Shown here: positions 1 through 64,000 of the stretch, piece by piece | Layout: every line of letters begins with the position of its first letter | How positions within the stretch are numbered: position 1 is the stretch's first letter | Assembly (NCBI GenBank): GCA_043814605.1 | Contig: JBDRJV010000037.1 | Location: 31,899 to 95,898, forward strand | Length of the DNA stretch: 64,000 nucleotides | DNA from: Candidatus Omnitrophota bacterium | GTDB lineage: Bacteria; Omnitrophota; Gorgyraeia; B26-G9 | Direction: 5' to 3' | The notes under the pieces: model-generated | Databases searched by the model: none | What the model saw: the letters and a program-made list of their open reading frames with translations, nothing else | What the model was told of the DNA's origin: nothing | Program-made: the position numbers and the translations under genes

Positions 1-53
1 AGTAAGTCTTGATTATTTAGCTATAGGAAATTTTTTGATTAAAGGAGAAAATA

Positions 54-833
54 ATGAAAAAAATAGATAATCGTAATTTATTTAAAAGATCACTTGATTG
101 GTTATTTAAAGAAGAAGATAATTCTTCTCAAAACTCGAGTGAAGAAGAAATCATTGAAATAAATATTTGGCAAATAGTAATAATTTTTATTCTGGTAGCC
201 GGGTTATTCTTGTTAAATATTTATCCTAAAATTGCAAAAAAATTTTTTCAAAGGCACAAAAATAGTAATTTTTCTTATGAATATATTGAAGAAAATATTG
301 AAAAAAATTATTTTGCTGGTAATCAAACAATTAAAAATGGTGATTTTAGCCAAGGGCTTATACACTGGAGCACATCTGATGGGGGAAAAGTTTTTAGAAA
401 TTCAAAGAGTAAAATGACTTTAGAAAAAAATGATTTTCATTCACCTCCCTACGCAATGAAAATCGAATCAATCGTACCGGCAAATCGATATTACTATACT
501 AAAACTGAGAATAGTGCGGTTATCAATAGTGCTTTTGATTTTTACGAAACTGAGCATTGGTTGGGTATTCTCCCTCAAGTTAATGCTAAATTGAGTTTGT
601 GGTATAAGGGGGATGTGCCGCGTGTATCATTGCACTGTCTGGATAAAAGGGGCAAATGGATAGGCTTAGGATCTGTTTCCGGGCCAGCTACAGATGAGTG
701 GACATATTTAGAAATTATGAAAAAAATACCGGAAAATGGCCGGGCGATAACATTTGATATTGTTTTAAATCAGGCTCAAGGCATGCCTCTTCCTGTAATT
801 ATCGTAGATGATGTTTTTTTATCAGTCGAGTAA
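54..833 (+). CDS. Hypothetical membrane-anchored protein with C-terminal carbohydrate-binding-module-like (CBM4/9-type) domain
   Basis: ATG at 54 is preceded by AAAGGAGA 8 nt upstream. There is one N-terminal hydrophobic helix (IWQIVIIFILVAGLFLLNI). The motif NGDFSQGLIHW is typical of CBM4/9-like beta-sandwich domains. Domain assignment is by eye only. Confidence 0.45.
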   Translation: MKKIDNRNLFKRSLDWLFKEEDNSSQNSSEEEIIEINIWQIVIIFILVAGLFLLNIYPKIAKKFFQRHKNSNFSYEYIEENIEKNYFAGNQTIKNGDFSQGLIHWSTSDGGKVFRNSKSKMTLEKNDFHSPPYAMKIESIVPANRYYYTKTENSAVINSAFDFYETEHWLGILPQVNAKLSLWYKGDVPRVSLHCLDKRGKWIGLGSVSGPATDEWTYLEIMKKIPENGRAITFDIVLNQAQGMPLPVIIVDDVFLSVE

Positions 834-836
834 AAT

Positions 837-2510
837 ATGAGAGAAACTATAAATTTAAAACAAAACATAGATTCAAATAAAACATTTATAACTTTGCTTG
901 CTGTATTATTAGCATTCCACTTTTTTAGTAATGCTTATTTATTAACCAAAAATCCCTTACCAGAAGGTAAGGACAGTTATGCGCACATTATGGGTTATTT
1001 GAATTTTTCTGATATTTTACAACAACGAACCAAGAGTTTATTTTACCAACCAGAGAAAAGTTTATTTTATAACATATTTTTTTCTGTTTTTGACTATCCG
1101 GTATTTTTTTATTTAACTGTTTTTTTTATAAATATGATTTTCGGTAATTTTATATTTTATTGTATAATTTTTACTTCAACAGTATTTTTTTTACTGCTGT
1201 TAATCGCAGTTTATAAAATCGGATGTTTTCTCAACCCGCAAACAGGTATTTTAGCTGCGGTAATTTGTTCTTCTTTCCCGATTGTTTTTATTACAGCGCG
1301 ACATTTTAATTTAGAAATAGCTCTGAGTGCTTTAGTTTGTGTAAGTATCTGGATGCTATTAAGAACAAATTTTTTTACAGAACGCTTATTTTCTATTTTA
1401 CTGGGTATTATTTTAGGTTTAGGGATGTTAACGAAACAGTCTTTCCTGATATATGTTTTAGGACCGATCGCCATAATTTTATACAAATGTTTAGTAGTTC
1501 GCGATCGCGATATATTTTTTACAAGCATTAGGAATATTATTTTTTGCTTTGCAATTGCACTGCTTTTAAGCTTTTATTTTTATAGCCAAGGCGATATTTA
1601 TATGAATATTAACACAAGAATAAACTTTACTGGTGCAGTTAACGGCAATAATATTTTTCAAACACAACATTTGATGTATTATGTAAAATCATTAACATTA
1701 AGTTTAGGCTGGGGATTTACTTTGCTGTTAATATTTTCTTTATTTAGTATCAGGAAAATTACTCAACCGCTGCGGTTTTTACTAATTGCCTGGTTTATAT
1801 TTCCGTTATTAGTTTTTACTTTTATAAAAATTAAATATACTGAATATTCTATTGCCTATCTACCGGCAGCAGCGATAATTTCCGGATCAGCAATCAGTTT
1901 AATTAGAAATATTAAATTAAAAAAAATTTTAATAATTAGTATTTTAGTTATGGCTACAGTGAATTTTTTTATGTTATCTTATTTTAATTTTAAATCATTT
2001 TTTACCACATATTATTACCAAAATCTCAAAGGGGAACTTATTGAGAGTGATCAGATCACTGGGATAAGTCAGATCGAAAGGAAAACAGAATTTAAGGATT
2101 TGTTAAAAAAATTAGGCAATTCTGGCAAAGCAATAGGAATTTTTTATGATGATATAAACCTGCAATTCCCGGCTTATTTCACCAGGTTTATTAGTGTAGA
2201 AACAAAAAAACAAGTTCAAATATTGGATATGCTATTTCGCATCCCTTTATTTTTCAACAAGTTAGATCGGATTGACAGTTTAATTTTTGTTTCCTGCTCA
2301 GGGCAGGATTGGATCAGCGAGAAATCTTTTTTTAAGTTTGAGCAGGATTTAAATAAACAAACTTTTTACAGATACAAATTTAGACCGTATTTTTTGGAGA
2401 GAATCCTGGCGGCTAAAAAAAATTTTATATTAACGCACAAACTAGGTTTTGAAACCACAGGGAATAAATTGCAAAAGGAAAATATTTTTATTTATAAAAG
2501 GATGCCTTAA
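837..2510 (+). CDS. Polytopic membrane glycosyltransferase, GT-C fold (ArnT / PMT / GT39-83-like)
   Basis: A 557 aa ORF with >10 predicted TM helices in the N-terminal two-thirds and a soluble C-terminal domain. This architecture is typical of lipid-carrier-dependent GT-C enzymes. No catalytic motif was verified. Confidence 0.5.
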   Translation: MRETINLKQNIDSNKTFITLLAVLLAFHFFSNAYLLTKNPLPEGKDSYAHIMGYLNFSDILQQRTKSLFYQPEKSLFYNIFFSVFDYPVFFYLTVFFINMIFGNFIFYCIIFTSTVFFLLLLIAVYKIGCFLNPQTGILAAVICSSFPIVFITARHFNLEIALSALVCVSIWMLLRTNFFTERLFSILLGIILGLGMLTKQSFLIYVLGPIAIILYKCLVVRDRDIFFTSIRNIIFCFAIALLLSFYFYSQGDIYMNINTRINFTGAVNGNNIFQTQHLMYYVKSLTLSLGWGFTLLLIFSLFSIRKITQPLRFLLIAWFIFPLLVFTFIKIKYTEYSIAYLPAAAIISGSAISLIRNIKLKKILIISILVMATVNFFMLSYFNFKSFFTTYYYQNLKGELIESDQITGISQIERKTEFKDLLKKLGNSGKAIGIFYDDINLQFPAYFTRFISVETKKQVQILDMLFRIPLFFNKLDRIDSLIFVSCSGQDWISEKSFFKFEQDLNKQTFYRYKFRPYFLERILAAKKNFILTHKLGFETTGNKLQKENIFIYKRMP

Positions 2511-3572
2511 ATGCTGCAAAGTATATATTTTCAATTAAATAATTTTATGGCTTTTTACAATCTTTTTTCAGTACGGCAAGCAGCCAGTTTTTTACAAAAT
2601 TTGCCGTTATCAATTAATTTATTGAGAACGGCAAAGTGTAATTTAAATTGCCGGATTTGCTCAGCTAAAGACATGCTTAATATAGGGAATGAATTAACCA
2701 CGGGTGAAATCATCAGCTTTATTGAAAAAAATGCAGAGTATAAACCGATTTTTTTTATCGGAGGAGGAGAACCTTTTATCCGTAAGGATATCCTGGAATT
2801 TGCCAGAGTGTTCAGCCGGAATAAATTAAAATACGGGATTGTTACTAATGGGACTTTGCTTAATCCCGAAATTATGGGTGAATTGTTCAATAATAAATTA
2901 AATGTGCTGATTTTTTCTTTACATGGCAATCAGCTGCAGCATGATAAGGTGACCGGTAAAAGTGGGGCATATAGTTTAATTAGTAATAATATAAAATTTG
3001 CTGCGAAAAATAAGAAAAGTACTAAAATAATTTTAAATTTTGTAATAAATGAGGAGAATTATTTACAGCTTGAGCAAATTATTAAATTTGGAAAAAATCA
3101 AGGAGTAAATCAAGTAAGAATTGAGCATTTAATTTTTTTAACAAAAAATGAATACAAGCAGCATTTAGAAGTTTGCCGGAAACTTTTTCCAAAGAACAAT
3201 ACAAATCTTGTAATTTTTAAAAAGGATATTAATAATTTGGAAATTGGTGATTTTTTAAAAAAAGAGATACCTCGCTTAAAAAAGAAATACAAAAATTTTG
3301 TTTTATTTAAACCGCATTTGAGTCAAGCTGAAATTGAATCATGGTATTGTGAGAATTTTCAATTAAATCGTAAGTGTTTTTTTGTGCAGCATTCAGTTTT
3401 TGTAAACCCAAACGGAGATATTGTTCCCTGTCAGTTTTTAGGAAATTATAAACTAGGGAATATCAAGGAGGTTGAGTTAGTTGATGCCTGGCGAAATAAA
3501 GCCAGTCAAAATATTAAAAAAACTTTAAAGCAAAAGATTTTACCCGGATGTAACCGATGCTGTAAATTATGA
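2511..3572 (+). CDS. Radical SAM / SPASM-domain protein
   Basis: CNLNCRIC is a CxxxCxxC radical-SAM motif near the N-terminus. The C-terminus has a cysteine cluster (CQFLGN...PGCNRCC) typical of SPASM/twitch auxiliary clusters. The start abuts the upstream stop (TAAATG). Confidence 0.8.
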   Translation: MLQSIYFQLNNFMAFYNLFSVRQAASFLQNLPLSINLLRTAKCNLNCRICSAKDMLNIGNELTTGEIISFIEKNAEYKPIFFIGGGEPFIRKDILEFARVFSRNKLKYGIVTNGTLLNPEIMGELFNNKLNVLIFSLHGNQLQHDKVTGKSGAYSLISNNIKFAAKNKKSTKIILNFVINEENYLQLEQIIKFGKNQGVNQVRIEHLIFLTKNEYKQHLEVCRKLFPKNNTNLVIFKKDINNLEIGDFLKKEIPRLKKKYKNFVLFKPHLSQAEIESWYCENFQLNRKCFFVQHSVFVNPNGDIVPCQFLGNYKLGNIKEVELVDAWRNKASQNIKKTLKQKILPGCNRCCKL

Positions 3573-4117
3573 AAATTTTGTTAAATAAAAGTTATAACTT
3601 ATTAAGGGATATATATTTAGAAAGCATTAATTTTACGGATAAAACTAAGCTTTTAGATATCGGTTGCGGTTTGAGGGGTAATTTTCTAAAGCTGCCTAAA
3701 TTTGTGTATACAGGTGTTGATGCTAATAAACATATTATTGCTAAATTGAGAAAGAAATCAGATGGGCTATATGAGTGTATGGATGCGAATGATTTAAAAT
3801 TTGAAAATAACTTTTTTGATTACATAATATCAACGAGTTTTTTCCATCATTGCTCAAAGAATAATATTCGTGCGATAGTAGAGCAAATAAAAAAGATTTT
3901 AAAAGATTCGGGAAAAATAATTATTGCAGATGGGGTATATCCGGATTCTAAAATTAATATTTTAGGATATTTAATTAGATTTTTTGACCGGGGTAGATTC
4001 GTGAGAAGAAAAGATGAATTCAGAGAGTTATTTGAGAATTTTTTTATTGTTAAAAAAGAAGTTTATTTTGTGAATAAGTTTTTTGCATATTACGTATTAG
4101 TAATGGAAAAAAAATAA
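3569..4117 (+). CDS. Class I SAM-dependent methyltransferase
   Basis: LLDIGCGLRGNF matches Rossmann motif I of SAM methyltransferases. It overlaps the upstream gene by 4 nt (ATGA). Confidence 0.65.
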   Translation: MKILLNKSYNLLRDIYLESINFTDKTKLLDIGCGLRGNFLKLPKFVYTGVDANKHIIAKLRKKSDGLYECMDANDLKFENNFFDYIISTSFFHHCSKNNIRAIVEQIKKILKDSGKIIIADGVYPDSKINILGYLIRFFDRGRFVRRKDEFRELFENFFIVKKEVYFVNKFFAYYVLVMEKK

Positions 4118-4118
4118 G

Positions 4119-5555
4119 ATGATAAATCAGTTAAAACAAAAAAAAAATAATTCAGAACTTTTAGTGTTTACAGTAATTTTAGCCTGTGGATTTTTTATGC
4201 GGCTTTTTTCTTTAATAAATTCAGATAATTTCCATGGTATTGCGGCAGGTAAAATTTTTGAAGCTCGTTATTTGCTCAAACATCCAGAGGAGCTTTGGGC
4301 TTGGATTGTCCCGGCCCATGGGCCGGTGCATTTATACTTGATCGCAATTTTATTTAAAATATTTGGTGATTATATAATTATTGCAAGATTAATAAGTTTA
4401 TTTTCCGGAGTGGCCTTATTTTTTCCCTATTATAAACTGATCAAACTTTCCTTCAGCAGAGATATTGCGCTTTTTAGTTGTTTTATCGCAGCTTTTTTTT
4501 ACTTACATGTAATTTATAGTGTGATTTCGACTGCGGAATCAATTTTTATTTTATTTTTATTTTCGGGGTTGTATTTTTATTTTAAATATTTCCAAAGTCA
4601 AAGAGTTTTTGAGTTGATAATTTCTGCGCTTTGTGTAGGAGTTTCAAGTATGTGTCGATTTGAAGGAGGGTTATACATAGTTTTATTAAGTGCTTTTTTA
4701 ATAAAAAAACCAAAAATAATGTTGATTTTTTTAATAAGTTCCTGTATGTTGCCTTGGGTTTGGATAGTTTTTAATTTTATTTTGTACGGCGATTTTTTCT
4801 ATTTTTTAACATCAAGCGATAATATCGTAAAGTATGAATTTGATAACCTAAAAGTTTACGGAACTCAATATACAATAACCGAGAGAATTTTATATTGGCC
4901 AATGGTATTAAAAGGGTATTTTGGAAATATATTATTTATTTTCGGTATAATCGGGCTTTGGTCTAATTTTCGCAACGCTAAAACTAAACTGCTGTTAGTT
5001 CTATTCCTGAGTATTTTAGGTTTTTTTATTTTTAAAACTTTTTATAAAGAACTGGCAATGCAGCCGCGTTATGGATTAAGTCTCGGATGCTTATTCATCC
5101 CGTTTATTGCAGATGCCTTATTAACTGGCTATACAAGAGTAAAAAAAATTTCCAAAAATTTAATACTGGCTCGGGATCAATTTAAAATGCTATTTTTTTT
5201 AATTCTTTTTTATATAGTAATAAGAGGATCATATTTAAGTTTAGTGCAATTACCGCATACTCCTCTCTGGGTAGAGAAAACAGCTAAATTTCTTGCTGCT
5301 AATGTAGACGAAAATAAAAATGAATTAGTGTATATTGATTCTGATGATGATAATTTTATAGAGCCGATTAAAATTTTATCGGGACTGGATGTGGACAGTT
5401 TTGTGGATATGCAGGCAGAAGGAACACATAAAGAATTGATTGAATCAGCTTCTTTAAAAAATATTAAATATCGTATTTTAATTTCAAAAACCAGGAATCT
5501 TAATTTAAAACAAATTTTTCAAGCTTCTGATTGTAAAATTTATAAAATAAAGTAA
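4119..5555 (+). CDS. Polytopic membrane protein, GT-C-like glycosyltransferase (paralog A)
   Basis: 478 aa with about 10 TM helices and a C-terminal soluble domain. The N-terminal motif FHGIAAGKIF is shared with the next gene (DTFHGIAAGRTL), so the two form a tandem paralog pair. Confidence 0.5.
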   Translation: MINQLKQKKNNSELLVFTVILACGFFMRLFSLINSDNFHGIAAGKIFEARYLLKHPEELWAWIVPAHGPVHLYLIAILFKIFGDYIIIARLISLFSGVALFFPYYKLIKLSFSRDIALFSCFIAAFFYLHVIYSVISTAESIFILFLFSGLYFYFKYFQSQRVFELIISALCVGVSSMCRFEGGLYIVLLSAFLIKKPKIMLIFLISSCMLPWVWIVFNFILYGDFFYFLTSSDNIVKYEFDNLKVYGTQYTITERILYWPMVLKGYFGNILFIFGIIGLWSNFRNAKTKLLLVLFLSILGFFIFKTFYKELAMQPRYGLSLGCLFIPFIADALLTGYTRVKKISKNLILARDQFKMLFFLILFYIVIRGSYLSLVQLPHTPLWVEKTAKFLAANVDENKNELVYIDSDDDNFIEPIKILSGLDVDSFVDMQAEGTHKELIESASLKNIKYRILISKTRNLNLKQIFQASDCKIYKIK

Positions 5556-5560
5556 ATTAT

Positions 5561-7057
5561 ATGTCAAATAAAATCACTAAAAGCAGCATCATTTTAATCC
5601 TGATAATAACCGCGATCTTTATAGGTTTAAGATTATTTTTATTACTGGACACGGATACTTTTCATGGTATTGCCGCAGGAAGAACTTTGCTTGCAGAATT
5701 AATATTAAGGAACGGTTTTTATTCAAAGTTATGCTTTGTTCCCGTACATCCGCCAATACATACAGTTATGCTAGTTGCGGGATTGTTTATCTGGAATAAT
5801 CCGATAATTTTACCTGGGTTAGTAAGTTTATTTTTCGGGACGCTTACTTGCCTTCCTTTTTATTACTATAACAAAAGTGTTTTTGATGAAAAAGTGGCTG
5901 TATTTTCGCTAGCAGCAATTAGTTTGTATTCTGATCATATTGCTTATAGTATTATTGGGACTTCAGAAACAATTTTTCATTTTTTTCTTTTCAGTAGTTT
6001 AGTTTTTGCTTTATTTTTTAAAAAAAACAAGAATATGCGGTATTTTTATCTGAGTGCAATAATGATTTCAATAGCTAGTTTATGCCGGTATGAAGGAATA
6101 ATATTTATCCCTTTTTTTTCTGTTTTTTTAACTAAGAAAATAAAAAATATTATTCTCTTTCTAATTGTTTCTTTAATTTTACCGGGTATATGGATGTGCG
6201 TAAATTTTTATTTTACCGGAAATTTTATATATTTTTTAAATACTAATGATATTACCGTACCTTTACAATTTAATTGGATGCGGTTGCAGGGGCTAGATAT
6301 AAACGTTACTTATAAAATTCTATTTTGGCCGCGAGTTTTAATCAATACAATAGGAGTATTTTTTCTTTTTTTTGGACTTGGGGGAGTTATCTTTTGTTTA
6401 AAGAGAGGAGAAAAATTATTTCCGGCAGGATTAGTCATATTTATATTATGTTTATTTGTATTAAGAACTTATCAAGAAAAACTCTATTTGCAGACTCGCT
6501 ACGGCATAACCATTGGTTTATTATTAATTCCTTTTGCAATTTACTTTTTTCAGGTTACTGTTAAAAAGATTAATCGTAACTTGCCGGACTGGTTAGTTTT
6601 ATTTTTACTTTTGACCCTGATTCCTGCCTGGGGAAAGACACTTTCCCAGGAAAGCTTATTTCTCCCGGATACAGTTAAAAATATAAGCAGTTTTTTAGGT
6701 AAAGAAGTTAAAGAAAATGAAAATATTTTTATAACTTCAGAACAAAATGAAAATTATCGTGAAGTGATAAAATTAAGAAGCCGTCTTAATCCTAAACAAT
6801 TTATACTAATTCCGTATCTTGAGCCGTATGAAAACAAATTTATTATAAAACTGGAAACATTTTTTCAATATTTAGAAAAAGAGAATATTAAGTTTTTTGT
6901 CTATTCTCCAGAGGGAGAGTTAGGAAATATTCTGAAATTTGAGGGAAAAGGGGAAAAGTTTAATATGAATGGGTTCTGGTTCAAGCTTATTTATAAAAAT
7001 AGATTATATCATATTTATAAGGTAGACCCTTTAAAAGAGGGGGTAGAAGATGTTTAA
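5561..7057 (+). CDS. Polytopic membrane protein, GT-C-like glycosyltransferase (paralog B)
   Basis: 498 aa with the same TM topology and the shared N-terminal FHGIAAG motif as 4119..5555. Confidence 0.5.
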   Translation: MSNKITKSSIILILIITAIFIGLRLFLLLDTDTFHGIAAGRTLLAELILRNGFYSKLCFVPVHPPIHTVMLVAGLFIWNNPIILPGLVSLFFGTLTCLPFYYYNKSVFDEKVAVFSLAAISLYSDHIAYSIIGTSETIFHFFLFSSLVFALFFKKNKNMRYFYLSAIMISIASLCRYEGIIFIPFFSVFLTKKIKNIILFLIVSLILPGIWMCVNFYFTGNFIYFLNTNDITVPLQFNWMRLQGLDINVTYKILFWPRVLINTIGVFFLFFGLGGVIFCLKRGEKLFPAGLVIFILCLFVLRTYQEKLYLQTRYGITIGLLLIPFAIYFFQVTVKKINRNLPDWLVLFLLLTLIPAWGKTLSQESLFLPDTVKNISSFLGKEVKENENIFITSEQNENYREVIKLRSRLNPKQFILIPYLEPYENKFIIKLETFFQYLEKENIKFFVYSPEGELGNILKFEGKGEKFNMNGFWFKLIYKNRLYHIYKVDPLKEGVEDV

Positions 7058-8282
7058 ATTGTGCCGAGGCCGAATAATATTTTCAATGGATATATTCGGA
7101 GATTTAATTAAAAGTTTTTTTAGTAAAAAAAATAATGGAGAGTTAACTATTAAAAAATTTGAAGATGATTTTGCTCAATATATTGGCAGTAAACATGCAG
7201 TTGCGGTTGCTTCGGGTAAGATGGCATTGTATTTAACGTTGAAGGCATTAGGCGCAAAGGAGGGGGATCAGATTATTATTCCTGCCTATACAGTTAGCGA
7301 AGTTATTGATGTAATTATTCTTTGTAAATTAATACCGGTTTTTGTGGATATTAATCTTAAAGACGCGAATATTGATGTATCCTTGATTGAAAAAAGAATT
7401 ACTCCGAATACTAAATTTATCTTAATGGTACATATGTTTGGATGCCCCTGTGACATTGATGAAATAATTGCAATAAGCAAAAAATATAATCTTAAAGTTA
7501 TTGAAGATGGAGCTCAGAGCTGTGGGGCTGAATATAAAGGAAAAAAAATAGGAAGTTTTGGTGATATTGGGTATTTTAGCTTTGGCATCATGAAAAATTT
7601 AAATACATTAGGCGGGGGAATGATTGTAGCGCAAAATTCTGATCGAATAAATTTTATTAGAAAACAGATAAATAAGTTTTCTGAAAATTTGATGGGGCAA
7701 CTTTTTAAAAAAACGGTTTTAGTTTTTTTTGTATCTATACTAACTACGCCGGTTATATTCTCATTTGTAGTATATCCGTTACTATTTATTATCGAAGAGA
7801 ACAGAAGAGAAAAAATATTTAAGAGTTTATTTAAAGCTAGACCTGTAACAGCACAGTGTATGGAAAAGCTAAAAGTAAAATTTTCTCCTTATCAAGCGGC
7901 GATTGGCATAGCCGGCCTTAAAAAAATTGAACAGATAAATCAAAAGCGGATAAATAATGCTAAAGTTCTAAATCAGGCTCTTAATAATATCGATGGTGTT
8001 TCTTTGATTAAAGAATCAAGTGATTCAAAAAACATTTATTTAAACTATGTGATCCGCATTAATAACAGACAAAAACTAATTAATCGTATGTTTAATAAAG
8101 GAATTGATGTAAGTGCGGGGTTTATTGAATGCTGTCCGGATTTAGCCAGATTTGAGCTTTACCAGTGCGATTGTCCTAGAAGCAGGATTTGGGAAAAAGA
8201 AAATCTATATTTACCGGTTTATCATCCGCTGAAAAGAGAAGTAATGATAAAAATTTCGAAATTAATAAAGGAAGCATTGTGA
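7050..8282 (+). CDS. DegT/DnrJ/EryC1/StrS-family PLP-dependent sugar aminotransferase (ArnB-like), with unusual hydrophobic insertion
   Basis: Family motifs are present: EDGAQSCGAEYKGKKIGSFGDIGYFSF...K...GGGMIV and the FSPYQAAIGIAGL region. A ~45 aa insertion (KTVLVFFVSILTTPVIFSFVVYPLLFII) is absent from the two other DegT paralogs in this window. Confidence 0.8.
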   Translation: MFKLCRGRIIFSMDIFGDLIKSFFSKKNNGELTIKKFEDDFAQYIGSKHAVAVASGKMALYLTLKALGAKEGDQIIIPAYTVSEVIDVIILCKLIPVFVDINLKDANIDVSLIEKRITPNTKFILMVHMFGCPCDIDEIIAISKKYNLKVIEDGAQSCGAEYKGKKIGSFGDIGYFSFGIMKNLNTLGGGMIVAQNSDRINFIRKQINKFSENLMGQLFKKTVLVFFVSILTTPVIFSFVVYPLLFIIEENRREKIFKSLFKARPVTAQCMEKLKVKFSPYQAAIGIAGLKKIEQINQKRINNAKVLNQALNNIDGVSLIKESSDSKNIYLNYVIRINNRQKLINRMFNKGIDVSAGFIECCPDLARFELYQCDCPRSRIWEKENLYLPVYHPLKREVMIKISKLIKEAL

Positions 8283-8296
8283 AAAATAATCATAGC

Positions 8297-9676
8297 ATGG
8301 AGGGTGGTTTGAATATAATTAAGAATGCCTTACGAGGAGTCGGCGGGTTATTTTTATTAGCTTTTTTTGTGCGGCTTGGTTTTTTAATGAGTTCTGATAA
8401 TTTTTACGGATTTGGGCCGATGTTAAATATTATTACCGCATTAAAGGCTTTTAATTATTTTTCTTTTTTTGAAAATATTTATTTCTGCCCTTTACCCTTT
8501 TATTTATATTCACTGGTTTTTTCAGTATGGATGGGAACGGAACAAATTATTTGCGCACAGTTTTTAAGTTTATTATTCGGCAGTTTAAGCATACCAATTT
8601 TTTATTTATTTGTAAGAAAAAATTTCAATAAACTAATCGCTTTTTATGCCGCATTAATTTTGTGTTTTTATCCGGCCCATATCATAATGAGTATTATTAC
8701 AAGCGCGGATAGTATAGGTTTTTTTCTTTTACTTGTTTGTTTAAATCTAATTTTAAATAAAAATTATTTTTACGCATCAATAATATTAGCAATAAGTTGC
8801 GGATTTACCTATTTAGCATGGGTTTTTGTGCTGATTTTAAATTTATTTATGTTTATCCAATCGGATAAAAAAAATATAAAAAAAATAATAAAATTATTTT
8901 TTTTCAGTATAATTAGTTGTTCTGTTCCTGCAGCTATCATAGTTTTAATCAAGATTAAATATTGCTCGCAAGGGCTTTTTTACAGGAATTTTTATTTAGC
9001 AGACTCATTTATGCGCTACATAATAAATTATGGCAATACGGTTAAAATCGCAATCAGGGCTTTGTTAATGCAGCCGGTTTCGGGATTTTTCCTGGTTAGT
9101 TTAATCGGAGTTTTTTTCTTTTTAAAACAAAAAAGGATAAAGTGTTATGATTTAATTTTTTTATTTGGACTCACATTAATATTGATTTGTTTAGGGATAT
9201 TTAGAGATGAAATTTGCATTTTAGGTCAGGGTGTAAACTTTTTATCAATCATGTGCATACCTTTTTTTGTTTTTGCCGTTACATCCATATTGCAAAAATT
9301 TAAAATAAAAAAGATAATCTTTGTTTTAATTTGCATTTTTTGTTTGATTTTGTTTTTAGTCAGTACTTGTTTAAAACCGAAATTACCGGAAAAAGTAAAA
9401 GAATTGAGTGCCTGGCTAAAAGAAAATATTGATGAGAAAACCAAAATTTATATAAACAAGGATGAAACAGGGTATTATAGTTCAATTATCATGCTTAGCG
9501 GTCTGCCGCAGGGTAATTTTAAATATTATAATAGCTTTGATGATTTTTCTGGCCAGGTTGATGCTGAGGATAATTATCTTATTCTTAGTCTGGAGCAATA
9601 TAGTCAAGCTAAAAATGTTCCGGGTGAGAATTTAATAGTTTTAGAAGGTTATTCTGTATATAAATTAGATAACTAG
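8297..9676 (+). CDS. Polytopic membrane protein, probable GT-C-like glycosyltransferase
   Basis: The ORF track starts at 8189, overlapping the upstream gene by 94 nt. The first in-frame ATG after the upstream stop (8282) is at 8297 (MEGGLNII). The protein is multi-TM throughout with a soluble C-terminal tail. Confidence 0.45.
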   Translation: MEGGLNIIKNALRGVGGLFLLAFFVRLGFLMSSDNFYGFGPMLNIITALKAFNYFSFFENIYFCPLPFYLYSLVFSVWMGTEQIICAQFLSLLFGSLSIPIFYLFVRKNFNKLIAFYAALILCFYPAHIIMSIITSADSIGFFLLLVCLNLILNKNYFYASIILAISCGFTYLAWVFVLILNLFMFIQSDKKNIKKIIKLFFFSIISCSVPAAIIVLIKIKYCSQGLFYRNFYLADSFMRYIINYGNTVKIAIRALLMQPVSGFFLVSLIGVFFFLKQKRIKCYDLIFLFGLTLILICLGIFRDEICILGQGVNFLSIMCIPFFVFAVTSILQKFKIKKIIFVLICIFCLILFLVSTCLKPKLPEKVKELSAWLKENIDEKTKIYINKDETGYYSSIIMLSGLPQGNFKYYNSFDDFSGQVDAEDNYLILSLEQYSQAKNVPGENLIVLEGYSVYKLDN

Positions 9677-9677
9677 A

Positions 9678-10781
9678 TTGTTAATAAAAATGAAAATAAT
9701 TTTTATCACGCGAGAATCTAAAGAAATGCCAGCAGTGCGAGTCCGCAGCTATGGGTTTGCAAAATTTTTAGAAAAAGCAGGGTATGAAACTATAATTTTC
9801 TCTTATGCTGATAATTTAATGGCTGGAAGCGGAAAAAAAGAGGATAAGTTAAGTATTTTTGACAAAATTAAATATAATTTTAAAACTCTAAAATATCTTT
9901 CTTCTCAGAAAGCAATTTTAGTTTTACAAAGATGTAATTACCATTCTTTTGCGCCCTTACTGCTGGCATTATTGAACCGGAATAAGTTAATTTTCGACCT
10001 GGATGATTGGGAAGCGCGTGAAGATATTCATTATTATTTTAATAAAATCCCTAATTCAAAAGCAATAATTCTCTTATCGCTAATTGCGAGAAAGAGTAAA
10101 TTATGTATCGGCGCAAGCGATTTTTTATGTGAGTTTCTTTTGAATTATAATAAAAATATTTTAAAAATACCAACAGGTGTGGATGTGGAAAATTTTAAGC
10201 CGGATAAAAAGGATAATAATTTACAGCATATAGTATTGTCTTGGATTGGGACTATTTACCGCAAGGATAATCTGGAAAATTTAAAATTTCTTATAGATTG
10301 TTTTCAGGAGCTGTTTGCAGAATTTAATAATATCAGGCTTGAAATCGCCGGAGAGGGTATTTATGCAGATAAATTAATCGCGCTAATTAAAAATATTAAT
10401 AATCAAGATATCATTTTTAAAAACTGGATTAGTCCTGCGAAAATGCCGGATTATCTAAAGAATGTTGATATTGGCGTTATGCCTTTAACCCAAAATTCAA
10501 AATTTAATAAAGCGAAAAGCCCCACCCGCTTGTTTGAATATATGGCGATGGAAAAGGCAGTGGTGGCTAGTACTGTGGGAGAAGCACAAAAGATTATTAA
10601 AAACGGGGAAAATGGATTTTTAGCATCGACAAAAAGTGAGTTTGTTGCGTGCCTAAAAAAATTAATAGAAAATGAGCAGTTAAGGTTAACAATTGGCAGG
10701 TTCGCACGTAAAACAGTAATTGCAGATTATAATTTAAATAAAATTCCGGAAAAATTATTAGAATATATAGGGAAGATATAA
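9678..10781 (+). CDS. GT-B glycosyltransferase, family 4 (glycosyl transferase group 1)
   Basis: The C-terminal KSPTRLFEYMAMEKAVVASTVGEAQKIIKNGENGFL matches the GT4 E-x7-E nucleotide-sugar binding region. Confidence 0.75.
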   Translation: MLIKMKIIFITRESKEMPAVRVRSYGFAKFLEKAGYETIIFSYADNLMAGSGKKEDKLSIFDKIKYNFKTLKYLSSQKAILVLQRCNYHSFAPLLLALLNRNKLIFDLDDWEAREDIHYYFNKIPNSKAIILLSLIARKSKLCIGASDFLCEFLLNYNKNILKIPTGVDVENFKPDKKDNNLQHIVLSWIGTIYRKDNLENLKFLIDCFQELFAEFNNIRLEIAGEGIYADKLIALIKNINNQDIIFKNWISPAKMPDYLKNVDIGVMPLTQNSKFNKAKSPTRLFEYMAMEKAVVASTVGEAQKIIKNGENGFLASTKSEFVACLKKLIENEQLRLTIGRFARKTVIADYNLNKIPEKLLEYIGKI

Positions 10782-10786
10782 AAAAA

Positions 10787-12253
10787 ATGAAAGTAGTTAT
10801 TGCAAACTCTATAGGTGTTGACAAAAATAACAATTTTATAATTCATTCTCCCAGTCGTTGGTCAGAAGGAGTTAAAAGTAAATCACATTGGTTTGCTTAT
10901 TATCCTTGGGAACTATCCTATTTATCCAGTTTATTAAAAAAAGAAACTGATTTTAATATTAAATTTTTAGATGGTTGTTTGATGCAATGGGATTCAGAAA
11001 CATATTTTTCTAAAATTACAACTATTAATCCAGATGTTTTGATTATGGAAAGTGCAACCAGAATGATTGATGAAAATGTTAATCTTGCTCGGCGCATTAA
11101 ACAAAAATGTCAGGCAACGATAATTTTTGTGGGCCAGCACGCCAGTGCTTTTCCACAAGAATTATTAACCCAGGGTATAGATTATGTTTGTATCGGAGAG
11201 TATGAATATACTGTGCTGGAATTGCTGCAGAATAAGGATAAGAGGCAGATTTTAGGGCTTTATCCTAATCCCAGAAGAGATTTATTAGATATTAACAGTT
11301 TACCCTGGCCTGAGGATTCTGACGTAAAACGTATTGATTATGCATCTCCGGGGGAACCGAGTTCAGAATATCGAGAAATTCAAATGTATGCATCCCGGGG
11401 TTGTCCGGGATCCTGCAGTTTTTGCGTTGCCAGGCACGTTTACTACAACCAGCCGAATTGGCGACCGAGAAAAATAGAAAACATTATTAGCGAAATTATT
11501 TATTTAAAAAATAAATATCCAAAGATGGAAGGAGTTTTTTTTGATGAAGAAGTTCATAATGGCAGAAAAGACTTTATCCTGGATTTAACGCAAGCCATAA
11601 TCGATGCAAAACTGAATAATTTAAAATATGAAGCGATGTGCGATGTAAGATTTTTAGATGAGCAGATCTTAGGAGCAATGAAAAGAGCTGGTTATTACAA
11701 GATCAGAATCGGCATTGAAACAGCAAGCCGGAAAATTATGCAGCAAATTAATAAAAAAATTGATTTAAAACAGGTTTTTAATCTGCTAAAGCTGGCCCAA
11801 AAAATTGGCATAAAAACCTACGGTACTTTTACTTTCGGAGCGCCGGGCTCTAATGAAACTGAGGATAAAAAAACAATTTTACTAATTCAAGATTTAATAA
11901 ATAATGATTATTTAGATAACTTACAGCTTTCAATTTGCACTCCTCAGCCAGGAACTCCTTTTTATGAAAAAGTAAAAGAAAATCATATGCTGCGAAATGA
12001 TTTAACTTTTAATATTTTTGACGGGGGGAATCATTGCATTATAAATTATCCAGATTATCATTATAAAATTATTGAAAAAACTAAACAAAATGCATTATTG
12101 ATGCGAGATCATTTTTTTTTAAAAAATAAAATTCAAAATAAGACTTTTTTCCAATGGATTGGGAATGTTTATAAAAAACATGGAGTTTTCAGAAGCGCGG
12201 CAAAGGCTTTTTTTAGAATATTAACAGAAATTAAATTTTATTTCGTAAAATGA
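10787..12253 (+). CDS. B12-binding-domain radical SAM protein (class B rSAM)
   Basis: An N-terminal Rossmann-like B12-binding region is followed by YASRGCPGSCSFCVA (CxxxCxxC). Confidence 0.75.
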   Translation: MKVVIANSIGVDKNNNFIIHSPSRWSEGVKSKSHWFAYYPWELSYLSSLLKKETDFNIKFLDGCLMQWDSETYFSKITTINPDVLIMESATRMIDENVNLARRIKQKCQATIIFVGQHASAFPQELLTQGIDYVCIGEYEYTVLELLQNKDKRQILGLYPNPRRDLLDINSLPWPEDSDVKRIDYASPGEPSSEYREIQMYASRGCPGSCSFCVARHVYYNQPNWRPRKIENIISEIIYLKNKYPKMEGVFFDEEVHNGRKDFILDLTQAIIDAKLNNLKYEAMCDVRFLDEQILGAMKRAGYYKIRIGIETASRKIMQQINKKIDLKQVFNLLKLAQKIGIKTYGTFTFGAPGSNETEDKKTILLIQDLINNDYLDNLQLSICTPQPGTPFYEKVKENHMLRNDLTFNIFDGGNHCIINYPDYHYKIIEKTKQNALLMRDHFFLKNKIQNKTFFQWIGNVYKKHGVFRSAAKAFFRILTEIKFYFVK

Positions 12254-13143
12254 TTGAAATCAGCATTGTTATTGTAACTTATTCTGCAGAGAAATTCATA
12301 AAAAATTGTTTAGATTCTGTTTTTGCGCAGGATTTAAATAATTTTGAAGTTATTATTATTGATAATAACTCTGGCGATAATACTATTAATATCTTAAAGA
12401 AATATTTGTCAAAAATAATTTTAATAGAAAATAAAAAAAATGAGGGTTTTTGTTTCGCAACTAATCAAGGCATATTACTTGCAAAAGGAAAATATATATT
12501 TACTTTAAATAGCGATGTTTACTTAAGTAAGGACTACGTTTTAAATTTAAAAAATTTTTTAGAAAGAAATTTAGAAGCAGGCATGGCAGGGGGTAAATTG
12601 TTAAGAATGGATAAAATAACTATCGATACTATCGGCCTAAAATTGGGGGTTTTTTATCGGTTCTTAAATATCGCAGAATCGGAGAAAGATACGGGTAAAT
12701 ATAAAGTTCCTTTAGAAATTATGGGTCCTTGTGCAGCCGCGGCCTTATATAAGCGGGAGCTTTTAGAGAGTATTAGATATAAGGATGAATTTTTTGATAA
12801 TCAGTTTTTTTTCTTGGCTGATGATTTTGATATTGCCTGGCGGGCACAGCGAATAGGTTGTAAGGGGTTTTATGTTCCAAATGCAGTTTGCTGGCATTAC
12901 CGGGATAGTTCAGGGCATAAATCCCAGTTCAAACAATACCTTTCATTCAGAAACAGGTATTATTTATTGATTAAAAATGCGGGTTTTAAAACTGTTTTTT
13001 TGTTTGCATTAGGTTTTTTATTTTATGATTTTCCCAGGCTGGTTTTTCTTTTAATAACTAATACTAAGTATACAGCGAAAGCAATAGCGGAAATTTTTAT
13101 GAATATGCCTGAAATTTTATCAAAGCGTGTAAAAAAAATATGA
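12250..13143 (+). CDS. GT2 family glycosyltransferase
   Basis: Has the IVIVTYSAEKF...IIIDNNSGDNT N-terminal GT-A signature and a DDFDIAWRAQ region. It is a paralog of 49120..50097. Confidence 0.7.
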   Translation: MIEISIVIVTYSAEKFIKNCLDSVFAQDLNNFEVIIIDNNSGDNTINILKKYLSKIILIENKKNEGFCFATNQGILLAKGKYIFTLNSDVYLSKDYVLNLKNFLERNLEAGMAGGKLLRMDKITIDTIGLKLGVFYRFLNIAESEKDTGKYKVPLEIMGPCAAAALYKRELLESIRYKDEFFDNQFFFLADDFDIAWRAQRIGCKGFYVPNAVCWHYRDSSGHKSQFKQYLSFRNRYYLLIKNAGFKTVFLFALGFLFYDFPRLVFLLITNTKYTAKAIAEIFMNMPEILSKRVKKI

Positions 13144-14252
13144 AAAAATTTACAAGAAGAGAATTTTTGCAAAAAGGAATAGGTTTAAGTACTGCAGTGG
13201 TCAGCGGACAGTTATTCAATGAAAATGTTTTTGCGCGTAATATTAATTTAACTAAACCAAGTCTTGTTTCAATAGCTAAAGGAAAGCATATTTCAAAAAT
13301 TACACAGGAAGCAATTCAAGAAATCGGAGGTATGGATAAAATAGTAAAACCGGGGCAAACTGTATTCATAAAACCTAATTATATTGCGGGAGGATTTATG
13401 GGGCATGATCCGGTGACTTCCGGAGAAATCCCGCATCCGGAAGTAGTGGCGGCAGTGGCCTGTGAATGTTTAGAAGCCGGGGCAAAAAATGTATTGATTG
13501 GAGAATGGTTTGAACGCCCGTTAGAAATAATGTGGCAGGGAAAAGAAGGTAAAGAAGGAGCTCAATTAAAGAAAAAAATTGATTTAATTAATAAAAAATA
13601 CGGAAATAAAGTATATTTAATTGATCTAAGAAAATATACAGAATCATTTTTTTATGTGCCTTCTTTGACAAAGATTAAATGGCTGGCGATTCCGAATTTA
13701 GTTAAAGAAGCAGATGTTATTATTTCAATTGCTGTTTTAAAAACACATCATTACCCAATTTCCGTAACTTTTGGCATGAAGAATTTTGTCGGTATTATGC
13801 CTTCCATTCTTTATGGTGAGCCCAGAATGAAATTACATCAGGCAGGGATTAATCAGATAATCGTAGATATCATACGGGGAATAACGCCAAGTTTAACAGT
13901 GATTAGCGGTGTTTTTGGCATGGAAGGAGAAGGAGTTGTTAAATCTTTTGGTGGAATTTCGGTTGATATCAGTCAAAGGATTGGCGGATACATTGTGATC
14001 GCAGGAGTTGATCCTGTAGCTACAGATGCTATAGCAACCCGGATTATAACTGAAAATTGGCATCCACAACCTAAAAATACTGATTTAGGAGTTCCTTGGT
14101 ATATTAAACATTTGAGACTGGCGTATCAACAGGGATTAGGCAATATAAAAAAATCAAATATTATAATTAAAGGTGCAGCTTTGAACGAGGTAAAAATGCC
14201 CTGGAAAATGCCGCAAGCCAATACATATCCGGAGTTACCTAATTATGTTTAG
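13140..14252 (+). CDS. Twin-arginine-signal DUF362-domain protein
   Basis: The N-terminus TRREFLQKGIGLSTAVVSG matches the Tat consensus S/T-RRxFLK plus an h-region. VFIKPNYIAGG resembles the DUF362 hallmark (IKPN). Domain call is by eye. Confidence 0.45.
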   Translation: MKKFTRREFLQKGIGLSTAVVSGQLFNENVFARNINLTKPSLVSIAKGKHISKITQEAIQEIGGMDKIVKPGQTVFIKPNYIAGGFMGHDPVTSGEIPHPEVVAAVACECLEAGAKNVLIGEWFERPLEIMWQGKEGKEGAQLKKKIDLINKKYGNKVYLIDLRKYTESFFYVPSLTKIKWLAIPNLVKEADVIISIAVLKTHHYPISVTFGMKNFVGIMPSILYGEPRMKLHQAGINQIIVDIIRGITPSLTVISGVFGMEGEGVVKSFGGISVDISQRIGGYIVIAGVDPVATDAIATRIITENWHPQPKNTDLGVPWYIKHLRLAYQQGLGNIKKSNIIIKGAALNEVKMPWKMPQANTYPELPNYV

Positions 14253-14826
14253 AAAAATAATTCAGATTTTAACAATAAGCATAATTTTTATTAGTTTCAA
14301 TAGGTATCTTTATGCAGAAAATTTATTTTATCCATTTGATGCCCGAGATATTACCGGGAAATGGCAGGAATCAGTAATCGAACAAGATGAGGTAATTAAG
14401 ACGGCATCCTTAAAAACAAAAGGAAAAATACAGTTAAATATCCCGGAAGATGGATTTTACCAATTATGCATTGAATTATATCACAATTGGCACAAATTCT
14501 GTCCTTTTATCTATTTTAATACGAGAGACAGCCAAGGAAAAACTTTTTCGGATTTTTTATTTTCAGAAAAACGATGGTATTTACCAGAAAATAGCGGCCG
14601 CTGGGAAATGAGGGCGCTGAGTGCAAATCCTTTTTGGTTTTTACATAAAGGTGAACTTAATATTGAATTCTGGCTCGAATCAAAACAATCTTGCTGGGAC
14701 AAACAGGATAAAGAAATAGAAGGAGAGTTTTATATTAAAAGATTTATTTTAGTAAAAGTTGATATGCTCGAAAAAAGCGATAAAAACTTTCAAACTAAAA
14801 ATTTAGAAAAAACAGAAGATTTTTAA
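14245..14826 (+). CDS. Hypothetical secreted protein
   Basis: N-terminal signal-peptide-like segment (ILTISIIFISFNRYLYA). No recognisable domain. Confidence 0.45.
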   Translation: MFRKIIQILTISIIFISFNRYLYAENLFYPFDARDITGKWQESVIEQDEVIKTASLKTKGKIQLNIPEDGFYQLCIELYHNWHKFCPFIYFNTRDSQGKTFSDFLFSEKRWYLPENSGRWEMRALSANPFWFLHKGELNIEFWLESKQSCWDKQDKEIEGEFYIKRFILVKVDMLEKSDKNFQTKNLEKTEDF

Positions 14827-14832
14827 TAAAAA

Positions 14833-15675
14833 ATGAAAAATAATAAAAAAATATTTTTAACATTTGACCTTGAAGAATGGCCGATAAGAGGACGTTATAA
14901 GATAGATCCTAATTTTGAAAAAAATACAAAGTTTTCAAAAAATGGAACTTTAAAATTAATGGATTTATTTAGTAAATACAATATTAAGTGTACTTTTTTT
15001 GTCACGGGTTTTTTTGCGCAAAATGAGCCAGAAGTTATAAAACTGCTTTCAAGTAAAGGGCATGAAATAGGTTCTCATTCTTTTGCGAACATTAATTTGT
15101 TGGATTTATCAATAGAGGATATTTATTCTGAATTAAGTGCAACAAAAAAATTACTAAAGGATTTAACCGGGCAAAATATAGTTAGTTTTCGTGCACCATT
15201 TTGTTGGTTAACACCCGATATTATTAAAATCTTAGAAAAGCTAGATTTTAAATATGATAGTTCAATTCATCCGGCAATTATTCCCGGCTATTATTATAAT
15301 TGGAAATATCCGCTGGATCCCTATTATCTTTGTTTAAAAAGTAAGTCATTTTTTAATAATAAGAGTAATGGGGTTTTAGAAATTCCTATATCCGTAATTC
15401 CCAGGGTAAGATTTCCTATTTCCTGGTGGTGGATGAGAAATTTAGGCGTAGGGATAACTAAATTAGGGATGAATATGAATTTAAACCAAAACCGGTCAGT
15501 AGTTTTATATTTTCATCCCTGGGAATTTGATAATATCCCTAGAATTAAGGGTATTCCTTATCATTTGATCAGAGGGTGCGGCAAAGCCAATTTAAAAAGA
15601 TTAGAAATTATAATAAAATTGTTTATAAAAAAATACCCCTTTGGTAAGATGAATGACTTTTTAGCTAAGGAATGA
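14833..15675 (+). CDS. Polysaccharide deacetylase (CE4 / NodB-homology; ArnD-like)
   Basis: TFDLEEWP (the D-D/E motif region) and HEIGSHSFAN (a NodB His motif) are present. Confidence 0.75.
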   Translation: MKNNKKIFLTFDLEEWPIRGRYKIDPNFEKNTKFSKNGTLKLMDLFSKYNIKCTFFVTGFFAQNEPEVIKLLSSKGHEIGSHSFANINLLDLSIEDIYSELSATKKLLKDLTGQNIVSFRAPFCWLTPDIIKILEKLDFKYDSSIHPAIIPGYYYNWKYPLDPYYLCLKSKSFFNNKSNGVLEIPISVIPRVRFPISWWWMRNLGVGITKLGMNMNLNQNRSVVLYFHPWEFDNIPRIKGIPYHLIRGCGKANLKRLEIIIKLFIKKYPFGKMNDFLAKE

Positions 15676-15814
15676 GAGATAATTAATCCGGTGAAGAGGA
15701 TTATTGCTAAACCCAATATAATATTTATTAAAAAATTAGGGACGGTTAAGTTTTAATTAGTTAAGATTTTTATATTTGAGTACAGTATTCCATAAAAGTT
15801 TAGAAAGAAAAGTT

Positions 15815-17362
15815 ATGAGAAAAATGTTTATGATAGTTGTATTCATGTTTTGCACAGTTTTAATTTATCTGGTAAGTTTATATTTATTTTCAAGAACTAA
15901 CATAGAATTATTTCCTCCCGATGAAATGGCCAAACTGACTATTGCTTTAGGCTATTACCAATACTTATTTTCCCCAGAGTTGATGCCGCAATCAAGTTTA
16001 TTTAGTGTAAATTTAAATTATTTCCCGCCGGTTTATTTTGTGACTTCAGCAATGGTCTGCCACTTATTTAACGGGTTTTCCATAAAAACATGTTTACTCT
16101 CAAATCTCATATATTTAGTTACTCTAATTATCTCTATTTTTTTTCTGACAAAAAAAATTAGCAAAAATGAAATGTGTGCTTTATTTGCACTATTTGTACT
16201 ATTATTTTTTGACCCTTTATTTTCTAGATTTTCAAGGCATTATGCAATGGAGTTTGGGGTAGCAAGTTTCGTTTGTTTATTTTTATGTGTTTTGGTTCAT
16301 CTAAATGAATTTAAAAATAAATATTGGTATATAGCGCTTGGCTTAATCTGGGCGATAGGGATGCTTATAAAATGGACATTTATTGTTTATGCTACAGTTC
16401 CATTAGGGGGCTTCATTTATACTTTAATACTAAATAAACGCAAACAAGAATTAAATAGACTTAAAATAAGTTTTTATGTGGGGGCAATAATTTTCGGTAT
16501 TTGGTTTATGTTATTTTGCGACCTATCTTTACTTGTGAATAAGTATTTCCGTACAATAAATCAGGAATCCGTTATTTTTGATATCGTATCGTATTTACAT
16601 TGTACTAAAGAAACATTTTTATTTTATTTAATATGGGTTCTTATTTATTTACCATTTTTATTATTTTTCTGGAAAATAAAATTTTCCTACAAAAAATTTT
16701 TATTAACCTGGGTAGGAGTTCCTTTTATTTTTTATTCTTTTTTTACCGGGTCGCCTTACAATAAGTATCTTATTCCGATAATTCCGGGATTAGCCGTATT
16801 GACAAGCGTAACAGTTTTTCGATTTAGTAGAAAACTTAAAAAATTTTTAATAATCTTGATTATAATAATTGGGCTGTTTATTTACGTATCAAATTGCTTA
16901 AATTCAGGCGATCGAGAAAAATGGAACATAAATAATATTGAAAATTTTAAAAAAATTATACAGATAATTAAAACTAAAGAAGATCCAGAAAATTTTAAAG
17001 ATTTATTATTGATCATAAATCAAGATACAATAAAAAGTAATGCTTTAAATGCTAATTCAATTTATTTACATTACTTATTAATGTTAGAAAAATTAAATGT
17101 AAATTTTACCCAGATGAATATTTATCATTTTAATAGAATTGAATGGTATGATTCAAGGGTGTTTCTTTCGAAAAATATTGTAGGTTATGACTATATTATT
17201 ATCTGCGATAAAGAAGATATTGATTTGCAAAGTATTAATTTTGATTTCCAAAGTTTTGAAAAATTAAATGAATATAATTTAATTTTAAAACATAATCAAA
17301 ACGAATATATATCGACAATTACATTTTTCAAAAAATTAATCCAAAATAAGAGTTTATTATAA
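15815..17362 (+). CDS. Polytopic membrane protein, GT-C-like glycosyltransferase
   Basis: The ORF track begins at a TTG (15776). The first in-frame ATG is at 15815 (MRKMFMIVV). The protein has >10 TM helices and a soluble C-terminal domain. Confidence 0.45.
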   Translation: MRKMFMIVVFMFCTVLIYLVSLYLFSRTNIELFPPDEMAKLTIALGYYQYLFSPELMPQSSLFSVNLNYFPPVYFVTSAMVCHLFNGFSIKTCLLSNLIYLVTLIISIFFLTKKISKNEMCALFALFVLLFFDPLFSRFSRHYAMEFGVASFVCLFLCVLVHLNEFKNKYWYIALGLIWAIGMLIKWTFIVYATVPLGGFIYTLILNKRKQELNRLKISFYVGAIIFGIWFMLFCDLSLLVNKYFRTINQESVIFDIVSYLHCTKETFLFYLIWVLIYLPFLLFFWKIKFSYKKFLLTWVGVPFIFYSFFTGSPYNKYLIPIIPGLAVLTSVTVFRFSRKLKKFLIILIIIIGLFIYVSNCLNSGDREKWNINNIENFKKIIQIIKTKEDPENFKDLLLIINQDTIKSNALNANSIYLHYLLMLEKLNVNFTQMNIYHFNRIEWYDSRVFLSKNIVGYDYIIICDKEDIDLQSINFDFQSFEKLNEYNLILKHNQNEYISTITFFKKLIQNKSLL

Positions 17363-18063
17363 TGAAAAATAAGCGTATTGCAATAATGCAGCCTGGATAT
17401 ATCCCCTGGTTGGGATTTTTTGAATTAATGGATAAAGCGGATTTATTTGTGTATTTAGATGACGTGCAGTATACAATCAGAGATTGGAGAAATAGGAATA
17501 GAATCAGGACGGCTCAGGGGTGGCAGTGGTTAAGTATTCCTGTATTGCATAAATCTAGACGGGAACAACTATTAAAGGATGCCTTAATTAATAATCAAAT
17601 TGATTGGAGGGGTAGTCATTTGCGTGCACTTGAGATTAATTATTCAAAAGCTAGTTTTTTTAGTAACAATTTTAGTGTAATAACGCAAATATTATTAAAA
17701 CATTGGGAAAATTTAACAGATTTAAATATTACAATGATTGAAGTTATCAGAGAATTATTAGGAATCAAAACTCCAACTATACGAGCATCTATGCTTAATA
17801 ATATTAAGACTGGTAAAACTCAACGAATAATTAGTATTTGTAAACAATTACAAGCAAATTATCTTTATGATAGCGCAGCAGCGGCTAGTTTTATTGATAT
17901 TGATTTGTTTGCAAAAGAGGGAATAGTAGTAGAATTTCAAAATTATAAACATCCTGAATATAAACAAGTATATAAACCATTTATTCCGTATATGTCTGTG
18001 TTAGACTTATTGTTTAACTGTGGGAGAGAAAGTTTGCAAAATATTTCTAATCGCAAAAAATAA
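17362..18063 (+). CDS. WbqC-like family protein
   Basis: The N-terminus KRIAIMQPGYIPWLGFFELMDKADLFVYLDDVQY matches the conserved start of WbqC-like proteins found in O-antigen loci. TAATG overlap with the upstream gene. Confidence 0.6.
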   Translation: MKNKRIAIMQPGYIPWLGFFELMDKADLFVYLDDVQYTIRDWRNRNRIRTAQGWQWLSIPVLHKSRREQLLKDALINNQIDWRGSHLRALEINYSKASFFSNNFSVITQILLKHWENLTDLNITMIEVIRELLGIKTPTIRASMLNNIKTGKTQRIISICKQLQANYLYDSAAAASFIDIDLFAKEGIVVEFQNYKHPEYKQVYKPFIPYMSVLDLLFNCGRESLQNISNRKK

Positions 18064-18131
18064 TAGATAAAATTAATTTTTAAAGCATAGATTTATGAAA
18101 AAGTATTTAAAAATTTGAAAGGATAAAACCA

Positions 18132-18968
18132 GTGAGGCTAATTAAAGTTTTCAATCTTTGCGTTGTTTTTTTTGCGGTTTTTAGCTTTTTGTCAAAATAC
18201 TGTTTAGAAGCTGCAGATAATCAATGTTTTAAAATAGTTCCTTTTAAAGTAGGTCAATGGGTCGAGTATCAGATCGTTAGTTTAGAGGAGCAAAGTAAAG
18301 ATAATAGATATAAAATTTCAGTTTTAAATGAAGAAATCATTGATGGAGAAATTTATTTTTGGATTGGTTTTGATGTTTTTAACCAAGGAAAAAGAGAAAT
18401 ATCATTTAAGGCCTTAATGAAAAATTTTAAAACAGATGACTTAAAGCTTAAAAAAGAGCAATTTATAGCAGAAGGGATAATAAGTTTTTTCAAAGCTTCG
18501 GATAAACTTTATATAAAAGCAGGTGGTAGCGAGTGGGTAGAGGTTAATCCTAAAACGTACTTTTTAAATTTGAAACTATTAGAAAATTCGTTCTATGAAC
18601 AGGTTCCGGATGAACTAGGGAAAGTTGATTATTCTAAACTTGTGATGATTGGGAGGGAAGAGATTAATGTTTCTTCTCAGGAATTTAACTGTTTGCATTA
18701 CCAAGTAAAAACTAATCCTTCGGATGAATTTTCTGATGAAGGGATAGATTTGTGGCGCTCAGATAAAGTGCCTTTTTTAGGAATTGTAAAATTAGAATTT
18801 TCAAAAACTGATTACGATCTTAAGTTGCGCTATCAAGAAAGCAAAATCCTTGCTTCAAAAAGTATTTTTTATAAAATTTTTTATTACTTATTTAACAAAT
18901 TACCTAAAGATACGCATACTCGTAAAGATATTTATAAAATAAATTTGATTGATTATAAAAATTATTAA
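18132..18968 (+). CDS. Hypothetical secreted protein
   Basis: GTG start. N-terminal signal-peptide-like segment (VFNLCVVFFAVFSFLSKYCLEA). No recognisable domain. Confidence 0.45.
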   Translation: MRLIKVFNLCVVFFAVFSFLSKYCLEAADNQCFKIVPFKVGQWVEYQIVSLEEQSKDNRYKISVLNEEIIDGEIYFWIGFDVFNQGKREISFKALMKNFKTDDLKLKKEQFIAEGIISFFKASDKLYIKAGGSEWVEVNPKTYFLNLKLLENSFYEQVPDELGKVDYSKLVMIGREEINVSSQEFNCLHYQVKTNPSDEFSDEGIDLWRSDKVPFLGIVKLEFSKTDYDLKLRYQESKILASKSIFYKIFYYLFNKLPKDTHTRKDIYKINLIDYKNY

Positions 18969-18987
18969 TTTTAACTGGGGTGGTCCA

Positions 18988-20805
18988 TTGAAGAAAAACA
19001 TAAAAAATTTAACAGCAATTTTGATGATTTTGATTGCAGTCATAATATATTTACTTCCGTTATTATTAAATCTAGACAAAGCATTTGATTTTCCTAAAAA
19101 AAATTTTGTTAATGGATTCTATGATATTTATTATTGTGCAATGATGTATCGATATAGTTTGCTGGAGGAAGGTCAGTTATTGTTTTGGTGGCCATTTAGG
19201 GAAGGAGGTTTATATGTTTTAATGCACCCTGCATTTATAGGAGTCAGTCCTTTCTCAATATTTATTCTGTTATTAGGGGTAATTAAAGGAGTTAATTTTA
19301 TATATGCTATATCCTACTTGATTGCTGGAATATCTATGTTCTATTTAACCCGTATGGTTTTAAAATATGATATTTATGGAGCAGTTTATTCATCCTTAGT
19401 ATTTGCGATGTGTGGGTTTTTCCCCTTTATGCAGTTTAATGGATTTATTTATGCGCGTGAGACAGTATTTTTACCCTTAATTACAGCAATGTATTTAAAA
19501 GCAGAATATTCAAATAAGTATAGTTATTTAACTGCAGTAATTTTGAGTGTATTTATTTTTTCAACAGGAATTTATTTTTTAGTGATTTTACTTTTTTTAT
19601 TCATATTTTCGTGTGTAAATTCTCAATCAGAAAAAAATGATAAATTGTATTTTTCGCATAGATTTTTTATAATTTTTTTAACAATAATATTCTTTACTTT
19701 AATTTTTTCTTTACCAAAAATTTCTCCAGTACCGCAATTAATTGACGCAAACTATGAACCTTTAAATACCGTATATTATCCAGAAAGTATTTTAAGCGTT
19801 AATCATGCGGCGAATAATATAAACCTATTTTTTACTCATCTTCTGGTTCCAGGAATGACTGGATTAGGGACAATGTACACAGGGATTTTACCGGTTTTTT
19901 TATGCATAATATCTTTTGTAATTTTTTTTAAAAAAAATCTAAAGTGGCTGATAATTTTAATAATTTTCATCGTATTATCTTTTGGACCTAATTCGCTTTT
20001 AGATTTACATTACTGGGTACAAAAAATTCCGTTGTTTAAATATATGATTGAAATATCTAAATATTACGCATTGATTATTGTTTTTATTATAAGTATAATT
20101 AGCGGTGCTTTTTTTAAATTATTAAAATCAAATTTTTCAAAGAAGAATAGAAATATTATTGCCATAACTCTTTGTTTGCTCACCTATGGGAATTTATTAT
20201 GGGCTAATATCGGATATTTTAGCGTTTATAATAAAAAAATTATGTTAGAGAAAAAACTTTCTTCAGGCAATTTTAGCAGTGCTAGATGTATTAATATGCA
20301 TCGCAGAGATGAAGGTGGTTTTGTATTGCTATTTAATGCGCTATTTCTAAAAGGAATAGGGGCGCATAATTTTATGTATAGAAGTACCGGAACTTTTAGG
20401 TCCGATTATCTTGAATCTAAATATTTTGTAATTCCTCGTTTTGTTTTCCTTCAACCCAGTACAGAAATAATGATACTCAAGAATCCGGCATATAATGGGG
20501 AGGTAAATTTTCTTAGTAAAAGTAATTTAGTTAAGTATTTTTCTATAAAACCTAATAGTGTTCATTTAAAAATTGAGGTTATTGAACCGGACATATTGAT
20601 CATCAATCAGAATTACTCTAAATACTGGATGTCTCAAGAGGGTAACGTTATCAATTATAAGGGGTTATTAGCATTAGCAATAAATAAAAAAGGTGAGTAT
20701 GAGGTAACGATTAAGTATGTTCCAATAGAATTTTATTTAGGAAGTATTATTTCCCTAATTTTTTTGATGTTATTTGGAATATATTTTTTAAAAAGGAAAA
20801 AGTGA
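18988..20805 (+). CDS. Large polytopic membrane protein (GT-C / YfhO-like candidate)
   Basis: The ORF track begins at TTG 18949, overlapping the upstream gene. TTG 18988 (preceded by GGGGTGG) or ATG 19024 are more plausible starts. There are ~12 TM helices and a C-terminal soluble domain with one final TM. Confidence 0.4.
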   Translation: MKKNIKNLTAILMILIAVIIYLLPLLLNLDKAFDFPKKNFVNGFYDIYYCAMMYRYSLLEEGQLLFWWPFREGGLYVLMHPAFIGVSPFSIFILLLGVIKGVNFIYAISYLIAGISMFYLTRMVLKYDIYGAVYSSLVFAMCGFFPFMQFNGFIYARETVFLPLITAMYLKAEYSNKYSYLTAVILSVFIFSTGIYFLVILLFLFIFSCVNSQSEKNDKLYFSHRFFIIFLTIIFFTLIFSLPKISPVPQLIDANYEPLNTVYYPESILSVNHAANNINLFFTHLLVPGMTGLGTMYTGILPVFLCIISFVIFFKKNLKWLIILIIFIVLSFGPNSLLDLHYWVQKIPLFKYMIEISKYYALIIVFIISIISGAFFKLLKSNFSKKNRNIIAITLCLLTYGNLLWANIGYFSVYNKKIMLEKKLSSGNFSSARCINMHRRDEGGFVLLFNALFLKGIGAHNFMYRSTGTFRSDYLESKYFVIPRFVFLQPSTEIMILKNPAYNGEVNFLSKSNLVKYFSIKPNSVHLKIEVIEPDILIINQNYSKYWMSQEGNVINYKGLLALAINKKGEYEVTIKYVPIEFYLGSIISLIFLMLFGIYFLKRKK

Positions 20806-20817
20806 ACACTTTTCATT

Positions 20818-22284
20818 ATGAAAATTAAATTTGTGCATTCAGATTTACAGGCGTTGGGTATTGAATATCTTAGTGCAATACTTAAAAAAAATGGGCATAA
20901 TGTGGATTTAATAATTGACCCCATGTTTCCATTTTTGAAAGCAATTTTAAATCCTTTAAAAAAAATTCTTCAATTAAAAGAAAAATTATTAAGAAATATT
21001 TTAAGCAATACCCCAGATATAGTTGCTTTTTCAGTAACAATCCATAATTTTGAATGGGCATGTCAATTAGCAAATGAAATAAAAAAATATTCAAATGCTT
21101 TTATAGTTTTTGGCGGTATCCAAGCAACTTTATTGCCGGAAGTAATTTTTCAAAAAGTAAAAGCTGATTTTGTAATCAGGGGTGAAGCAGAATATGTATT
21201 TATGGAGTTGGTCCAAAGCTTAGAATCTGATAAAAAATGGCATAAAATTAAAAATTTATGTTTCCAGGATAAGGAGAAAATAATAATAAATCCTTTACGA
21301 GAGTTAATTAACAATTTAGATGAGTTGCCTTTTCCGGATAAGGATATTCTCCCCGGATGGTTTAATAAAAAGGCTTACAGGATTATTACAAGCCGTGGTT
21401 GTATAGGAGAATGCAGTTATTGTTGTGCGCCTATTTTAAAAGAATTTTATAAAGGGTTGGGAAGTAAGATTAGAAGGCGTTCGGTTGATAACGTAATTGA
21501 AGAATTGACGTTAGCTCCAGCAAAGTATAATATTAGGAAAGTATTTTTTGAAGATGATTTGTTCACTTTTGATAAAAAGTGGGTAAGAGAATTTACTAAA
21601 CAATATGCTAAAAAAGTCAATTTGCCCTGTCTTATTCATGCTACTCCCGAAACCTTAGATTTAGAGATGATTGAATTATTAAAGGAGATGAACTGTTCTT
21701 GTGTTGAAATAGGAGTGCAAAGTTTAAATCCAGAAATAAGACAAAATTTATTAAGTAGGTATTATTCTAATGGAAAAATAGTAGAAATTATTGAAACTTT
21801 GAAGCAAAAAGGGATAATTTGTATTTGTGATAATATTGTTGGATTGCCGCAGGAAAAATTATCGGATATAAAAGCTGCTATAAAATTTTATGCTAAACTA
21901 AAGCCAGGTAAGATAGAAGTTTTACGCCTTGAGTTCTATCCCCAGGCGTCAATTATCGAAATGAGTAATTTAGCTAAAAAGGATAAAGAAAGAATAAATA
22001 ATGGGGAATTATTTATTTCTAAAGGATCTAATTATAAAAAGGTCTCAAAAATGTTGCTGCTTATAGGCTTAAGTTATATATTACCAGCTAAATCAGTGAA
22101 TTTTTTATTAAGAAAACATTTATTTAATATTTTTCCTTTTTTTGATGATTTTAATCACGTGAATGAATTTATATATTACTTTTCTGCTTTTTTTAAAAAA
22201 AATAAAAAAATAATATTTATTTCCTATCGGAATGATTTACTTGATAAAATTAAGTATGTATTTAAAAATATATTAGAAAATTAA
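20818..22284 (+). CDS. B12-binding-domain radical SAM protein (paralog subfamily 'LGIEYLSA')
   Basis: Has the N-terminal LGIEYLSAILKKNGH B12-binding-like domain, ITSRGCIGECSYCCA (CxxxCxxC) and the C-terminal motif YILPAKSVNFLLRK shared with 35228, 36739 and 44660. Confidence 0.8.
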   Translation: MKIKFVHSDLQALGIEYLSAILKKNGHNVDLIIDPMFPFLKAILNPLKKILQLKEKLLRNILSNTPDIVAFSVTIHNFEWACQLANEIKKYSNAFIVFGGIQATLLPEVIFQKVKADFVIRGEAEYVFMELVQSLESDKKWHKIKNLCFQDKEKIIINPLRELINNLDELPFPDKDILPGWFNKKAYRIITSRGCIGECSYCCAPILKEFYKGLGSKIRRRSVDNVIEELTLAPAKYNIRKVFFEDDLFTFDKKWVREFTKQYAKKVNLPCLIHATPETLDLEMIELLKEMNCSCVEIGVQSLNPEIRQNLLSRYYSNGKIVEIIETLKQKGIICICDNIVGLPQEKLSDIKAAIKFYAKLKPGKIEVLRLEFYPQASIIEMSNLAKKDKERINNGELFISKGSNYKKVSKMLLLIGLSYILPAKSVNFLLRKHLFNIFPFFDDFNHVNEFIYYFSAFFKKNKKIIFISYRNDLLDKIKYVFKNILEN

Positions 22285-22286
22285 TT

Positions 22287-23339
22287 ATGAAATTAAAAAA
22301 AATTATAAGCCCTTTAAATGTAATTGCTAAAATTACTGAAGTTAGATTGTTTAACAAAATTAGATTATTAAATGTTAATTTTTCTGTAACGTCACGCTGT
22401 AATTTAAATTGCAAATATTGTTGGAGAGGAGAGATCAGCAAAAATAATAATCATAATTTTCCGGACGAAATGAAACTTGTACAAATAAAGAAGGCTTTCC
22501 ATAATTTAAGGGAGCTGTATGCAGAAGTGATTAATATTACGGGAGGTGAACCTTTAGTCCGGGAAGATATCTCAGAGATAATCAGGGCTGGACTCAAAGA
22601 TAACTTATGGGTTTCTTTGACGACAAATGGGGTTCTTTTGACACAAAGATTAAAAGAGATTGATGAAGTCAAGCTTCTAATTGTAAGTTTAGACGGGAAA
22701 AAGGAATCTAATGATAGTTTAAGGGGTGAAGGGACTTTTTTAAAAGTAATAAAAGGTATAGAGTTAAGTAAAAACCTAGGCGTACCGCTTATGCTTTCTT
22801 GTGTAATTTCAGCAAAAACTCAAAATGAAGATATTGATTTTCTTTTAAATCTAGCTAAATTTTACGAAATTTATTGTATATTCCATCCTGTAAACGATAG
22901 GGGCATTGTAAATGATAAATGGGAAGTTAATTCGAATATAAAAAAAGTTAAAACAGAGAAAAACGAATTAATTAATAAACTAAATTATTTAAAAAATCAT
23001 CAACTGATTAATAAATCTTGTGGGGGTAAATATTGGTGTGAATTGATGAAAGAATTTCAGGAAAAACAAGAAATACTTAAAAATAAACTGTGTTTTGGCG
23101 GGAGGCTATTTGTAAATATTGAATCAAATGGGGTTGTGACATCTTGCGGGTTAAGCCAAGATCCTTTATTAAGAGACAGGATATTTGATCAGGGGTTTTT
23201 AGAAAACTATCAGTTAGCAGTAAGGAGAATTAGCTGTAAGGGGTGTTTTTGTTATTCATATAAAATGATAAATGATATTTCTAAATTTAATTTGCGAACA
23301 ATTAAGAATTTTTTAATACAAGATAAATTCAAGTATTAG
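22287..23339 (+). CDS. Radical SAM / SPASM-domain protein
   Basis: SVTSRCNLNCKYCW (CxxxCxxC), followed by a C-terminal Cys-rich SPASM-like region (CGGKYWC...CFGG...CG...CKGCFC). Confidence 0.8.
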   Translation: MKLKKIISPLNVIAKITEVRLFNKIRLLNVNFSVTSRCNLNCKYCWRGEISKNNNHNFPDEMKLVQIKKAFHNLRELYAEVINITGGEPLVREDISEIIRAGLKDNLWVSLTTNGVLLTQRLKEIDEVKLLIVSLDGKKESNDSLRGEGTFLKVIKGIELSKNLGVPLMLSCVISAKTQNEDIDFLLNLAKFYEIYCIFHPVNDRGIVNDKWEVNSNIKKVKTEKNELINKLNYLKNHQLINKSCGGKYWCELMKEFQEKQEILKNKLCFGGRLFVNIESNGVVTSCGLSQDPLLRDRIFDQGFLENYQLAVRRISCKGCFCYSYKMINDISKFNLRTIKNFLIQDKFKY

Positions 23340-23387
23340 CTTTTATTTGCAAAAGTAATAAAATTTATTTTTAAGGAGATTTTAGCT

Positions 23388-24746
23388 GTGGTAAATAACG
23401 TGAATATCAAAAGAAAAACGCAGAGCCTATGTATTGTTTGTAAACAAAGAGTCCCGGCTGAAGTTTACAAGAAAGACGAAAAAATATTTTTAAAAAAAAT
23501 ATGTCCTGAACATGGAGATATGGAGGTTTTTTTAGGACGAGCGGATTATTATGAATCATTAGATGAGTTCTTTTGTCTTATCCGTACGAATAAAAATAAA
23601 CACATGCCGACTCTTGAGCTTATTGTTAATTTCGATTGTAATATGAATTGTCCGATTTGTTATTTAGGCCCTCAGCGGAAAGAACTAAGCAAATTCTCAC
23701 CGACTCTTAATGAATTAGAAGATTTTATAAAACAAACAAAGTATTATTCTTTTGTCATTTCCGGAGCAGAGGCAACATGCCGGGATGATTTACTGGAAAT
23801 AATTAAATTACTTAAAAAATATGGTAAGACAGTAAGTATTAATACAAATGCTTTAAAATTAGCAGATTATAAATATGCGAAAAAAATGAAAAAAGCTGGG
23901 ATTGACCGTGTTAATATACAGTTTTCCGGTTTTAATGAAAAAGCTGAGAAGATTTTTAGAGGAGAAAATTATATAGAGATTAGGATTCAAGCTATGGAAA
24001 ATCTAAATAAGCTAGGCATCTCTATGGGACTAAATACTCTAATTGCCGGAAGCTTAAATGAGAATGATATAATTAGGGTACTAGAATTTGGCTTAAAATA
24101 TAAATCACTGCGTATGATAAATTTTTCAACATTAATTTTTGTGGGTGAGACAATGGATTATCCTTTAAATTATTACCTAATGCCCGATGATTTAATGATG
24201 CTTGTTGAAAAACAAACAAAAGGGAAAATTAAAAGAGAAAATCTTTATATTTTTAAAAAACTTGAAATTGTTATTTCATCATTTTTAAATAAAGATACTT
24301 GTTTTTATCGTCATGCTTATTTGCTGATCAAAAAAGGAAAAAATTATTTCCCAATAGATAATTTTATAAATCTAAAAAAACTGGAACCATATTTAGAATG
24401 TTATAAAAATCTTTTTAAAAAAAATAAGTTTCTGGGTAAAACCTTTCTGATTGTAATGACTCCATATTTATTGATTATAAATTATAAAATTTTAAAAATT
24501 TTAAGTGAAGTTACAAGAATGATCATATCCTATTTTTTTAAAAGATGGCTTTTCTTGCAGTCTAGCGATATAGTTTATTTACAATTTTCAGCGGTATGTG
24601 ATTTGTACAAAATTGATTATGATTTATTTAAAAGCTGTCAGTGTAAAACTATTTTCTTTTTTGATCGAGAAAATAATAAATTCTTTAAAAAAAGTAAGCC
24701 CATAGAAGATCATTATTGGTTGTTATGGAGAGATCGTGATAATTAA
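23388..24746 (+). CDS. Zinc-ribbon-fused radical SAM enzyme (paralog 1 of 6)
   Basis: GTG start with AAGGAGA 8 nt upstream. N-terminal CIVC...CPEHG (Cys3His ribbon), CNMNCPIC (CxxxCxxC), and the motifs SGAEATCRDDL and INTNALKL. There is a C-terminal hydrophobic segment and a Cys pair. Confidence 0.8.
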   Translation: MVNNVNIKRKTQSLCIVCKQRVPAEVYKKDEKIFLKKICPEHGDMEVFLGRADYYESLDEFFCLIRTNKNKHMPTLELIVNFDCNMNCPICYLGPQRKELSKFSPTLNELEDFIKQTKYYSFVISGAEATCRDDLLEIIKLLKKYGKTVSINTNALKLADYKYAKKMKKAGIDRVNIQFSGFNEKAEKIFRGENYIEIRIQAMENLNKLGISMGLNTLIAGSLNENDIIRVLEFGLKYKSLRMINFSTLIFVGETMDYPLNYYLMPDDLMMLVEKQTKGKIKRENLYIFKKLEIVISSFLNKDTCFYRHAYLLIKKGKNYFPIDNFINLKKLEPYLECYKNLFKKNKFLGKTFLIVMTPYLLIINYKILKILSEVTRMIISYFFKRWLFLQSSDIVYLQFSAVCDLYKIDYDLFKSCQCKTIFFFDRENNKFFKKSKPIEDHYWLLWRDRDN

Positions 24747-24752
24747 AGTTAT

Positions 24753-26135
24753 TTGCGTAAAAAATATCAGGATAATATAATGAACGGACAAGAAGTAATA
24801 AGAAAAACAACAAGCTTTTGCCCAGAATGTAAAACCACAATACCGGCAGAAGTTATAAAAAAAGATGGAAAAATTTTCCTGTGCAAGTTATGTCCTGAGC
24901 ATAAGGCGCAGGATTATTTTTTGGGTGAAGCTAAATACCATGAATCTTTAGAAGATTTTTATTTTAAGATACGTAAGAATATTAATAAACCTATAGTAAG
25001 TGTAGAGTTAGTGGTTAATTTTAGCTGTAATATGAATTGTCCGGTATGTTTTTTAGGAGATAATTTTGATACCTTAAAAAATTTTGACCCAACGGTTAAT
25101 GAAATAGAATCTTTTATTAAAAAAACAAAGTATAAATCATTTGTAATTTCCGGGGCGGAAGCAACTTGCCGGGACGATTTATTCGAAATAATTAAAATTC
25201 TAAAAAAATACAGCAAGACAGTGGGGATAAATACAAACGGGTTAAAATTAGCTGAATTTTCATATGTGAAAAAACTTAAAGCTGCAGGTGTGGACCGTGT
25301 AAATCTTCAATTTTCCGGTTTTAATTCAGATGCAGAAAAATATCTCAGAGGAGAAGATTACATCAATCAAAAACTTAAAGCCTTGGAAAATCTCAACAAA
25401 TTAAATATTGCTGTGGGATTAAATGCCCTTATTGCCGGAAATTGTAATGAAGATCAAATCGGTAATATTATCGAAATGGTTTCTGCTTATAGGGTAATAA
25501 AAATGGTTAATTTTGGATCTATGGTTTTTACGGGACTAGCAAAAGATTATCCCAGAAAAAATTATATAATGCCAGATGATTTGTTGAGGTTTGCTCAAGA
25601 ACAAACAAAAAATAAAATTAAACGCCAAAGTGTATATATATTCAAAAAACTTGAAATTGTAATTGCATCTTTTTTTAATAAAGATACTTGTTTTTACCAT
25701 CATTTATATTTAATTGTAAAAAAGAAAAATAGTTATAAACCGATAGATAAATTTCTCAATCTAGAAAAAATTGAATCTGTTTTAGAGCAATATAAAAATA
25801 TATATGGAAGAAGTAGTTTTATGGCTAAAATATATTTAATTATGATTCTTCCTTACCTATTAATTATAAATTACAAAATAATTTTAATTCTGGGTGAGAT
25901 TTTTCAAATGTTTTTTTCTTACTTTTTTAAGAAAGCCAATTTTCTTAAACAGCGCAATATTATTTATTTACTATTTTTTGTTGAATGTGATGTGTTACGG
26001 ATTGATTATGACATATTTAATAAATGTCCGTTTAAATCAATTTTCTTTTTTGACAAAAGTAATAATGGGTTTCAGAAAAAAAGGGATCCCATAGAAAATC
26101 ATTATTGGTTTTTATGGAAAGATAAAAAGAATTAG
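24753..26135 (+). CDS. Zinc-ribbon-fused radical SAM enzyme (paralog 2 of 6)
   Basis: CPEC...CPEH, CNMNCPVC, SGAEATCRDDL. Similarity to paralog 1 is high along the whole length. Confidence 0.8.
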   Translation: MRKKYQDNIMNGQEVIRKTTSFCPECKTTIPAEVIKKDGKIFLCKLCPEHKAQDYFLGEAKYHESLEDFYFKIRKNINKPIVSVELVVNFSCNMNCPVCFLGDNFDTLKNFDPTVNEIESFIKKTKYKSFVISGAEATCRDDLFEIIKILKKYSKTVGINTNGLKLAEFSYVKKLKAAGVDRVNLQFSGFNSDAEKYLRGEDYINQKLKALENLNKLNIAVGLNALIAGNCNEDQIGNIIEMVSAYRVIKMVNFGSMVFTGLAKDYPRKNYIMPDDLLRFAQEQTKNKIKRQSVYIFKKLEIVIASFFNKDTCFYHHLYLIVKKKNSYKPIDKFLNLEKIESVLEQYKNIYGRSSFMAKIYLIMILPYLLIINYKIILILGEIFQMFFSYFFKKANFLKQRNIIYLLFFVECDVLRIDYDIFNKCPFKSIFFFDKSNNGFQKKRDPIENHYWFLWKDKKN

Positions 26136-26144
26136 GAATAGAAT

Positions 26145-27512
26145 ATGGAATTAAGAGTCATAAAAAGAAAAACAACAAGCTTGTGTCATGTCTGTAAACA
26201 AAAAGTCCCGGCGGAGGTTTTTAAGGAAAACAATAAGATTTTTTTACGTAAAATATGCCCGGAGCATGGGAATTTTGACGTTTTTTTAGGCCGGGCTCAA
26301 TTTTATGAGTCTTTAGACGATTATTTATTTTTGATTTATCCCGCTAAAAAAATACATAGTGAAGCCGCAGAATTAATGATCAGTTTTGATTGTAATATGC
26401 ATTGTCCGATTTGTTACTTGAAAGACGAGCGTAAATTTTTAAAAAAGTTTGATCCTTCGCTGTGTGAATTAGAAGAATTTATTAAGAATACCCAGCATCA
26501 TTATTTTGTTATTTCTGGGGCTGAGCCGACTTGTCGTGATGATTTATGTAAAATAATTAAAATACTCAAAAAATACAAAAAAACTGTCAGTTTGAATACA
26601 AATGCTCTAAAATTAGCAGATTATAGATATGTGACTAGTCTTAAGAAAGCGGGGGTTGATAAAGTTAATGTGCAGTTTTCTGGGTTAGATCCAAAAGCGG
26701 AATATTTTTTAAGAGGCAGTAATTATATAGATCTGAAATTAAAAGCGTTAGAGAATTTAGAAAAACTTAATATTTCTATAGGATTAAATACACTTATTGC
26801 GCGCACTCATAATGAAGATCAGGTGGGCAAAGTTATAACTCAAGCATTACAATATAATTCTTTGAGGATGATATGTTTTTCAACCATGGTTTTTATTGGT
26901 CATACAGAAAATTATGTTCTGGATACATATTTAGCTCCAGATGATTTACTAAGATTAGCAGAGGAACAGACACAAGGAAAAATTAAGAGCGAAAGCGTAT
27001 ATATTTTTAAAAAACTTATAATCGTTATATTATCTTTTTTTAATAAAAATACTTGTTTTTATGATTTTGTTTTTTTAATTATTAGGAAAAAAAAATCTTA
27101 TATTCCTATAGACAAATTGATGAATCTTAAAAAAACTGAGCGATGTTTAGATAAATATAAAAATATATATAAAAATAATCAAATTTTAGCCAAGGTTTAT
27201 TTAATATTTATTAGTCCGTATTTATTTTTAATCAATTATAAGATTTTGAAAATAGCAGGAAAACTTATTCGCATGATTTTTTCAAAATTTTTTAAAAAAT
27301 TAGGGATTTTTTATCCTAGTGATTTAATCCTGATCCAATTCTTTACAGATTGTGATCTGTACCGTATTGATTATGATATATTTAGAAAATGTCCGTTTAA
27401 AGCAGTTTTCTTTTTTGATAAAAATAAAGAAGGGTTTAAAAAAAGTGATCACCCGATAGAAGATAATTACTGGTTTTTATGGAATAATAAAAATGATTTA
27501 GGATTAATTTGA
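26145..27512 (+). CDS. Zinc-ribbon-fused radical SAM enzyme (paralog 3 of 6)
   Basis: CHVC...CPEHG, CNMHCPIC, SGAEPTCRDDL. Confidence 0.8.
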   Translation: MELRVIKRKTTSLCHVCKQKVPAEVFKENNKIFLRKICPEHGNFDVFLGRAQFYESLDDYLFLIYPAKKIHSEAAELMISFDCNMHCPICYLKDERKFLKKFDPSLCELEEFIKNTQHHYFVISGAEPTCRDDLCKIIKILKKYKKTVSLNTNALKLADYRYVTSLKKAGVDKVNVQFSGLDPKAEYFLRGSNYIDLKLKALENLEKLNISIGLNTLIARTHNEDQVGKVITQALQYNSLRMICFSTMVFIGHTENYVLDTYLAPDDLLRLAEEQTQGKIKSESVYIFKKLIIVILSFFNKNTCFYDFVFLIIRKKKSYIPIDKLMNLKKTERCLDKYKNIYKNNQILAKVYLIFISPYLFLINYKILKIAGKLIRMIFSKFFKKLGIFYPSDLILIQFFTDCDLYRIDYDIFRKCPFKAVFFFDKNKEGFKKSDHPIEDNYWFLWNNKNDLGLI

Positions 27513-28855
27513 TGGACGTAAGGCAAGTAAAAAGAAAAACTACAAGTTTGTGTAGTGTTTGTAAACAAATAATTCCGGCGGAGGTTTTTACAAAAAACAG
27601 AAAGGTATTTTTACGAAAAATATGCCAGGATCATGGAGAAATAGATGTTTTTTTAGGAGATGCTGATCTTTATGAACAGCTTGATGATTTTTATTTTAAA
27701 ATACGGTCTAATAAAAACAGCACGATAGCAAGTCCAGAGCTTATCGTTAATTTTAATTGTAATATGAATTGTCCGGTATGTTATTTAGGACACAATCGAA
27801 AATATTTGGAAAAATTTAATCCTTCGCTTGATGAAATTGATGTTTTTACTAAAAATACTAGTTATAAATCATTGGTTATTTCCGGAGCAGAGGCAACTTG
27901 CCGAAATGATTTATTTGAGATAATAAAAATTCTAAAAAAATACAGAAAAACTGTCAGCCTGAATACAAATGCCCTAAAGTTAGCAGATTATAAATATGTG
28001 GCTGGTCTTAAGAAGGCGGGGATTGACAGAGTTAATGTGCAATTTTCCGGATTTGATGCACAAGCGGAAAAATTTTTAAGAGGTGACAATTACATCGGCC
28101 AAAAAATAAAGGCCCTGAGGAATTTAAATAATTTAAATATTTCTATAGGGCTAAATTTATTGATTGCCGGGGGTTGCAATGAAAAACAGATGATTGAAGT
28201 TCTAAAAATGGTACCTCAATATGGATCCTTGCGGATGATTAATTTTAGTACGATGGTTTTTGCTGGAGGCGCTGAGAATTTCCCTCAAAAAAATTATTTA
28301 GTTGTTGACGATTTATTGAAAATAATTCAGGTTCAGACAAAGGGAATTATTAATCGGGAAGATATTTATATTTTTAAAAAACTAGAACTTGTAATTTCTT
28401 CATTTTTAAATAAATTTACATGTTTTTATCATCATGCTTTTTTAATCATTAGAAAAAAGAATGGTTATATGCCGATCAGTAATTTTTTAAATTTAAAAAA
28501 AACAGAGCTAATTTTAGAAAAATATAATAAAATATATCAAAATAGTAAATTTTTGGCTAAAATTTTTTTAATAATGAGCATGCCTTATTTATTATTTATA
28601 AATTGGAAAATATTAAAAATATTTAGCCAGATTTGGTTAATCTTATTTTCCTATTTTTTAAAACGTGGGCATTTTTTAAGACAAAGTAATTTAGTTTATT
28701 TACAATTTTGTGTTGAATGTGATAAATATCGCATTGATCATGATATATTTAAAAGTTGTACGTGTAAATCATTATTCTTTTTTGATAAAAGCGAAGATGG
28801 ATTTAGAAAAGTAAGTAAACCTGTTTTAAAGGATTACTGGATGTTATGGAAGTAA
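27509..28855 (+). CDS. Zinc-ribbon-fused radical SAM enzyme (paralog 4 of 6)
   Basis: CSVC...CQDHG, CNMNCPVC, SGAEATCRNDL. 4-nt ATGA overlap with paralog 3. Confidence 0.8.
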   Translation: MMDVRQVKRKTTSLCSVCKQIIPAEVFTKNRKVFLRKICQDHGEIDVFLGDADLYEQLDDFYFKIRSNKNSTIASPELIVNFNCNMNCPVCYLGHNRKYLEKFNPSLDEIDVFTKNTSYKSLVISGAEATCRNDLFEIIKILKKYRKTVSLNTNALKLADYKYVAGLKKAGIDRVNVQFSGFDAQAEKFLRGDNYIGQKIKALRNLNNLNISIGLNLLIAGGCNEKQMIEVLKMVPQYGSLRMINFSTMVFAGGAENFPQKNYLVVDDLLKIIQVQTKGIINREDIYIFKKLELVISSFLNKFTCFYHHAFLIIRKKNGYMPISNFLNLKKTELILEKYNKIYQNSKFLAKIFLIMSMPYLLFINWKILKIFSQIWLILFSYFLKRGHFLRQSNLVYLQFCVECDKYRIDHDIFKSCTCKSLFFFDKSEDGFRKVSKPVLKDYWMLWK

Positions 28856-28859
28856 GAAT

Positions 28860-30458
28860 ATGCAACTAAAAAATGATATTAAGAAAATAGTATTAGTCCG
28901 TGCTCCGAAACATATGTGGCCATGGGTTAATGAATCAGACAATTTTCTATTACCATTAGGTTTACCGATTCTTGCTGCTGCAATAAGAAATCAATTTAAA
29001 AATAAAATTGAAGTAAAAATTATTGATTGTCCTCCGTTAAAGATTGGATGGGAAAGTTTAGAACAGATATTAAAGGAAGAGAAAGCGGATGTTATCGGAG
29101 CGGGAGAGGAAGCATTATATCATCATGAGGCCATAAGACTTTTTGAAATATCTAAAAGAATTAACCCTAATGTGATCAATATCGCCGGCGGACATTATTT
29201 TTCCTGGATGGTTAAAGATAGCTTGAAAAATCATCCCATTGATATTATTGTTAAATTTGAAGGAGAGCAGACAATTGTAGATTTGATTGATGCGCTAAAA
29301 CAAAGGCGGGATTTAAACTCTGTCCCGGGAATAGCTTTTAAGAAAAACAGCCAAATTATTGAAACTCAAGCTCGGCCAATTATTCAAAATCTTGATGAGC
29401 TGCCTATCCCTGCCTATGATTTAATGCCCATGCGTAAATATGGTGATAGAGCCATTTTTTGGCCGGAAAGTGCCACGATTGAAGGCAGCCGGGGGTGTAT
29501 AGATACTTGCAGTTATTGCTCATTATGGACATTTTGGGGGAAACACAATAACTCGGGATGCCGAGAAGATAAAATTAAGGCAACGCCTTTTTTTCGGCAA
29601 AAAAGTATTGATCATGTAATGCAGGAAATAGAGATTCTTTATGAAAAATATAATCGCCGATTGCTTTTATGGGCAGATCCGACTTTTAATGTTAATCCGG
29701 AGTGGACAGATAAACTTTGTGATGAAATATTAAGGAGAAATTACAAGTTAGAACATTGGGTATTTTTGCGTACTGATTATGCTTTAAGAGATGAAAAAAC
29801 CGGACTCTTAGCAAAAATGGTGCGTGCTGGTATTGTACATCCACTTTTTGGTGTAGAAAGATCTCATGCTGATGAGTGGAATAAGTTAGGAAAACATGGA
29901 TATAAAAGAGATGAGATTAAAGAGTTATTTCATATAATGAGAGATAAATATCCGCAAATTTTCCGGCAGGCAACTTTTATTACATGTTTACCTTTTGATG
30001 ATGAAAAATCAATGATGAATTTAGCTAAATATGCGGTTGAAATTGATTGTGATTTTCCGGTTTTGCATCCAGCGACGCCTGTACCGGGAACATACCTTTA
30101 TGAAGAGGTGATCAAAAATAATTTTCTTGAAGAAAAAGATCTTAAAGAAGCTTATTGGGAGTATCCATTACTAAAGAATATTCATGGATTATCCAGAACA
30201 GAGCAGGCTCGTTTAAATAGAAAAGCACAATTATATTGCATCCTAATGAATTTTAAAACTATGTTCAAAGGTATTTTCTCAAAATATCCGAGTAAAAGAT
30301 TTCGTTACCGTGAAGTATTAAGAGTTTTAATTTTAAAATCGTTTCAAATGTTTTCTTTGAAGGTTAAAGAATTATTTAATAAACCAACCGATTTAGAAAA
30401 GAAAATTCCTCAGTCGCTATTTTTTATTATGGAAAAGCCTAAGTGGTATGATAAATAG
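28860..30458 (+). CDS. B12-binding-domain radical SAM protein
   Basis: N-terminal B12-binding-like Rossmann region, then EGSRGCIDTCSYCS (CxxxCxxC). Confidence 0.75.
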   Translation: MQLKNDIKKIVLVRAPKHMWPWVNESDNFLLPLGLPILAAAIRNQFKNKIEVKIIDCPPLKIGWESLEQILKEEKADVIGAGEEALYHHEAIRLFEISKRINPNVINIAGGHYFSWMVKDSLKNHPIDIIVKFEGEQTIVDLIDALKQRRDLNSVPGIAFKKNSQIIETQARPIIQNLDELPIPAYDLMPMRKYGDRAIFWPESATIEGSRGCIDTCSYCSLWTFWGKHNNSGCREDKIKATPFFRQKSIDHVMQEIEILYEKYNRRLLLWADPTFNVNPEWTDKLCDEILRRNYKLEHWVFLRTDYALRDEKTGLLAKMVRAGIVHPLFGVERSHADEWNKLGKHGYKRDEIKELFHIMRDKYPQIFRQATFITCLPFDDEKSMMNLAKYAVEIDCDFPVLHPATPVPGTYLYEEVIKNNFLEEKDLKEAYWEYPLLKNIHGLSRTEQARLNRKAQLYCILMNFKTMFKGIFSKYPSKRFRYREVLRVLILKSFQMFSLKVKELFNKPTDLEKKIPQSLFFIMEKPKWYDK

Positions 30459-31851
30459 AAATTATTGCAAAAACGGGAACAATAAAAATAATATTATTCG
30501 CAAGACTACAAGCAGATGTGTTGTTTGTTCACAACCAGTTGATGCATCGCTTATTAAAGTTTTGGATAAAGTATTTTTAGAAAAATTTTGTCCGGTACAT
30601 GGAAGTTTTTGTCTGCTGATTTCTGAACATGCAGATGAATATATGGATTTAGAAAAATTTTATTTTAATGTTAGCGAAAATAATCTTAATTTTTGGGCCT
30701 TAGAAGTAGATTTAACATTTGAATGTAATATGGAATGTCCAATTTGTGCTTGGGGTGAGGATGTGGGAATAGGCAAGACTAATAATCAGCCTGTAATGGA
30801 TGAAATAAAGCGGCTGTTAATTAAAACTAAAGCAAAAGTTATTAGATTCTCAGGAGGAGAGCCTACTTGTAGGAATGATTTGTTTGATATTATTAAAATG
30901 GCAAAAAAGTTAAATAAAAAAATTATTTTAAATACAAATGGTTTGAAATTAGCTAATTTTGAATATGTAAAAAAGTTAAAACAGAGCGGAGTTGATTGTG
31001 TTAATTTAACTTTTGATGGTTTTAATATAGAATTTGAAAGAAACATGAGAGGAAATAATTATTTAGAACCGAAACTTAAGGCGCTAGAAAATTTAAATAG
31101 TCTTTGTTTACCAACAGGATTAAATATTAGGGTTGTCCCAGAGGGGAATGAAGCTGAAATACCTAAAATTATTGATTTGGCTAAAAACAATAAAAATATT
31201 AAACTGCTTAGTTTCGGAACAGTTGGCTATTTGGGACATGCACAGAAGCGGAACATTAAAAAATACTTAATGCCAGATCAATTAGTAGATATTGTTGTTG
31301 AGAATGCCTGTGGTTTAATTTCTCGAGAAAGTATTCGATTATTTCAAAAGTTTTTTATTACGGTTAATTCTTTTTTTACGCAGCGTTGGTGTTTCTATGA
31401 TTCTGCAGCAATTATTTTAGTGCGGGATAAAGATAGTTTGGTTACATTGGATAAATATATTGATCTGCATGATTTAGAAAAGATTTTAGATAATTACGCG
31501 GATAAGTATAAACATAATAAAATATTAGCTAAAATATGTTTATTATTGGGTGGGATTAAAGTTTTTTTTAAGATAAAAAATTTAAGAGTAATAAAAGAAA
31601 TTGTTTTCAGAGGAATTAGTTTTTTTATGCAGAAAAAAAAATACTTAAACTCACAATTATTAATTTATGTAAGTATTAATACTAGTTGTGATCGGTATAA
31701 AATGGATGATATGATTGCTAAAAATTGTATTTTTTCAATGGCCTTTAAAGATGAAAACAATAAACTAAGCATTAAAGGCAGCGGTGCTTTTATTTGTGAT
31801 AAAATTTCTAGTTCAAGTAATAAGAATCAGTTAAAATTTATGGGCATTTAA
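30448..31851 (+). CDS. Zinc-ribbon-fused radical SAM enzyme (paralog 5 of 6, divergent)
   Basis: CVVC...CPVHG, CNMECPIC, SGGEPTCRNDL, NTNGLKL. Confidence 0.75.
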   Translation: MINRNYCKNGNNKNNIIRKTTSRCVVCSQPVDASLIKVLDKVFLEKFCPVHGSFCLLISEHADEYMDLEKFYFNVSENNLNFWALEVDLTFECNMECPICAWGEDVGIGKTNNQPVMDEIKRLLIKTKAKVIRFSGGEPTCRNDLFDIIKMAKKLNKKIILNTNGLKLANFEYVKKLKQSGVDCVNLTFDGFNIEFERNMRGNNYLEPKLKALENLNSLCLPTGLNIRVVPEGNEAEIPKIIDLAKNNKNIKLLSFGTVGYLGHAQKRNIKKYLMPDQLVDIVVENACGLISRESIRLFQKFFITVNSFFTQRWCFYDSAAIILVRDKDSLVTLDKYIDLHDLEKILDNYADKYKHNKILAKICLLLGGIKVFFKIKNLRVIKEIVFRGISFFMQKKKYLNSQLLIYVSINTSCDRYKMDDMIAKNCIFSMAFKDENNKLSIKGSGAFICDKISSSSNKNQLKFMGI

Positions 31852-31865
31852 AAAGAGGAAAACTA

Positions 31866-32933
31866 ATGTTAAAAACGATTCAACATTCATTTCCGCTAAT
31901 CGGTAATGCTGAGAAAAATGCTCTCAATAAGGTGTTAAATACGAGCTTTCTGGCTCAAGGCAGAGAAGTTGAGAAGTTTGAAAAAGGTGTATCCGAATAT
32001 GTTGGATGTTTTCATGCCCAAGCTGTTAATTCGGGTACAGCAGCTTTGCATTTGGCGCTATTAGCTTTAGACATTAAAGCTGGGGATGAGGTAATTATAC
32101 CTAACTATGTGTGTCGGTCAGTATTAAACGCTGTGCAATATGCTAGAGCACGGCCGGTCTTATGTGATGTGGATAAACGCACATTTAACATATTACCAGC
32201 AGCTCTTAAGTCAAAAATTAATAAAAGAGCAAAAGCTGTAATTGTAGCGCATATGTTTGGCTTTCCGGCTCAGATGGATGAATTAAAAAAAATAAGAATC
32301 CCGATTATTGAAGATTGCGCACAAAGTATCGGAGCTGATTTTAAAGGAAAACTTGTGGGTAGTTTTGGAGATTTATCTATTTTTTCATTTGAAGGGACAA
32401 AAACAATTACTACCGGAGAAGGAGGTATGATTTTAACTAATTCCCAGAAATTATCAAATAAAATTACTAGATTTAAAGAGCCTTATGAGAAAGATCAAAT
32501 GCCTAAATATACATTTCGAATGAGTGATTTACAGGCAGCCATTGGCAGAGTTCAGTTAAAAAAATTACCCGGTTTTATTTTTAGAAGAAGAAAAATTGCA
32601 CAAATTTATAGAAAAGCATTTAAAAATTTAAAGGTTGATTTACCATTTGAAAATGATAATATGATTCATTCTTATCATCGATTTATAATTAGTCTAAAAA
32701 AGAAAAATCAAATAAATAAAGTCATTAATTATTGTCAAAAAAAAAGGGTAATGGTGAAAAGGCCGATTAAACATTATGCGCTTAACCAATATTTAGGCAT
32801 ATCAAATAAATTATTTCCGAATACGGATTTTATAATGAAACATTGTATTTCGATCCCCATATATCCAGCTTTAAGCGAAGCAGAAATTATGAGAATAATT
32901 AAAGTAGTTAAAGACGGGGTAAGTCAGTTGTGA
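31866..32933 (+). CDS. DegT/DnrJ/EryC1/StrS-family PLP-dependent sugar aminotransferase
   Basis: EDCAQSIGADFKGKLVGSFGDLSIFSF...K...GEGGMIL and DLQAAIGRVQLKKL. Confidence 0.8.
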   Translation: MLKTIQHSFPLIGNAEKNALNKVLNTSFLAQGREVEKFEKGVSEYVGCFHAQAVNSGTAALHLALLALDIKAGDEVIIPNYVCRSVLNAVQYARARPVLCDVDKRTFNILPAALKSKINKRAKAVIVAHMFGFPAQMDELKKIRIPIIEDCAQSIGADFKGKLVGSFGDLSIFSFEGTKTITTGEGGMILTNSQKLSNKITRFKEPYEKDQMPKYTFRMSDLQAAIGRVQLKKLPGFIFRRRKIAQIYRKAFKNLKVDLPFENDNMIHSYHRFIISLKKKNQINKVINYCQKKRVMVKRPIKHYALNQYLGISNKLFPNTDFIMKHCISIPIYPALSEAEIMRIIKVVKDGVSQL

Positions 32934-33895
32934 ATATAAAATATGATTTTAGAAATGAACGGGAAAAGAATTTTCCTTTGATGCTTAATTTGGAAATAAC
33001 TAATATCTGTAATTATCAATGTATACATTGTCCTTATCCAAGTATTTCTCAAAGAAAAGATTATACCCCTAAGTTTATGTCCTGGGAAATTTTTAAGAAA
33101 ATAGCTGATCAAACTGCTAATTATCCTGAGACAATTTTTAGATTTGTTTGTGATGGGGAACCAATGATGCACCCAGATTTTTTAAGAATGGTTGAATATG
33201 TTAAAAACTTAAAAATCAGTCCGGTTTGTTTTACTACTAACGGATATTTTTTAACCCCGGAGGTTTCTCGTAAAATAGTTGAATTTGGTTGTGACCTTAT
33301 CGAAATAAGTTTAGATGCTTTTTCAGAGTATAGTTATAATAAAATCCGCCGGGGTGGAAATTATCATAAAGTTATTGATAACCTTAATTATCTTATCCAG
33401 TCAAAAAATGAACTATCTGCAAAGAGTTCAAAGATTATGGTTAGTATTATAGATCAGCCTTTAGTTAAAAATGAGATAACTACATTTAAGAATTTTTGGC
33501 AGGATAAGGTAGATTATGTGATTACAAGAGTATTAACGAGTGCGGGCGGGTTTATTAAGGAATCTATTCGAGATAATAAAACTGATGTGGAAATACGATG
33601 GCCTTGTCCTTTATTATGGCGGAGATTGTTTATTAATGTAGATGGTTGGGCTGAATATTGTGTGGATGATTGGTTAGATCAATCGATTTTAGGTGATGTA
33701 AATAAAGAGAGTATTGCCTCTATCTGGGGAGGCCAAAAATATCGAGATTTAAGAAAAAATCACATAAATAATAATTTTAGTTACAATGAAAAGTGTGCAC
33801 AATGTCAGGATTGGAGAGCCAGAACCTGGGAAAATGATTATTTTCATGCAATAGAGAGGATTTTTAATTTAAATTTTAAAAATGAGAATTATTGA
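32930..33895 (+). CDS. Radical SAM / SPASM-domain protein
   Basis: EITNICNYQCIHCP (CxxxCxxC). A downstream Cys-rich region (CPLLW...C...CAQCQ) is consistent with SPASM/twitch clusters. Confidence 0.75.
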   Translation: MNIKYDFRNEREKNFPLMLNLEITNICNYQCIHCPYPSISQRKDYTPKFMSWEIFKKIADQTANYPETIFRFVCDGEPMMHPDFLRMVEYVKNLKISPVCFTTNGYFLTPEVSRKIVEFGCDLIEISLDAFSEYSYNKIRRGGNYHKVIDNLNYLIQSKNELSAKSSKIMVSIIDQPLVKNEITTFKNFWQDKVDYVITRVLTSAGGFIKESIRDNKTDVEIRWPCPLLWRRLFINVDGWAEYCVDDWLDQSILGDVNKESIASIWGGQKYRDLRKNHINNNFSYNEKCAQCQDWRARTWENDYFHAIERIFNLNFKNENY

Positions 33896-35222
33896 TAGTA
33901 CAAAAAGCTTATGTCCGGTTTGTTTACAATGGATTGATTCTGCGGTAGTTACAAAAGATGACCATAAAGTATATTTAGAAAAAAAATGTCCGGAACATAA
34001 AGGAAGTTTGGTGTTTCTTTCTCCGGATGCAGAAGGATTTATTGTTTTAAGAGATTTCTACTTTCAAACTCATCAAAAAATATTTCCCCAAACTCGCTAC
34101 CTTTGTTTTTTAACCCCTAAGTGCAACCTTTCTTGTCCAATTTGTTTTTTGGATTCAGGAATGCAGGATAAAGAAGATATTAATAGGAAAGACTTAGTTA
34201 GGTTTTTGAATAATGGCAAAAAAGAAATAATTATTTTTGGAGCAGAGCCAACTTGCCGTAAAGATATTTTTGAAATAATCAGTTTTCTTAAAAAAAAGCA
34301 GCATTCGGTGAGTCTATACACTAATGGGATAAAATTAGTTGATTATAAATATGCGGAGAAGATTAAGCAAACAAAAGTAAACAAAATATATTTTCAATTT
34401 GATGGTTTTGATGATTCTATTTATGAGGTTTTACGTAAAGTAAAGCTCAAAGATCTCAAGATTAAGGCATTAGATAATTTAAAAAAAATTAATATGCCTG
34501 TGGTTTTAGATGTTGCCTTAGCCAGAGATGTTAATATTAACCAAATGGGATCTATTTTTGAATACGCTCTGAATAACAATTTTATTAAAACAATAAACTA
34601 TATCGCTTATGTGCGTTCTGGTGGAGGAGGAAAATATCTAGCGAATCAAGCAATTATGCCGGATGAATTAATAGACGAAATAAGTAAAGCTACAAAAATG
34701 AGAATAAACAGAGTTAATATGAGAATTTTTCAGAAGTTATTATATGTGTATATGTCAACTTTAAAGAAAAGAACATGTTTTTATATTAAATATTTTTGGG
34801 TTTTCCGCACAGAAAATAACCAGTATTTAACATTTGATCAAATAATTAATTTTGATATGCTAGAAAAAATATTAAATAAGTATGTATTATTAGTAAAAAA
34901 ACAAAATCAGATAATTGCTAGTATGTATTTAGTACTGAAACTTCCTTTTTTACTTTTTTCTATAAAAAACAATAAAGCTTTTTTTCAAATGCTGAAAATG
35001 ATTTTTTCGCATGTTTTTAATCGGGGAGATTATTCTTGCGTTAGGGGTGAGTTTTTACAACTAATATTTACTACTGCCTGTGATGTGGATAAGGCAGATT
35101 TGAAGATTTCGCAGCGTTGTCATGTGGGCATGATGTATAAAAATAAACAAGAAAAATTAGAAGTTTTTAATGAAAATGGTATGTATTTATTAAATCAGGA
35201 AATTCAGAAGAAAGGTGTTTAG
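33882..35222 (+). CDS. Zinc-ribbon-fused radical SAM enzyme (paralog 6 of 6, divergent)
   Basis: CPVC...CPEHKG, CNLSCPIC, FGAEPTCRKDI, YTNGIKL. Confidence 0.75.
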   Translation: MRIIDSTKSLCPVCLQWIDSAVVTKDDHKVYLEKKCPEHKGSLVFLSPDAEGFIVLRDFYFQTHQKIFPQTRYLCFLTPKCNLSCPICFLDSGMQDKEDINRKDLVRFLNNGKKEIIIFGAEPTCRKDIFEIISFLKKKQHSVSLYTNGIKLVDYKYAEKIKQTKVNKIYFQFDGFDDSIYEVLRKVKLKDLKIKALDNLKKINMPVVLDVALARDVNINQMGSIFEYALNNNFIKTINYIAYVRSGGGGKYLANQAIMPDELIDEISKATKMRINRVNMRIFQKLLYVYMSTLKKRTCFYIKYFWVFRTENNQYLTFDQIINFDMLEKILNKYVLLVKKQNQIIASMYLVLKLPFLLFSIKNNKAFFQMLKMIFSHVFNRGDYSCVRGEFLQLIFTTACDVDKADLKISQRCHVGMMYKNKQEKLEVFNENGMYLLNQEIQKKGV

Positions 35223-35227
35223 CTAAA

Positions 35228-36715
35228 ATGCGGATTGGATTTATTTATTCTGAAATGGAAACACTGGGTATCCAATATTTATCTAGTTTTTTAAAACAAA
35301 ATGGATATACAACCAAGCTTTTTTTTGATCCGCAATTATTTGCAGATACAATTTCTCAGAGCAAGTCTTTAAACAAGGTCTTTGACTATAAAAAACAATT
35401 ATTCAAGCAGATAGAAGCATTTAAGCCGGATTTTTTAGCATTTTCTGTTTTAAGTACTAACTACCATTGGGCATTTAAATTTACAAAAGAAATAAAAGCA
35501 AGGTTGAACATTCCTATTGTTTGGGGGGGGGTTCATCCTACTTTAGACCCGGAATCTGTTTTAAAACTTGATTGTGTGGATTATATAATAGCGGGAGAAG
35601 CAGAAGAAGCATTGCTTGAGTTTGTTAATAAATTTAAGAATAAGAATTCTCTGAGTAAATTGAGAAATGTATATACAAAGGTTAATGGAAAAATTATAAA
35701 AAATTTATTAAGGCCATTAATAAATAATTTAGATCAATTACCTTTTCCGGATAAAGATATATTTTATGACATTATGCCATATTTAAAAGATCATTATACA
35801 ATTGTAACGGGAAGAGGATGTCCGCATGCGTGTACTTTTTGTTGCAATCACAGTTTAAGGAAAATAAATGAGCAAAATAGTGGGAAAAATAATTTTTTAA
35901 GACGTAGATCAGCAGACAATGTGGTTACTGAATTAAAGCAAGCTAAAGAAAAATATCATATCAAAGATGTTTTTTTTGAGGATAGTACTTTTACTTACGA
36001 TAAAAAGTGGTTGAAGGAATTTGCAATCTTGTACCATGATTCAATTAATTTGAATTGCTTTTGCTGGGTTCATCCGGCTGAAATTGATGAGGAAGTAGTA
36101 GGATACTTAAGATTAATGAATTGCCGTGCTGTTGAAATGGGAGTAGAAAGTATAAACTCAGAGATTAGGGCCAAATGGTTAGGGCGTAACTATCCCAATG
36201 AGAAGATTGAAAACGCATTAAAATTATTAAAGAAAAATAAGATTTTTTGCATCACAGATAATATTATCGGATTACCCGAAGAAGAAATAAAAGATTTAGA
36301 AAATTTAGTAGATTTTTATAATAAATTACGGCCTGAAAAAATTTATATATTTGAACTAAGAATGTTTCCAAATACTCAGATGCATGAATTGTATCATGAT
36401 TATCAAGACAGCTTTAAAGAAAACAATGATGGATTGTCCCCGTTTACGTTATCTTCTTCACAGAACAAAATGGCGAAAAAAATTATTGTTTTAATTTTAG
36501 CGATACAATTTTTGCCTAAAAAAGTAATCAATTTTTTATTAAAAAATAAGTTATACAAGTTTTTCCCCGCTATAAATTTATATAATCTTTTAGAAATTAC
36601 GCCTTTTTTCTTGAATTTATTCAAAAGAGAAAAACTTTGGTTTCCCATTCGCGGAACAAGAAAAAGGTATTTATTTTTTGCTAAAAAGATGATTATAAAT
36701 TTTATTAAACGTTAA
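35228..36715 (+). CDS. B12-binding-domain radical SAM protein (paralog subfamily 'LGIEYLSA')
   Basis: LGIQYLSSFLKQNGY, TGRGCPHACTFCCN, C-terminal IQFLPKKVINFLLKNKLY. Confidence 0.8.
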   Translation: MRIGFIYSEMETLGIQYLSSFLKQNGYTTKLFFDPQLFADTISQSKSLNKVFDYKKQLFKQIEAFKPDFLAFSVLSTNYHWAFKFTKEIKARLNIPIVWGGVHPTLDPESVLKLDCVDYIIAGEAEEALLEFVNKFKNKNSLSKLRNVYTKVNGKIIKNLLRPLINNLDQLPFPDKDIFYDIMPYLKDHYTIVTGRGCPHACTFCCNHSLRKINEQNSGKNNFLRRRSADNVVTELKQAKEKYHIKDVFFEDSTFTYDKKWLKEFAILYHDSINLNCFCWVHPAEIDEEVVGYLRLMNCRAVEMGVESINSEIRAKWLGRNYPNEKIENALKLLKKNKIFCITDNIIGLPEEEIKDLENLVDFYNKLRPEKIYIFELRMFPNTQMHELYHDYQDSFKENNDGLSPFTLSSSQNKMAKKIIVLILAIQFLPKKVINFLLKNKLYKFFPAINLYNLLEITPFFLNLFKREKLWFPIRGTRKRYLFFAKKMIINFIKR

Positions 36716-36738
36716 GTAGTGATCAGTAAGGATAAATA

Positions 36739-38199
36739 ATGAAAGTTGCTTTTATTAGCTGCTCTAATGAAAGTTTAGGGATCGAATATTTATCAGCGTA
36801 TTTAAAACAGCAGGGACATAAAACTAGAGTTTTTATTGATCCCCAATTATTTAATGATGAACATTTAGATGTTCCTTTGGCTGCAAAAATTTTTAGTTAC
36901 CAAAAAAACCTAGTGAAAAAGGTCATTGATTATAATCCGGATTTAATCGGATTTTCTGTAGTTAGCGATTTTTATCATTGGGCTTGTGATTTAGCCCGAG
37001 AATTTAAAAAACATCTAAATGTACCGATAATTTTTGGCGGTATCCATGCGAGTTCTGTCCCGGAAGAAGTGATTAAAAATAAATTTGTAGATATGGTTTG
37101 CATTGGTGAAGGGGAAGAAGCTTTAGCTGAGGTTGTTAATCGATTAGAAAATAGACAAAATCCGGTTGATGTTTTGAATGTTTGGGCAAAAAAAGATGGC
37201 AATATTATTAAAAATAAATTACGACCATTGATAAATGATTTAGATCATATCCCTTATCCAGATAAGAAAATATATTATGATACAAGCTTTCATTTTCAAA
37301 TAGGTTATTATACAATAGCCAGCCGAGGTTGTCTTTATACTTGTACATATTGTCATCACTCATTTTTGAGAACAATTTATCCTCATTCTGATTATTATCG
37401 TGTTCGTAGTGTAGGCAATATCATAGAAGAATTATCCATTAATTTTGATAAAAAAAAACATAAAGTTATCCGTTTTTCCGATGATATTTTCCCTTTTAAA
37501 GAAGAGTGGTTAAAGGAATTTGCAGATAAATTTAAGGCGCGTATAAATGCTCCGTTTATTTGTTATATTCATCCGGACACTATTAATCCAGAAAATATTG
37601 ATTTATTAAAAAAAAGCGGATGCGTGGAAGTACAATTAGGAATCCAGACTCTCTATGAGCAGACTCAGAAAAAAATACTAAACAGAAATATTTCTCAAAA
37701 AAGATGGCAGGAAGTATTTTTATTGCTTTATAATGCAAACATTAAAATTACAGCAGAAAATATATTAGGTATTCCCAATCAGGAAATTTGTGAAATTGAA
37801 GATTTAATTAGGTTTTACTGTTATAATAAAGCTGATCGAATTCAGGTTTTTTGGCTTAAATTTTATCCTAAAACAAAAATTAAAGAGTTTATTAACCAAA
37901 TTGACAAAAATACGCAAGTGGATAACTCAAATAAAGAGAAAACTTTTACACAAGGCGGTGATATTTTTACAAAGGAACTTGCCAAATTAAGAATTATTTT
38001 TTGTTTATTGCATTTTCTGCCCCCTAAAGTAATTGAATGGCTGCTTGCTAATAAAAGATATCAATCTTGTTTTTTAATCCCTTTATGGATTTTAAATTTA
38101 ATATCGAATTTTACGAGTAAAGTTGCTTCTGATAAAATCACACGCAAAAGGGAGTGGATGAAATACTTAATCTTTGTCCAGAGAAGGTTTATTCGGTAA
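36739..38199 (+). CDS. B12-binding-domain radical SAM protein (paralog subfamily 'LGIEYLSA')
   Basis: LGIEYLSAYLKQQGH, ASRGCLYTCTYCHH, C-terminal LHFLPPKVIEWLLANKRY. Confidence 0.8.
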   Translation: MKVAFISCSNESLGIEYLSAYLKQQGHKTRVFIDPQLFNDEHLDVPLAAKIFSYQKNLVKKVIDYNPDLIGFSVVSDFYHWACDLAREFKKHLNVPIIFGGIHASSVPEEVIKNKFVDMVCIGEGEEALAEVVNRLENRQNPVDVLNVWAKKDGNIIKNKLRPLINDLDHIPYPDKKIYYDTSFHFQIGYYTIASRGCLYTCTYCHHSFLRTIYPHSDYYRVRSVGNIIEELSINFDKKKHKVIRFSDDIFPFKEEWLKEFADKFKARINAPFICYIHPDTINPENIDLLKKSGCVEVQLGIQTLYEQTQKKILNRNISQKRWQEVFLLLYNANIKITAENILGIPNQEICEIEDLIRFYCYNKADRIQVFWLKFYPKTKIKEFINQIDKNTQVDNSNKEKTFTQGGDIFTKELAKLRIIFCLLHFLPPKVIEWLLANKRYQSCFLIPLWILNLISNFTSKVASDKITRKREWMKYLIFVQRRFIR

Positions 38200-38918
38200 T
38201 GGTAGTTGATGAAATATCTTTAATTGTCCCTGTTTATAATGAGCAGGAATTAATTCAAGAAACAGTAGAAATATTTTTAACAGATTTATCAAATATCTGT
38301 AAAAATTATGAATTGATTATAGTTGATGATGCGAGCACAGATGAGACAGCAGAGATTTTAAAGAATCTGAAATCTAAATATCAACACCGGTTAATAGTTA
38401 TTACAAATGAGAAAAATATAGGTGGTGGCCGGAGTTTAATTAAGGGCTTTCACGCGGCTAGATATTCGCTTGTGGCAACAAACTTTGCGGATAGGCCATT
38501 TAATTTATTAGAACTTAAAAATATATTACCAAAATTTTTAAAGAATATTGATTTTATCGTTGTGGTCCGTAAAAATAGGTCCGCTAACAGTGTTTACCGT
38601 AAAATTACTTCTCTGATTAATTATTATTTAATTCGGCTGCTTTTTAATATAAAAGTTAAGGATTTCCAATTTGTCCAGATTTATAAAAGAGAAATATTAC
38701 AATCGATAAGCGTAGATTCCCACAGAACTTTTGTGCCCCCGGAAATTATTATTAGGCTGCTTTTGAATAATTACATTATGGATGAATATGAAGCCGATTT
38801 TTATCCGAGGACAAAAGGGATGGCTAAGTGCGGAAATCCGCGGATAATTTTAAGGGCAATTTATGATATGTTTTCTTTCTGGGTAAATTTAAATTTATTG
38901 AAAAAATATAGGGATTAA
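38199..38918 (+). CDS. GT2 polyprenyl-phosphate glycosyltransferase (ArnC / DPM1-like)
   Basis: The first ATG after the upstream stop is at 38199 (TAATG overlap). SLIVPVYNEQELIQ...ELIIVDDASTDETAEIL and the following region match DPM1/ArnC-type GT2 enzymes, which charge polyprenyl-phosphate with a sugar. Confidence 0.65.
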   Translation: MVVDEISLIVPVYNEQELIQETVEIFLTDLSNICKNYELIIVDDASTDETAEILKNLKSKYQHRLIVITNEKNIGGGRSLIKGFHAARYSLVATNFADRPFNLLELKNILPKFLKNIDFIVVVRKNRSANSVYRKITSLINYYLIRLLFNIKVKDFQFVQIYKREILQSISVDSHRTFVPPEIIIRLLLNNYIMDEYEADFYPRTKGMAKCGNPRIILRAIYDMFSFWVNLNLLKKYRD

Positions 38919-38924
38919 AGAATC

Positions 38925-40139
38925 ATGCAGGCTAATCATAAATTAAAACCAGCTATTGCAGGGGGGAAACCCGTAAGGAAAAAAATGCTGCCTTTGCATC
39001 AATCTGATTTTTCTCAAGCAGAAGAAAAAGCGGTAATAAAAGTTTTGCGCTCGGGATGGCTGACTAAGGGGCCGCAAACAAAAACACTCGAAGAAAAATT
39101 TACTAAATTTGTTAAAGCCAAATATGCTATTGGGACAAATTCTGGGACAAGTGCATTACATCTTGCTTTGAGTTGTTTAGATTTAAAAAAAGGTGATGAG
39201 ATTATAGTTTCTCCGCTGACTTTTGTCTCTGCGATTAATTCAATTATTCATTGTAATTGCAAACCTGTATTTGTTGATGTTGATCCCCTAACTTTAAATA
39301 TTGATCCCGAGCAGATTGAATCTAAAATCAATATGAGAACTAAATGTATAATGCCCGTACATTTATATGGACAAGCATGTGTGATGAATAAAATTTTAAG
39401 AATAGCTAAAAAAAATAAAATATTTGTAATCAGTGATGCGGCGCATGCTTTAGAAACAGTATATAACCGGAAAAAAATCGGCTCGATCGGGGATATCACT
39501 TGTTTTAGTTTTCATCCGGCTAAAAATATTACTTCTGGGGAAGGAGGAATGCTGGTAACAAATAATAAAAAGTTTGCACAAAAAGCTCAAATGTTAAGTT
39601 TGCATGGTATAGATAAAAGTACTTGGACCAGATACACTCAAGATAGATTTCAGCATTGGACAACAATCGCGCCGGGGTTTAAATATCACATGACTGATCT
39701 GCAAGCTGCAATTGGTTTAGCCCAATTAGAAAAAATCAAAAAATTTTGGCAAAAAAGAAAAAAATACACAAAAATGTATTTATCTGCTTTTAAAGATATT
39801 CCTCAAATAAGAGTGATTACAAAAATGTCATCACTAAAAAATAAAAATGCATATCATTTATTCATAATACAAATAGATACAAAAATGTTAAAAATTAATA
39901 GAGACTATATTTTAAATGCACTACTAGCTGAAAATATTGGGGTAGGGGTTCATTATCGTGCAATTCATTTACACAGTTTTTATAAGAACCATTTTAGTTT
40001 TAAAAAAGGAATGCTGCCTCAGGCTGAGTATGCAGCAGAGAGAATAATTACTTTACCCTTATATCCAAAAATGAAACAAAGTGATATTAGTGATGTTATT
40101 GATGCAGTGAGCAAGGTTATAACCTATTATAAAAAGTAG
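38925..40139 (+). CDS. DegT/DnrJ/EryC1/StrS-family PLP-dependent sugar aminotransferase
   Basis: SDAAHALETVYNRKKIGSIGDITCFSFHPAKNITSGEGGMLV (an SFHxxK PLP-lysine motif) and DLQAAIGLAQLEKI. Confidence 0.85.
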   Translation: MQANHKLKPAIAGGKPVRKKMLPLHQSDFSQAEEKAVIKVLRSGWLTKGPQTKTLEEKFTKFVKAKYAIGTNSGTSALHLALSCLDLKKGDEIIVSPLTFVSAINSIIHCNCKPVFVDVDPLTLNIDPEQIESKINMRTKCIMPVHLYGQACVMNKILRIAKKNKIFVISDAAHALETVYNRKKIGSIGDITCFSFHPAKNITSGEGGMLVTNNKKFAQKAQMLSLHGIDKSTWTRYTQDRFQHWTTIAPGFKYHMTDLQAAIGLAQLEKIKKFWQKRKKYTKMYLSAFKDIPQIRVITKMSSLKNKNAYHLFIIQIDTKMLKINRDYILNALLAENIGVGVHYRAIHLHSFYKNHFSFKKGMLPQAEYAAERIITLPLYPKMKQSDISDVIDAVSKVITYYKK

Positions 40140-40166
40140 TTATTAAATTGTTGCATATTTATAAGT

Positions 40167-41591
40167 ATGATGAAAAAAAGAATATTATTGATAAATCCAA
40201 ATTATACTTACTTTCCCGGTTGGTTATCAACGGCGGTTAATTATAAAGGCCTGTCTTTAGGACTAGCTTATATTGCGGGATTTTTAAGAAAACAGAATAA
40301 TGTCAAGGTGCGGATTTTTGATGCAGTTATTTTAAATGCTACAATTAAAGATATCATTTTAGATATAAAAAAATTCAATCCGGATATTATAGGGATTACG
40401 ACAACGACAATTACAATAAATGGTGCCAGACAAATTGCTCAAGCAGCAAAAAAAATATTAAAAGATATTATTATTGTTTTGGGAGGGCCACATGTTAGTG
40501 CGTTACCTTTTGAGAATTTAGATGTTGCAAATTTTTGTGTAATAGGTGAAGGAGAAGTTACCTTTTCAGAATTAGTTACTGAGATTAATAATCAGAAAGC
40601 TTGGGATAATATAAAAGGGATTTCATTTAAAAAAAATGGAGAATTTGTAAAAACTCCATCACGTAATTTAATCGAAAATCTAGATTGTTTACCATTTCCG
40701 GCTAGAGATTTGTTACCTGAACATAAATTTATGCATATTTATCCTTATAGGTTAAATAATCCATATTATGAAAATTTAGTAACTTCTCGAGGATGTAACT
40801 TTAATTGTAATTTTTGCTTAAATGATTTAATGTGGCAAAAAAGAACGAGATATCGTAGTTTGAATAGTGTTTTTGAAGAAATAGATATCTTGGTAAAAAA
40901 TAAAAATACTTCGGTTTTGTTTTTTCAGGATGATAACTTTACATCGAACTTTGACAGGATTTATGAATTTTGCACAAAAAAAAGAATATATTTTCCAGAT
41001 TTAAAATGGATTTGTCATGCTCGGGTTGATTTTTTAACTTTGCCATTATTAAAAGAAATGGAGTCGGCCGGTTGTGTTGAGATTCAATTAGGCGTTGAAA
41101 GCGGTGAAAATAGCATACTGTCTGATTCTAATAAATCGTTTAAGAAAGAAAGCATCATAAAAGCGTTTAATTTTATAAGAAAAACTAAAATTAACAGCTG
41201 GGCAACAGTTATTATTGGGCATGAAAATGATACTAAGGCAACAGTTGAAGAAACAATTAAGTTTGTTAAAGCTATTGATCCAACTTATTGTACTTTTTTA
41301 TTTCTATCCCCTTTACCAGGGACAAAAACGTTTGCTGATTTTTCAAAAAAAAGATTTATTAAAACTTATGATTGGGATAAATATGGCTGGCATGGAGAGC
41401 CGGTTTTTGAAACTCATTTATTAAATAGAAAAATGTTGTTGAAATTAAGAAGGAAAGCTTACTGTGATTTCTATATTCGACCGAAAAATTTTTTAAAGTA
41501 TTTTCACATTCTATTTTATCGTAAGCAATTTAGTACAATTATAAATAATCTTCTAATCATGATCAAATTTATATTTAGCCCAGTAAAATAA
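40167..41591 (+). CDS. B12-binding-domain radical SAM protein
   Basis: N-terminal B12-binding-like domain (ILLINPNYTYFPGW...IIGITTTT), then VTSRGCNFNCNFCLN (CxxxCxxC). Confidence 0.75.
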   Translation: MMKKRILLINPNYTYFPGWLSTAVNYKGLSLGLAYIAGFLRKQNNVKVRIFDAVILNATIKDIILDIKKFNPDIIGITTTTITINGARQIAQAAKKILKDIIIVLGGPHVSALPFENLDVANFCVIGEGEVTFSELVTEINNQKAWDNIKGISFKKNGEFVKTPSRNLIENLDCLPFPARDLLPEHKFMHIYPYRLNNPYYENLVTSRGCNFNCNFCLNDLMWQKRTRYRSLNSVFEEIDILVKNKNTSVLFFQDDNFTSNFDRIYEFCTKKRIYFPDLKWICHARVDFLTLPLLKEMESAGCVEIQLGVESGENSILSDSNKSFKKESIIKAFNFIRKTKINSWATVIIGHENDTKATVEETIKFVKAIDPTYCTFLFLSPLPGTKTFADFSKKRFIKTYDWDKYGWHGEPVFETHLLNRKMLLKLRRKAYCDFYIRPKNFLKYFHILFYRKQFSTIINNLLIMIKFIFSPVK

Positions 41592-41972
41592 TAAAAAAAT
41601 AATATCGTATAAAGCGATACTTATTAATTTTACCGCTAAAATTTTTCTACTATTGGTTAGAGGACTAATTATATTACTGTTGTTTCCAAAGAGAAAGATA
41701 GTATTGTAGATATTACTGGTTTATAAAATGATTCGAAAAAAATAACTAATCGATTAAGCTTAATAAAATGTAATTTTAATTATTTTAAAGGACTAACTAT
41801 TAGTTGATTGATAAGGTTGTTACGAATACCGAGACTAATATAATAAGCGATTTAAATTAATCGCCATGTCCTGTAGAAGGTATAATTAGTTTACGTAATT
41901 ATAATAATGTTGTGGTGAATTTTCAAGAAAATATTTTTCAATTAATATATACAATTCGGCGAGAGGATCTAG

Positions 41973-43166
41973 ATGTCTATTTCGAGAAGAAATTTTTTAA
42001 AAAATAGTTTAAAATTTTGTGCAGGAGTTGGATTATGCATCTTAACAAAAAGTTTCTGGGATAATTTTGAAAATACAGAAAGGATAGACAATTTTTTATT
42101 AAAAGAAGCAAAATATTATCGTAAAGGAAGTAACAATACTGTGCAATGCTTATTATGTGCCAGAAATTGTGTAATTAAGGATAAAAAAAGAGGGTTTTGC
42201 CAAGCCAGGATAAATAGTAAAGGTAAATTATTTAGTATGGTATACGGAAGTGTGATTATAACCCATTCAAAGGATAGACCGTTTAGGTCTTTGATTTATT
42301 TTGCTAATGATATTGAAGGGCTATGTATTGGTACAGCTGGATGTAATATGAGATGCAAGTTTTGTCTTGCCTCAGGAATTAGTCAGGTAAAACCTGAAGA
42401 TATTAAGATTAATAATAGATTTCCTTTTACTATGAATAAGAAACAAAATAAGACTCAGATTCTTCCAGATCAATTGATAAGCATGGCCAAAAAAAACAAT
42501 GTAAAATTAATTCATTTTAATCTTAATGAACCTACAATATATTATGAGTATATGCTAGATGTGGCAAAAATAGCGGTAAAAAATGGAATTTTTACAATGC
42601 TATGGAGCAATGCATATATAAATAGGGACCCTTTGCTTGAGTTAGCTCCTTATTTAGGCGGAGCGAGCATTGGATTGAAAGCTTTTAACAATGATATCTA
42701 TAAAAAGTTTTGCAGCGGAGAATTAAGTCCGGTTTTAGATACTTTAAAGTTGCTGAAAAAACAAAAAATTCCTTTTGAGATAATTTATCCAGTCATTCCG
42801 ACTGTTAATGATGATACTCAACAAATTAAAGATATGTGTTTTTGGATTAAAGATAAATTGGGTACGGAAGTGCCATTGCATTTTTATCGTTTCCTGCCTA
42901 GGTATAAATTAGTTAATTATCCTCCAACCCCTATCTCAACCTTGGAATCCATACAGAGTTTGGCTAAAAATACTGGTCTAAAATATGTATATGTTTTCTA
43001 TATGGGAGATTATCCTATCCCGGGCATGGAAGAAAAAATTTATTGTCCAAATTGTAAGAAATTAGTTTTATTACGTAAAAATTTAAATAATCTTGTAATA
43101 AATAATACGAAAAATTCCTGTTGTAAATTTTGCGGTGAAAAATTACTTTTTTTTATTTTTAAATAA
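41973..43166 (+). CDS. AmmeMemoRadiSam-system-type / PflA-like radical SAM enzyme with N-terminal twin-arginine-like leader
   Basis: ATG with GAGAGGA 7 nt upstream. The N-terminus SRRNFLKNSLKFCAGVGLCIL matches the Tat consensus. CLLCARNCVIKDKKRGFCQARINSKGKLFSMVYG followed by GTAGCNMRCKFCLASGIS matches the characteristic N-terminal half of AmmeMemoRadiSam/PFL-activase-type rSAMs. Confidence 0.7.
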   Translation: MSISRRNFLKNSLKFCAGVGLCILTKSFWDNFENTERIDNFLLKEAKYYRKGSNNTVQCLLCARNCVIKDKKRGFCQARINSKGKLFSMVYGSVIITHSKDRPFRSLIYFANDIEGLCIGTAGCNMRCKFCLASGISQVKPEDIKINNRFPFTMNKKQNKTQILPDQLISMAKKNNVKLIHFNLNEPTIYYEYMLDVAKIAVKNGIFTMLWSNAYINRDPLLELAPYLGGASIGLKAFNNDIYKKFCSGELSPVLDTLKLLKKQKIPFEIIYPVIPTVNDDTQQIKDMCFWIKDKLGTEVPLHFYRFLPRYKLVNYPPTPISTLESIQSLAKNTGLKYVYVFYMGDYPIPGMEEKIYCPNCKKLVLLRKNLNNLVINNTKNSCCKFCGEKLLFFIFK

Positions 43167-43234
43167 TCTAAATTATGGGAAAAATTTATTACTTAATACG
43201 ATTAAATAAAAAATTGAAAATTTATTAAAAATAT

Positions 43235-44644
43235 ATGAGAGTTCAATTTATTTTTCCGCCTTATACGCATAAAAAATTTGAAGAGGACATTTCAATTGTC
43301 AGCCGTAGATTTGGTATTTTCCCGCCGTTAGGGCTTGCATTTGCGGCGGCTATTTTAGAGGCACAGGGACATTGTGTGGATATTATTGATGCGCGGGCTT
43401 CGAATCTATCAAAAGAGCAGACACTGCAAAGAATAAAATATTTTCAGCCTAAATTACTGGGATTTATGCTCACGTTTTATATGTTTCATGATACTTTAGT
43501 CTGGATTAAATTTTTTAAAGAAAAAACTAATATCCCGATTATTGTCGGTAATGTATTAATGGAGTTTTTCCCGCAGGACGTGATGGCGTATCCTGAGATT
43601 GATTATGGAATTATTGGCTCCGCGCAAAAAAATTTACCGCTACTCATAGAATTTTTGGAAAATAATAAAAATATCGAAAACATTAGTGGGCTTTGTTATC
43701 GTAAAGATGGACAAGTAATTATTAATAAACCCAAAGAATTATTTGAGGATTTTCAGACTTTGCCTTTTCCGGCAAGGCATTTATTGCCTAATCATAAGTA
43801 CCATGCGGTAATGTCAAAACGTAAAAATCTTACGATAATGGTTACAACCCGTGGATGTGCCGCTAGCTGTAATTTCTGTCATATTAAAGATATTAAATAT
43901 TCAGCTAGGTCAGCCCAGATGGTTGTGGATGAAATGCAAGAGTGTTATGAAAAATTTAATGTGCGTGAAATTGAAATATTTGATCCTACTTTCAATATGG
44001 ATAAACGCAGAGTGATGGATATTTGCCAAGGCATAGTTGATAGAAAACTGGATATTGATTGGGCTTGCCGTGCGAGAATTGATTGCATGAACCCAGAAAT
44101 GTTGAAAATTATGTGTCAGGCTGGGTGCAAAAGAATATTATACGGGATTGAATCAGGCGATGAAAATATTCTTAAAAAAATTAAGAAAGGAATAAATTTA
44201 TCACAAATTAGAGATACGATTAAAGCTACCCAAGATTTAGGAATAAAGGCATTAGGATTTTTTCTTTTAGGGAGTCCCGGAGATAGTTTAAAAACTATTA
44301 ATAAAACAGTTAAATTTGCTAAAGAATTAAAGCTTGATTATGCGCAATTTCATAAAACAATAGCAAAACCTGGAACCGAATTGTACGACCAAGTTAAGAA
44401 TTATACAGGACGCGATTTATGGAGAGAATATATTCTAGGTAAATATCCAGAATCAAGATTACCTACGCCTTGGACAGATTTATCAGCTCAAACCATAGAG
44501 CAGTGCACTTATCAAGCGTATCGAAAATTCTATTTTAGAATTGGTTACCTCTGGCAAACTCTTAGAGGAATAAAATCATTTCATGAATTTAAGAGATACC
44601 TAGCTTCTTTTTTTGGTTTAATTTTTGAAAAACGGGATTATTAA
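43235..44644 (+). CDS. B12-binding-domain radical SAM protein
   Basis: N-terminal B12-binding-like domain, then VTTRGCAASCNFCHI (CxxxCxxC). Confidence 0.75.
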   Translation: MRVQFIFPPYTHKKFEEDISIVSRRFGIFPPLGLAFAAAILEAQGHCVDIIDARASNLSKEQTLQRIKYFQPKLLGFMLTFYMFHDTLVWIKFFKEKTNIPIIVGNVLMEFFPQDVMAYPEIDYGIIGSAQKNLPLLIEFLENNKNIENISGLCYRKDGQVIINKPKELFEDFQTLPFPARHLLPNHKYHAVMSKRKNLTIMVTTRGCAASCNFCHIKDIKYSARSAQMVVDEMQECYEKFNVREIEIFDPTFNMDKRRVMDICQGIVDRKLDIDWACRARIDCMNPEMLKIMCQAGCKRILYGIESGDENILKKIKKGINLSQIRDTIKATQDLGIKALGFFLLGSPGDSLKTINKTVKFAKELKLDYAQFHKTIAKPGTELYDQVKNYTGRDLWREYILGKYPESRLPTPWTDLSAQTIEQCTYQAYRKFYFRIGYLWQTLRGIKSFHEFKRYLASFFGLIFEKRDY

Positions 44645-44659
44645 AAGGAATTAATTTAA

Positions 44660-46144
44660 ATGAAAATAATGTTTTATTATTCTGCCTTTGAAAATTTAGG
44701 CATTGAATATCTTTCTGCAGTTTTAAAACAATCCGGACATAAAACCCGCCTTCTCTTTGATCCGGGTTTATTTAACGACCCTTTTTTGAGTATTAAACCA
44801 TTGGCTAAAATTTTCAACTGGGAGAAAAAATTATTACGTGAATTTACCCAATACAATCCGGGTTTAGTAGCCTTTTCTGTGACGAGTTCAACTTATTTAG
44901 CCGCATTGGATTTTTCAAAAAAACTTAAAAAAATAACGAAAATTAAAATAGTTTTTGGCGGGATCCATGCCAGTGCAGTGCCAGAGGTTGTTATAAAGGA
45001 TGATGCAGTTGATTACTTAATTGTGGGTGAAGCAGAAGAAGCTTTATTGGAACTAGTCGAGGCATTAGAAAACAATAAACCGATTAATAGCATTAAAAAT
45101 CTGTGGTATAAAGATAGGTATAAAATCTTTAATAATTCTTTAAGAGACTATATTACTGATCTTGATAAACTTCCATTTCCAGATAAGGATCTTTATTATG
45201 ATCAAATTCCTGAATATAGAAGCGGGTATACAATAATTACCCGCCGGGGTTGTCCGAATCATTGTGCTTATTGCCATAATAGTTTATGGCATAAATTATA
45301 TAAAGATTATGACAGTGAAATTGTCCGGTACCGAGGGGTAGATAATGTAATTACAGAGTTAAAACAGGCAAAAAAAAAGTATAATTTTAAAAGGGTTCGC
45401 ATAAACGATGAAATTTTTACTCTTAATGAAGGCTGGTTAAAGGAATTCTCTGCAATGTATAAGAAATATATTAATCGGCCAATGTTCTGTTTTGTTAGTC
45501 CTCATACTGTAAACGAAAAAACTGTAGAATGTTTAAAAGCTATGAATTGTTATCAGGTTTGTATGGGTGTGCAAACTCTAAATGAAGAAAAGAATAGAAT
45601 CTTGTTAAACCGCAATCAAACTAATAATCAGGTAAAACAGGCAATTAAATTATTTCGTGAATATAAAATTCGTTGTGTTGTGGATAATATAATTGGTTTA
45701 CCTGGTGAAAAGGAAGAAGATTTATTGCAGATGGCAAGGTTTTATAATAATAACCGTCCCGATAGGATTTGTATTTTTTGGCTGATTTATTTCCCTGGGA
45801 CAAAAATTATAGATGCAGGATTAGAAAAAGAGGTGCTTAACCAAAAAATGCTAGAAGAAATTAAAACAAATCCGCAAGCTACAGCGAATACTATCTATAG
45901 TCTGTTACATGAAAGGGGCAAGAATAAGTATTATATTTTGCTTCTGCTGATACATTTTTTACCTAAAAATATTATTGATTTTATCATAAAGAAAAGATTA
46001 TTTGAATTATTTTCATTATTAAACCCCTCGTTGATTGAAATCCCTTTTACGATGATTGCTCGGGACAGATTAGATATAGTCAGACGCAGATATTATTCAC
46101 GTTATATCAAATATGGAATTAAAAAATTATTTTTAGTTGGATAA
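44660..46144 (+). CDS. B12-binding-domain radical SAM protein (paralog subfamily 'LGIEYLSA')
   Basis: LGIEYLSAVLKQSGH, ITRRGCPNHCAYCHN, C-terminal IHFLPKNIIDFIIKKRLF. Confidence 0.8.
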   Translation: MKIMFYYSAFENLGIEYLSAVLKQSGHKTRLLFDPGLFNDPFLSIKPLAKIFNWEKKLLREFTQYNPGLVAFSVTSSTYLAALDFSKKLKKITKIKIVFGGIHASAVPEVVIKDDAVDYLIVGEAEEALLELVEALENNKPINSIKNLWYKDRYKIFNNSLRDYITDLDKLPFPDKDLYYDQIPEYRSGYTIITRRGCPNHCAYCHNSLWHKLYKDYDSEIVRYRGVDNVITELKQAKKKYNFKRVRINDEIFTLNEGWLKEFSAMYKKYINRPMFCFVSPHTVNEKTVECLKAMNCYQVCMGVQTLNEEKNRILLNRNQTNNQVKQAIKLFREYKIRCVVDNIIGLPGEKEEDLLQMARFYNNNRPDRICIFWLIYFPGTKIIDAGLEKEVLNQKMLEEIKTNPQATANTIYSLLHERGKNKYYILLLLIHFLPKNIIDFIIKKRLFELFSLLNPSLIEIPFTMIARDRLDIVRRRYYSRYIKYGIKKLFLVG

Positions 46145-46177
46145 ATATTAAATTGATCAAAGTATCAGGATAAAATT

Positions 46178-47167
46178 ATGAATTCAGGATTATTGAATAT
46201 ATTAAAAATTGTTAGAATTTTTTTTAAAGTAAAATTTTTTAGAAATAAAATTCCTATTTTTGTGGGCTGGGATTTAACTTACAGGTGTAACTTTAATTGT
46301 CAATATTGTAAAATTCCGAAACTTGATACCGATCGAGAATTGTCAACGGATAAGGTGTTAAAAATGATAGATCAGTTTAGTAAACTTGGTGTTTGCCGTA
46401 TACATTTTGGTGGGGGAGAGGTTCTATTACGAGATGATCTTGATCAAATTTTAAAATTTTGTAAAAAAAGAAATATTTATACTGTTATTCTCACAAATGG
46501 AGCTTTATTTGAAGCTAAGATACCTGTTATAAAGAAAGCAAATCTAATAAAAGTAAGTTTTGATGGTCCTGCTAAAATTCATGATAATTTGCGTCATAAG
46601 GGGTCTTATAGTCAGATTGTTAAAGTATTAGTTTTAGCAAAAAAACTTAAAATAAAAGTAACGTTAAGTGCAACTTTAACTAGAAAAAATTATGAATATA
46701 TTGATTATATTTTAGATTTTGCTAAAGAAAATAGGACCCCAGTAAAATTTCAGTTAGTTAATGAGTTCTTGTCAGGATCTAAAGACATTGCTAATCTTAA
46801 GCTTTCCCGAGAGCAGCAGCAGAAGGCAATGGGAAAATTATTAAAGGAAAAAAAGAGGAGCGGGTATATAATAAATTCTAAAAATGCACTGGAGTATATG
46901 CGTGATTACCCAAATGTAAAAAATTTATGTTGTACGGCAGGAAAGCTTTATGTGCGTGTTTCTGTTGATGGAAGGCTATATCCGTGCGAAATACTAAAAG
47001 ATGAGTTTTTAAAAAATACATCTTTTGAAAAAGATATCGGTAAATCATTCAAAGTATTAAAAAATGTTAATTGTAAATATTGTTTATGTACTACAACATT
47101 AGAATTAAATCAATTATTTTCTTTAAATTTAAATGCAATTTTTAATGGGCTAAAGTATTTTAGTTAA
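46178..47167 (+). CDS. Radical SAM / SPASM-domain protein
   Basis: DLTYRCNFNCQYCK (CxxxCxxC). The C-terminus has CCTAGKLY...CE...CKYCLC, consistent with SPASM. Confidence 0.8.
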   Translation: MNSGLLNILKIVRIFFKVKFFRNKIPIFVGWDLTYRCNFNCQYCKIPKLDTDRELSTDKVLKMIDQFSKLGVCRIHFGGGEVLLRDDLDQILKFCKKRNIYTVILTNGALFEAKIPVIKKANLIKVSFDGPAKIHDNLRHKGSYSQIVKVLVLAKKLKIKVTLSATLTRKNYEYIDYILDFAKENRTPVKFQLVNEFLSGSKDIANLKLSREQQQKAMGKLLKEKKRSGYIINSKNALEYMRDYPNVKNLCCTAGKLYVRVSVDGRLYPCEILKDEFLKNTSFEKDIGKSFKVLKNVNCKYCLCTTTLELNQLFSLNLNAIFNGLKYFS

Positions 47168-47387
47168 AATTTAATATGGCTAAGAACTAATTCTATATTA
47201 AGAATTATAGAAGAACTTTTCCGTGTTATTAATAAAAAAATGGTTCGATTGTGGAAACAAAGTTTAACGTTTTTTTTCGACAATATTGCTTTTGTATTTT
47301 TAGAATTGATAAACGAATCTTCAATTAGAAATAAGAACTGTAGTTTAAAAGTAATTTTTTTATTACCAACACTATGGAGGATGAAGT

Positions 47388-48833
47388 TTGAAAATATTAC
47401 TTATAGTTGAGGAAACTTTTTATATGGATAGACTGGGCATTTTATATTTAAGTTATCCTCTAAAGCGTTTCAACTATGATGTCAAACTTGCTGTTTTTGC
47501 TAAAGAGGGGTTTCCAGGAATAGAACAAATAATGCAAGAATATTCTCCGGATATTGTTGGTTATAGTATGATGACTGGTGAGTATAATACGCTTAATAGA
47601 GTAAATAAGTATTTAAAAAATAAATTTAATTTTTTATCAGTTTTTGGAGGTCCTCACCCGACATTTTATCCGGATTTAATTAAAGAATCCCATATTGACG
47701 CAATTTGTGTAGGAGAGGGAGATATTGCTTTTGCGGAGTTTTGTCGGAGAGTTAAAGAGAGCGATAAATATTGGCAAACTCCAGGGTTTTATGTAAAGCA
47801 TAATGGTAATATTTTTAGTAATCCACTATTATCTTTAGTTAAAGATTTAGACCAATTATCTTTTCCAGATAGAAAATTAATGTATGAGGCCCAACCTGAT
47901 GTCTATGAAGATGGAACCAAAGTTTTTATATCTTCTCGTGGATGCCCTTATAGTTGTTCATATTGTTTTAATAAAAAATATAATGATATTTATAAAAATA
48001 AGTCAATTGTAGTTCGTCATCGTTCGCCTAATAATGTAATTCAGGAAATTGATGCTACTAAGCAGGAATACGGATTAAGACATGTATTTTTTTTAGATGA
48101 TATTTTTACGATAAAACCTAAGGGATGGGTAGAAGAGTTTTCAACACTATATAAGCAAAAGATTGATCTGCCGTTTTCTTGTCACGTACGTGCAAATCTG
48201 GTAAGCGATAGTGAGATAAAACTATTAAAAAATGCCGGCTTAAATTCAGTTTTAATCGGAATAGAATGTGGGGATGAGAGAGTATCAAATGAAGTGTTAA
48301 ATAGAAATTTATCGAATAAAATAATTTTTCAAGCAATACAAATTTTAAAAAAACATGATATTAAAATATGGACACATAATTTATTGGGGATCCCAGTTAA
48401 GGATAGTTTCGAAGTAGGAATTAAAACGCTTGATATGAATTTAAAAATAAGACCAGTTTATGCCCATTCAGGCTTACTTTTTCCTTATCCTGGGACTGAA
48501 ATTCGGAAGCAATCATTACGAAATAATTTTTTGAATGAAAATAGTGTTTTTTTTGAAACTCATCAAAAATATTCAGTTTTTAATTTTAATAAAAAAGAAA
48601 AATCTCAGATTGAAAGATTGCATTATTTATTTGGATTAACAGTTCGTTTTCCTTTTTTACGTAAAATAATTAGATTGCTTGTAAAAATTCCTTTATCAGG
48701 ATTTTATTTTATGATTTTTTATGTTTGGTATGGATACAATCTTAAATTTAAATTTTTTCCCATGCAGTCTTGGACAAAAGAAATAAAAAAATATGTCAAA
48801 TTAGGGGAAAAGATACTAAAAAAACATAATTAA
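47388..48833 (+). CDS. B12-binding-domain radical SAM protein
   Basis: N-terminal B12-binding-like domain, then ISSRGCPYSCSYCFN (CxxxCxxC). Confidence 0.75.
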   Translation: MKILLIVEETFYMDRLGILYLSYPLKRFNYDVKLAVFAKEGFPGIEQIMQEYSPDIVGYSMMTGEYNTLNRVNKYLKNKFNFLSVFGGPHPTFYPDLIKESHIDAICVGEGDIAFAEFCRRVKESDKYWQTPGFYVKHNGNIFSNPLLSLVKDLDQLSFPDRKLMYEAQPDVYEDGTKVFISSRGCPYSCSYCFNKKYNDIYKNKSIVVRHRSPNNVIQEIDATKQEYGLRHVFFLDDIFTIKPKGWVEEFSTLYKQKIDLPFSCHVRANLVSDSEIKLLKNAGLNSVLIGIECGDERVSNEVLNRNLSNKIIFQAIQILKKHDIKIWTHNLLGIPVKDSFEVGIKTLDMNLKIRPVYAHSGLLFPYPGTEIRKQSLRNNFLNENSVFFETHQKYSVFNFNKKEKSQIERLHYLFGLTVRFPFLRKIIRLLVKIPLSGFYFMIFYVWYGYNLKFKFFPMQSWTKEIKKYVKLGEKILKKHN

Positions 48834-49119
48834 TCAGGTATAAATAAATTTTTATTTGATTTCTATGAGTACCACAGTAAAGATTATGAAATTATTTATA
48901 AAAATATGCCTAAAATAAATTTAAATATAAACCATGTTTTATAAAAGAACTTAAAATTTTAAATAAGAAGAATCTAAATATTAAGTTAAAATATGTTACT
49001 GAGTATATTTAGACAAGAAAATTTGTTGTGATGCAACACGTTAGAAAATTAAAAAAATAGGTTTAATTTAAAATACAAAAAAGTTTTAAAATATTTTAAA
49101 AATAAAATAATTATATTTT

Positions 49120-50097
49120 ATGAATAAAACTGTAAGCGTTCTGATTACCTCTAAGGAAAATAAATCTGAACAACTGAAGCATTTGCTGCATAGCTTGGTG
49201 GTTCAGGATATTCGATACCTAAGAATTTACTTAATTTTAGATCGCAAAAATGATCTATTAATTAATGATATCCAAAAAATATTAAAACCAGTGGAATTTT
49301 TTTTTAATGATAACCATTGTATTACTTATATTCAAAATAAAATTATGAAAAATTTAAATAGTGAATTAATTTTGTTATTAAATGATGATATTATATTAGA
49401 AAATTATTTTATTTCTAGTTTAACTGATTCAATTGATAAGAATGAAAAAATAGGTATTTGCTGTGGGAAAATAAAGCGTATGGATAAAATAACTATTGAT
49501 AGCGCAGGGCAATTTTTAGCCCGGAGTCGAAAACCACTAGATAGGGGTTATGGTCAAAAAGATAAAGGGCAGTTTGATAGTGCAGAATATATTTTTGGAG
49601 CTTGTGGGGCAGCAGTTTTGTATCGTAAAAAAATGCTAGAAAGTATTCAAATAACTCCGGGTGAATATTTTGATAATGATTACCATCTATTTTACGAGGA
49701 TTTAGATATTGCCTGGCGGGCGCAAAACTTAGGCTGGAAGGTATTTTATGATCCAAAAGCTGTTTGCTATCATGTTCGCGGAGCTACAGTAAAACAAAAT
49801 AAACCAAAATTTAGTTTTTTAAACAATTTTAATTTTGCTTGGCTTCCGAATAGTTTGAAGGTAGATGTAATAAAAAACCGTTATATGACTATAATAAAAA
49901 ATGATAAATTAAGTAATTTTTTAATTAATTTACCTTTCATTTTATTTTATGATCTTAAAGTTTTTATTTACTGCTTATTTTTTTGCCCGATTGTCATTAA
50001 AAATTGCTTAAATAAAGTGCCTTTGATTATGAACGCTTGGAAAAAAAGAAAATATTACTACTTAAAATATGAAAAAATAAGACAGAAGGAATGCTAA
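49120..50097 (+). CDS. GT2 family glycosyltransferase
   Basis: Has a GT-A-like core with LLLNDDIIL (DxD region) and EDLDIAWRAQNLGWKVFYDPKAVCYHVRG. It is clearly paralogous to 12250..13143. Confidence 0.65.
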   Translation: MNKTVSVLITSKENKSEQLKHLLHSLVVQDIRYLRIYLILDRKNDLLINDIQKILKPVEFFFNDNHCITYIQNKIMKNLNSELILLLNDDIILENYFISSLTDSIDKNEKIGICCGKIKRMDKITIDSAGQFLARSRKPLDRGYGQKDKGQFDSAEYIFGACGAAVLYRKKMLESIQITPGEYFDNDYHLFYEDLDIAWRAQNLGWKVFYDPKAVCYHVRGATVKQNKPKFSFLNNFNFAWLPNSLKVDVIKNRYMTIIKNDKLSNFLINLPFILFYDLKVFIYCLFFCPIVIKNCLNKVPLIMNAWKKRKYYYLKYEKIRQKEC

Positions 50098-51755
50098 AAA
50101 TAATAAATTATTTAGGATTAATTCTTTTAATTTTTAGGCCGTTTATTTGCGAACAAGTTTTTCCCGTTTGTGGAATTATGTTTAATCTAGTCTTTACGGT
50201 AGTTTTTTTCTCGAAGTTAATTGTTGATAAAAATATTAAAACTAGTAAAACTATTGTAATCATTATTTTTTTTATTTTTGTGTTTTTTATATGCCAAATT
50301 ATTTTTTCTATAAATATTTATAACACCTGTAATGTTTTATGCTATTTATTTACTTTAGTTATAATTTATATGTTCGTTGATTCTTTAGAAAGTGAAAAAC
50401 AAGAATTCTTAATTAAAGCAATGGTTGCGATAAGTTTTATAATTGCTTTACGGGGAGCATATCAATATTTATTTGGTTTAAACTTGATCAATAAAATTTT
50501 TTCAGAAGAACAAATTGCAAAAGAAAGTTTGTATGCTTTTGAATTACTTAAGCGAAGAAGAATCGTTTCCTGGTTTACTACCCCAAATTTATTAGCCAGT
50601 TATTTACTTATGTTTATCCCGCTTGCTTTAGCTCAAATAGATTTCGATAAAAATAATATTTTAAAAGTCAAGAATATATTTTATTTTTTAGGTTTTATTT
50701 GTATATTTTTTGCGGTTTTGTTTGCTAAAGTTATTGCTGTTTATCTGGTAATTATTTTCTTAATTTCATGTTTTTTTATAAAAAAATTTACAATTAAATC
50801 TCAGATTGCCCATAAAAATAGTTTTTTGTTTATAGCCGCTTTTTTTGTGATTTCAGGCGGAGTTTTTTTTGCGGAACGAGCCAGTGCATTTTTACTCAAT
50901 GATATTAATAATTCAATAATTCAAAGATTATACTATTGGCAGGCAACTTTAAGGATAATAAAAAATAATTTATTCTTTGGGTTAGGGCTGGGAAATTTTG
51001 GGATTGTATATCCTTTTTACAAAAATAGTTACGCAAATGAAACCATATATGTACATAATAGTTATTTGCAATTGTTTGCTGAAACCGGAATTATATTTTT
51101 TCTAACTGCAGTTAGTTTACTAGGTTGCAGTTTGAGAAATTTATTTAAAAATGAAGATCAAAAGTTGACAATAGCTTTAAGTTTTAGTTGTGCGGCATTT
51201 TTAATCCATAATCTTGTCAGTTATTCTTTTTTTATTATGCAGGTTTGCTTTGTTTGGGTTGTGTTGTTTGCCTGTCTATTTTCAAAAGTTACTAACCGTG
51301 AGGAAAATTATAAAAAGCTTAAAAAACTATTCAATTTTTTAGTTAAGGCAGCTATTTCCTTCATAATAATTAGTAATGGTTTATTTTTAATTAGTGAAAT
51401 TAATCTTAAAAAAGGAATAGAATTATTAAAAAAAGCTCAATATGATCAGGCAAGGCAGAGTATAAAATATGCTTTAAATTTTATTCCTTTTAATGATGTT
51501 GCGTATTATTGTTTAGCAATTAATGCAAAGCGTGAAGCAAATAATAATTTTTCAAATGAAGTAGTTAAAAATTTTAAAAAAGCAATTATTCATAATCCGT
51601 ATTATGTATATTATTACTTTTATTTAGGCGAGTACTACAAGCAGCATGATTTTTTAGCATGGGCAAAAGATTATTTAGCTATGGCTTCTAGGCTATATCC
51701 GACAAATAAAAAATTTAGGATTGAATTGGATGCGGTTATCAAGAAGGGGCAGTAA
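50091..51755 (+). CDS. O-antigen ligase / Wzy_C-family polytopic membrane protein with C-terminal TPR-like tail
   Basis: There are ~10 TM helices. YVHNSYLQLFAETGIIFF matches the Wzy_C signature (H-N-x-Y-L...E-x-G). The C-terminal ~150 aa are soluble and repeat-like (TPR-like by eye). Confidence 0.6.
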   Translation: MLKIINYLGLILLIFRPFICEQVFPVCGIMFNLVFTVVFFSKLIVDKNIKTSKTIVIIIFFIFVFFICQIIFSINIYNTCNVLCYLFTLVIIYMFVDSLESEKQEFLIKAMVAISFIIALRGAYQYLFGLNLINKIFSEEQIAKESLYAFELLKRRRIVSWFTTPNLLASYLLMFIPLALAQIDFDKNNILKVKNIFYFLGFICIFFAVLFAKVIAVYLVIIFLISCFFIKKFTIKSQIAHKNSFLFIAAFFVISGGVFFAERASAFLLNDINNSIIQRLYYWQATLRIIKNNLFFGLGLGNFGIVYPFYKNSYANETIYVHNSYLQLFAETGIIFFLTAVSLLGCSLRNLFKNEDQKLTIALSFSCAAFLIHNLVSYSFFIMQVCFVWVVLFACLFSKVTNREENYKKLKKLFNFLVKAAISFIIISNGLFLISEINLKKGIELLKKAQYDQARQSIKYALNFIPFNDVAYYCLAINAKREANNNFSNEVVKNFKKAIIHNPYYVYYYFYLGEYYKQHDFLAWAKDYLAMASRLYPTNKKFRIELDAVIKKGQ

Positions 51756-51757
51756 AG

Positions 51758-53491
51758 ATGAATTATGCTAAGTATAAGGCTTTTTGCAGAGTAATATATT
51801 GTTATCAAGAATATTGGATTTGGATTGTTTTAGGTATAATAATAAATATTCTAATATTGTTTGTTGTTAATAAGCTTTTAGAAAAGAGTAAGAATTTAAG
51901 CATTAAAAAGTATATAAAAAAAATAAATTTAAATAGAATTGATTATTTATTACTTTTTATGCTAACATTTATTTTTTTTATTTGGAAAATTACTAATATT
52001 AGTAAAGAAAATGTTGATAGTATGGAATCTTTCAACATGCAATTTAATTCTTTATTGAGTACAAATATTATAAAGTTTTTAGATACTTCAATAGTAATTG
52101 CACATAAGTTGATTTATGCAGTTATGCTTAATCTTGTACAAATATTTTGTGCTCCTGAAAATTTAGTTTTTTTGTATAGATTTATTTCTTTTGGTTTTGG
52201 AGTATTATGTTCTTTACTGCTGTTTAAATTTTCAATCAGAGTATTTCAGAATAAATTGATTGCATACCTAGGGTTCATTTTATTCAACTTAAATGCGCTT
52301 TTTTTGTTTTATTGCCGAAGAATTGAAGTTTATTCTATATTTTGTTTTTTTGTATTATTAAGTTTTTATGATTTCTGGAGAATATTTATTGATCGGGATA
52401 AAAATAAGACCTTACGATATGGCATATGGATAATTATTGTATTTTGCTTACATGATACAGGCGTTGTAGTTATTTTTTCGCAGGCTCTTGCTTTATTTTT
52501 TTTAAACAGGAAGCAGCCACTTGAAACTAGAAATTATTTATATTTAAAGTTTATGCAATCGGTACTTGTTTTTGCTTGTTTATTTTTTTTGTTGGGACCT
52601 ATTTTTTGTGCATCAATTATTAGTAATCATTTAATTCTTTACAAAGGTGCTTGGGAAAATAATTTTTATTTAGGTATGGAAAAATTACCGGAACAAATAA
52701 ATACTATGCTGAATTTAATTTTTGGGATGCCCATATTTACGATAGGGCTATTTAGTTTTCCCTTATTTTTTGCAGTTTTTTCGTTAATTAAAAAAAATAA
52801 TAATTTTTTTTGGCTTTTATTAAGCATATTGATATCAAGTATTCTATTTCAGGCAACTTTCATTTATATGTTTTATATTAAAGTTAATGCTTGTTATTTT
52901 AATATTAGGCATTTATTATGGATAGTTCCCTTTATTATCATGATGTATAGTTTTGGTTTTTGTGATTTATGTTTTTTGAGTAATAAAAATTATAAGAAAA
53001 TTTTAGGGTACAGTTTTTTAATTATTATTTTAAGCTCAGGAATTGTGAAATCAAATACTGTTATTTATAGCAATAAAACTCCTGATTACGAGAAAGCATT
53101 TTATTATATTAAAGATAAATTCAAAGATGGAGATTTTTTAGGTTGGCTGTGTTCTTTTACCAGTGATGTATTTTTTATTCACACTAAAAAAAATGATATT
53201 TTTTATGATCATGATAATACCATTTTAGATGAAAGAAGTGCCGGGGTTATATTTAATAATATCGCTTTAAAGCAAAAAAAATTTAAAAGATTTTGGGTGA
53301 TTGTTGCAAAAGAAGATTATTTTGGAGTTGATCATATGAATTTGGAATTTATTGATAAATGCGTTAATTTTTTAAAAAAAGAATTTAAAGAAATTTCTTG
53401 CGTGAAGATGAATAAAATTGATATCTACTTATTTGAATCAACTAGGGAAAGACTGGGGGGTATAATTGAAATTAACAGAAGAATTTTTTAA
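51758..53491 (+). CDS. Polytopic membrane protein, GT-C-like glycosyltransferase candidate
   Basis: 577 aa with >10 TM helices and a C-terminal soluble domain. Confidence 0.45.
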   Translation: MNYAKYKAFCRVIYCYQEYWIWIVLGIIINILILFVVNKLLEKSKNLSIKKYIKKINLNRIDYLLLFMLTFIFFIWKITNISKENVDSMESFNMQFNSLLSTNIIKFLDTSIVIAHKLIYAVMLNLVQIFCAPENLVFLYRFISFGFGVLCSLLLFKFSIRVFQNKLIAYLGFILFNLNALFLFYCRRIEVYSIFCFFVLLSFYDFWRIFIDRDKNKTLRYGIWIIIVFCLHDTGVVVIFSQALALFFLNRKQPLETRNYLYLKFMQSVLVFACLFFLLGPIFCASIISNHLILYKGAWENNFYLGMEKLPEQINTMLNLIFGMPIFTIGLFSFPLFFAVFSLIKKNNNFFWLLLSILISSILFQATFIYMFYIKVNACYFNIRHLLWIVPFIIMMYSFGFCDLCFLSNKNYKKILGYSFLIIILSSGIVKSNTVIYSNKTPDYEKAFYYIKDKFKDGDFLGWLCSFTSDVFFIHTKKNDIFYDHDNTILDERSAGVIFNNIALKQKKFKRFWVIVAKEDYFGVDHMNLEFIDKCVNFLKKEFKEISCVKMNKIDIYLFESTRERLGGIIEINRRIF

Positions 53492-53495
53492 AAAA

Positions 53496-53549
53496 GGAAA
53501 ACTTAACGTGTTTTATAAGGGAAATTAAGTTTCCATTGCAAGTTTTTTT
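53496..53549 (+). terminator. Putative intrinsic terminator / stem-loop downstream of the glycan locus
   Basis: GGAAAACTTAA (53496-53506) pairs with TTAAGTTTCC (53525-53534) around an ~18 nt loop. A T7 run follows at 53543-53549. The 8-nt gap before the T-run is not ideal. Confidence 0.3.
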
Positions 53550-53696
53550 GAAATTAATAGTATTTCAAAAGAGAAATTGATCCGAACCATTATTAGAAGT
53601 GCTAAAGGTTCCAGAAATATCAGGGCTAAGAACTGATTTAAATTTTATACGATTGGAATTTAATATTTATTTTTTAAATATAAAACGCAAGAAATT

Positions 53697-54290
53697 ATGA
53701 AAAAAATTTATATAATTCTAAATTATTTACTCCAGTTTCTATCCTGTCCGATATCAGCTCATAAAAAATTTATTAGGAAGGAAATTGTTAAAGAAATAAA
53801 TATAAATTTAAAAAAAAATATTTTAGATTTTGGATGTGGTCACGGAATATTTTCTGGTCTTTTTAAAAATACAAATATCAATTATATTGAACTTGATTGT
53901 GATTTAAATTCACTGCTGTTTGCAAAATATATACATCAAAATAACTTATATTTGTGTGCAGGAGAATTGCTGTGTTTTAAGCAGAATATCTTTGATTATA
54001 TTATACTAAATAATGTTCTGCATCATATGGATAAAAAATCAATTATTAAATTATTTGACGAAATCATACGGGTGCTTAAAAATAAGAGAAAAGTTATAAT
54101 AATTGAATTGCTGCCTTTTGAAAAACAAAGAGGATTTTTTTTAAAAATTGTTACCTCTTTAGAAAAAAAAATAAAAAAAATTTCTTATGTTTCTGATGAT
54201 TTTTTAACAGAAATTGCAAAAAAATATTTTAGAAATATTAAAAAATTAGAAGTAAGCCGCAATTTTATTTCTTATATTTTAGAAAACTAG
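53697..54290 (+). CDS. Class I SAM-dependent methyltransferase
   Basis: ILDFGCGHGIFS matches motif I (GxGxG). Confidence 0.6.
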   Translation: MKKIYIILNYLLQFLSCPISAHKKFIRKEIVKEININLKKNILDFGCGHGIFSGLFKNTNINYIELDCDLNSLLFAKYIHQNNLYLCAGELLCFKQNIFDYIILNNVLHHMDKKSIIKLFDEIIRVLKNKRKVIIIELLPFEKQRGFFLKIVTSLEKKIKKISYVSDDFLTEIAKKYFRNIKKLEVSRNFISYILEN

Positions 54291-54466
54291 CCATTTAAAA
54301 TTAGCTTGAAAATTATCGTGGAAGCTGCTTTTTTAAATCAACTCCCAATTTAAAAAAAAGTAAATAAAGTAAAAAATATCTTTTCTACAATATATTGTGT
54401 CTATTCTTTCTGTAACCTACTATAAATAGTGTTGTTAAATATTTTTAAAAAAACGATATTTTTTTA

Positions 54467-54500
54467 TTGACGTCCCTAAAAAATAGCGTATATTTAATAA
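54467..54500 (+). promoter_or_regulatory. Putative sigma70-type promoter of the mraZ/dcw operon
   Basis: TTGACG at 54467-54472, then a ~16-18 nt spacer, then TATATT/TATTTA/TAATAAT -10 candidates at 54489-54500. It sits directly upstream of the GTGG repeats and the mraZ start. Confidence 0.4.
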
Positions 54501-54501
54501 T

Positions 54502-54525
54502 GTGGTTAAAAGTGGAGGAAAGTGG
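54502..54525 (+). promoter_or_regulatory. MraZ operator: three direct GTGG repeats at 10-bp spacing
   Basis: GTGGttaaaaGTGGaggaaaGTGGag has GTGG at 54502, 54512 and 54522. It ends 5 nt before the mraZ ATG and overlaps the GGAG RBS. MraZ boxes in other bacteria are direct GTGG(G)-N6 repeats in the same place. Confidence 0.55.
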
Positions 54526-54530
54526 AGTAG

Positions 54531-54971
54531 ATGTTTTATGGCGAATTTGAACATTCATTAGATAAAAAAAGCCGTGTGATTATTCCGGCTAAATTTCGGG
54601 AAGCATTTAAAGAAAATTTTGTCGAAAAATTTTTCGTTACCCGAGGGTTAGATAGCTGTTTGTTTTTATTCACGGAAGAAGAATGGAAAAAACAGGAACA
54701 AAAATTTAAAGCACTTTCTTTTACCAAGCCGGAAGCAAGGAAATTTAATCGTTTGTTTTTTTCTGGTGCCAGTGAAATTATCTGCGACTCACAAGGAAGA
54801 GTTTTGATTCCTCAATACCTTAAGGATTTCGCGCAAATACAAAAGGATGTTGTAATTATTGGAGTTTCTAATCGAATAGAAATCTGGAGTAAAAATCGCT
54901 GGAAGGAATTTTATGAAAATACTAGAGGAACCTTTGAGGATACTGCCGAAAAACTCATGGGTTTGGAATGA
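54531..54971 (+). CDS. mraZ: Transcriptional regulator MraZ
   Basis: MFYGEFEHSLDKKSRVIIPAKFRE is the classic MraZ N-terminus. The protein contains duplicated SpoVT/AbrB-like halves. Confidence 0.9.
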   Translation: MFYGEFEHSLDKKSRVIIPAKFREAFKENFVEKFFVTRGLDSCLFLFTEEEWKKQEQKFKALSFTKPEARKFNRLFFSGASEIICDSQGRVLIPQYLKDFAQIQKDVVIIGVSNRIEIWSKNRWKEFYENTRGTFEDTAEKLMGLE

Positions 54972-54978
54972 AGAGGAA

Positions 54979-55866
54979 ATGGGCCGACACACCCCGGTAA
55001 TGTATGATGAAGTAGTAGCGTACCTGAAGCTTTCACCAGGGAAGGTGATTGTTGATTGTACTTTGGGGGAAGGGGGGCATAGTGAAGGCATACTGAGAAA
55101 GATAACGCCAGGCGGACAGCTCATTGGCATAGATCAGGATGATGATGCTTTGAGTATAACCCGCCTGCGTCTTTCTCGCTTTGAAGATTCTGTGAGGCTA
55201 GTTCATGATAATTTTCAAAATATTAGGGTTATTTTGAAACGTTTGGGATTAGATAAAGTGGATGGTTTTGTTATGGATCTAGGAATATCTTCTTTGCAAT
55301 TATCTGCTCCGGAACGCGGGTTTAGTTTTCAAATCGATGGCCCTCTCAATATGCGTATGGATAAAAAAGCTCAAATTACTGCTTTTGATTTAGTCAATAA
55401 TTTAAGTGAAGAAGAAATTGCGAATGTTATATATATTTTTGGTCAAGAGAGATTTAGCCGTAGAATTGCACGTAACATTGTACAACAGCGCAACAAACAT
55501 GTAATTACAACCACTCAAGAACTGGCTAATTTAATAATCGAATCTGTTCCCAAACATCAAAGATTTAGAAAAATTCATCCGGCAACCAGAACATTTATGG
55601 CGTTACGGATTGCAGTTAACAGAGAATTGGAAGTCTTACAAAGCACACTTAAAGATGCGGTTGATTTACTGAATCCCGGAGGGAGGATTTGTGTGATTTC
55701 TTTTCATTCTTTAGAAGACAGGATTGTAAAGAATGAATTTAAGTCCCAAGCCAGAAATTCCGTAATAAAAATAATTACAAAAAAACCGCTTGTGCCAACA
55801 CAAAACGAAATCCAGGAAAATCATCGTAGTCGTAGTGCAAAACTCCGGGTGGCTGAGAAAATATAA
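54979..55866 (+). CDS. rsmH: 16S rRNA (cytosine1402-N4)-methyltransferase RsmH
   Basis: MGRHTPVMYDEVV...GEGGHSE...GIDQD are RsmH/MraW motifs. The ORF track starts at 54913, but ATG 54979 (AGAGGAA RBS, just after the mraZ stop) is the likely start. Confidence 0.85.
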   Translation: MGRHTPVMYDEVVAYLKLSPGKVIVDCTLGEGGHSEGILRKITPGGQLIGIDQDDDALSITRLRLSRFEDSVRLVHDNFQNIRVILKRLGLDKVDGFVMDLGISSLQLSAPERGFSFQIDGPLNMRMDKKAQITAFDLVNNLSEEEIANVIYIFGQERFSRRIARNIVQQRNKHVITTTQELANLIIESVPKHQRFRKIHPATRTFMALRIAVNRELEVLQSTLKDAVDLLNPGGRICVISFHSLEDRIVKNEFKSQARNSVIKIITKKPLVPTQNEIQENHRSRSAKLRVAEKI

Positions 55867-55898
55867 ATATCTAGTTTATTTTAAATAGGGGGCTTAAG

Positions 55899-56273
55899 GT
55901 GAGCTTAAAAAAGACACTCATATTTGCTGTAATAACCACTTGTTTATCTATAAGTTATGTTAATCAACAAATTTCTGTGGTTAAACTAAGTTATCAACTT
56001 CGGAGTAAAGAAAAAAACCTGTCTGAACTAATTGACCAAAATAGAATTTTATTATATAATAATGCCAGCCTAAAATCACCACAGTATTTAGCCGGAATGC
56101 TCAAAGAAAATGATCAAGAATTAACATTTCCGGATACTACTGTTGTGGCAAAAGTAAAAATGGTGAGAAAAGATCACAGGCAGCAGGTGAAAACAACGAA
56201 AAGTAACTGGAGAACTAAATTGCTTGATTTGTTTATTCCTAAAGCACAAGCAGCGTTAGATAAAAGACAATAG
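55899..56273 (+). CDS. ftsL: Cell division protein FtsL-like (single-pass membrane protein)
   Basis: Position between rsmH and ftsI. GTG start. One TM helix (LIFAVITTCLSISYV) followed by a coiled-coil-like segment. Confidence 0.6.
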   Translation: MSLKKTLIFAVITTCLSISYVNQQISVVKLSYQLRSKEKNLSELIDQNRILLYNNASLKSPQYLAGMLKENDQELTFPDTTVVAKVKMVRKDHRQQVKTTKSNWRTKLLDLFIPKAQAALDKRQ

Positions 56274-56335
56274 TTTTTCTCTTCTGCTTCACCAAAAATT
56301 AATTACTTCCTAAATATAAGGATATATTAAAAAAA

Positions 56336-58021
56336 GTGTATAAAAAGGCGCAAAAAATTCGCCTGAGTATAGTTTTTTTCTTTTTTCTTTTAATTCTCCT
56401 AATTATTCTAGTTCGTCTGCTGAATATTCAGGTTCTGAATAATCAGCATTATTTAGAGCTAGCTGATTCGCAACATCATCTAACCTTAACTCTTTATCCG
56501 CAAAGAGGATTAATCTATGACCGAAATCTGAAGGTTTTGGCGTTGAGTTTAAAAGTTTTTTCTGTGTATGCCGAGCCAAGATTAATTGATAATAAATTAG
56601 AAGTAGCGCAAAAATTGGCGGATCTATTAGATTTAGATTATGATAAAACTTTAACCCAGCTTCAAAAGGATAAATCATTTGTTTGGATAAAAAGAAGGAT
56701 TGAGCAAAATCAGGCACAAGCAGTTAATGATTTAAAATTGTATGGAGTGGGATTATTAAAGGAAAATAAACGCTATTATCCGAATAATGAATTAGCAGCG
56801 CATGTATTAGGATTTACGGGAATTGATGATTCCGGGCTGGAAGGACTGGAACTAGAGTATGATTCATATTTAAAAGGAGAATCAGGTTATCGGTCGTTAC
56901 TGCGTGATGCTAAGCAAAGGATGTTGCCTGCTTTTGAGTATGAGTATGTTCCGGCAATGGATGGATATAATTTAGTCTTAACAATTGATCAGATAATTCA
57001 ACATATTGTTGAGGAAGAGTTAAATAAAGCATTTGATAAAAATCAGGCAAAGGGAGCTTCCGTACTTGTTATGAATCCTGAAAACGGAGAGATTTTTGCT
57101 TTAGCTAATCGCCCGGGGTATGATTTAAATTTATTTGAAACTGCAACTTCAGACCAAAGACGCAATCGGGCAGTGTGTGATTATTTTGAACCTGGTTCTA
57201 CCTTTAAAATTATTACAGCCACCGCAGCTTTGTCCGAAAAAGCTGTTGAACTTGATGAGGTATTTTTTTGCGAAAATGGAACTTATCAAATTTCCCGGCA
57301 TACATTGCATGATCATCGGCCACACGGGGATTTAACATTTGTTGAGGTTATTGAAAAATCAAGTAATATTGGTACAGTAAAAGTCGCGCAAAAACTGGGA
57401 GCAGAAGTATTATATAAATATATTAAAAATTTTGAATTTGCGGAAAAAACTAGTATTGATTTATCCGGGGAAACTGCCGGGTTTTTAAGGCCGGTAGCTG
57501 GTTGGTCAAAATTATCAATTGCAGCTATTCCCATTGGACATGAAATTGGAGTTTCAGTTTTACAAATGGCCAAAGCTATGGCGGTAATTGCCAATGGCGG
57601 ATATTTAGTTAAACCGCATCTAGTAAATAAAATAATTGATAATAACCAGCAAATCATAAAGGAATTTGATTATTCACAAAAAAAATCCATTATTTCACCG
57701 GATATTGCTAAAAAAATGCAGGAAATTTTAAAAGGAGTTGTTGAACGCGGTACGGCTAAAAAAGCAAAAATTGATGGATATACAGCTGCAGGAAAAACAG
57801 GTACAGCCCAAAAATTAAATCCTCAAGGCGGGTACTCACATGATCTGTTTATCGCATCTTTTATCGGATTTGCTCCGGTCAAAAATCCAAAGGTTGTAAT
57901 TGCGGTTGTTTTTGATGAACCCAAGCCGGTTTATTATGGCGGGGTTGTGTGTGCTCCAATTTTTAAAAATATAGCCGAAAAAGTGTTAAGATATATGAAT
58001 ACAGAAAAAGAAAGTAAATAA
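56336..58021 (+). CDS. ftsI: Penicillin-binding protein (class B transpeptidase, FtsI/PBP3-like)
   Basis: N-terminal TM anchor and PBP dimerisation region. Transpeptidase motifs STFK (SxxK), SSN and KTGTA are present. Confidence 0.85.
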   Translation: MYKKAQKIRLSIVFFFFLLILLIILVRLLNIQVLNNQHYLELADSQHHLTLTLYPQRGLIYDRNLKVLALSLKVFSVYAEPRLIDNKLEVAQKLADLLDLDYDKTLTQLQKDKSFVWIKRRIEQNQAQAVNDLKLYGVGLLKENKRYYPNNELAAHVLGFTGIDDSGLEGLELEYDSYLKGESGYRSLLRDAKQRMLPAFEYEYVPAMDGYNLVLTIDQIIQHIVEEELNKAFDKNQAKGASVLVMNPENGEIFALANRPGYDLNLFETATSDQRRNRAVCDYFEPGSTFKIITATAALSEKAVELDEVFFCENGTYQISRHTLHDHRPHGDLTFVEVIEKSSNIGTVKVAQKLGAEVLYKYIKNFEFAEKTSIDLSGETAGFLRPVAGWSKLSIAAIPIGHEIGVSVLQMAKAMAVIANGGYLVKPHLVNKIIDNNQQIIKEFDYSQKKSIISPDIAKKMQEILKGVVERGTAKKAKIDGYTAAGKTGTAQKLNPQGGYSHDLFIASFIGFAPVKNPKVVIAVVFDEPKPVYYGGVVCAPIFKNIAEKVLRYMNTEKESK

Positions 58022-59527
58022 ATGTTAGCTTCAGAAATAATAAAACTTCTAAAAATTAAGCCCCAGGCTAAAAATTTTGTAGATTTTGAAGTCAAAGGCA
58101 TTAGTATTGATTCTCGTAATGTCGCAAATGATTTTTGTTTTATCGCTCAAGACGGAACTAAAACAAACGGATATGAATTTATTCAAGCGGCGATAGAAAA
58201 AGGGGCACGTTTGATTATTTATCCTGAATTTTATCCTGAACCTAAAATTAATTCCTTAGAATTAGCAAAGAAGACAATTTTCCTAAAAACTGATAATCTG
58301 CGCAAAGTTACCGGGCTAATTGCGGCGGAATTTTTCCAGAGGCCTTCCCGTAATTTACAAATGATTGGGGTAACAGGCACTAACGGAAAAACAACAGTTA
58401 CTTTTTTTATTGAACATTTACTCAAAAAAAATCAAATTAAAACGGGCATGATTTCTACTGTCTATTACAAAATTGATGATCATATTATTGATGCGACCCA
58501 TACTACCCCGGATGCGATAAAACTACAGCAGTTATTTTTTAATATGATTAATCATAATATTTCCCATTGTGTTATGGAAGTTTCCTCCCATGCTTTAGAC
58601 CAGAAAAGGGTTTCAGAAATTGATTTCCAATGTGCAGTGTTTACGAATTTGAGTCAAGATCATTTAGATTACCATGTGGATATGGAAAATTATTTTAAGA
58701 CAAAAGCACAATTGTTTAAACGTCTTAGTAAAAATAGTTTTGCCGTAATAAATACGGATGATCCTTGCGGTATCCGGCTTAAAAAAATTACTCAAGCAAA
58801 AATTATTGGTTATGCGGTTATGGATAAAAATGCAACTGTCCGGGCACAAAATATAGTTTTTGATTTAAATTCAACAACTTTTGATATAATCACACCCGCA
58901 GGTATACTGCCGGTTAAGACTAAATTTATCGGCCGCTATAATATTTATAATATTTTAGCTTGTATTTGTGTAGGGCTTGCCCAAAATATTGAATTAAATT
59001 CTATTGTTAAAGCAATCCAAACCATGGATTCTGTTCCGGGAAGATTAGAAAGATTATCAAATAATAACATTTTTGAGATTTTTGTTGATTATGCTCATAC
59101 GGATGATGCATTAACTAAAGTTTTGACAACTTTAAAAGAACTAAAACCGCATAAGATTATTACAGTTTTTGGCTGCGGGGGAAATCGAGATACAAAAAAA
59201 AGGCCGCTTATGGGTAAAGCCGCAAGTTTGTTGTCAGATTTTTTGATTTTAACTAATGATAATCCGCGTAATGAAAACCCGGAAAAAATCATTGCAGATA
59301 TTCAGTCAGGGTTTGAGGTTAGTTTTAAAAATTTTGAAGTAATTTTAGACAGAAAAAAAGCAATCGAAAAAGCAATCACAAGAGCGCAACAGGATGACTT
59401 TATTTTAGTTGCCGGTAAAGGACATGAAAATTACCAAATTTTTGGTGATAAGAAAATTGATTTTGATGATCGAAAAATAATAAAGGATCTCCTGCTGACT
59501 AGCCCCAAGCTTACCTTAGGAGAATGA
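58022..59527 (+). CDS. murE: UDP-N-acetylmuramoyl-L-alanyl-D-glutamate--2,6-diaminopimelate ligase MurE
   Basis: GVTGTNGKTT P-loop. DNPRNENP (the DNPR motif) indicates meso-DAP specificity. Position in the dcw cluster fits. Confidence 0.85.
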   Translation: MLASEIIKLLKIKPQAKNFVDFEVKGISIDSRNVANDFCFIAQDGTKTNGYEFIQAAIEKGARLIIYPEFYPEPKINSLELAKKTIFLKTDNLRKVTGLIAAEFFQRPSRNLQMIGVTGTNGKTTVTFFIEHLLKKNQIKTGMISTVYYKIDDHIIDATHTTPDAIKLQQLFFNMINHNISHCVMEVSSHALDQKRVSEIDFQCAVFTNLSQDHLDYHVDMENYFKTKAQLFKRLSKNSFAVINTDDPCGIRLKKITQAKIIGYAVMDKNATVRAQNIVFDLNSTTFDIITPAGILPVKTKFIGRYNIYNILACICVGLAQNIELNSIVKAIQTMDSVPGRLERLSNNNIFEIFVDYAHTDDALTKVLTTLKELKPHKIITVFGCGGNRDTKKRPLMGKAASLLSDFLILTNDNPRNENPEKIIADIQSGFEVSFKNFEVILDRKKAIEKAITRAQQDDFILVAGKGHENYQIFGDKKIDFDDRKIIKDLLLTSPKLTLGE

Positions 59528-60939
59528 TGGTTACACCGGTTGTAAGCCGGGAACGGAAAGATATGTTTAGACTTAATGAAATAGTTAAATGGACAAACGC
59601 ACAATCAGTTAATATGAGTTCAGATAGGCCTATCTGCGGAATTTCGATTGATTCGCGTACAATAAAGAAGGCAGAATTATTTGTGGCGATTTGTGGTGAT
59701 AAATTTAATGGGCATGATTATTTATTTGAGGCAGAAGAAAAAAGAGCAAGTGCTGTTTTAATCAATAAAAAATGGGCAGATTTCCACCCGGATCAGATTA
59801 ACGGGCTTTCCTGTCCGGTAATTTTAGTGGAAAATACAAATAACGCATTGATGGATATGGCAAAAGGACACCGGAAAAAATTTAATATTCCAGTAATTGC
59901 TGTAACTGGATCAAACGGGAAAACCACAACCAAAGAAATGCTCGCAGAAGTTCTCAGTGCCCGATTTAAGGTATTAAAGAGCAAGGCTTCTTTTAATAAT
60001 AATATTGGTGTTCCGCTGAGTATCCTCGAACTTAATGCTGGACATGATGCTGCTGTATTAGAATTAGGCATGAATCATCCCGGTGAAATTCGCATTTTGA
60101 GTTCAATTGTTAGGCCAAATATTGCAATTATCACTAATGTTGCGGCAGCTCATCTCGGATTTTTCAACAGCGTTGATGAGATTATCAGTGCTAAATGTGA
60201 ATTAATTGAAAAAGCAAATGAACTTGATTTAGTGATTTCTAATGCTGATTGCCTAGATTTGTTTCATAAAATTAAAGAACATATTTTATCTGCTGTAGGG
60301 ATAGGAATTAAAAATAAGTGCTCTTACCAGGCATCCAATGTTATCAGCCGTCAAGAAGGGGTAGCTTTTACCTTGAACTTAAAGGACACATTTAGGTTGA
60401 ATTTATTGGGTGAGCATAATGTTTACAATGCGTTGTGCGCGATTGCGGTTGCGGATCATTTTAAAATTGATATGAGTATAGTACGGGAAAGACTAAAAGA
60501 AATAAAACCGGCTAAAATGAGAATGGAAAGAATTAATTTTCAAGGTATAGAAATAATTGCCGATTGCTATAATGCTAACCCCCAGTCTGTAACCGCAGCG
60601 ATTGAAACGCTTGCGGCGATGAGTTATAAGAAAAGACGGATATTTATTTTAGGCGATATGCTTGAATTAGGAACACATAGTGATAAATTCCATGCACAAA
60701 TCGGAGAACTTTTTACGGATATAAGAATAGATAAGCTGGTTACAATCGGTGAAAAAGCAGCGTTAAGCGCAGAGGTTGCGCTTAAATTAGGAAATAAAAA
60801 AAATAATGTGTTTATGTATGATTCCGTAGAATTAGCTCAGACAGAAATATTTCAAATGCTAAAAGAGGGGGATGTGGTTTTAATCAAAGGATCACGCCTA
60901 ATGCAATTAGAAAAACTTATTCCTGGTTATAAATTATAG
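59524..60939 (+). CDS. murF: UDP-N-acetylmuramoyl-tripeptide--D-alanyl-D-alanine ligase MurF
   Basis: AVTGSNGKTTTKEM P-loop. 4-nt overlap with murE. Position in the dcw cluster fits. Confidence 0.85.
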   Translation: MMVTPVVSRERKDMFRLNEIVKWTNAQSVNMSSDRPICGISIDSRTIKKAELFVAICGDKFNGHDYLFEAEEKRASAVLINKKWADFHPDQINGLSCPVILVENTNNALMDMAKGHRKKFNIPVIAVTGSNGKTTTKEMLAEVLSARFKVLKSKASFNNNIGVPLSILELNAGHDAAVLELGMNHPGEIRILSSIVRPNIAIITNVAAAHLGFFNSVDEIISAKCELIEKANELDLVISNADCLDLFHKIKEHILSAVGIGIKNKCSYQASNVISRQEGVAFTLNLKDTFRLNLLGEHNVYNALCAIAVADHFKIDMSIVRERLKEIKPAKMRMERINFQGIEIIADCYNANPQSVTAAIETLAAMSYKKRRIFILGDMLELGTHSDKFHAQIGELFTDIRIDKLVTIGEKAALSAEVALKLGNKKNNVFMYDSVELAQTEIFQMLKEGDVVLIKGSRLMQLEKLIPGYKL

Positions 60940-60953
60940 ATAGGGATAGGAAA

Positions 60954-61658
60954 ATGTTTCTTATGCGATATTTCATAAAAAAAATTCTGACATTAATTTT
61001 AGTTTTTTTATTTTTAGGAGTGTTTGATAAAAGTTTTGCTGAAGATTTATCAGAATATTTTCCTCTAGCTATAGGCAATGAATGGCATTATGAGCAAAAT
61101 TCAACTGATGATTTGTTTATTGTAAAAGCAGAAAAAGCTGCTTCTAATCATTTCTTTAATAATCAAGATATAATAAAGCTTGTTAATAGCGAATTAAGCT
61201 CAATTTATTTACAAAAAACGATAAATGGGATTATATTCTTAGGAAACTCTTCTGTAAAAAGTGATTTTAATTTTTATAATAAGAAACCGTTAATGTTTCT
61301 ACCTTTTAACAAAAAATATTATAAATATGGAATTATGGAAGAAGAAACAGAAATTTATATGCCGGAAAATAATTCTGACAATGTAGCTGAAATTAAGTTG
61401 AATGTCAAAGTGTGTGGAAAGGAAAACGTGTTCGTAAAAGCAGGAGATTTTTTTAATTGCTATAAATTAATTTCTACTATTACCATCTATAACAAAATTA
61501 ATAATTTTATTTATATTTTTACTGAATATGGCTGGTATGGAAAAGGGGTGGGAAAGGTAAAATATGTTTTAAAATTATCTTTTTTAAACCAGGGGCAAAT
61601 TGATACTCAAACCCAACTTTTTGAACTTAAGGAATGTTTTATTACCAGTAATCATTAA
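60954..61658 (+). CDS. Hypothetical secreted protein inserted in dcw cluster
   Basis: N-terminal signal-peptide-like segment (ILTLILVFLFLGVFDKSFA). No recognisable domain. Confidence 0.45.
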   Translation: MFLMRYFIKKILTLILVFLFLGVFDKSFAEDLSEYFPLAIGNEWHYEQNSTDDLFIVKAEKAASNHFFNNQDIIKLVNSELSSIYLQKTINGIIFLGNSSVKSDFNFYNKKPLMFLPFNKKYYKYGIMEEETEIYMPENNSDNVAEIKLNVKVCGKENVFVKAGDFFNCYKLISTITIYNKINNFIYIFTEYGWYGKGVGKVKYVLKLSFLNQGQIDTQTQLFELKECFITSNH

Positions 61659-61681
61659 AATATTAGCAAAGGTTACTTGTT

Positions 61682-63130
61682 ATGAATAAAAGAAAAAAAA
61701 TTTTAATTGTACTAGGTCTGCTAGGAAGCGTTATTTGTTTTATTTGCTCAGATTTGTTTTTTATGAATTTATCTTTTTTTCTGATTGATAATTTTCAGAA
61801 AAAATTAGATAGTTATGTGAATGCAGTGAATTTTGAATTAGCAAGTAATAAATATCAATTTTTAGGAGGGAACAGAGAAAAATACTTATTAAAAGACCAG
61901 AATAATAACTTATGGCTTTTTAAGGTCACAGATGATTCTACAGTTGATAGAGTAGTTTTTTTTAATAAAATTATTATTTTTTTGGGAGTGGAAACTCCGC
62001 TGCTTTGCCGATATGAAATGTATATAAATAATATTAAGAAAAGAGGGTATCTTCAGAGTTTTTTAAAAAAATATAAAGATCCTGTAAATAAGCTTATGGA
62101 AAAAGATGATTTTAGTAAAAGAATCTATCCGAAAATTGTAAGAAATGAGCTTCTCGCCTGGATTTTTTTTATGAAAATTTCTCAGAATATAATTGATGAT
62201 AAAACTCAAATTTATTTTATTGATTTAGATAATGCATTTGCTTTAAAAAATAAAGTTAAAAACAATGAGCCTAGTGATAAAGATTTAAAATACCTAGAAT
62301 CTTTCTTCAGCATATTAGAAGGAGACAATAAAAAGTTTATTTATTCATTCGTAGATTGTTTATCCATGTTGAATAAAGACTATTTATTAAATCAGATGAA
62401 AAAAGAAGTAAAAACAGCTAAGGGGCATTTTTTTGTGGACATCAAACATTTTATAAATCGAAAAAATAAGCTAGGTACTTTTTGTAAGACATTGGAAGAT
62501 AATGATATTTTTTTTTATAACAGATTTTTTTATAAGATGAATGTTTTGAAATGTTTATTTAGAAAATTTGGAAGTCATTCGATGCGAATTGGTGATAAAA
62601 AAAACAAGGGGAATCATTCGATTGCTGTAATTGGATCTTCTGATTGTTGGAATTATTTTAATAAAAATTGTAATTATAAAATAATTAATGGGGTATCGCA
62701 AAAAGAACTTTCTATTATTCGCAAACAGATAATTAGCCAACTTTTAGTGATAAGAATGAGTAAGGCTTTAGTTGAGGAAAAACTGGCGGCAACAATTTAT
62801 ATCATGCAGTTTAATGCTTTTTTAAATTATTTTAAAAACTCAAATATTCCTGATAATGATGGCGTTTACCCGCCATTTTTTTTTAGTGAATCGATTATTC
62901 AAGTAGTTCAAAGTGTAGATTCATTTGTAAATTTGAAAAATATTGAAGAGCATTATTTCTTTAAAAAATTTAAATATACTAATTATTTAAGCTATGAGCC
63001 AGGAGAAAAGGCTTATATTTATGGATTAATTAATAGGCTGCAGGGAAATAACCGCGAAGCTTTAAATTTTTTTAACCAGGCTTTAAATAATCAATATGCT
63101 ACGGAAGAAATACAGTATATAATAAATTAA
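61682..63130 (+). CDS. Hypothetical membrane-anchored protein inserted in dcw cluster
   Basis: N-terminal TM (ILIVLGLLGSVICFICS). 482 aa. The C-terminal ~100 aa are helical and repeat-like. No confident domain. Confidence 0.45.
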   Translation: MNKRKKILIVLGLLGSVICFICSDLFFMNLSFFLIDNFQKKLDSYVNAVNFELASNKYQFLGGNREKYLLKDQNNNLWLFKVTDDSTVDRVVFFNKIIIFLGVETPLLCRYEMYINNIKKRGYLQSFLKKYKDPVNKLMEKDDFSKRIYPKIVRNELLAWIFFMKISQNIIDDKTQIYFIDLDNAFALKNKVKNNEPSDKDLKYLESFFSILEGDNKKFIYSFVDCLSMLNKDYLLNQMKKEVKTAKGHFFVDIKHFINRKNKLGTFCKTLEDNDIFFYNRFFYKMNVLKCLFRKFGSHSMRIGDKKNKGNHSIAVIGSSDCWNYFNKNCNYKIINGVSQKELSIIRKQIISQLLVIRMSKALVEEKLAATIYIMQFNAFLNYFKNSNIPDNDGVYPPFFFSESIIQVVQSVDSFVNLKNIEEHYFFKKFKYTNYLSYEPGEKAYIYGLINRLQGNNREALNFFNQALNNQYATEEIQYIIN

Positions 63131-63177
63131 GAAATTAAATTTAATTGTGAATGAAGTTATAAGTTAGGAGATACATC

Positions 63178-64000
63178 ATGTTTTATCATTGGCTTTATCC
63201 TTTGCGCGAATATTTTTTCGGGTTCAATGTTTTTAAATATATTACTTTTCGTGCTGCGGGAAGTGCTGTAACTGCGTTTATTCTTAGTATAATGATGGGA
63301 AAATTTGTTATTCAACTGCTTAAAAAATTTAATATCGGTGAATCAGTACGAAAGGATAAATACTGCGCTACGCTTTATGAGCATCATAAAGAAAAGGAAG
63401 GTACCCCCACAATGGGCGGGGTTCTGATTTTGCTGGTTGTTCTGATTGCAGTATTATTATGGGCTAATCTTTCTAATAAGTATATTTGGATTGTTTTATT
63501 TGCAACGTTGTGGCTGGGAGCAGTGGGGTTTATTGATGATTATATTAAATTAACTCAGAAAAATTCCCGCGGTCTTACCGCAACCGTAAAATTAACCGGC
63601 CAATTAATACTAGGTATTGTTGTGGGATTTATTATTTATTATGATCCTTATTTGGGGGATCAATTGAATATTCCTTTTTTTAAAAACTTTGTTGTGCATC
63701 TGGGATTTATCTATATATTTTTTTCTGCACTTGTAATTATCGGAACTTCTAATGCCGTAAATCTTACAGATGGCTTGGATGGTTTAGCGATTGGGTGTGT
63801 TTTAATTGTGGCGATAACCTACAGCGGGATGAGTTATTTGACTGGCCATTTTAAATTTTCTCAATATTTACAAATGAATTATATCCCCGGAGTGGGAGAA
63901 TTAACAATTTTCTGTACCGCTGTTTTTGGCGCGGGATTAGGGTTTCTCTGGTACAATTGCCATCCGGCGGATGTGTTTATGGGAGATACAGGGGCTTTAG
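63178..64000 (+). CDS. mraY: Phospho-N-acetylmuramoyl-pentapeptide-transferase MraY (3'-truncated by window end)
   Basis: ATG 63178 with AGGAG 8 nt upstream. MFYHWLYPLREYFFGFNVFKYITFRAAGSAVTAFILS is the classic MraY N-terminus, and NAVNLTDGLDGLA is the conserved MraY motif. The open frame continues to position 64000. Confidence 0.85.
   Translation, partial: MFYHWLYPLREYFFGFNVFKYITFRAAGSAVTAFILSIMMGKFVIQLLKKFNIGESVRKDKYCATLYEHHKEKEGTPTMGGVLILLVVLIAVLLWANLSNKYIWIVLFATLWLGAVGFIDDYIKLTQKNSRGLTATVKLTGQLILGIVVGFIIYYDPYLGDQLNIPFFKNFVVHLGFIYIFFSALVIIGTSNAVNLTDGLDGLAIGCVLIVAITYSGMSYLTGHFKFSQYLQMNYIPGVGELTIFCTAVFGAGLGFLWYNCHPADVFMGDTGAL

Follow-up and report, generated by a model that had tools for sequence, protein, structure and literature searches.

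Organization of the locus

The window analyzed here, 64 kb of DNA from an uncultured Candidatus Omnitrophota bacterium (MAG), carries an array of 43 genes on the plus strand (54..54290, 54 kb); the range of 7050-40139 given by the sequence-only reading was therefore too narrow. The array is 97% coding, and 33 of its 42 junctions are ≤30 nt. This tight packing suggests that the array genes are co-transcribed. The alternative start codons chosen earlier are valid, and the start at 18988 is NCBI's own call. The first array gene in the window (54..833) encodes an unknown protein with a single N-terminal TM helix (residues 36-54), for which Pfam and NCBIfam searches gave no match. The final gene, a SAM-dependent methyltransferase (53697..54290), is followed by the dcw cell-wall cluster, which the array abuts on its 3′ side. 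A class I SAM-dependent methyltransferase (Methyltransf_11/25) lies at 3569..4117.

GT-C, Wzy_C and LolA-like proteins

All seven polytopic proteins that had been named as GT-C transferases are of this class. The protein at 837..2510 is of the PMT_2 type (PF13231, 33 bits, above cutoff) and is a blastp paralogue of 15776. Two tandem PMT_2-type paralogues (4119..5555 and 5561..7057; PF13231) share 35% identity and conserve a (S/T)D(N/T)F(H/Y)G motif just past TM1, and a third member of their family (8297..9676; PMT_2 E 0.022) was recognized by blastp against both (E 1e-12 to 1e-15). The PMT_2-type protein at 15815..17362 (PF13231) has a PPDE motif after TM1. In the YfhO-like GT-C (18988..20805), the C-terminal part forms a beta-rich periplasmic domain, and the protein ends with a TM helix. 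The GT-C at 51758..53491 is a divergent member of the PMT_2 superfamily (hhalign against the PMT_2 paralogues, probability 68%); 22 of its 30 relatives match PMT_2, and E90 and R141 are invariant. Another polytopic protein (50091..51755) belongs to the Wzy_C (O-antigen ligase/polymerase-like) family (PF04932, 42 bits, above cutoff, with NCBIfam matches) and ends in a TPR-like C-terminal tail. A LolA/RseB/LolB-like lipid-binding-fold protein (18132..18968), predicted to be periplasmic or membrane-anchored, is co-conserved with the YfhO-like GT-C, and its gene lies directly 5′ of the YfhO-like gene in all four loci with that position sequenced.

Glycan-type enzymes and aminotransferases

A GT4 glycosyltransferase with a GT-B fold (Glyco_trans_1_4 and Glycos_transf_1) is encoded at 9678..10781. 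Two paralogous GT2 enzymes are found at 12250..13143 (PF00535; generic sugar-to-sugar type with a C-terminal hydrophobic segment, matching chondroitin synthase, GalT1 and similar PDB entries) and at 49120..50097 (with a C-terminal TM segment). The gene for a DUF362 protein with a twin-arginine-like signal (13140..14252; PF04015; N-terminal TRREFLQ) pairs with that of a secreted unknown protein (14245..14826), and the pair recurs in related loci L005 and L007. A WbqC-family gene (17362..18063; PF08889, E 2e-75) recurs in L003, L007 and L009.

The CE4 enzyme claimed at 14833 was confirmed as a cytoplasmic deacetylase with a DUF3473 C-terminal domain (14833..15675; PF01522 and PF11959) and intact catalytic motifs (TxDxED, HxxxxH, RxP and HP). 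However, its description as ArnD-like did not hold, as no ArnD-named family or structure was matched. The best NCBIfam model was TIGR03006 (118 bits vs a cutoff of 276), the DUF3473-containing XrtA-system deacetylase type. The CE4 gene lies 23 kb from the small GT2 discussed below, and no CE4 was found in the available flanking sequence (at most 10 kb per side) of any of the seven related loci.

The three predicted DegT aminotransferases were all recovered with PF01041, and each retains the PLP lysine. DegT-1 (7050..8282; E 1e-73; lysine in SFGIMK) carries a hydrophobic insertion (KD 2.55 at residues 223-241) that is kept in its orthologues of L006, L007 and L009. DegT-2 (31866..32933; E 1e-91) is paired with a BtrN-like radical SAM (rSAM) enzyme (pair 31866..33895). 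DegT-3 (38925..40139; E 3e-125) is similar to PseC and ArnB, with NCBIfam scores below both cutoffs (369 bits vs 423.5 and 360 bits vs 631, respectively).

Radical SAM enzymes

Twenty rSAM genes account for about half of the coding length of the array. They include nine B12-type enzymes, six Tes/GDGT-MAS homologues and one BtrN-like enzyme paired with a DegT, and their hydrophobic segments are no stronger than those in soluble MurE. An rSAM/SPASM enzyme is encoded at 2511..3572 (PF04055 and PF13186). HpnJ gave the best curated match (full-length, 152 bits vs a cutoff of 577) to the B12-binding rSAM at 10787..12253 (PF02310 and PF04055). A group A B12-rSAM (20818..22284; Pfam and paralogy) and a small MoaA-like rSAM (22287..23339; Pfam) form a pair that is syntenic 3′ of the YfhO-like gene in L001, L006 and L009.

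Four tandem Tes/GDGT-MAS-like paralogues (23388..28855; PF23545 and PF04055; mutual identity 56-60%) are joined by a fifth (30448..31851) and a sixth (33882..35222). Tes/GDGT-MAS is the archaeal tetraether lipid synthase, which joins lipid tails. The Tes-like rSAMs match GDGT-MAS (PDB 7tol) with an E of 3.5e-40 and share its exact rubredoxin CX2CX20CX2H spacing as well as CX3CX2C. Unlike Tes, they have no N-terminal auxiliary cluster; they score 150 bits against the NCBIfam Tes model (cutoff 450), and TrsS scores equally well. They need not act on a lipid.

Between these paralogues lie a B12-rSAM with BchE as its best curated model (28860..30458; Pfam; 165 bits vs a cutoff of 481), with orthologues of 66-68% identity in L001 and L003, and the BtrN-like rSAM/SPASM partner of DegT-2 (32930..33895; Pfam), whose best PDB match is BtrN (3e-10). 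The DegT-2 and BtrN-like genes are direct neighbours in L001 and L007; one gene separates them in L005, and two do so in L006. Two group A B12-rSAMs (35228..36715 and 36739..38199; Pfam) adjoin the small GT2; this order is common to L001, L003, L006 and L009, with a DegT in between in two loci. Six further rSAM genes (40167..48833; Pfam) comprise B12-type enzymes at 40167, 43235, 44660 and 47388, a small MoaA-like enzyme at 46178 and an AmmeMemoRadiSam-type enzyme at 41973 (TIGR04337, 231 bits, above the cutoff of 220) with a TAT-like signal (N-terminal SRRNFLK).

The small GT2

The small GT2 (38199..38918; PF00535) comprises ~240 aa and no TM helices. Its longest ORF begins at 38154, and the ATG at 38199 shares 1 nt with the upstream stop codon. 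Its top solved-structure matches were ArnC (5e-17), DPMS and GtrB. The family profile matched ArnC (1e-38), DPMS (5e-30) and GtrB (1e-28) over nearly full-length alignments, and the next GT2 reached 4e-19 in the N-terminal half only. A PDB search with the GT2 at 12250, used as a control from the same locus, gave no ArnC, DPMS or GtrB. Thus, the DPM1/ArnC-like assignment made earlier was borne out, since the enzyme groups specifically with these polyprenyl-phosphate glycosyltransferases, and on sequence grounds it is a member of their lineage.

ArnC residues D48, N77, D102, R128 and R137 are invariant across the small GT2 family, which thus keeps the nucleotide-, metal- and phosphate-binding residues, the last being arginines. 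However, FADRP replaces the DADLQ (DxDxQ) of ArnC, with Phe at the position of D100 (proposed to be the catalytic base) and Pro at that of Q104, a Mn ligand; among 78 background relatives with a readable motif, almost all retain DxDxQ. Because the proposed base and the Mn ligand are replaced, the small GT2 may use another acceptor or another mechanism, or may be inactive. ArnC has two TM helices, whereas the small GT2 has none, and no small membrane partner for it is encoded in the 64-kb window. The rSAM genes are those most tightly linked to it: B12-rSAM neighbours were present in six of six close-clade GT2 loci, compared with none of 34 background loci (≥8 kb) that carry a polyprenyl-phosphate GT. 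In L008, a canonical-motif GT2 lies between two PMT_2 GT-C genes.

Conservation of the core

A core consisting of the LolA-like protein, the YfhO-like GT-C, Tes-like and B12 enzymes, the small GT2 and a DegT was found again in at least six further loci, from Omnitrophota wherever the source names the organism. The order LolA-like, YfhO-like, B12-rSAM, Tes-like, two B12-rSAMs and DegT/GT2 was found in L001, L003, L006, L007 and L009. The single dense plus-strand array and the synteny of its core across other genomes ruled out a chance collection of enzymes.

Discussion

The sequence-only reading proposed an Arn-like logic for this locus, and all four Arn-type enzyme classes lie where it placed them. 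Its general scheme of a lipid-phosphate sugar, a flip and GT-C transfer survived, but every Arn-specific test (cutoffs, ArnA, flippase and motif) failed. Judged by its genes, the locus is not the Arn (polymyxin-resistance) pathway. Transfer of L-Ara4N onto lipid A by a true Arn pathway is extremely improbable: all equivalog cutoffs were missed widely (ArnC 75 bits vs 529 for the small GT2; ArnB 360 vs 631), there was no ArnD, ArnA, ArnT-equivalog or ArnE/F match, and the GT2 lacks TM helices and has FADRP for DADLQ. Neither an ArnA-type domain nor a candidate for ArnE/F, GtrA, Wzx or any other flippase was found in the 64-kb window. Membership in the true Arn pathway is effectively refuted by the missed cutoffs together with the absent ArnA/D/E/F and ArnT-equivalog.

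Because the small GT2 did not group with non-lipid-carrier GT2s and the polytopic proteins did not lack GT-C profile signatures, the best available reading is that a lipid-phosphate (amino)sugar would be made on the cytoplasmic side, with the GT-C enzymes acting as its transferases on the periplasmic side. We propose, with an even chance of being right, a transmembrane glycosylation or glycolipid system of multiple components, in which a lipid-linked aminosugar would be tailored by radical chemistry before export. The BtrN-like rSAM would oxidise a sugar hydroxyl without oxygen, and a DegT would aminate the product. The small GT2 would then load the (amino)sugar on polyprenyl (or another lipid) phosphate at the inner membrane face. 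The Tes-like and B12-type rSAMs could modify the hydrocarbon tail of the lipid-linked intermediate, its sugar or both, by C-C coupling, C-methylation or rearrangement. Modification of an intermediate while it is lipid-linked has precedents in ArnD and HpnK/HpnJ; HpnI, HpnK and HpnJ act successively on a lipid-bound aminosugar (PMC13459092). A flippase, for which the window holds no candidate, would carry the intermediate across the membrane, and the YfhO-like and PMT_2-type GT-Cs would transfer it to periplasmic acceptors, with the LolA-like protein possibly handling the lipidic product or donor. GT-A/flippase/GT-C systems are known, and some of their GT-A enzymes lack TM helices (PMC8035078). 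Tailoring of the sugar or its carrier by the rSAMs, as suggested earlier, is in keeping with the evidence, but that reading treated as an aside a set of 20 genes that fills about half of the locus.

A conventional surface-polysaccharide locus (O-antigen, capsule or EPS-like) is a serious but rather unlikely alternative. Soluble nucleotide sugars would then be the substrates of the rSAMs, which would methylate them at carbon, deoxygenate and oxidise them in the manner of aminoglycoside pathways; the GT-C and Wzy_C proteins would decorate or polymerise the glycan, and the Tes-like enzymes would share only their fold with lipid enzymes. The GT4, the two generic GT2s, Wzy_C, the XrtA/EPS-type CE4, WbqC and the methyltransferases are typical content of such loci, AsnB-type amidotransferases are present in the related loci, and the best structural relatives of two rSAMs, BtrN and AprD4, both act on soluble aminoglycoside intermediates. 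However, the 64 kb contain no initiating phosphoglycosyltransferase, Wzx/ABC exporter, nucleotidyltransferase or NDP-sugar dehydratase, six paralogues match GDGT-MAS (E ~1e-40) with the same rubredoxin spacing, and the rSAM genes are linked specifically to a polyprenyl-phosphate-type GT2 and a LolA-like lipid-binding-fold protein. The Tes homology and the LolA-like fold would also suit a membrane-lipid remodelling locus. In this case the Tes-like and B12 rSAMs would be a bacterial counterpart of Tes/Grs/Gms or Mss and would produce core lipids that span the membrane or are methylated or cyclised; an aminoglycosyl head group would come from the GT2, GT4 and DegT enzymes, as with HpnI/HpnK/HpnJ, and the GT-C genes would be mere neighbours. 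Mss and ElbD homologues have been reported in Omnitrophota MAGs (PMC11868695), which we count in its favour. The B12 enzymes likewise find their best curated models among lipid enzymes, namely HpnJ and the ladderane-lipid B12 rSAM family, and the GT4/HpnJ-like rSAM/GT2/CE4 block at 9678-15675, YdjC with a GT2 in L005 and an LPG_synthase_TM protein in L008 point the same way. We nevertheless consider this reading improbable: the YfhO-like GT-C is not a chance neighbour because it is part of the syntenic core, the GT2 is of the polyprenyl-phosphate type with its phosphate-binding arginines kept, and genes for the synthesis of glycerolipids, ether lipids or isoprenoids are absent from the window.

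Far less plausible is a secondary-metabolite cluster (aminoglycoside-like or RiPP-like) that is not an envelope system, even though many of the B12-type rSAM genes are C-methyltransferase-like, NCBIfam matches include the RiPP/aminoglycoside families ApyD, AprD4 and KedN5, and a DegT with a BtrN-like enzyme would fit. No plausible precursor-peptide ORF lies in the gaps between genes, which contain just a few uncharacterised ORFs of 31-56 aa, and the window lacks a 2-deoxy-scyllo-inosose synthase, an exporter and a resistance gene. Moreover, the non-radical part of the locus is dominated by eight polytopic GT-C/Wzy_C proteins, and its neighbour is the dcw cell-wall cluster.

Organization and gene content of the locus

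Overall, we interpret the locus as a lipid-carrier glycosylation system of the multi-component kind, in which the set of radical SAM (rSAM) enzymes is unprecedented. The genes of the window all lie on the plus strand in one array, at a G+C content of about 29% and with no tRNA gene within the 64 kb. The array proper (54..54290) comprises 43 genes and is 97% coding, and 33 of its 42 junctions overlap or measure 30 nt or less. Directly after it comes the dcw cell-wall cluster, which consists of mraZ, mraW, a small ftsL-like ORF, PBP3, murE, murF, two inserted genes and mraY, the last of which starts near 63180 and is cut by the window end. Promoter and terminator scans gave counts of 82 and 8 against shuffled expectations of 94.6 and 5.3, respectively, and were therefore not used to split the array into operons.

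Gene content was assigned from Pfam and NCBIfam scans of all window ORFs. The array encodes three DegT proteins, one GT4, three GT2s, one CE4 deacetylase, WbqC, DUF362, two class I methyltransferases, eight polytopic proteins and 20 rSAM enzymes. The rSAM enzymes fall into nine B12-binding, six Zn_ribbon_HMPTM, two SPASM, two small MoaA-like and one AmmeMemoRadiSam type, and about half of the coding length is taken up by their genes. The sequence-only reading, which described positions 7050-40139 as an Arn-like lipid-carrier aminosugar locus, underplayed this rSAM content and took in only part of the array; its coordinates used start codons that are shorter yet valid. The enzyme classes that it named were confirmed by family matches or paralogy for the GT-C proteins, the CE4 protein (14833; catalytic motif set complete) and the three DegT proteins (DegT-1, -2 and -3 at 7050, 31866 and 38925; E 1e-73 to 3e-125, with the PLP lysine kept in all). 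Neither a small flippase or partner ORF nor a precursor peptide was found in the intergenic gaps of the array.

Conservation in related loci

Homologue contexts were collected from four MAGs (three of Omnitrophota from NCBI and one from GTDB), two Logan assemblies, two JGI contigs and one ENA contig, and these related loci (prefix L) were annotated by comparison with the window proteins. A syntenic core emerged in the order secreted protein (18132 in the window), YfhO-like GT-C, B12-rSAM, Tes-like enzyme, two group-A B12-rSAMs, and DegT with the small GT2, the last pair often being followed by WbqC. Tes-like genes number two to six per locus, with one in the truncated locus L005, and DegT-2 and its SPASM partner are adjacent or at most two genes apart in four related loci. 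Among the matches listed, B12-rSAM neighbours are found in six of six loci with a close-clade GT2 and in none of the 34 background loci with a length of 8 kb or more.

The small-GT2 clade is rare. A scan of 185,579 species representatives returned one close relative (L009), its other six matches being generic Firmicutes/Chloroflexi GT2s, and a metagenome scan returned at least two.

Several features of the related loci were observed in passing. The 1048-aa called product at L006 1..2003 (GCA_026387355.1) carries one rSAM domain and two GT2 domains, and thus physically fuses two enzyme classes that in the window are encoded side by side. An AsnB-type amidotransferase (GATase_7 and Asn_synthase) recurs at L003 18049..19950, where it adjoins WbqC and DegT, at L006 3431..5320 and at L008 1137..3029, and has no counterpart in the window. 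The window, at about 29% G+C, is markedly more AT-rich than L001-L009 and L016 (32-45%).

A polyprenyl-phosphate-type GT2 with an altered motif

The best curated model for the small GT2 (38199..38918) is ArnC, at 75.4 bits, and its closest solved structures are ArnC, then DPMS and GtrB. A six-member family profile matched ArnC (1e-38), DPMS (5e-30) and GtrB (1e-28) over positions 5-227 to 5-235 of the 246 in the profile. With the same profile, the GT2 ranked after these reached 4e-19, in the N-terminal half only (positions 7-128). The full-length GT-A homology thus places the small GT2 nearer to ArnC, GtrB and DPMS than to other GT2s. This grouping is specific, since the control GT2 at 12250 retrieved no ArnC, DPMS or GtrB in the same search. 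The proposal that 38199 belongs to a lipid-carrier lineage therefore held on the evidence of profile scores, and a grouping with non-lipid-carrier GT2s was not seen. The two larger GT2s with C-terminal TM segments (12250 and 49120) were also considered as ArnC/GtrB-like enzymes and rejected, 12250 matching generic GT2s only.

Functional residues were transferred from ArnC through the structure-match alignment, with their roles taken from 10.1101/2025.01.29.634835. D48, N77 and D102, which serve nucleotide and metal binding, and R128 and R137, the arginines that bind the Und-P phosphate, are all invariant in the six-member alignment. In the DADLQN motif of ArnC, D100 is the proposed catalytic base and D102 and Q104 are metal ligands (10.1101/2025.01.29.634835). 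At this position the small GT2 reads FADRPF, by which the proposed catalytic base and the Gln ligand are lost. Additionally, the protein is short (about 240 aa, at most 254 aa) and has no TM helices.

All seven members of the close clade (window, L001, L003, L006, L009, L016 and L017) carry FAD(R/S)P, measure 236-253 aa and are devoid of TM helices. The distant relatives in the metagenome scan, among the matches listed, nearly all read D[AG]D.Q[ND] (n = 78 with a readable motif), and most have two C-terminal TM helices; the canonical DxDxQ motif is also present in the GT2s of L005 and L008. From this comparison, FADRP, short length and the absence of TM helices are a property of the clade. A variant in which the GT-A enzyme has no TM helices and is assisted by a separate membrane protein has been described (PMC8035078), and no such partner is encoded in the window. 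Judging from lineage and the retained phosphate-binding residues, we regard the small GT2 as a putative enzyme of sugar transfer to polyprenyl phosphate. The occurrence of FADRP where DxDxQ is otherwise near-universal offers a natural test of the first Asp as the catalytic base in ArnC, GtrB and DPMS.

GT-C proteins and their syntenic context

The polytopic proteins were correctly recognized as GT-C enzymes by the sequence-only reading, as an N-terminal GT-C-fold module was found. Four of the seven GT-C calls (837, 4119, 5561, 8297, 15815, 18988 and 51758) lie above the PMT_2 threshold, and 8297 is a paralogue of 4119 and 5561. For the divergent 51758, an exhaustive HMMER search gave 48 relatives; 22 of the 30 that were aligned match PMT_2, and the first-loop Glu, E90, is invariant in this family. 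The first extracytoplasmic loops of the PMT_2-type proteins contain acidic residues in the contexts SDNF, DTDTF, PPDE and KDS. The YfhO-like protein at 18988 does not match the Pfam YfhO model PF09586 even at E<=5, and four of its 17 homologues do; one homologue bears the NCBI name YfhO. The loop Glu (F-x-E-G-G) is present in nine of 12 family members and missing in the three most distant. Direct sequence searches with GT-C 4119 and the YfhO-like profile returned nothing among solved structures, and a fold comparison was needed.

A GT-A enzyme of the lipid-P-sugar synthase lineage and GT-C enzymes are thus encoded together, and the small GT2 and the YfhO-like GT-C share one syntenic module in the window, L001, L003, L006 and L009. 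In L008, a canonical-motif GT2 lies between two PMT_2 GT-C genes. No flippase family of the GtrA/GtcA or Wzx type was found by Pfam in the window, and no small membrane ORF; a dedicated flippase may be encoded elsewhere.

Two genes of the related loci deserve mention here. The product of L008 7298..8239 belongs to LPG_synthase_TM (E 2e-35), a family with putative lipid flippases among its members, and L005 4273..5142 encodes a YdjC-family deacetylase adjoining two GT2s. By analogy, this LPG_synthase_TM protein together with the YdjC protein and its GT2s would recall hopanoid hpnI, hpnK and hpnL.

Tests of the Arn pathway

Membership in the lipid A L-Ara4N (Arn) pathway was rejected. The ArnC score of the small GT2 compares with a cutoff of 529 (NCBIfam NF007986), and the ArnC architecture of a GT-A domain, two juxtamembrane and two TM helices and DADLQN was not found in it. 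As an ArnB candidate, DegT-3 scored 360 bits against a cutoff of 631 (NF008658) and slightly higher, 369, with PseC, and the other two DegT proteins scored 203 and 156 bits with the ArnB model. The CE4 protein had been likened to ArnD, but its NCBIfam matches at E<=1e-3 include no ArnD family and its 32 PDB matches include no ArnD. Its best model is TIGR03006, a DUF3473-containing deacetylase of the XrtA system; its gene lies 23 kb away from that of the small GT2, and none of the seven related loci has it in the flanks that are sequenced (up to 10 kb on each side). No GT-C protein matched an ArnT model. Among the 51 window ORFs there is no formyltransferase, epimerase/dehydratase, UDP-GlcA decarboxylase or small-multidrug-resistance-type domain, and the window holds no candidate for ArnE/F, GtrA or Wzx.

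What survives of the Arn-like logic is the general class to which Arn belongs. In multi-component transmembrane glycosylation, a GT-A enzyme makes a lipid-P-sugar, a flippase translocates it and a PMT_2- or YfhO-type GT-C enzyme transfers the sugar outside (PMC8035078).

A side observation concerns DegT-1 (7050..8282), in which about 35 aa at residues ~215-250 form a strongly hydrophobic insertion, inside an insert of about 60 alignment columns. The insert is kept in the L006, L007 and L009 orthologues and is missing from DegT-2 and DegT-3, and its hydropathy of 2.55 stands out against the rSAM enzymes. Its conservation and strong hydrophobicity are compatible with work at the membrane, and it may form a hairpin by which this sugar aminotransferase associates with the membrane.

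Radical SAM enzymes

The six Zn_ribbon_HMPTM proteins (four in 23388..28855, plus 30448 and 33882) are homologues of GDGT-MAS (7tol; E 3.5e-40), the solved tetraether/macrocyclic archaeol synthase (Tes), and we call them Tes-like. Tes (NF045702) is their best curated model at 150 bits, in a tie with TrsS at 150 and below the Tes cutoff of 450. The rubredoxin-like CX2CX20CX2H motif (C15, C18, C39 and H42) and the CX3CX2C rSAM cluster (C84, C88 and C91) are invariant in 6/6 paralogues, with the rubredoxin spacing kept exactly; the motif follows PMC9433317. The N-terminal auxiliary [4Fe-4S] cluster (C73, C77, C80 and a His) was not found, as the region is deleted relative to 7tol and no cysteines lie between C39 and C84. 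At the C terminus, where the reference features of the Tes auxiliary cluster are the labile Met439 and the conserved Tyr459, C305, C404 and C417 are invariant and no Met is; the 7tol alignment stops at residue 340. The coupling of terminal carbons in saturated lipid tails is a candidate function of the Tes-like enzymes.

The best models for the B12-type rSAMs are HpnJ, the ladderane-lipid B12 rSAM family and BchE, which are lipid or tetrapyrrole families, and all scores fall below the cutoffs. For 10787, 20818 and 35228 the best curated match is to HpnJ, with scores of 99-177 bits against a cutoff of 577. The SPASM enzyme at 32930 overlaps the DegT-2 stop codon and has BtrN as its closest solved relative (43 bits, E 3e-10). 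BtrN is an rSAM dehydrogenase that works with a DegT-family aminotransferase. The window contains no NAD-dependent sugar dehydratase or dehydrogenase, and the pairing of a BtrN-like enzyme with DegT-2 may explain this absence.

We also considered the hydrophobic segments of the rSAM enzymes as TM evidence for membrane-bound substrates and rejected them, because their maximum hydropathy values of 1.6-2.35 overlap that of soluble MurE, 1.64.

Comparison with known systems

Like GtrA/B/C, CsbB-GtcA-YfhO and GacI/J/K/L, the locus combines a GT2 of the ArnC/GtrB/DPMS lineage with PMT_2- and YfhO-type GT-C enzymes (PMC8035078). The absence of TM helices from its GT-A enzyme is shared with GacI, and the presence of an extracytoplasmic beta-rich domain in a GT-C enzyme with the larger YfhO and AftD enzymes (PMC8035078). 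Unlike the three-component systems, the window has no nearby flippase or small membrane partner, carries seven GT-C genes for one polyprenyl-phosphate-type GT2, and has FADRP where the others have DxDxQ. Moreover, its GT2 sits within a battery of rSAM enzymes and is specifically linked to them, and the literature search turned up no paper on a three-component system with such enzymes.

For the rSAM part, close known systems are Tes/GDGT-MAS (7tol), with the archaeal lipid-tail enzymes Grs and Gms, and bacterial Mss. The six paralogues share with GDGT-MAS the N-terminal rubredoxin-like domain, the rSAM core and C-terminal cysteines, and B12-type rSAMs accompany the Tes-like enzymes just as Grs and lipid methylases accompany archaeal Tes. 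In contrast to Tes, the proteins are bacterial, are about 450 aa instead of 506 aa long and are without the N-terminal auxiliary [4Fe-4S] insert; their genes are found in several copies (one in the truncated L005) within a glycosylation locus, and not singly as a membrane-lipid gene. The hopanoid enzymes HpnI (GT2), HpnK (deacetylase) and HpnJ (B12 rSAM) provide a second parallel, in which an N-acetyl-aminosugar is placed on a lipid, deacetylated and rearranged by radical chemistry (PMC13459092); the block 9678-15675 (GT4, HpnJ-like rSAM, GT2 and CE4) resembles this sequence. However, the deacetylase here is of the CE4 and not the YdjC type (which is present in L005), the window contains no squalene or hopene genes, and the HpnJ scores are far below cutoff. 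A third parallel is BtrN/BtrS of butirosin biosynthesis, an rSAM dehydrogenase with a DegT-family aminotransferase: DegT-2 is translationally coupled to an rSAM with an auxiliary-cluster domain, but 32930 has a full SPASM domain instead of a Twitch domain, and it lies in an envelope locus and not in an aminocyclitol pathway.

Putative mechanism and alternative readings

We consider the following to be the most likely working of the locus. A BtrN-like enzyme would oxidize the sugar without oxygen and DegT would transaminate it to an aminosugar, which the small GT2 would load onto a polyprenyl or other lipid phosphate. The Tes-like and B12 rSAMs would then tailor the tail, the sugar or both at the lipid-linked stage, and a putative flippase would carry the intermediate across the membrane. 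Finally, YfhO-like and PMT_2-type GT-C enzymes would transfer it to periplasmic acceptors, with the LolA-like protein (18132) handling the lipid. Tailoring of a lipid-linked intermediate has precedents in ArnD and in the hopanoid route from HpnI through HpnK to HpnJ (PMC13459092). In its boldest form, this reading proposes that Omnitrophota make an envelope glycolipid, or a lipid-linked donor, of an undescribed class. A derived GT2 of the polyprenyl-phosphate type, lacking DxD, would put an aminosugar on polyprenyl or alkyl phosphate, the Tes-like and B12 rSAMs would cross-link, cyclize or C-methylate the tail and possibly the sugar, and the YfhO-like GT-C and LolA-like carrier would handle the product in the periplasm. 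We put this forward tentatively, as a proposal that is unlikely to hold in all its parts; if it did, bacteria would have an equivalent of the GDGT tail tailoring of archaea that acts on a carrier lipid.

This most likely working is weakest in three respects: the GT2 motif is altered, no flippase was found in the window, and the Tes-like enzymes are distant from characterized Tes. It is possible, if somewhat unlikely, that the rSAMs act on soluble nucleotide sugars in what is otherwise a conventional polysaccharide locus. That core membrane lipids are remodelled and receive an aminoglycosyl head group is a doubtful alternative. A secondary-metabolite cluster is very improbable. The true Arn pathway shares with the locus four enzyme classes (DegT, polyprenyl-phosphate GT2, CE4 and GT-C) and the idea of tailoring a lipid-linked sugar. 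We give it almost no credence, since all equivalog cutoffs were missed, the CE4 is of the DUF3473/XrtA type, the GT2 has neither the two TM helices nor DADLQ, and ArnA, ArnD and ArnE/F are absent from the window.

A full-text literature search found no described system joining rSAM enzymes with a polyprenyl-phosphate glycosyltransferase and GT-C machinery. Nor did it find the locus described in papers on Omnitrophota, and it gave nothing relevant on WbqC function. If lipid-linked tailoring is true, the locus would be the first lipid-carrier/GT-C glycosylation system whose lipid-linked intermediate is the substrate for extensive rSAM chemistry. The cells of Omnitrophota are very small, uncultured and in many cases dependent on a host, and to our knowledge almost nothing has been established about the chemistry of their envelope; a conserved locus that exceeds 50 kb and lies beside dcw genes is a concrete lead on this envelope. 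Bacterial Tes homologues are known from bioinformatics only, with a hypothetical link to brGDGTs (PMC8941075), and, if the reading is true, these proteins of open function would gain a context other than membrane-spanning core lipids. In geochemistry, lipids that anaerobic bacteria modify with Tes-like enzymes could be relevant to where unusual sediment lipids, branched or bridged, come from.

Other features of the locus

The rSAM at 41973..43166 lies above the AmmeMemoRadiSam cutoff (231 against 220 bits), and no AMMECR1 or Memo partner for it is encoded in the window. Its N terminus, MSISRRNFLK, is twin-arginine-like, which is unexpected in a SAM-dependent enzyme, and the gene is directly preceded by the largest intergenic gap of the array (381 nt). 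The DUF362 protein (13140..14252) likewise has a twin-arginine-like N terminus, MKKFTRREFLQ. It is followed by a gene for a secreted protein of no known family (14245..14826), and the pair is found again in L005 and L007. The Wzy_C protein (50091..51755), which is O-antigen ligase/polymerase-like, has a weak IctB match and a TPR-like C-terminal tail; its gene shares 7 nt with the GT2 gene upstream, and GT-C 51758 starts 2 nt after it. In the dcw cluster, the two genes inserted between murF and mraY (60954..63130) encode a secreted DUF3108-like protein and a 482-aa protein of no assigned family, which has a TM segment at its N terminus and a tail with weak likeness to TPR.

Follow-up and report, generated by a model that had tools for sequence, protein, structure and literature searches.

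The locus raises the question of what nine radical SAM genes with B12-binding domains do in one place and whether, as an earlier note proposed, they imply that one scaffold is modified iteratively or at several sites. In the window (the whole stretch analysed, 64,000 nt of contig JBDRJV010000037.1 from a Candidatus Omnitrophota bacterium), all nine ORFs were found on the plus strand. They are named below by their first position; cassettes A and B, and the loci of other genomes designated by L numbers, are dealt with further on.

10787-12253, plus strand: B12-type radical SAM, divergent (PF02310 38 bits, PF04055 61.4 bits; CPGSCSFC at residue 206)
20818-22284, plus strand: B12-type radical SAM, 'LGIEYLSA' subfamily, orthogroup 20818, cassette B
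28860-30458, plus strand: B12-type radical SAM, found with cassette A elsewhere
35228-36715, plus strand: B12-type radical SAM, 'LGIEYLSA' subfamily, orthogroup 35228, cassette B
36739-38199, plus strand: B12-type radical SAM, 'LGIEYLSA' subfamily, orthogroup 36739, cassette B
40167-41591, plus strand: B12-type radical SAM (PF02310 80.5 bits), first gene of a block missing in L037 and L075
43235-44644, plus strand: B12-type radical SAM, HpnJ- and AprD4-like, cassette A, conserved upstream partner of 44660
44660-46144, plus strand: B12-type radical SAM, 'LGIEYLSA' subfamily, orthogroup 44660, cassette A
47388-48833, plus strand: B12-type radical SAM, distant relative of the subfamily (LGILYLS)

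Pfam searches placed every one of these products above the gathering cut-offs of both B12-binding (PF02310; 38-80.5 bits against 32.1) and Radical_SAM (PF04055; 41-77.5 bits against 29.5). In each, the B12 domain lies at the N-terminal end, and a single CxxxCxxC is found at residues 186-213. The nine genes that had been read from the sequence are thus borne out, the two profiles co-occurring throughout, and since all nine exceed the B12-binding cut-off, no N-terminal domain failed to score as such. Fold agrees: for 44660, whose product is 100% identical to NCBI MFH1460440.1 ('radical SAM protein'), an AF2 model (pLDDT 90.4, pTM 0.89) has MgmA/QCMT, TsrM, CysS, TokK and OxsB as its top Foldseek matches (E 6e-20 to 2e-15), while 10787 matches QCMT (PDB 9CCB, E=1.6e-14) and the TIM barrel of 43235 has AprD4 as its best solved relative (6FD2, E=9.5e-24). 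Profile, motif and fold together support the class B type, a class from which methylation or some other demanding radical reaction may reasonably be expected.

Named models, that is curated NCBIfam profiles with their own cut-offs, were reached by none of the nine for any characterised class-B family, so they do not allow a function to be carried over. HpnJ ranks first or second among such models for 10787 (first, with 152.5 bits against 577.6), 20818, 35228, 40167 (176.7 against 578, after BchE with 182.7 against 481), 43235 (193.4 against 577.6) and 47388; 28860 is closest to BchE (164.8 against 481). Dependence on cobalamin is presumed, because AprD4 and ArsL have the same fold without cobalamin (PMC12931638) and binding is therefore not readable from sequence or fold; neither a cobalamin riboswitch nor cobalamin genes occur within the window.

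With the protein methylase QCMT/MgmA as best solved relative of several members, and the TIGR03975 and ApyD models among the matches, the genes might be thought to act on peptides or proteins, by RiPP-type or post-translational C-methylation as in PoyB/C, TsrM, QCMT and Mmp10. This is highly improbable: the QCMT likeness is at general fold level (18% identity), no RiPP model exceeds 94.5 bits (cut-off 281.85) and the highest ApyD score is 139 (cut-off 750), the intergenic gaps hold no precursor-like small ORF, and the window has no leader peptidase, RiPP recognition element, YcaO, lanthipeptide or ABC/C39 gene.

The count of nine holds for the B12 type but is incomplete as a picture of the locus, which carries 20 radical SAM genes: the nine, six Tes/GDGT-MAS-like, two SPASM and three others (Pfam, window). 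Apart from one SPASM gene in the left part, these are:

22287-23339, plus strand: radical SAM without B12 domain, paralog of 46178 (26% identity over 331 residues, E=2e-33)
23388-28855, plus strand: four tandem Tes/GDGT-MAS-like radical SAM (23388, 24753, 26145, 27509) with Zn_ribbon_HMPTM and Radical_SAM domains, 56-60% mutual identity
30448-31851, plus strand: Tes/GDGT-MAS-like radical SAM (profile and sequence comparison)
31866-33895, plus strand: DegT aminotransferase (31866-32933) overlapping a SPASM radical SAM (32930-33895), cassette B
33882-35222, plus strand: Tes/GDGT-MAS-like radical SAM, cassette B
41973-43166, plus strand: AmmeMemoRadiSam-type radical SAM (TIGR04337 231.3 bits, cut-off 220), with a Tat-like N-terminus (SRRNFLK)
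46178-47167, plus strand: radical SAM without B12 domain, cassette A, after 44660

Around them, Pfam and hydropathy identify mostly glycan genes, comprising four PMT_2 GT-C, three GT2, one GT4, three DegT, a NodB-type deacetylase, a WbqC and a Wzy_C gene, and besides the PMT_2 set three polytopic proteins with 10-12 TM segments.

837-10781, plus strand: left part, with PMT_2 GT-C (837, 4119, 5561), SPASM radical SAM (2511), SAM methyltransferase (3569), DegT (7050), 10-TM protein of unassigned family (8189), GT4 (9678)
12250-15675, plus strand: GT2 (12250), DUF362 (13140), unassigned (14245), NodB-type polysaccharide deacetylase (14833)
15776-17362, plus strand: PMT_2 (ArnT/PMT-type GT-C) glycosyltransferase, 33.5 bits against 26.1, about 10 TM segments
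17362-20805, plus strand: WbqC-like (17362; 254 bits), 1-TM protein (18132), 10-TM protein (18949)
38154-40139, plus strand: GT2 (38154) and PseC/ArnB-like DegT aminotransferase (38925), end of cassette B
49120-54290, plus strand: right end, with GT2 (49120), Wzy_C O-antigen ligase/polymerase-like (50091), 12-TM protein of unassigned family (51758), SAM methyltransferase (53697)
54531-60939, plus strand: dcw cluster (mraZ, rsmH, ftsL-like, ftsI, murE, murF), right boundary of the island at a conserved chromosomal site

Clustering is not due to chance, since 37 of the 48 gene junctions overlap or span at most 30 nt and coding density is 95%; tight packing and neighbouring domains thus confirm an operon-like, glycan-associated locus. 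The island lies directly upstream of mraZ-rsmH-ftsI-murE-murF, and at the same site in two other Omnitrophota species (L037 and L075), where RsmH is 74-75% and FtsI 66-67% identical, counterparts of GT2 49120 and Wzy_C 50091 directly precede rsmH. The best reading is that the region represents the greater part of a chromosomal island for making cell-envelope glycoconjugates (O-antigen, LPS or surface glycan). We put at roughly 0.6 the probability that this is such an island with aminosugar units tailored by radical SAM enzymes, a lipid-linked stage being only probable. Genes for an initiating phosphoglycosyltransferase, a recognisable flippase, a nucleotide-sugar synthase and lipid A are missing from the window.

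Orthology and gene order show directly that the island combines two or more conserved cassettes, met separately in Omnitrophota, Patescibacteria, Planctomycetota and Elusimicrobiota. Cassette A consists of a GT2, the deacetylase, 28860, 43235, 44660 and 46178. Orthologs of 43235 (64% identity in L004, 58% in L008 and L001, 56% in L005 and L007, 54% in L040) lie directly upstream of the 44660 ortholog in all loci whose order was read (L001, L002/L040, L004, L008), and homologues of 46178 (46% L004, 38% L001) directly after it. The 28860 ortholog (82% L024/L059, 53% L001, 52% L008) directly precedes the 43235/44660 orthologs in L001 and L008, and counterparts of GT2 12250 (43% L001, 39% L008) and deacetylase 14833 (52% L004) are found beside the cassette. 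Cassette B comprises WbqC, 18132/18949, 20818, Tes-like genes, the DegT/SPASM pair, 35228, 36739, a GT2 and a DegT. Its head, the trio at 17362-20805, recurs in L059 (twice), L020 and L030, with the 20818 ortholog (54% L059, 45% L020, 42% L030) always directly after the 18132/18949 pair. The adjacent DegT/SPASM pair is kept in L024, L037, L030 and L031; orthologs of 33882 (54% L024, 52% L037) directly precede that of 35228 (65% L024, 58% L037, 51% L020 and L030), itself always directly upstream of the 36739 ortholog (59% L024, 54% L075, 53% L037). In L037 and L075 the order is 36739-GT2-DegT-GT2-Wzy-rsmH-ftsI (orthologs of the genes at 38154-40139 at 57% and 56%), and the block 40167-48833, with four of the nine B12-type genes, is missing. 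A 40167 ortholog occurs in L024 (48%), and 47388 has none at 40% or more among the fetched loci.

Relatives numbered 456 in species-representative genomes. Among 49 neighbourhoods of at least 15 kb, a sample biased by retrieval through similarity to 44660 and by scoring against window proteins only, at least three B12-type genes lay within 10 kb on either side in 24 and at least five in 15, with Tes-like genes in 18, GT2 in 16, DegT in 10 and deacetylase in 10. Contexts from Patescibacteria, Elusimicrobia and Clostridiales that were annotated independently have the same gene mix. Modification of one scaffold is therefore not supported as proposed: several separately tailored building blocks are more parsimonious, because the cassettes occur independently, each with its own GT2 and aminotransferase or deacetylase, and because the block 40167-48833 is missing at the same site in two related species.

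The 'tight paralog subfamily' that had been described is real as a group of four (20818, 35228, 36739, 44660) but not tight, at 34-41% mutual identity over roughly full length (34-40% for 20818). 47388 is 29-32% identical to it, and the four remaining B12-type genes are 22-28% identical to everything; it is the tandem Tes-like genes that form a tight paralog set in the locus. Each of the four is an old, separate orthogroup and falls into a clade of its own (for 36739, 34 sequences from 12 loci; for 44660, 58 from more than 50), together with orthologs in other genomes to which identity is 45-65% and with which gene order is shared. The proposed C-terminal motif (I/L)HFLP is exact in 36739 and 44660 but reads YILP in 20818 and QFLP in 35228; the N-terminal one is degenerate in 35228 (MR.., LGIQYLSS, GY), and 20818 has IDPMF, not DPxLF. 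Across 17 sequences G14, I15, Y17, S19, D34, P35, F38, LPxPD and the radical SAM cysteines are invariant, and the motifs mark the whole family and are kept across phyla. Overall, the nine genes are best read as distinct old orthogroups sorted into at least two portable cassettes, not as one recently expanded family on one scaffold. A C-terminal hydrophobic segment might hint at membrane association, but no more than 30 of 107 family members pass a TM-like threshold there.

In tetraether lipid biosynthesis, Tes/Mss, GrsA/B, Hgm/Gmm and Hbs carry out membrane-spanning coupling, cyclisation, methylation and bridging. The tandem Tes-like genes match the tetraether synthase GDGT-MAS (7TOL, E=3.5e-40), of which the island has six clear homologues, and Tes-like, B12-type and SPASM enzymes, all GDGT-modification classes (bioRxiv 10.1101/2023.10.20.563219), could instead act on lipid hydrocarbon chains, glycosyltransferases only adding head groups. 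Such membrane-lipid remodelling would suit the 'rSAM_ladder_B12' and HpnJ/HpnR models among top matches, the hydrophobic segment that hydropathy detects in each of the six Tes-like and the four subfamily proteins, and the Mss and Hbs homologues reported in Omnitrophota (same preprint). We nonetheless hold it unlikely, as the Tes-like proteins stop at 150 bits where the Tes model demands 450, and the unrelated TrsS model scores them just as high; genes of lipid synthesis are missing from the window (acyl, alkyl or prenyl transferase, plasmalogen/ether-lipid enzyme, Mss); family-assigned non-radical-SAM enzymes are all sugar-related, except two small methyltransferases and one DUF362 protein; three sugar aminotransferases and a deacetylase would have no role in chain remodelling; and Tes-like genes are wholly missing from cassette A.

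The three DegT genes, one beside a SPASM radical SAM, together with the deacetylase and glycosyltransferases parallel aminoglycoside tailoring, as does the AprD4-like barrel of 43235, and gentamicin, fortimicin and moenomycin supply known examples of class-B sugar methylases (PMC9204698). A diffusible aminoglycoside-, aminocyclitol- or moenomycin-like phosphoglycolipid, made with GenK-, Fms7- or MoeK5-type C-methylases, an AprD4-type dehydratase and a BtrN-type dehydrogenase with aminotransferase, is still a rather improbable product: AprD4 model scores stay at 100 bits against 500, the window lacks a 2-deoxy-scyllo-inosose or inositol-phosphate synthase, resistance gene, exporter and regulator, four to seven GT-C-type polytopic enzymes plus Wzy_C suggest assembly at the membrane's outer face, and a fixed dcw-side position with whole-block presence or absence between species is typical of surface-glycan loci.

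For the envelope glycoconjugate island, we propose an Arn-like logic in which DegT enzymes would transaminate nucleotide sugars, small GT2 enzymes load sugars onto a lipid carrier, the NodB-type deacetylase de-N-acylate them, and GT-C (PMT_2) and Wzy_C-type enzymes perform the final transfer on the membrane's outer face. The twenty radical SAM enzymes would tailor unactivated carbons of the sugar units under anoxic conditions, probably yielding one modified building block per cassette. The nine of class B type are most likely C-methyltransferases and/or HpnJ-, OxsB- or AprD4-like rearrangement or dehydration enzymes, SPASM enzymes beside DegT would probably oxidise a hydroxyl to a ketone that is then transaminated (BtrN/BtrS logic), and Tes-like enzymes probably form C-C bonds. 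The target could be a lipid moiety instead of a sugar, since lipid chains are the substrates of Tes-family and several class-B enzymes. The cassettes, recurring across many uncultured anaerobes, probably represent sugar chemistry so far uncharacterised.

Likeness to the Arn system is below cut-off throughout: GT2 38154 is best matched by ArnC (75.4 bits), DegT 38925 by PseC (368.8 against 423.5) and ArnB (360.4 against 631), and DegT 31866 reaches 249.5 against 423.5 with PseC. The 10-TM protein 18949 has a weak GT-C link to PMT_2 (hhalign probability 77%, E=2e-5). For class-B or related radical SAM enzymes working on lipid-linked sugars, precedents are HpnI (GT2), HpnK (deacetylase) and HpnJ, which act on bacteriohopanetetrol glucosamine, MoeK5 on moenomycin, and Cds on the hexose head group of GDGT (PMC9204698; PMC13459092).

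All nine B12-binding radical SAM (B12-rSAM) ORFs reported in the earlier note were recovered at their expected positions; ORFs are named here by their start coordinate. The earlier note had staked their assignment on the N-terminal domains scoring as B12-binding in profile searches, and this test fails to refute it since the nine products are all above the PF02310 cut-off (38-80.5 versus 32.1 bits). Each is also over the gathering score of PF04055 Radical_SAM (Pfam; 41-77.5 versus 29.5 bits), carries the B12-binding domain N-terminal to the radical SAM core (Pfam) and has a single CxxxCxxC motif (residues 186-213). The locus holds more radical SAM genes than these nine, with 20 detected when all window ORFs were searched with Pfam:

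10787, 20818, 28860, 35228, 36739, 40167, 43235, 44660 and 47388, + strand: nine B12-rSAM genes
23388, 24753, 26145, 27509, 30448 and 33882, + strand: six genes with Zn_ribbon_HMPTM and Radical_SAM domains (Pfam)
2511 and 32930, + strand: two SPASM radical SAM genes (Pfam)
22287 and 46178, + strand: two plain radical SAM genes (Pfam)
41973-43166, + strand: one AmmeMemoRadiSam-type (AmrS-type) radical SAM gene (231 bits versus a cut-off of 220)

The product of 41973-43166 starts with MSISRRNFLK, a textbook twin-arginine signal, and continues with a hydrophobic stretch; it would be odd as an exported SAM-dependent enzyme. Its homologue in one locus from another genome (L069) has a hydrophobic N-terminal anchor, while an ortholog in a second one (L024), called from the first Met, has none. 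Neither an AMMECR1 nor a Memo partner was found within the window.

The structure of 44660 was modelled with AF2 from a 17-sequence alignment (mean pLDDT 90.4, pTM 0.89) and the predicted architecture is that of class I enzymes, with a Rossmann domain, a TIM barrel and a C-terminal domain. The best solved matches of this model are MgmA/QCMT, TsrM, CysS, TokK and OxsB (top Foldseek entries 9CCB, 6WTE, 9N1D, 7KDX and 5UL4, with E 6e-20 to 2e-15 and TM 0.61-0.68 normalised to query), and AprD4 matches it too. By sequence, the closest solved relatives of the nine are QCMT, AprD4, OxsB, CysS and TokK, all of them weak; that of 43235 is AprD4 (6FD2, E=9.5e-24), with a match limited to the barrel (residues 168-385). 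In class-B enzymes cobalamin is bound base-off, without a His ligand, and a diagnostic sequence motif is absent; furthermore, AprD4 and ArsL have the same fold as class-B enzymes yet work without cobalamin (PMC12931638). For these reasons, and because AprD4 is nearest to 43235, cobalamin use by the nine is not readable from their sequence or fold. No cobalamin riboswitch or cobalamin gene occurs within the 64-kb window (Rfam, Pfam).

When compared to characterised families, none of the nine reaches any curated NCBIfam cut-off, the best scores being as follows.

Best scores of the nine B12-rSAM proteins against named models (bits)
HpnJ (TIGR03471): 193.4 (43235), others 81-177; cut-off 577.6
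BchE (TIGR02026): 182.7 (40167) and 164.8 (28860); cut-off 481
PhpK: 131; cut-off 600
AprD4 diol dehydratase (NF033070): 100.2 (43235); cut-off 500
RiPP C-methylase (TIGR03975): 94.5; cut-off 281.85
ApyD (NF050148): 138.6; cut-off 750

Among named models (NCBIfam), HpnJ ranks first for 10787, 20818, 35228, 43235 and 47388, and first or second for six of the nine. The HpnH model gave 49, 71 and 61 bits on the non-B12 radical SAM proteins 2511, 22287 and 46178, respectively (cut-off 225). Membership of the hopanoid pathway (HpnJ/HpnH) was rejected because scores are far under cut-off and the window has no squalene-hopene cyclase, HpnH, HpnI or HpnK; that of the bacteriochlorophyll pathway (BchE) was rejected on scores likewise far under cut-off and on a window free of tetrapyrrole genes. 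Modification of a RiPP or protein was also discarded, as precursor and accessory genes are lacking: no precursor-like small ORF was found in the gaps 41591-41973, 47167-47388, 48833-49120 and 53491-56336, the last of which holds mraZ and an ftsL-like ORF.

Four of the nine (20818, 35228, 36739 and 44660) had been described as a tight subfamily of paralogs sharing N- and C-terminal motifs. The subfamily is real but is not tight, its members being 34-41% identical along their entire length; 47388 is related more distantly (29-32%) and 10787, 28860, 40167 and 43235 are 22-28% identical to all others of the nine. The C-terminal HFLP motif is exact in 36739 and 44660 but not in the other two. The N-terminal ENLGIEYLSA...FDPxLF, the LPFPDK and the FLP regions are conserved among homologues of several phyla and, as judged from sequence, these motifs are a family signature and no local peculiarity. 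In public databases, a protein 100% identical to 44660 (NCBI MFH1460440.1, encoded on a 229,859-bp contig of a Candidatus Omnitrophota MAG) is annotated merely as "radical SAM protein". In an NJ tree of 108 subfamily sequences, each window paralog falls in a separate clade with sequences of other genomes (58 sequences for 44660, 34 for 36739, then 4 and 3), which indicates that the duplications within the subfamily predate the divergence of these lineages. All four window members have a hydrophobic C-terminal segment in the HFLP region, a feature for which the subfamily shows enrichment (maximum hydropathy, median 1.42 versus ~0.9); since a TM-like threshold is reached in just 30 of 107 family members, it was kept as weak support for membrane association.

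These genes belong to an island of glycan and radical SAM genes located upstream of dcw. The window has a G+C content of ~29%. Its 49 ORFs of 150 aa or more are all encoded on the + strand; the coding density is 95%, and 37 of the 48 gene junctions either overlap or do not exceed 30 nt. Glycan genes detected with Pfam are four PMT_2 (ArnT/PMT-type GT-C), three GT2, one GT4 and three DegT genes together with a NodB-type deacetylase, WbqC and Wzy_C, to which are added two small SAM methyltransferases, one DUF362 protein and three polytopic proteins without annotation (10-12 TM segments each). Such a co-directional set of glycosyltransferases, sugar-modifying enzymes and a Wzy/WaaL-type protein is that of a surface-glycan (O-antigen/LPS-type) locus. 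Seven unannotated ORFs gave nothing usable against Pfam at E up to 10. No initiating phosphoglycosyltransferase, flippase or ABC exporter is recognisable in the 64-kb window (polytopic ORFs to E 10), but since the island extends past its left end genes of these three kinds may lie outside. Promoter prediction gave no excess over shuffled sequences (99 versus 105.5), terminator prediction was barely above them (12 versus 7.6 +- 2.6), and no Rfam family or tRNA, as candidate integration site, was found.

The proteins encoded by 8189-9676 (~10 TM) and 51758-53491 (~12 TM) have no family match even at E up to 10 and are candidate unrecognised glycosyltransferases, flippases or polymerases. The DegT-family gene 7050-8282 has a Pfam match in two stretches (the best at residues 33-203), hydrophobic segments at residues 218-248 and a 3' end that overlaps the TTG-started ORF 8189 by 94 nt, which may correspond to an insertion or to a wrong start of 8189. 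The right end of the island is at ~54.3 kb and is followed from 54.5 kb by mraZ, rsmH, the ftsL-like ORF, ftsI, murE and murF. In the usual dcw order mraY would come after murF; in this position (60954-63130), a DUF3108-like protein and then an unannotated protein with faint TPR-like matches are encoded.

Two conserved gene modules of the island, designated cassettes A and B, recur in other genomes; three of the subfamily paralogs are in B (20818, 35228 and 36739) and one in A (44660). As deduced from best matches and gene order, cassette A is composed of a GT2 gene (12250-like), 28860, 43235, 44660, the radical SAM gene 46178 and the NodB deacetylase gene. All have counterparts in a Patescibacteria locus (GT2 43%, 28860 53%, 43235 58%, 44660 55%, 46178 38%, deacetylase 30%) and all except 46178 in a Planctomycetia locus (GT2 39%, 28860 52%, 43235 58%, 44660 55%, deacetylase 28%), while an Omnitrophota locus (L004) has the deacetylase (52%), 43235 (64%), 44660 (58%) and 46178 (46%). 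In Elusimicrobia, too, 43235 and 44660 have counterparts that stand side by side (L002/L040; 54% and 47%). The members of cassette B are WbqC, 18132, the 10-TM 18949, 20818, Tes-like genes (the Zn_ribbon_HMPTM type, see below), the DegT gene 31866, the SPASM gene 32930, the Tes-like 33882, 35228, 36739, the GT2 gene 38154 and a DegT gene. The same order is found in L024/L059, L037, L020 and L030, with orthologs of 20818, 35228 and 36739 displaying 40-65% identity. The 18132-20805 gene pair, which encodes proteins without Pfam family of 278 aa (1 TM) and 618 aa (18949, 10 TM), always lies upstream of the 20818 orthogroup and occurs in two copies in L059 (1228-3932 and 7286-10004); 18949 resembles the PMT_2 GT-C core only marginally (hhalign probability 77%, E=2e-5).

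Two further species of Omnitrophota (L037 and L075) show the order 36739, GT2, DegT, GT2, Wzy_C, rsmH, ftsI; compared with them, a block of 8.9 kb (40167-48833) is additional in the window, at the same site upstream of dcw. This block contains six radical SAM genes, namely four B12-rSAM genes, the AmrS-type 41973 and 46178, and no repeats bounding it were detected, just AT-rich chance matches. Surface-glycan loci typically vary in this way, with whole gene blocks present or absent at one fixed site. In L037 (13793-15983) and L075 (2561-4750), a 38925-like DegT gene directly precedes a 49120-like GT2 gene, followed by Wzy_C and rsmH.

Beyond these loci, a protein search detected the 44660 family in Omnitrophota, Patescibacteria, Elusimicrobiota, Woesearchaeota and Clostridiales, and scanning one genome per species gave 456 relatives. 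The best 80 of these 456 all come from uncultured organisms (MAGs, one single-cell genome and one unnamed bacterium); most are Omnitrophota and the others are Elusimicrobiota, Planctomycetota, archaea, Thermodesulfobacteriota, Myxococcota, Gemmatimonadota, Acidobacteriota, Clostridia and Cloacimonadota. Independently annotated contigs of Patescibacteria, Elusimicrobia and Clostridiales each have 5-7 B12-rSAM genes, with genes for GT2, PMT_2, deacetylase and DegT enzymes between them. In a survey of 49 neighbourhoods of at least 15 kb, skewed toward relatives of 44660, at least three B12-rSAM genes occur within +-10 kb in 24 cases and at least five in 15 (maximum eight), with Tes-like genes co-occurring in 18. 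Genes of the Peptidase_U32 family, members of which are known as oxygen-independent hydroxylases, stand amid B12-rSAM genes in the Patescibacteria (L001, 14853-18597) and Clostridiales (L003, 13205-14140) loci; none is found in the window.

Four of the Tes-like genes are in tandem (23388-28855) with a mutual identity of 56-60%, and two more diverged copies are close by (30448-31851 and 33882-35222); in the window they stand amid sugar genes rather than lipid genes. All six products are above the PF23545 cut-off and clearly homologous to GDGT-MAS, the archaeal tetraether synthase (7TOL, E=3.5e-40), a relationship that brings in the most serious rival to a glycan function, namely the remodelling of lipid chains by Tes-, Grs-, Hbs- or Hgm-like enzymes. 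Against this, the six genes score 123-150 bits with the Tes model (NF045702) and miss its cut-off of 450, lipid-synthesis genes are absent from the window and cassette A has no Tes-like genes. The Tes-model scores equal or fall below those of the TrsS model, and the proteins are ~60-80 residues shorter than GDGT-MAS, with an alignment confined to GDGT-MAS residues 20-389.

In 31866-33895, a DegT aminotransferase gene and the SPASM gene 32930 overlap by 4 nt, and this adjacency is conserved elsewhere in at least four loci (L024, L037, L030 and L031). The pair is reminiscent of BtrS/BtrN, in which a dehydrogenase makes a ketone and an aminotransferase then transaminates.

The broad Pfam families of the Arn-type pathway (PF01041, PF00535, PF01522 and PF13231) are all present in the window. 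GT2 38154 scores best with ArnC (75.4 bits, cut-off 529) and DegT 38925 scores near PseC and ArnB (360.4 bits for ArnB, cut-off 631), both below cut-off; with the equivalogs ArnB, ArnC, ArnD and ArnT not reached, the resemblance lies in the logic and not in membership. The analysis establishes domain content and fold, together with orthology, the structure of the cassettes and the chromosomal site; beyond this, the sugar genes would follow an Arn-like scheme, to be completed by the NodB-type deacetylase and the PMT_2 GT-C, which suggests polyprenyl phosphate as the carrier of aminosugars and a transfer step outside the membrane. Precedents exist for lipid-bound sugars as targets of class-B or related radical SAM enzymes: HpnI/HpnK/HpnJ, MoeK5 and Cds (PMC9204698, PMC13459092). 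These precedents, together with the rank of HpnJ among named models, led us to propose that each cassette may build one radical-tailored sugar unit. In this proposal, C-methylation and/or rearrangement or dehydration would be the task of the B12-type enzymes. The SPASM enzyme would act in the manner of BtrN, as a dehydrogenase that supplies its DegT partner for transamination, and C-C bonds would be formed by the Tes-like enzymes.

A broader and tentative reading can be put forward, to which we give roughly one chance in four: the conserved cassettes may represent an undescribed branch of envelope glycobiology, in which polyprenyl-phosphate-linked aminosugars would be rebuilt by consecutive radical reactions, then placed at the surface by GT-C enzymes, and which would be horizontally shared. 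Class-B enzymes would perform C-methylation along with ring contraction or deoxygenation, and Tes-like enzymes C-C couplings, giving C-branched, carbocyclic or C-C cross-linked surface glycans resistant to hydrolysis. Horizontal transfer would have taken place among ultra-small or host-associated anaerobes (Omnitrophota, Patescibacteria, DPANN-type archaea and Elusimicrobiota).

The literature searched gave no prior account of glycan loci rich in B12-rSAM genes from Omnitrophota or CPR bacteria, which is not proof of absence. Both the enzyme superfamily and the locus type are known, and what we rate as uncharacterised is their combination, with cross-phylum cassettes and orthogroups fitting no characterised family. 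Class-B enzymes are among the largest pools of uncharacterised difficult chemistry and, to our knowledge, nearly all studied members belong to antibiotic, cofactor or lipid pathways. The locus points to another arena, the cell envelope of uncultured anaerobes, with portable conserved cassettes each having three to five class-B enzymes along with glycosyltransferases, aminotransferases and deacetylases. The orthogroups now defined (43235/44660/28860/46178, and 20818/35228/36739 with their Tes-like partners) have a fixed gene order across phyla and are thus tractable targets for heterologous reconstitution. The proposed function would tie cobalamin availability to the synthesis of surface structures in lineages thought to depend on other cells and, if Tes-like enzymes act on sugars, would widen the reaction scope of the tetraether-synthase family.

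Compared to known systems, the nine share with class I class-B enzymes (TokK, QCMT/MgmA, TsrM, CysS and OxsB) the N-terminal PF02310 domain and the CxxxCxxC radical SAM core, and the 44660 model also the Rossmann fold, the TIM barrel and the helical C-terminal domain, but this model is just 13-18% identical to any solved member, and the substrates of these enzymes (carbapenam, MCR glutamine, tryptophan, cystobactamid precursor and nucleoside) have no counterpart in the window context. The GDGT-modifying radical SAM set (Tes, Grs, Hbs, Hgm and Cds) resembles the island in that HMPTM-type genes co-occur with B12-type and SPASM radical SAM genes; in the window, however, the HMPTM-type genes are surrounded by genes for sugar aminotransferases and GT2 enzymes, not by lipid genes. 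Of the published descriptions found, the nearest is of groundwater Elusimicrobia. These have radical SAM-rich clusters by group VI nitrogenase paralogs, with up to 13 radical SAM genes, some B12-binding, which are defined by NifH/D/K-like genes and for which tetrapyrrole reduction was proposed (Meheust et al., bioRxiv 10.1101/765248). The common trait is the large number of radical SAM genes in uncultured anaerobes, but this is a different system as no nitrogenase-like gene occurs in the window (Pfam).

The tailoring of aminoglycosides and phosphoglycolipids (GenK/GenD1/Fms7/MoeK5, AprD4, BtrN and BtrS) likewise relies on radical SAM enzymes of the class-B and SPASM/Twitch types, which act on amino sugars beside DegT-family aminotransferases, and an aminoglycoside- or moenomycin-like metabolite is a possible product of the locus. 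The window, however, has no core synthase, whether for an aminocyclitol or otherwise, and no resistance or export genes, and its envelope-assembly context, with GT-C and Wzy_C genes at a dcw-adjacent site, fits such a metabolite poorly.

For surface-glycan tailoring, the preferred reading, two pathways follow a similar logic. The hopanoid side chain is made by HpnI (GT2), HpnK (deacetylase) and HpnJ, which performs a class-B ring contraction of lipid-bound glucosamine (PMC13459092, PMC9204698). Cassette A has the same three-part logic, with a GT2, a de-N-acetylase and HpnJ-like B12-rSAMs, although its GT2 gives no HpnI match and three B12-rSAMs plus one other radical SAM enzyme stand where the Hpn pathway has one. 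HpnK is YdjC-type, whereas the deacetylase of cassette A is NodB-type (PF01522). In the Arn pathway, which makes lipid A aminoarabinose, ArnB is a DegT enzyme, ArnC a GT2 acting onto undecaprenyl phosphate, ArnD a NodB-type deformylase of the lipid-linked sugar and ArnT a PMT_2-type GT-C. The window lacks ArnA, ArnE and ArnF and has several GT-C and 20 radical SAM enzymes that are absent from Arn, but all four enzyme types are shared, and the pathway offers a precedent for tailoring a sugar on polyprenyl phosphate before its transfer by a GT-C enzyme.

Follow-up and report, generated by a model that had tools for sequence, protein, structure and literature searches.

Homologs of the tetraether-lipid synthase family in a radical SAM-rich cell-envelope glycan island of Candidatus Omnitrophota

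Zinc-ribbon radical SAM (rSAM) enzymes lying next to B12-binding ones (B12-rSAMs) in a bacterial glycan locus raise the question of whether the locus follows the logic of archaeal tetraether-lipid synthesis by Tes (GDGT-MAS) and GrsA/B, as the first-pass annotation had suggested. The DNA analysed, a 64-kb stretch of a Candidatus Omnitrophota MAG (the window), contains 20 rSAM genes within a cell-envelope glycan island. In the ORF listing, packing is dense and every ORF of at least 120 amino acids except one lies on the plus strand, as do all features described below. The upstream part of the island (837..17362) was annotated by Pfam and encodes four PMT_2 (ArnT-like GT-C) membrane glycosyltransferases (starting at 837, 4119, 5561, and 15776; also recognised by hydrophobicity), a SPASM rSAM (2511), a methyltransferase (3569), the aminotransferase DegT_a (7050), a 10-TM protein (8189; hydrophobicity), GT4 (9678), B12_1 (10787), GT2_a (12250), a DUF362 protein with a Tat signal seen in its sequence (13140), and a polysaccharide deacetylase (14833). 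At the other end, the island closes with GT2_c, a Wzy_C (O-antigen ligase/polymerase-like) membrane protein, and an 11-TM protein (49120..53491; Pfam, hydrophobicity), followed by the dcw cell-division cluster from 54531 on. Altogether, seven polytopic GT-C-like membrane proteins are found in the island, plus one Wzy_C protein.

Six zinc-ribbon rSAM paralogs had been described as alternating with B12-rSAMs at 20818-36715. Pfam recovered all six (Z1 to Z6), each with an N-terminal Zn_ribbon_HMPTM domain (PF23545, E values of 1e-12 to 3e-16) and a Radical_SAM domain, together with three proteins combining B12-binding and Radical_SAM domains in this interval and six more elsewhere in the window. 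The order is B12, rSAM, Z1, Z2, Z3, Z4, B12, Z5, DegT, SPASM rSAM, Z6, B12, B12, so the two classes are indeed interleaved, but in blocks and not in strict alternation. Z1 (23388-24746) is 58% identical to Z2 (24753-26135) and Z3 (26145-27512) and 60% identical to Z4 (27509-28855), with pairwise identities of 56-60% among the four; Z5 (30448-31851) is a divergent paralog (36-39% versus Z1-Z4), and Z6 (33882-35222), which represents the window in the conserved triad DegT - rSAM - Z, is the most divergent (31-35%). With identities this low, the copies cannot be put down to faulty assembly. In two other loci (L015 and P0078), two Z domains are joined in one ORF, which suggests that the paralogs act together.

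The homology of the ribbon rSAMs to Tes presumed in the first-pass annotation was confirmed. Since the Z paralogs are true homologs of Tes/GDGT-MAS at the sequence, profile, and fold level, a lack of any relationship, which would have spoken against the proposal, was not what was found. Z1 matched PDB entry 7TOL with E = 3.5e-40 in a sequence search, and the NCBIfam profiles of Tes and TrsS matched all six paralogs with 123-159 bits, about one third of the Tes equivalog cutoff of 450 bits. The AlphaFold2 model of Z1 (pLDDT 91.4) matched 7TOM and 7TOL over its full length (TM 0.80 and 0.74), whereas all other PDB matches covered the rSAM core alone with TM values of at most 0.41. DesII and BlsE were among these weaker fold matches. 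The rubredoxin-like ribbon of Z1 comprises C15, C18, C39, and H42, the RS motif C84, C88, and C91, and the C-terminal cysteines C305, C404, and C417, which are kept in 96%, 74%, and 95% of Z-clade sequences, respectively. Judged from sequence, the Z clade would thus resemble GDGT-MAS in its rubredoxin-like site, its SAM cluster, and the putative position of a C-terminal cluster.

Orthology of the Z paralogs to Tes was rejected, as they score 123-159 bits versus 450 and are devoid of the [Fe4S4]N segment, Tyr459, Met439, and the PFC cysteine, all of them hallmarks of Tes. Tyr459 is invariant among 1,000 homologues from archaea. In a genome scan, the [Fe4S4]N and PFC motifs occurred in none of the Z-type sequences versus 28/31 and 30/31 non-Z relatives, respectively, and the majority of remoter matches from a word search had both as well. 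The Z group, which comprises no fewer than 149 clusters at 50% identity and has a single CX3CX2C motif in 149/150 best representatives, clustered as one and apart from other clades in a neighbour-joining tree. Its C-terminal helix is much more hydrophobic than that of Tes/GDGT-MAS and other family members: the most hydrophobic 19-residue C-terminal window averaged 1.77 in Z-type proteins versus 0.94 in other family members, a comparison set that includes bona fide archaeal Tes-type proteins. The Z paralogs represent a reduced branch of the family of archaeal tetraether-lipid synthases that had not been described before.

Family membership invites a lipid function. The Z enzymes might join alkyl or isoprenoid tails through C(sp3)-C(sp3) bonds as Tes does, so that a polyprenyl carrier would be dimerised or a (glyco)lipid cross-linked or made membrane-spanning, with the B12-rSAMs tailoring the hydrocarbon like GrsA/B and Hgm. 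The full-length GDGT-MAS fold of the Z1 model argues for this, and the sole characterised enzyme of this fold works on lipid tails, not on sugars. In GDGT-MAS, the C-terminal cluster traps the substrate radical, and the position of this cluster is retained in Z. The stretch between C305 and C404, which we infer to be the counterpart of the helical region forming the lipid pocket of GDGT-MAS, is of similar length and even more hydrophobic. However, the four missing GDGT-MAS features and the low Tes scores speak against such coupling, and a single tail-to-tail coupling would hardly call for six paralogs per locus. Moreover, the annotated ORFs of the window and the syntenic loci included no recognisable gene of ether-lipid, fatty-acid, or isoprenoid type; the constant partners there are DegT, a BtrN-like rSAM, GT2, YfhO, and WbqC. 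A lipid-coupling role is therefore considered unlikely. The lipid analogy to Tes and Grs is borne out only in part: the homology of Z to Tes stands, but the Z proteins form a separate clade lacking Tes features in a setting with no recognised lipid genes.

The B12-rSAMs likewise bear on this question. GrsA/B had been cited as B12-binding rSAMs, and correctly so, as GrsA/B and Hgm of archaea both belong to this class, which favours a lipid role. Several B12-rSAMs of the window also had lipid enzymes (HpnJ, HpnR, and ladderane-associated proteins) as top NCBIfam matches, but far under the cutoffs; none reached any NCBIfam family cutoff, and a firm grouping with characterised C-methyltransferases only, which would have contradicted the first-pass annotation, was not seen. 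B12_2 (20818..22284; best match HpnJ, 115 bits versus a cutoff of 578; hydrophobic segment at 413), B12_4 (35228..36715; conserved immediately downstream of Z6), B12_5 (36739..38199), and B12_8 (44660) form a subfamily with 34-41% internal identity and a hydrophobic C-terminal helix. B12_3 (28860..30458; best match BchE, 165 bits versus 481) represents a highly conserved family that counts over 100 clusters at an identity of 50% or higher and is widespread in Omnitrophota and also found in Elusimicrobia; its homologs in other Omnitrophota and in Elusimicrobia adjoin WecA/MraY-type and PMT_2 genes, and it is 82% identical to its ortholog in locus L008. The best fold match of its model is AprD4, which has the same B12-type domain but is not known to use cobalamin; cobalamin binding by the B12 domains of the window is putative. 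B12_6 (40167), B12_7 (43235), and B12_9 (47388) were identified by Pfam in the downstream rSAM block (40167..48833), which, besides B12_8, further contains an rSAM of the AmmeMemoRadiSam type carrying a Tat-like signal (41973) and a 329-aa rSAM (46178; both Pfam, NCBIfam, and sequence).

The remaining genes of the core point to sugars. The polyprenyl-phosphate-handling enzymes reported to adjoin the rSAM genes were found, namely the four PMT_2 proteins, Wzy_C, a GT2 with ArnC as its best match, and a YfhO-like protein. The latter (18949..20805; 618 aa, about 10 TM, homologs in PF09586 or named YfhO; syntenic in L005, L008, L009, L010, and L021) is a putative GT-C glycosyltransferase using polyprenyl-phosphate sugar donors. 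It is always paired with the gene for a 278-aa signal-anchored protein (18132..18968; N-terminal hydrophobic segment), which had no match in Pfam or NCBIfam and whose orthologs lie upstream of it in L008, L009, L010, and L021. Preceding both is a WbqC-family gene (17362..18063; PF08889, E 1.7e-75), also found in L004, L005, L008, L010, and L021. The 350-aa rSAM at 22287..23339 (Pfam, NCBIfam), whose core is MoaA/NirJ-like and whose C-terminus is rich in cysteines, is syntenic in L008 and L009. DegT_b (31866..32933), a DegT/PseC/LegC-like sugar aminotransferase (NCBIfam PseC 250 bits, LegC 232 bits), stands first in the conserved DegT - Twitch/SPASM rSAM - Z triad. The triad rSAM (32930..33895; Pfam Radical_SAM and SPASM) has BtrN as its best PDB sequence match (E 3e-10) and a single four-Cys auxiliary-cluster motif (C226, C244, C289, C292); it may be an anaerobic sugar-alcohol dehydrogenase feeding a ketone to the aminotransferase. 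GT2_b (38154..38918), a small family-2 glycosyltransferase kept in L004, L005, L009, L010, L017, and L021, is a putative polyprenyl-phosphate sugar synthase weakly matching ArnC, an undecaprenyl-phosphate aminoarabinose transferase (75 bits versus a cutoff of 529). DegT_c (38925..40139; Pfam E 2.8e-125) resembles PseC/ArnB-like UDP-4-amino-sugar aminotransferases (PseC 369 bits versus a cutoff of 423; ArnB 360 bits). A flippase gene was not recognised among the annotated ORFs.

Comparison of genomes supported these partnerships. L008 and L009 share the collinear order, variants of it occur in L004, L005, L007, L010-L012, L014-L017, and L021, and the triad was seen in L003, L008-L012, and L014-L016. 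Eighteen Z-type loci of more than 7 kb each, 16 bacterial (with L001 repeating L009 and L006 nearly repeating L005) and two from Undinarchaeota, were compared with 57 Tes/TrsS-type loci. A B12-rSAM lay within 10 kb in 15/18 Z-type versus 1/57 Tes/TrsS-type loci, and a DegT gene in 13/18 versus none of 57. The constant Z-locus partners are the BtrN-like rSAM, DegT aminotransferases, the ArnC-like GT2, the YfhO-like GT-C enzyme, and WbqC. As further Omnitrophota contigs show the arrangement in collinear form and the count within 10 kb separates the Z-type loci, the pairing of Z with B12-rSAMs is not due to chance. With a B12-rSAM at only one of the 57 Tes-type loci, however, Tes plus Grs is no conserved genomic logic that this locus could have copied, which weighs further against tail coupling.

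Sugar amination could also serve a secondary-metabolite cluster of the aminoglycoside/aminocyclitol type, in which a diamino cyclitol or sugar would come from the BtrN-like dehydrogenase and DegT and the B12-rSAMs would act like the methylases GenK/GenD1 or the dehydratase AprD4, giving a diffusible or surface-attached pseudo-oligosaccharide. The BtrN match, the three DegT aminotransferases, DesII and BlsE among the Z1 fold matches, and AprD4 as best fold match of B12_3 and best sequence match of B12_6 are consistent with this. However, Pfam found no sugar-phosphate cyclase (2-DOI synthase) and no recognisable resistance or export gene in the window. Furthermore, the seven GT-C-like proteins and Wzy_C surround the block immediately upstream of dcw, and numerous Omnitrophota species share the arrangement, as they would a housekeeping locus of the envelope, making such a cluster quite improbable. 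Maturation of a ribosomal peptide or modification of a protein, with C-methylation by B12-rSAMs as in proteusin or other RiPP pathways, SPASM maturases, and glycosyltransferases as unrelated neighbours, is very improbable, since the partial NCBIfam matches of B12-rSAMs to the RiPP enzymes ApyD and rSAM_ocin_1 and of the small rSAMs to SPASM peptide maturases are all far under cutoff, no plausible precursor-peptide ORF lies in the window's few intergenic gaps, peptidase and transporter genes typical of RiPP clusters were not seen, and reading frames overlap or abut in tight synteny with DegT, GT2, WbqC, and YfhO.

The data are best read as placing 20818-36715 at the core of an rSAM-rich envelope-glycan island specific to Omnitrophota, whose radical enzymes would tailor an amino sugar carried on polyprenyl phosphate and not build a membrane-spanning lipid; this reading is about as likely as not. 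The more cautious part of the first-pass annotation, tailoring of a lipid-linked glycan, is thereby favoured, but its membrane-spanning lipid is not, the partners being genes for sugar amination and Und-P-sugar transfer. The pathway builds on the observed homologies and synteny, and each chemical step is deduced from context. DegT-type aminotransferases would make the amino sugar, the BtrN-like rSAM (32930) supplying DegT_b (31866) with a ketone by oxygen-independent oxidation of a sugar alcohol, and the ArnC-like GT2_b (38154) would load it onto polyprenyl phosphate, although the rSAMs could also act on nucleotide sugars ahead of lipid loading. At the cytoplasmic membrane face, the Z and B12-rSAM sets would then tailor the lipid-linked sugar at unactivated carbons. 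In the Z branch, the N-terminal cluster appears to have been lost and the rubredoxin-like site, the SAM cluster, and a C-terminal cluster of three cysteines to have been retained, and the subdomain responsible for lipid binding in GDGT-MAS to have acquired a helix of membrane-grade hydrophobicity. This helix fits a membrane-lipid substrate and a polyprenyl carrier equally well, and may hold the polyprenyl tail, while the paralogs might differ in the position or sugar from which each takes hydrogen. The C-terminal cluster could serve as electron acceptor in oxidation or epimerisation or as radical trap for bond formation, and the B12-rSAMs would most likely methylate or rearrange the sugar. In the last step, the YfhO-like (18949) and PMT_2 GT-C enzymes would pass the finished sugar, after flipping, to an acceptor in the envelope.

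The window has a G+C content of about 29%, and all of its open reading frames (ORFs) of at least 120 amino acids except one lie on the + strand, with scant intergenic space. Pfam assigns 20 of the 52 ORFs to the radical SAM (rSAM) enzymes. Six are paralogs with a zinc ribbon (Zn_ribbon_HMPTM, PF23545) and a Radical_SAM domain, here called Z1 to Z6 and all on the + strand (Z1, 23388–24746; Z2, 24753–26135; Z3, 26145–27512; Z4, 27509–28855; Z5, 30448–31851; Z6, 33882–35222). Nine more, B12_1 to B12_9, combine a B12-binding domain (PF02310) with an rSAM core (PF04055) and are found at 10787, 20818, 28860, 35228, 36739, 40167, 43235, 44660 and 47388, and the five other rSAM genes are at 2511, 22287, 32930, 41973 and 46178. 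The first-pass annotation had described zinc-ribbon rSAMs alternating with B12-binding rSAMs; both classes are present, but they stand in blocks and do not strictly alternate. Envelope-glycan genes in the same island comprise, according to Pfam, four PMT_2 GT-C, three DegT aminotransferase, three GT2 and one GT4 gene, together with WbqC, a polysaccharide deacetylase and a Wzy_C protein, and hydrophobicity indicates several polytopic membrane proteins without annotation. The glycan island is directly followed by an mraZ-mraW-ftsL-ftsI-murE-murF cluster at 54.5–61 kb, which marks the organism as a bacterium. This start of the dcw cluster (54531–60939, with an ftsL-like gene) is complete and lies on the same strand (+) as the island. 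With their listed TTG and GTG starts, the ORFs 8189–9676 and 38154–38918 overlap with the genes before them (94 and 46 nt), and the true starts probably lie further downstream.

The six Z proteins are homologs of the tetraether lipid synthase Tes (GDGT-MAS) in sequence and fold, and they are not Tes. In a PDB sequence search, Z1 matched 7TOL, a GDGT-MAS chain, at residues 6–340 (E = 3.5e-40). The AlphaFold2 model of Z1, built from 33 homologs with a mean pLDDT of 91.4, gave full-length matches to 7TOM and 7TOL with TM scores of 0.80 and 0.74, and the remaining PDB fold matches covered the rSAM core only (TM ≤0.41). Against the NCBIfam Tes model NF045702, Z1–Z6 scored 123–159 bits, with an equivalog cutoff of 450, and they scored as high (135–153 bits) on the TrsS model NF045646. 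The relationship to Tes that had been proposed for the zinc-ribbon rSAMs was thus recovered by profile, PDB sequence and fold matches. Four metal sites have been described in GDGT-MAS, namely a rubredoxin-like Fe (C9X2C12X20C33X2H36), [Fe4S4]N with the ligands C73, C77, C80 and a His, the SAM cluster, and [Fe4S4]C with a labile Met439. Three of the four GDGT-MAS domains are present in the Z1 model, and the N-terminal cluster domain is missing. Like Tes (MJ0619, 7TOL/7TOM, IPR034474), the Z proteins have an N-terminal rubredoxin-like CX2C...CX2H site (C15, C18, C39 and H42 in Z1; Cys conserved in 97–99% and His in 88% of 114 Z-type sequences), the radical SAM CX3CX2C core (CNMxCPxC in Z, with PF04055 matches), a C-terminal HCG-type cysteine (Z1 C305), an equivalent of C455 (Z1 C417) and, between the C305 and C417 equivalents, a helical subdomain about as long as that of Tes. 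The Pfam name HMPTM goes back to an earlier annotation in which MJ0619 was a pterin methylase. The authors of the structural paper (Nature 2022) failed to reproduce this activity and reassigned MJ0619 to GDGT-MAS; an identity as a 'class D methylase' was rejected on this ground.

Several features set the Z proteins apart from Tes. The [Fe4S4]N segment (CPxDCGxCxxH, about 25 residues before the rSAM motif) is absent from Z1–Z6 and from all Z-type homologs compared, and appears as a deletion both in the alignment with 7TOL and in a 33-sequence family alignment. At the C-terminus, where a typical Tes reads CMHFMDPYNF..DR..RCVIHY..PDGR.IPFC, the Z proteins read ..CD.Y.ID.D....C.. and the alignment gives no equivalents of Met439, Tyr459 or the PFC cysteine. 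Tyr459 is invariant among 1,000 archaeal homologues of GDGT-MAS; the aligned position, at which Tes has CVIHY, is T, S or K in Z1–Z6. Three residues from the Met439 position, a cysteine specific to the Z clade (C404) is found. Among 114 full-length Z-type sequences, 96% have C305, 74% C404 and 95% C417, and C305 aligns with the HCG cysteine and C417 with C455 of 7TOL, which makes them putative cluster ligands. Judged from these motifs, the Z proteins probably carry two Fe-S clusters and a mononuclear site. They are also shorter than Tes (about 450 versus 495–526 amino acids), their loci, unlike those of Tes, contain two to six tandem paralogs, and their context is amino-sugar and Und-P glycosylation in place of the ether lipids around Tes.

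The same losses extend across the family. In a set of 49 members from genomes, made up of Omnitrophota/Undinarchaeota sequences and 31 others (archaeal Tes-type, Clostridia/Desulfobacterota and the rest), none of the Omnitrophota/Undinarchaeota sequences had the double CX3CX2C or the PFC motif, compared with an N-terminal cluster motif in 28 and PFC in 30 of the 31 others; one Aminicenantes sequence is without both. A neighbour-joining tree groups the Z proteins together and separate from the others. When 1.84 billion representatives were searched exhaustively with a profile, 920 matches fell below 1e-30, a single CX3CX2C was present in 149 of the best 150 of these, and the Z clade comprises at least 149 clusters at 50% identity, mostly from Omnitrophota. 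Taken together, the motif losses, the tree and the profile search define the Z proteins as a distinct, sizeable and uncharacterised branch of the family. A word-indexed search with about 10 close relatives had made the clade look extremely rare, a view that was dropped when the exhaustive profile search gave hundreds. TrsS (NF045646) and other bacterial IPR034474 members share the domain order of Z, but the Clostridia/Desulfobacterota clade on the TrsS side has kept the double CX3CX2C and PFC and, again unlike Z, has no B12-rSAM or DegT neighbours. The Aminicenantes sequence of locus L077 stands at the base of the Z clade. Two Undinarchaeota MAG loci (L024 and L025, about 9971–11374) each code for a Z-type homolog of 29% identity without the [Fe4S4]N motif, and these homologs from DPANN archaea have no B12-rSAM or DegT neighbours.

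Each Z paralog contains one 19-residue segment with a Kyte-Doolittle mean above 1.6, at about residues 343–372. Within the C-terminal 40%, the highest such value is on average 1.77 for 17 Z-type proteins versus 0.94 for 31 other members, a set that includes archaeal Tes-type proteins, so the C-terminal helix of Z is far more hydrophobic than its Tes counterpart. The 19-residue segment sits inside the C305–C404 stretch, which is of similar length to the second lipid pocket of GDGT-MAS (amphipathic helices) and would correspond to it. Hydrophobicity of this membrane grade suggests either a substrate embedded in the membrane or a monotopic anchor. Coupling of lipids by the Z paralogs, as the first-pass annotation had tentatively suggested from a tetraether-like logic, would agree with the fold and the hydrophobic pocket. 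It is nevertheless unlikely, as the Tes residues are missing, six paralogs are present, and no annotated ORF of the window or the syntenic loci could be recognised as a fatty-acid, ether-lipid or isoprenoid gene.

Four of the B12-rSAMs (B12_2, B12_4, B12_5 and B12_8) form one subfamily with 34–41% identity and a helix near the C-terminus similar to that of the Z proteins; the other five are singletons. None of the nine reached an NCBIfam cutoff. The best partial matches were to HpnJ, BchE, a ladderane-associated B12 rSAM, ApyD and PhpK, the best example being HpnJ, which is not a methylase, with 193 bits versus a cutoff of 578. PDB sequence matches were weak and mixed (OxsB, TsrM, AprD4, MgmA, CysS and TokK; E 1e-5 to 1e-14), and PDB 9CCB was rejected as a lipid enzyme because it is the MCR glutamine methylase MgmA. 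For the class B C-methyltransferases (GenK, Fom3, CysS, TokK, PhpK and HpnR), no family cutoff was met and no close characterised relative was found. Scores far below the cutoffs and mixed PDB matches place the B12-rSAMs in no firm group with characterised C-methyltransferases. Class B rSAMs (TokK, CysS, MgmA, TsrM and OxsB) and AprD4 have their domain architecture in common with the B12-rSAMs of the window, but the sequence similarity is weak. The archaeal GDGT ring synthases GrsA/GrsB (Saci_1585 and Saci_0240) and Hgm likewise join a B12-binding Rossmann-like domain to an rSAM core. AlphaFold models of GrsA/B were described with a C-terminal helix for substrate binding, and B12_2/4/5/8 also have a C-terminal helix, which is hydrophobic. 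Unlike in the Grs setting, the B12-rSAMs of the window occur without a bona fide Tes and have sugar enzymes as neighbours; NCBIfam gave no Tes ortholog within the 64-kb window and no Grs-named family among the matches listed (at most the best 25 per protein; E ≤0.001 or ≤1e-15). Neither a 'Grs-like' nor a 'C-methyltransferase only' assignment is established for these enzymes.

B12_3 (28860) shares 82% identity with its ortholog in the related Omnitrophota locus L008. Its model (pLDDT 84.8) matched best to AprD4, an aminoglycoside diol dehydratase (TM 0.66/0.77), with TsrM, MgmA, OxsB, TokK and CysS nearly equal (TM 0.56–0.66 overall), and fold scores so close do not assign B12_3 to either methylases or non-methylases. 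Across Omnitrophota, over 100 clusters at ≥50% identity belong to the B12_3 family, and some members carry the labels Elusimicrobia and Patescibacteria. The conservation of this family (50–82% identity) far exceeds that of the Z proteins, and it is also found more widely among Omnitrophota. In locus L085, a B12_3 homolog follows a Glycos_transf_4 (WecA/MraY-type) gene with a GT4 gene nearby and precedes two peptidase U32 genes, and in L088 (Elusimicrobia) another lies intermixed with three further B12-rSAMs and PMT_2 GT-C genes. An association of B12-rSAMs with genes for polyprenyl-phosphate glycosylation is therefore seen outside the locus of the window as well.

B12_1 (best match HpnJ with 152 bits, far below the cutoff), the glycosyltransferase GT2_a and the polysaccharide deacetylase lie close together at 10787–15675 (+), and a YdjC-family gene is found in the B12_1-type neighbourhood of locus L003. 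This grouping recalls HpnI, HpnK and HpnJ, which we take to perform glycosyl transfer, deacetylation and an rSAM ring contraction to a cyclitol. A DUF362 protein (13140–14252, +) has a Tat-like motif, MKKFTRREFLQKGIGLSTAVV, at its start; L003 and L012 conserve it along with GT2_a and a 193-aa protein. The rSAM at 41973–43166 (+) is of the AmmeMemoRadiSam type (231 bits, cutoff 220) and opens with MSISRRNFLKNSLKFCAGVGLCIL, which resembles a twin-arginine signal; its match to the family covers the sequence only from residue 46 on. Tat export of an rSAM enzyme would be odd; no AMMECR1 or Memo partner was found in the window.

The arrangement of these genes is conserved. A second Omnitrophota MAG (GCA_022013205.1) shows the same order as the window, running from a 278-aa protein through YfhO-like, rSAM, B12, B12, Z, Z, Z, ..., DegT, SPASM rSAM, Z, B12, B12 and GT2 to DegT. 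L008 and the window are collinear between WbqC and B12_5, with differing copy numbers of the Z subtypes, and further variants are found in L004, L005, L007, L010–L012, L014–L017 and L021. Genomes were scanned for relatives with the six-sequence alignment, and neighbours were counted as HMM matches within ±10 kb. Among the 18 Z-type loci longer than 7 kb (16 bacterial and 2 from Undinarchaeota; L001 is the same contig as L009, and L006 is near-identical to L005), two to six Z genes were present in 16, one to five B12-rSAMs in 15 and one to three DegT genes in 13. The 57 Tes-type or TrsS-type loci had a B12-rSAM in one case, as a single copy, and DegT in none. By these counts, Z, B12-rSAM and DegT form a conserved functional unit that is specific to the clade. 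The pairing of Z proteins with B12-rSAMs, which had been read as meaningful and Tes+Grs-like, is therefore upheld by 15 of the 18 Z-type loci, but a Tes gene next to a Grs gene (1/57) is not an archaeal genomic rule that the locus could mirror. A single 918-aa ORF of L015 (9989–12745) contains two fused Z domains, as does the 950-aa protein P0078, and this suggests that the paralogs work together or act as pairs. AsnB-like amidotransferases occur in some related loci. MiaB-like proteins (UPF0004 plus radical SAM) lie among the Z and B12 genes of L007, L011, L012, L014, L015 and L016 as a fourth class of cluster-assisted rSAM in Z-type loci.

The partner genes give an idea of the substrate. DegT_c (38925) scored 369 bits for PseC and 360 bits for ArnB (NCBIfam), and the small GT2_b adjoining it (38154) matched best, though weakly (75 bits versus a cutoff of 529), to ArnC, the undecaprenyl-phosphate aminoarabinose transferase. 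Omnitrophota homologs of the conserved 618-aa membrane protein (18949) have PF09586 or are named YfhO family, and four PMT_2 proteins exceed the Pfam cutoff. YfhO and ArnT/PMT_2 are GT-C enzymes that use polyprenyl-phosphate monosaccharide donors on the outward-facing side of the membrane. Enzymes for polyprenyl-phosphate-linked substrates, which the first-pass annotation had placed nearby, are accordingly represented by the four PMT_2 proteins, the YfhO-like protein and the small GT2 with its weak ArnC match. GT2_b, the ArnB/PseC-like aminotransferase, the YfhO-like protein and the four PMT_2 proteins together resemble three-component glycosylation, in which a GT2 of the ArnC/GtrB/CsbB type, a flippase and a GT-C of the ArnT/YfhO type cooperate. 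No flippase of the small GtrA/GtcA type or the Wzx type was found among the Pfam-scanned ORFs of the window, a scan that covered all but a 234-aa ORF at 60954–61658; a Polysacc_synt-like ORF was present only in the related locus L017. We know of no three-component glycosylation system that contains rSAM enzymes, let alone 20.

The rSAM at 32930–33895 always follows the aminotransferase gene DegT_b; the two genes overlap, and the pair is conserved across loci. The best PDB match of the 32930 protein is BtrN, a weak one restricted to the N-terminal core (E 3e-10, 43 bits, residues 15–136). Its C-terminus, SPASM according to Pfam, has exactly four cysteines (C226, C244, C289 and C292) in the pattern C-x17-C-x44-C-x2-C, a spacing close to that of the auxiliary-cluster ligands of BtrN, which we take to be C169, C188, C232 and C235. 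BtrN oxidises an aminocyclitol alcohol, which the DegT-family BtrS then aminates. The pair resembles BtrN/BtrS of 2-deoxystreptamine formation in butirosin in having a small rSAM with a single four-Cys motif for a putative auxiliary cluster beside a DegT aminotransferase gene, and by analogy a dehydrogenase-then-aminotransferase logic would fit it; unlike the BtrN/BtrS pathway, the window has no 2-DOI synthase, and Pfam reads the C-terminus as SPASM. The resemblances to BtrN and AprD4 might indicate a cluster for an aminoglycoside-like metabolite, yet such a product is very doubtful in a locus with no cyclase and a heavy GT-C context. Modification of a RiPP or a protein, to which partial NCBIfam matches to RiPP enzymes could point, is highly improbable, with no precursor-like short ORFs found in the gaps of 41.5–49.2 kb, which showed only AT-rich noise.

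For the locus as a whole, the homology, the fold, the motif losses, the hydrophobicity and the conserved synteny are observed, and from them we infer a substrate, a stage of action and a chemistry, namely radical tailoring of a polyprenyl-phosphate-linked, possibly nucleotide-linked, amino sugar, followed by GT-C transfer to the envelope, and give this explanation about an even chance of being correct. The Z paralogs would be membrane-associated enzymes that abstract hydrogen at specific positions, their C-terminal cluster serving as an electron sink or radical trap, and the B12-rSAMs would be methylases or rearranging enzymes. The tailored amino sugar would then be transferred to the envelope by the GT-C enzymes. 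A bolder version, which we consider decidedly unlikely, is that the Z proteins keep the cluster-assisted two-radical coupling of Tes but use it on polyprenyl-phosphate-linked sugars or glycolipids, with a different C-C (or C-S) bond formed by each paralog, and that together with the B12-rSAMs they yield an envelope glycolipid or glycan, cross-linked, branched or carbocyclic, without a known counterpart. If true, the coupled product would be a bacterial analogue of the archaeal tetraether, calditol and ring chemistry.

To our knowledge, GDGT-MAS/Tes is the only characterised enzyme with its fold. A Tes homolog in a bacterium is routinely taken as a sign that membrane-spanning lipids are made, and the literature found on such homologs treats them only as candidate makers of these lipids; literature searches on the Z clade or this type of locus found no description. 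What is new here is a known fold with a predicted altered cofactor set, which has been expanded and redeployed in a glycan context. As the Z clade has the Tes fold without one cluster and the conserved catalytic-site residues and lies among sugar enzymes, a 'Tes homolog' in bacterial MAGs is not evidence of tetraether capacity. The triad of DegT, BtrN-like rSAM and Z, together with the GT2, offers a defined set from which to learn what the Tes fold does without [Fe4S4]N. Omnitrophota are uncultured and often host-associated, and the locus may hold unexplored radical chemistry on lipid-linked sugars in this uncultured phylum.
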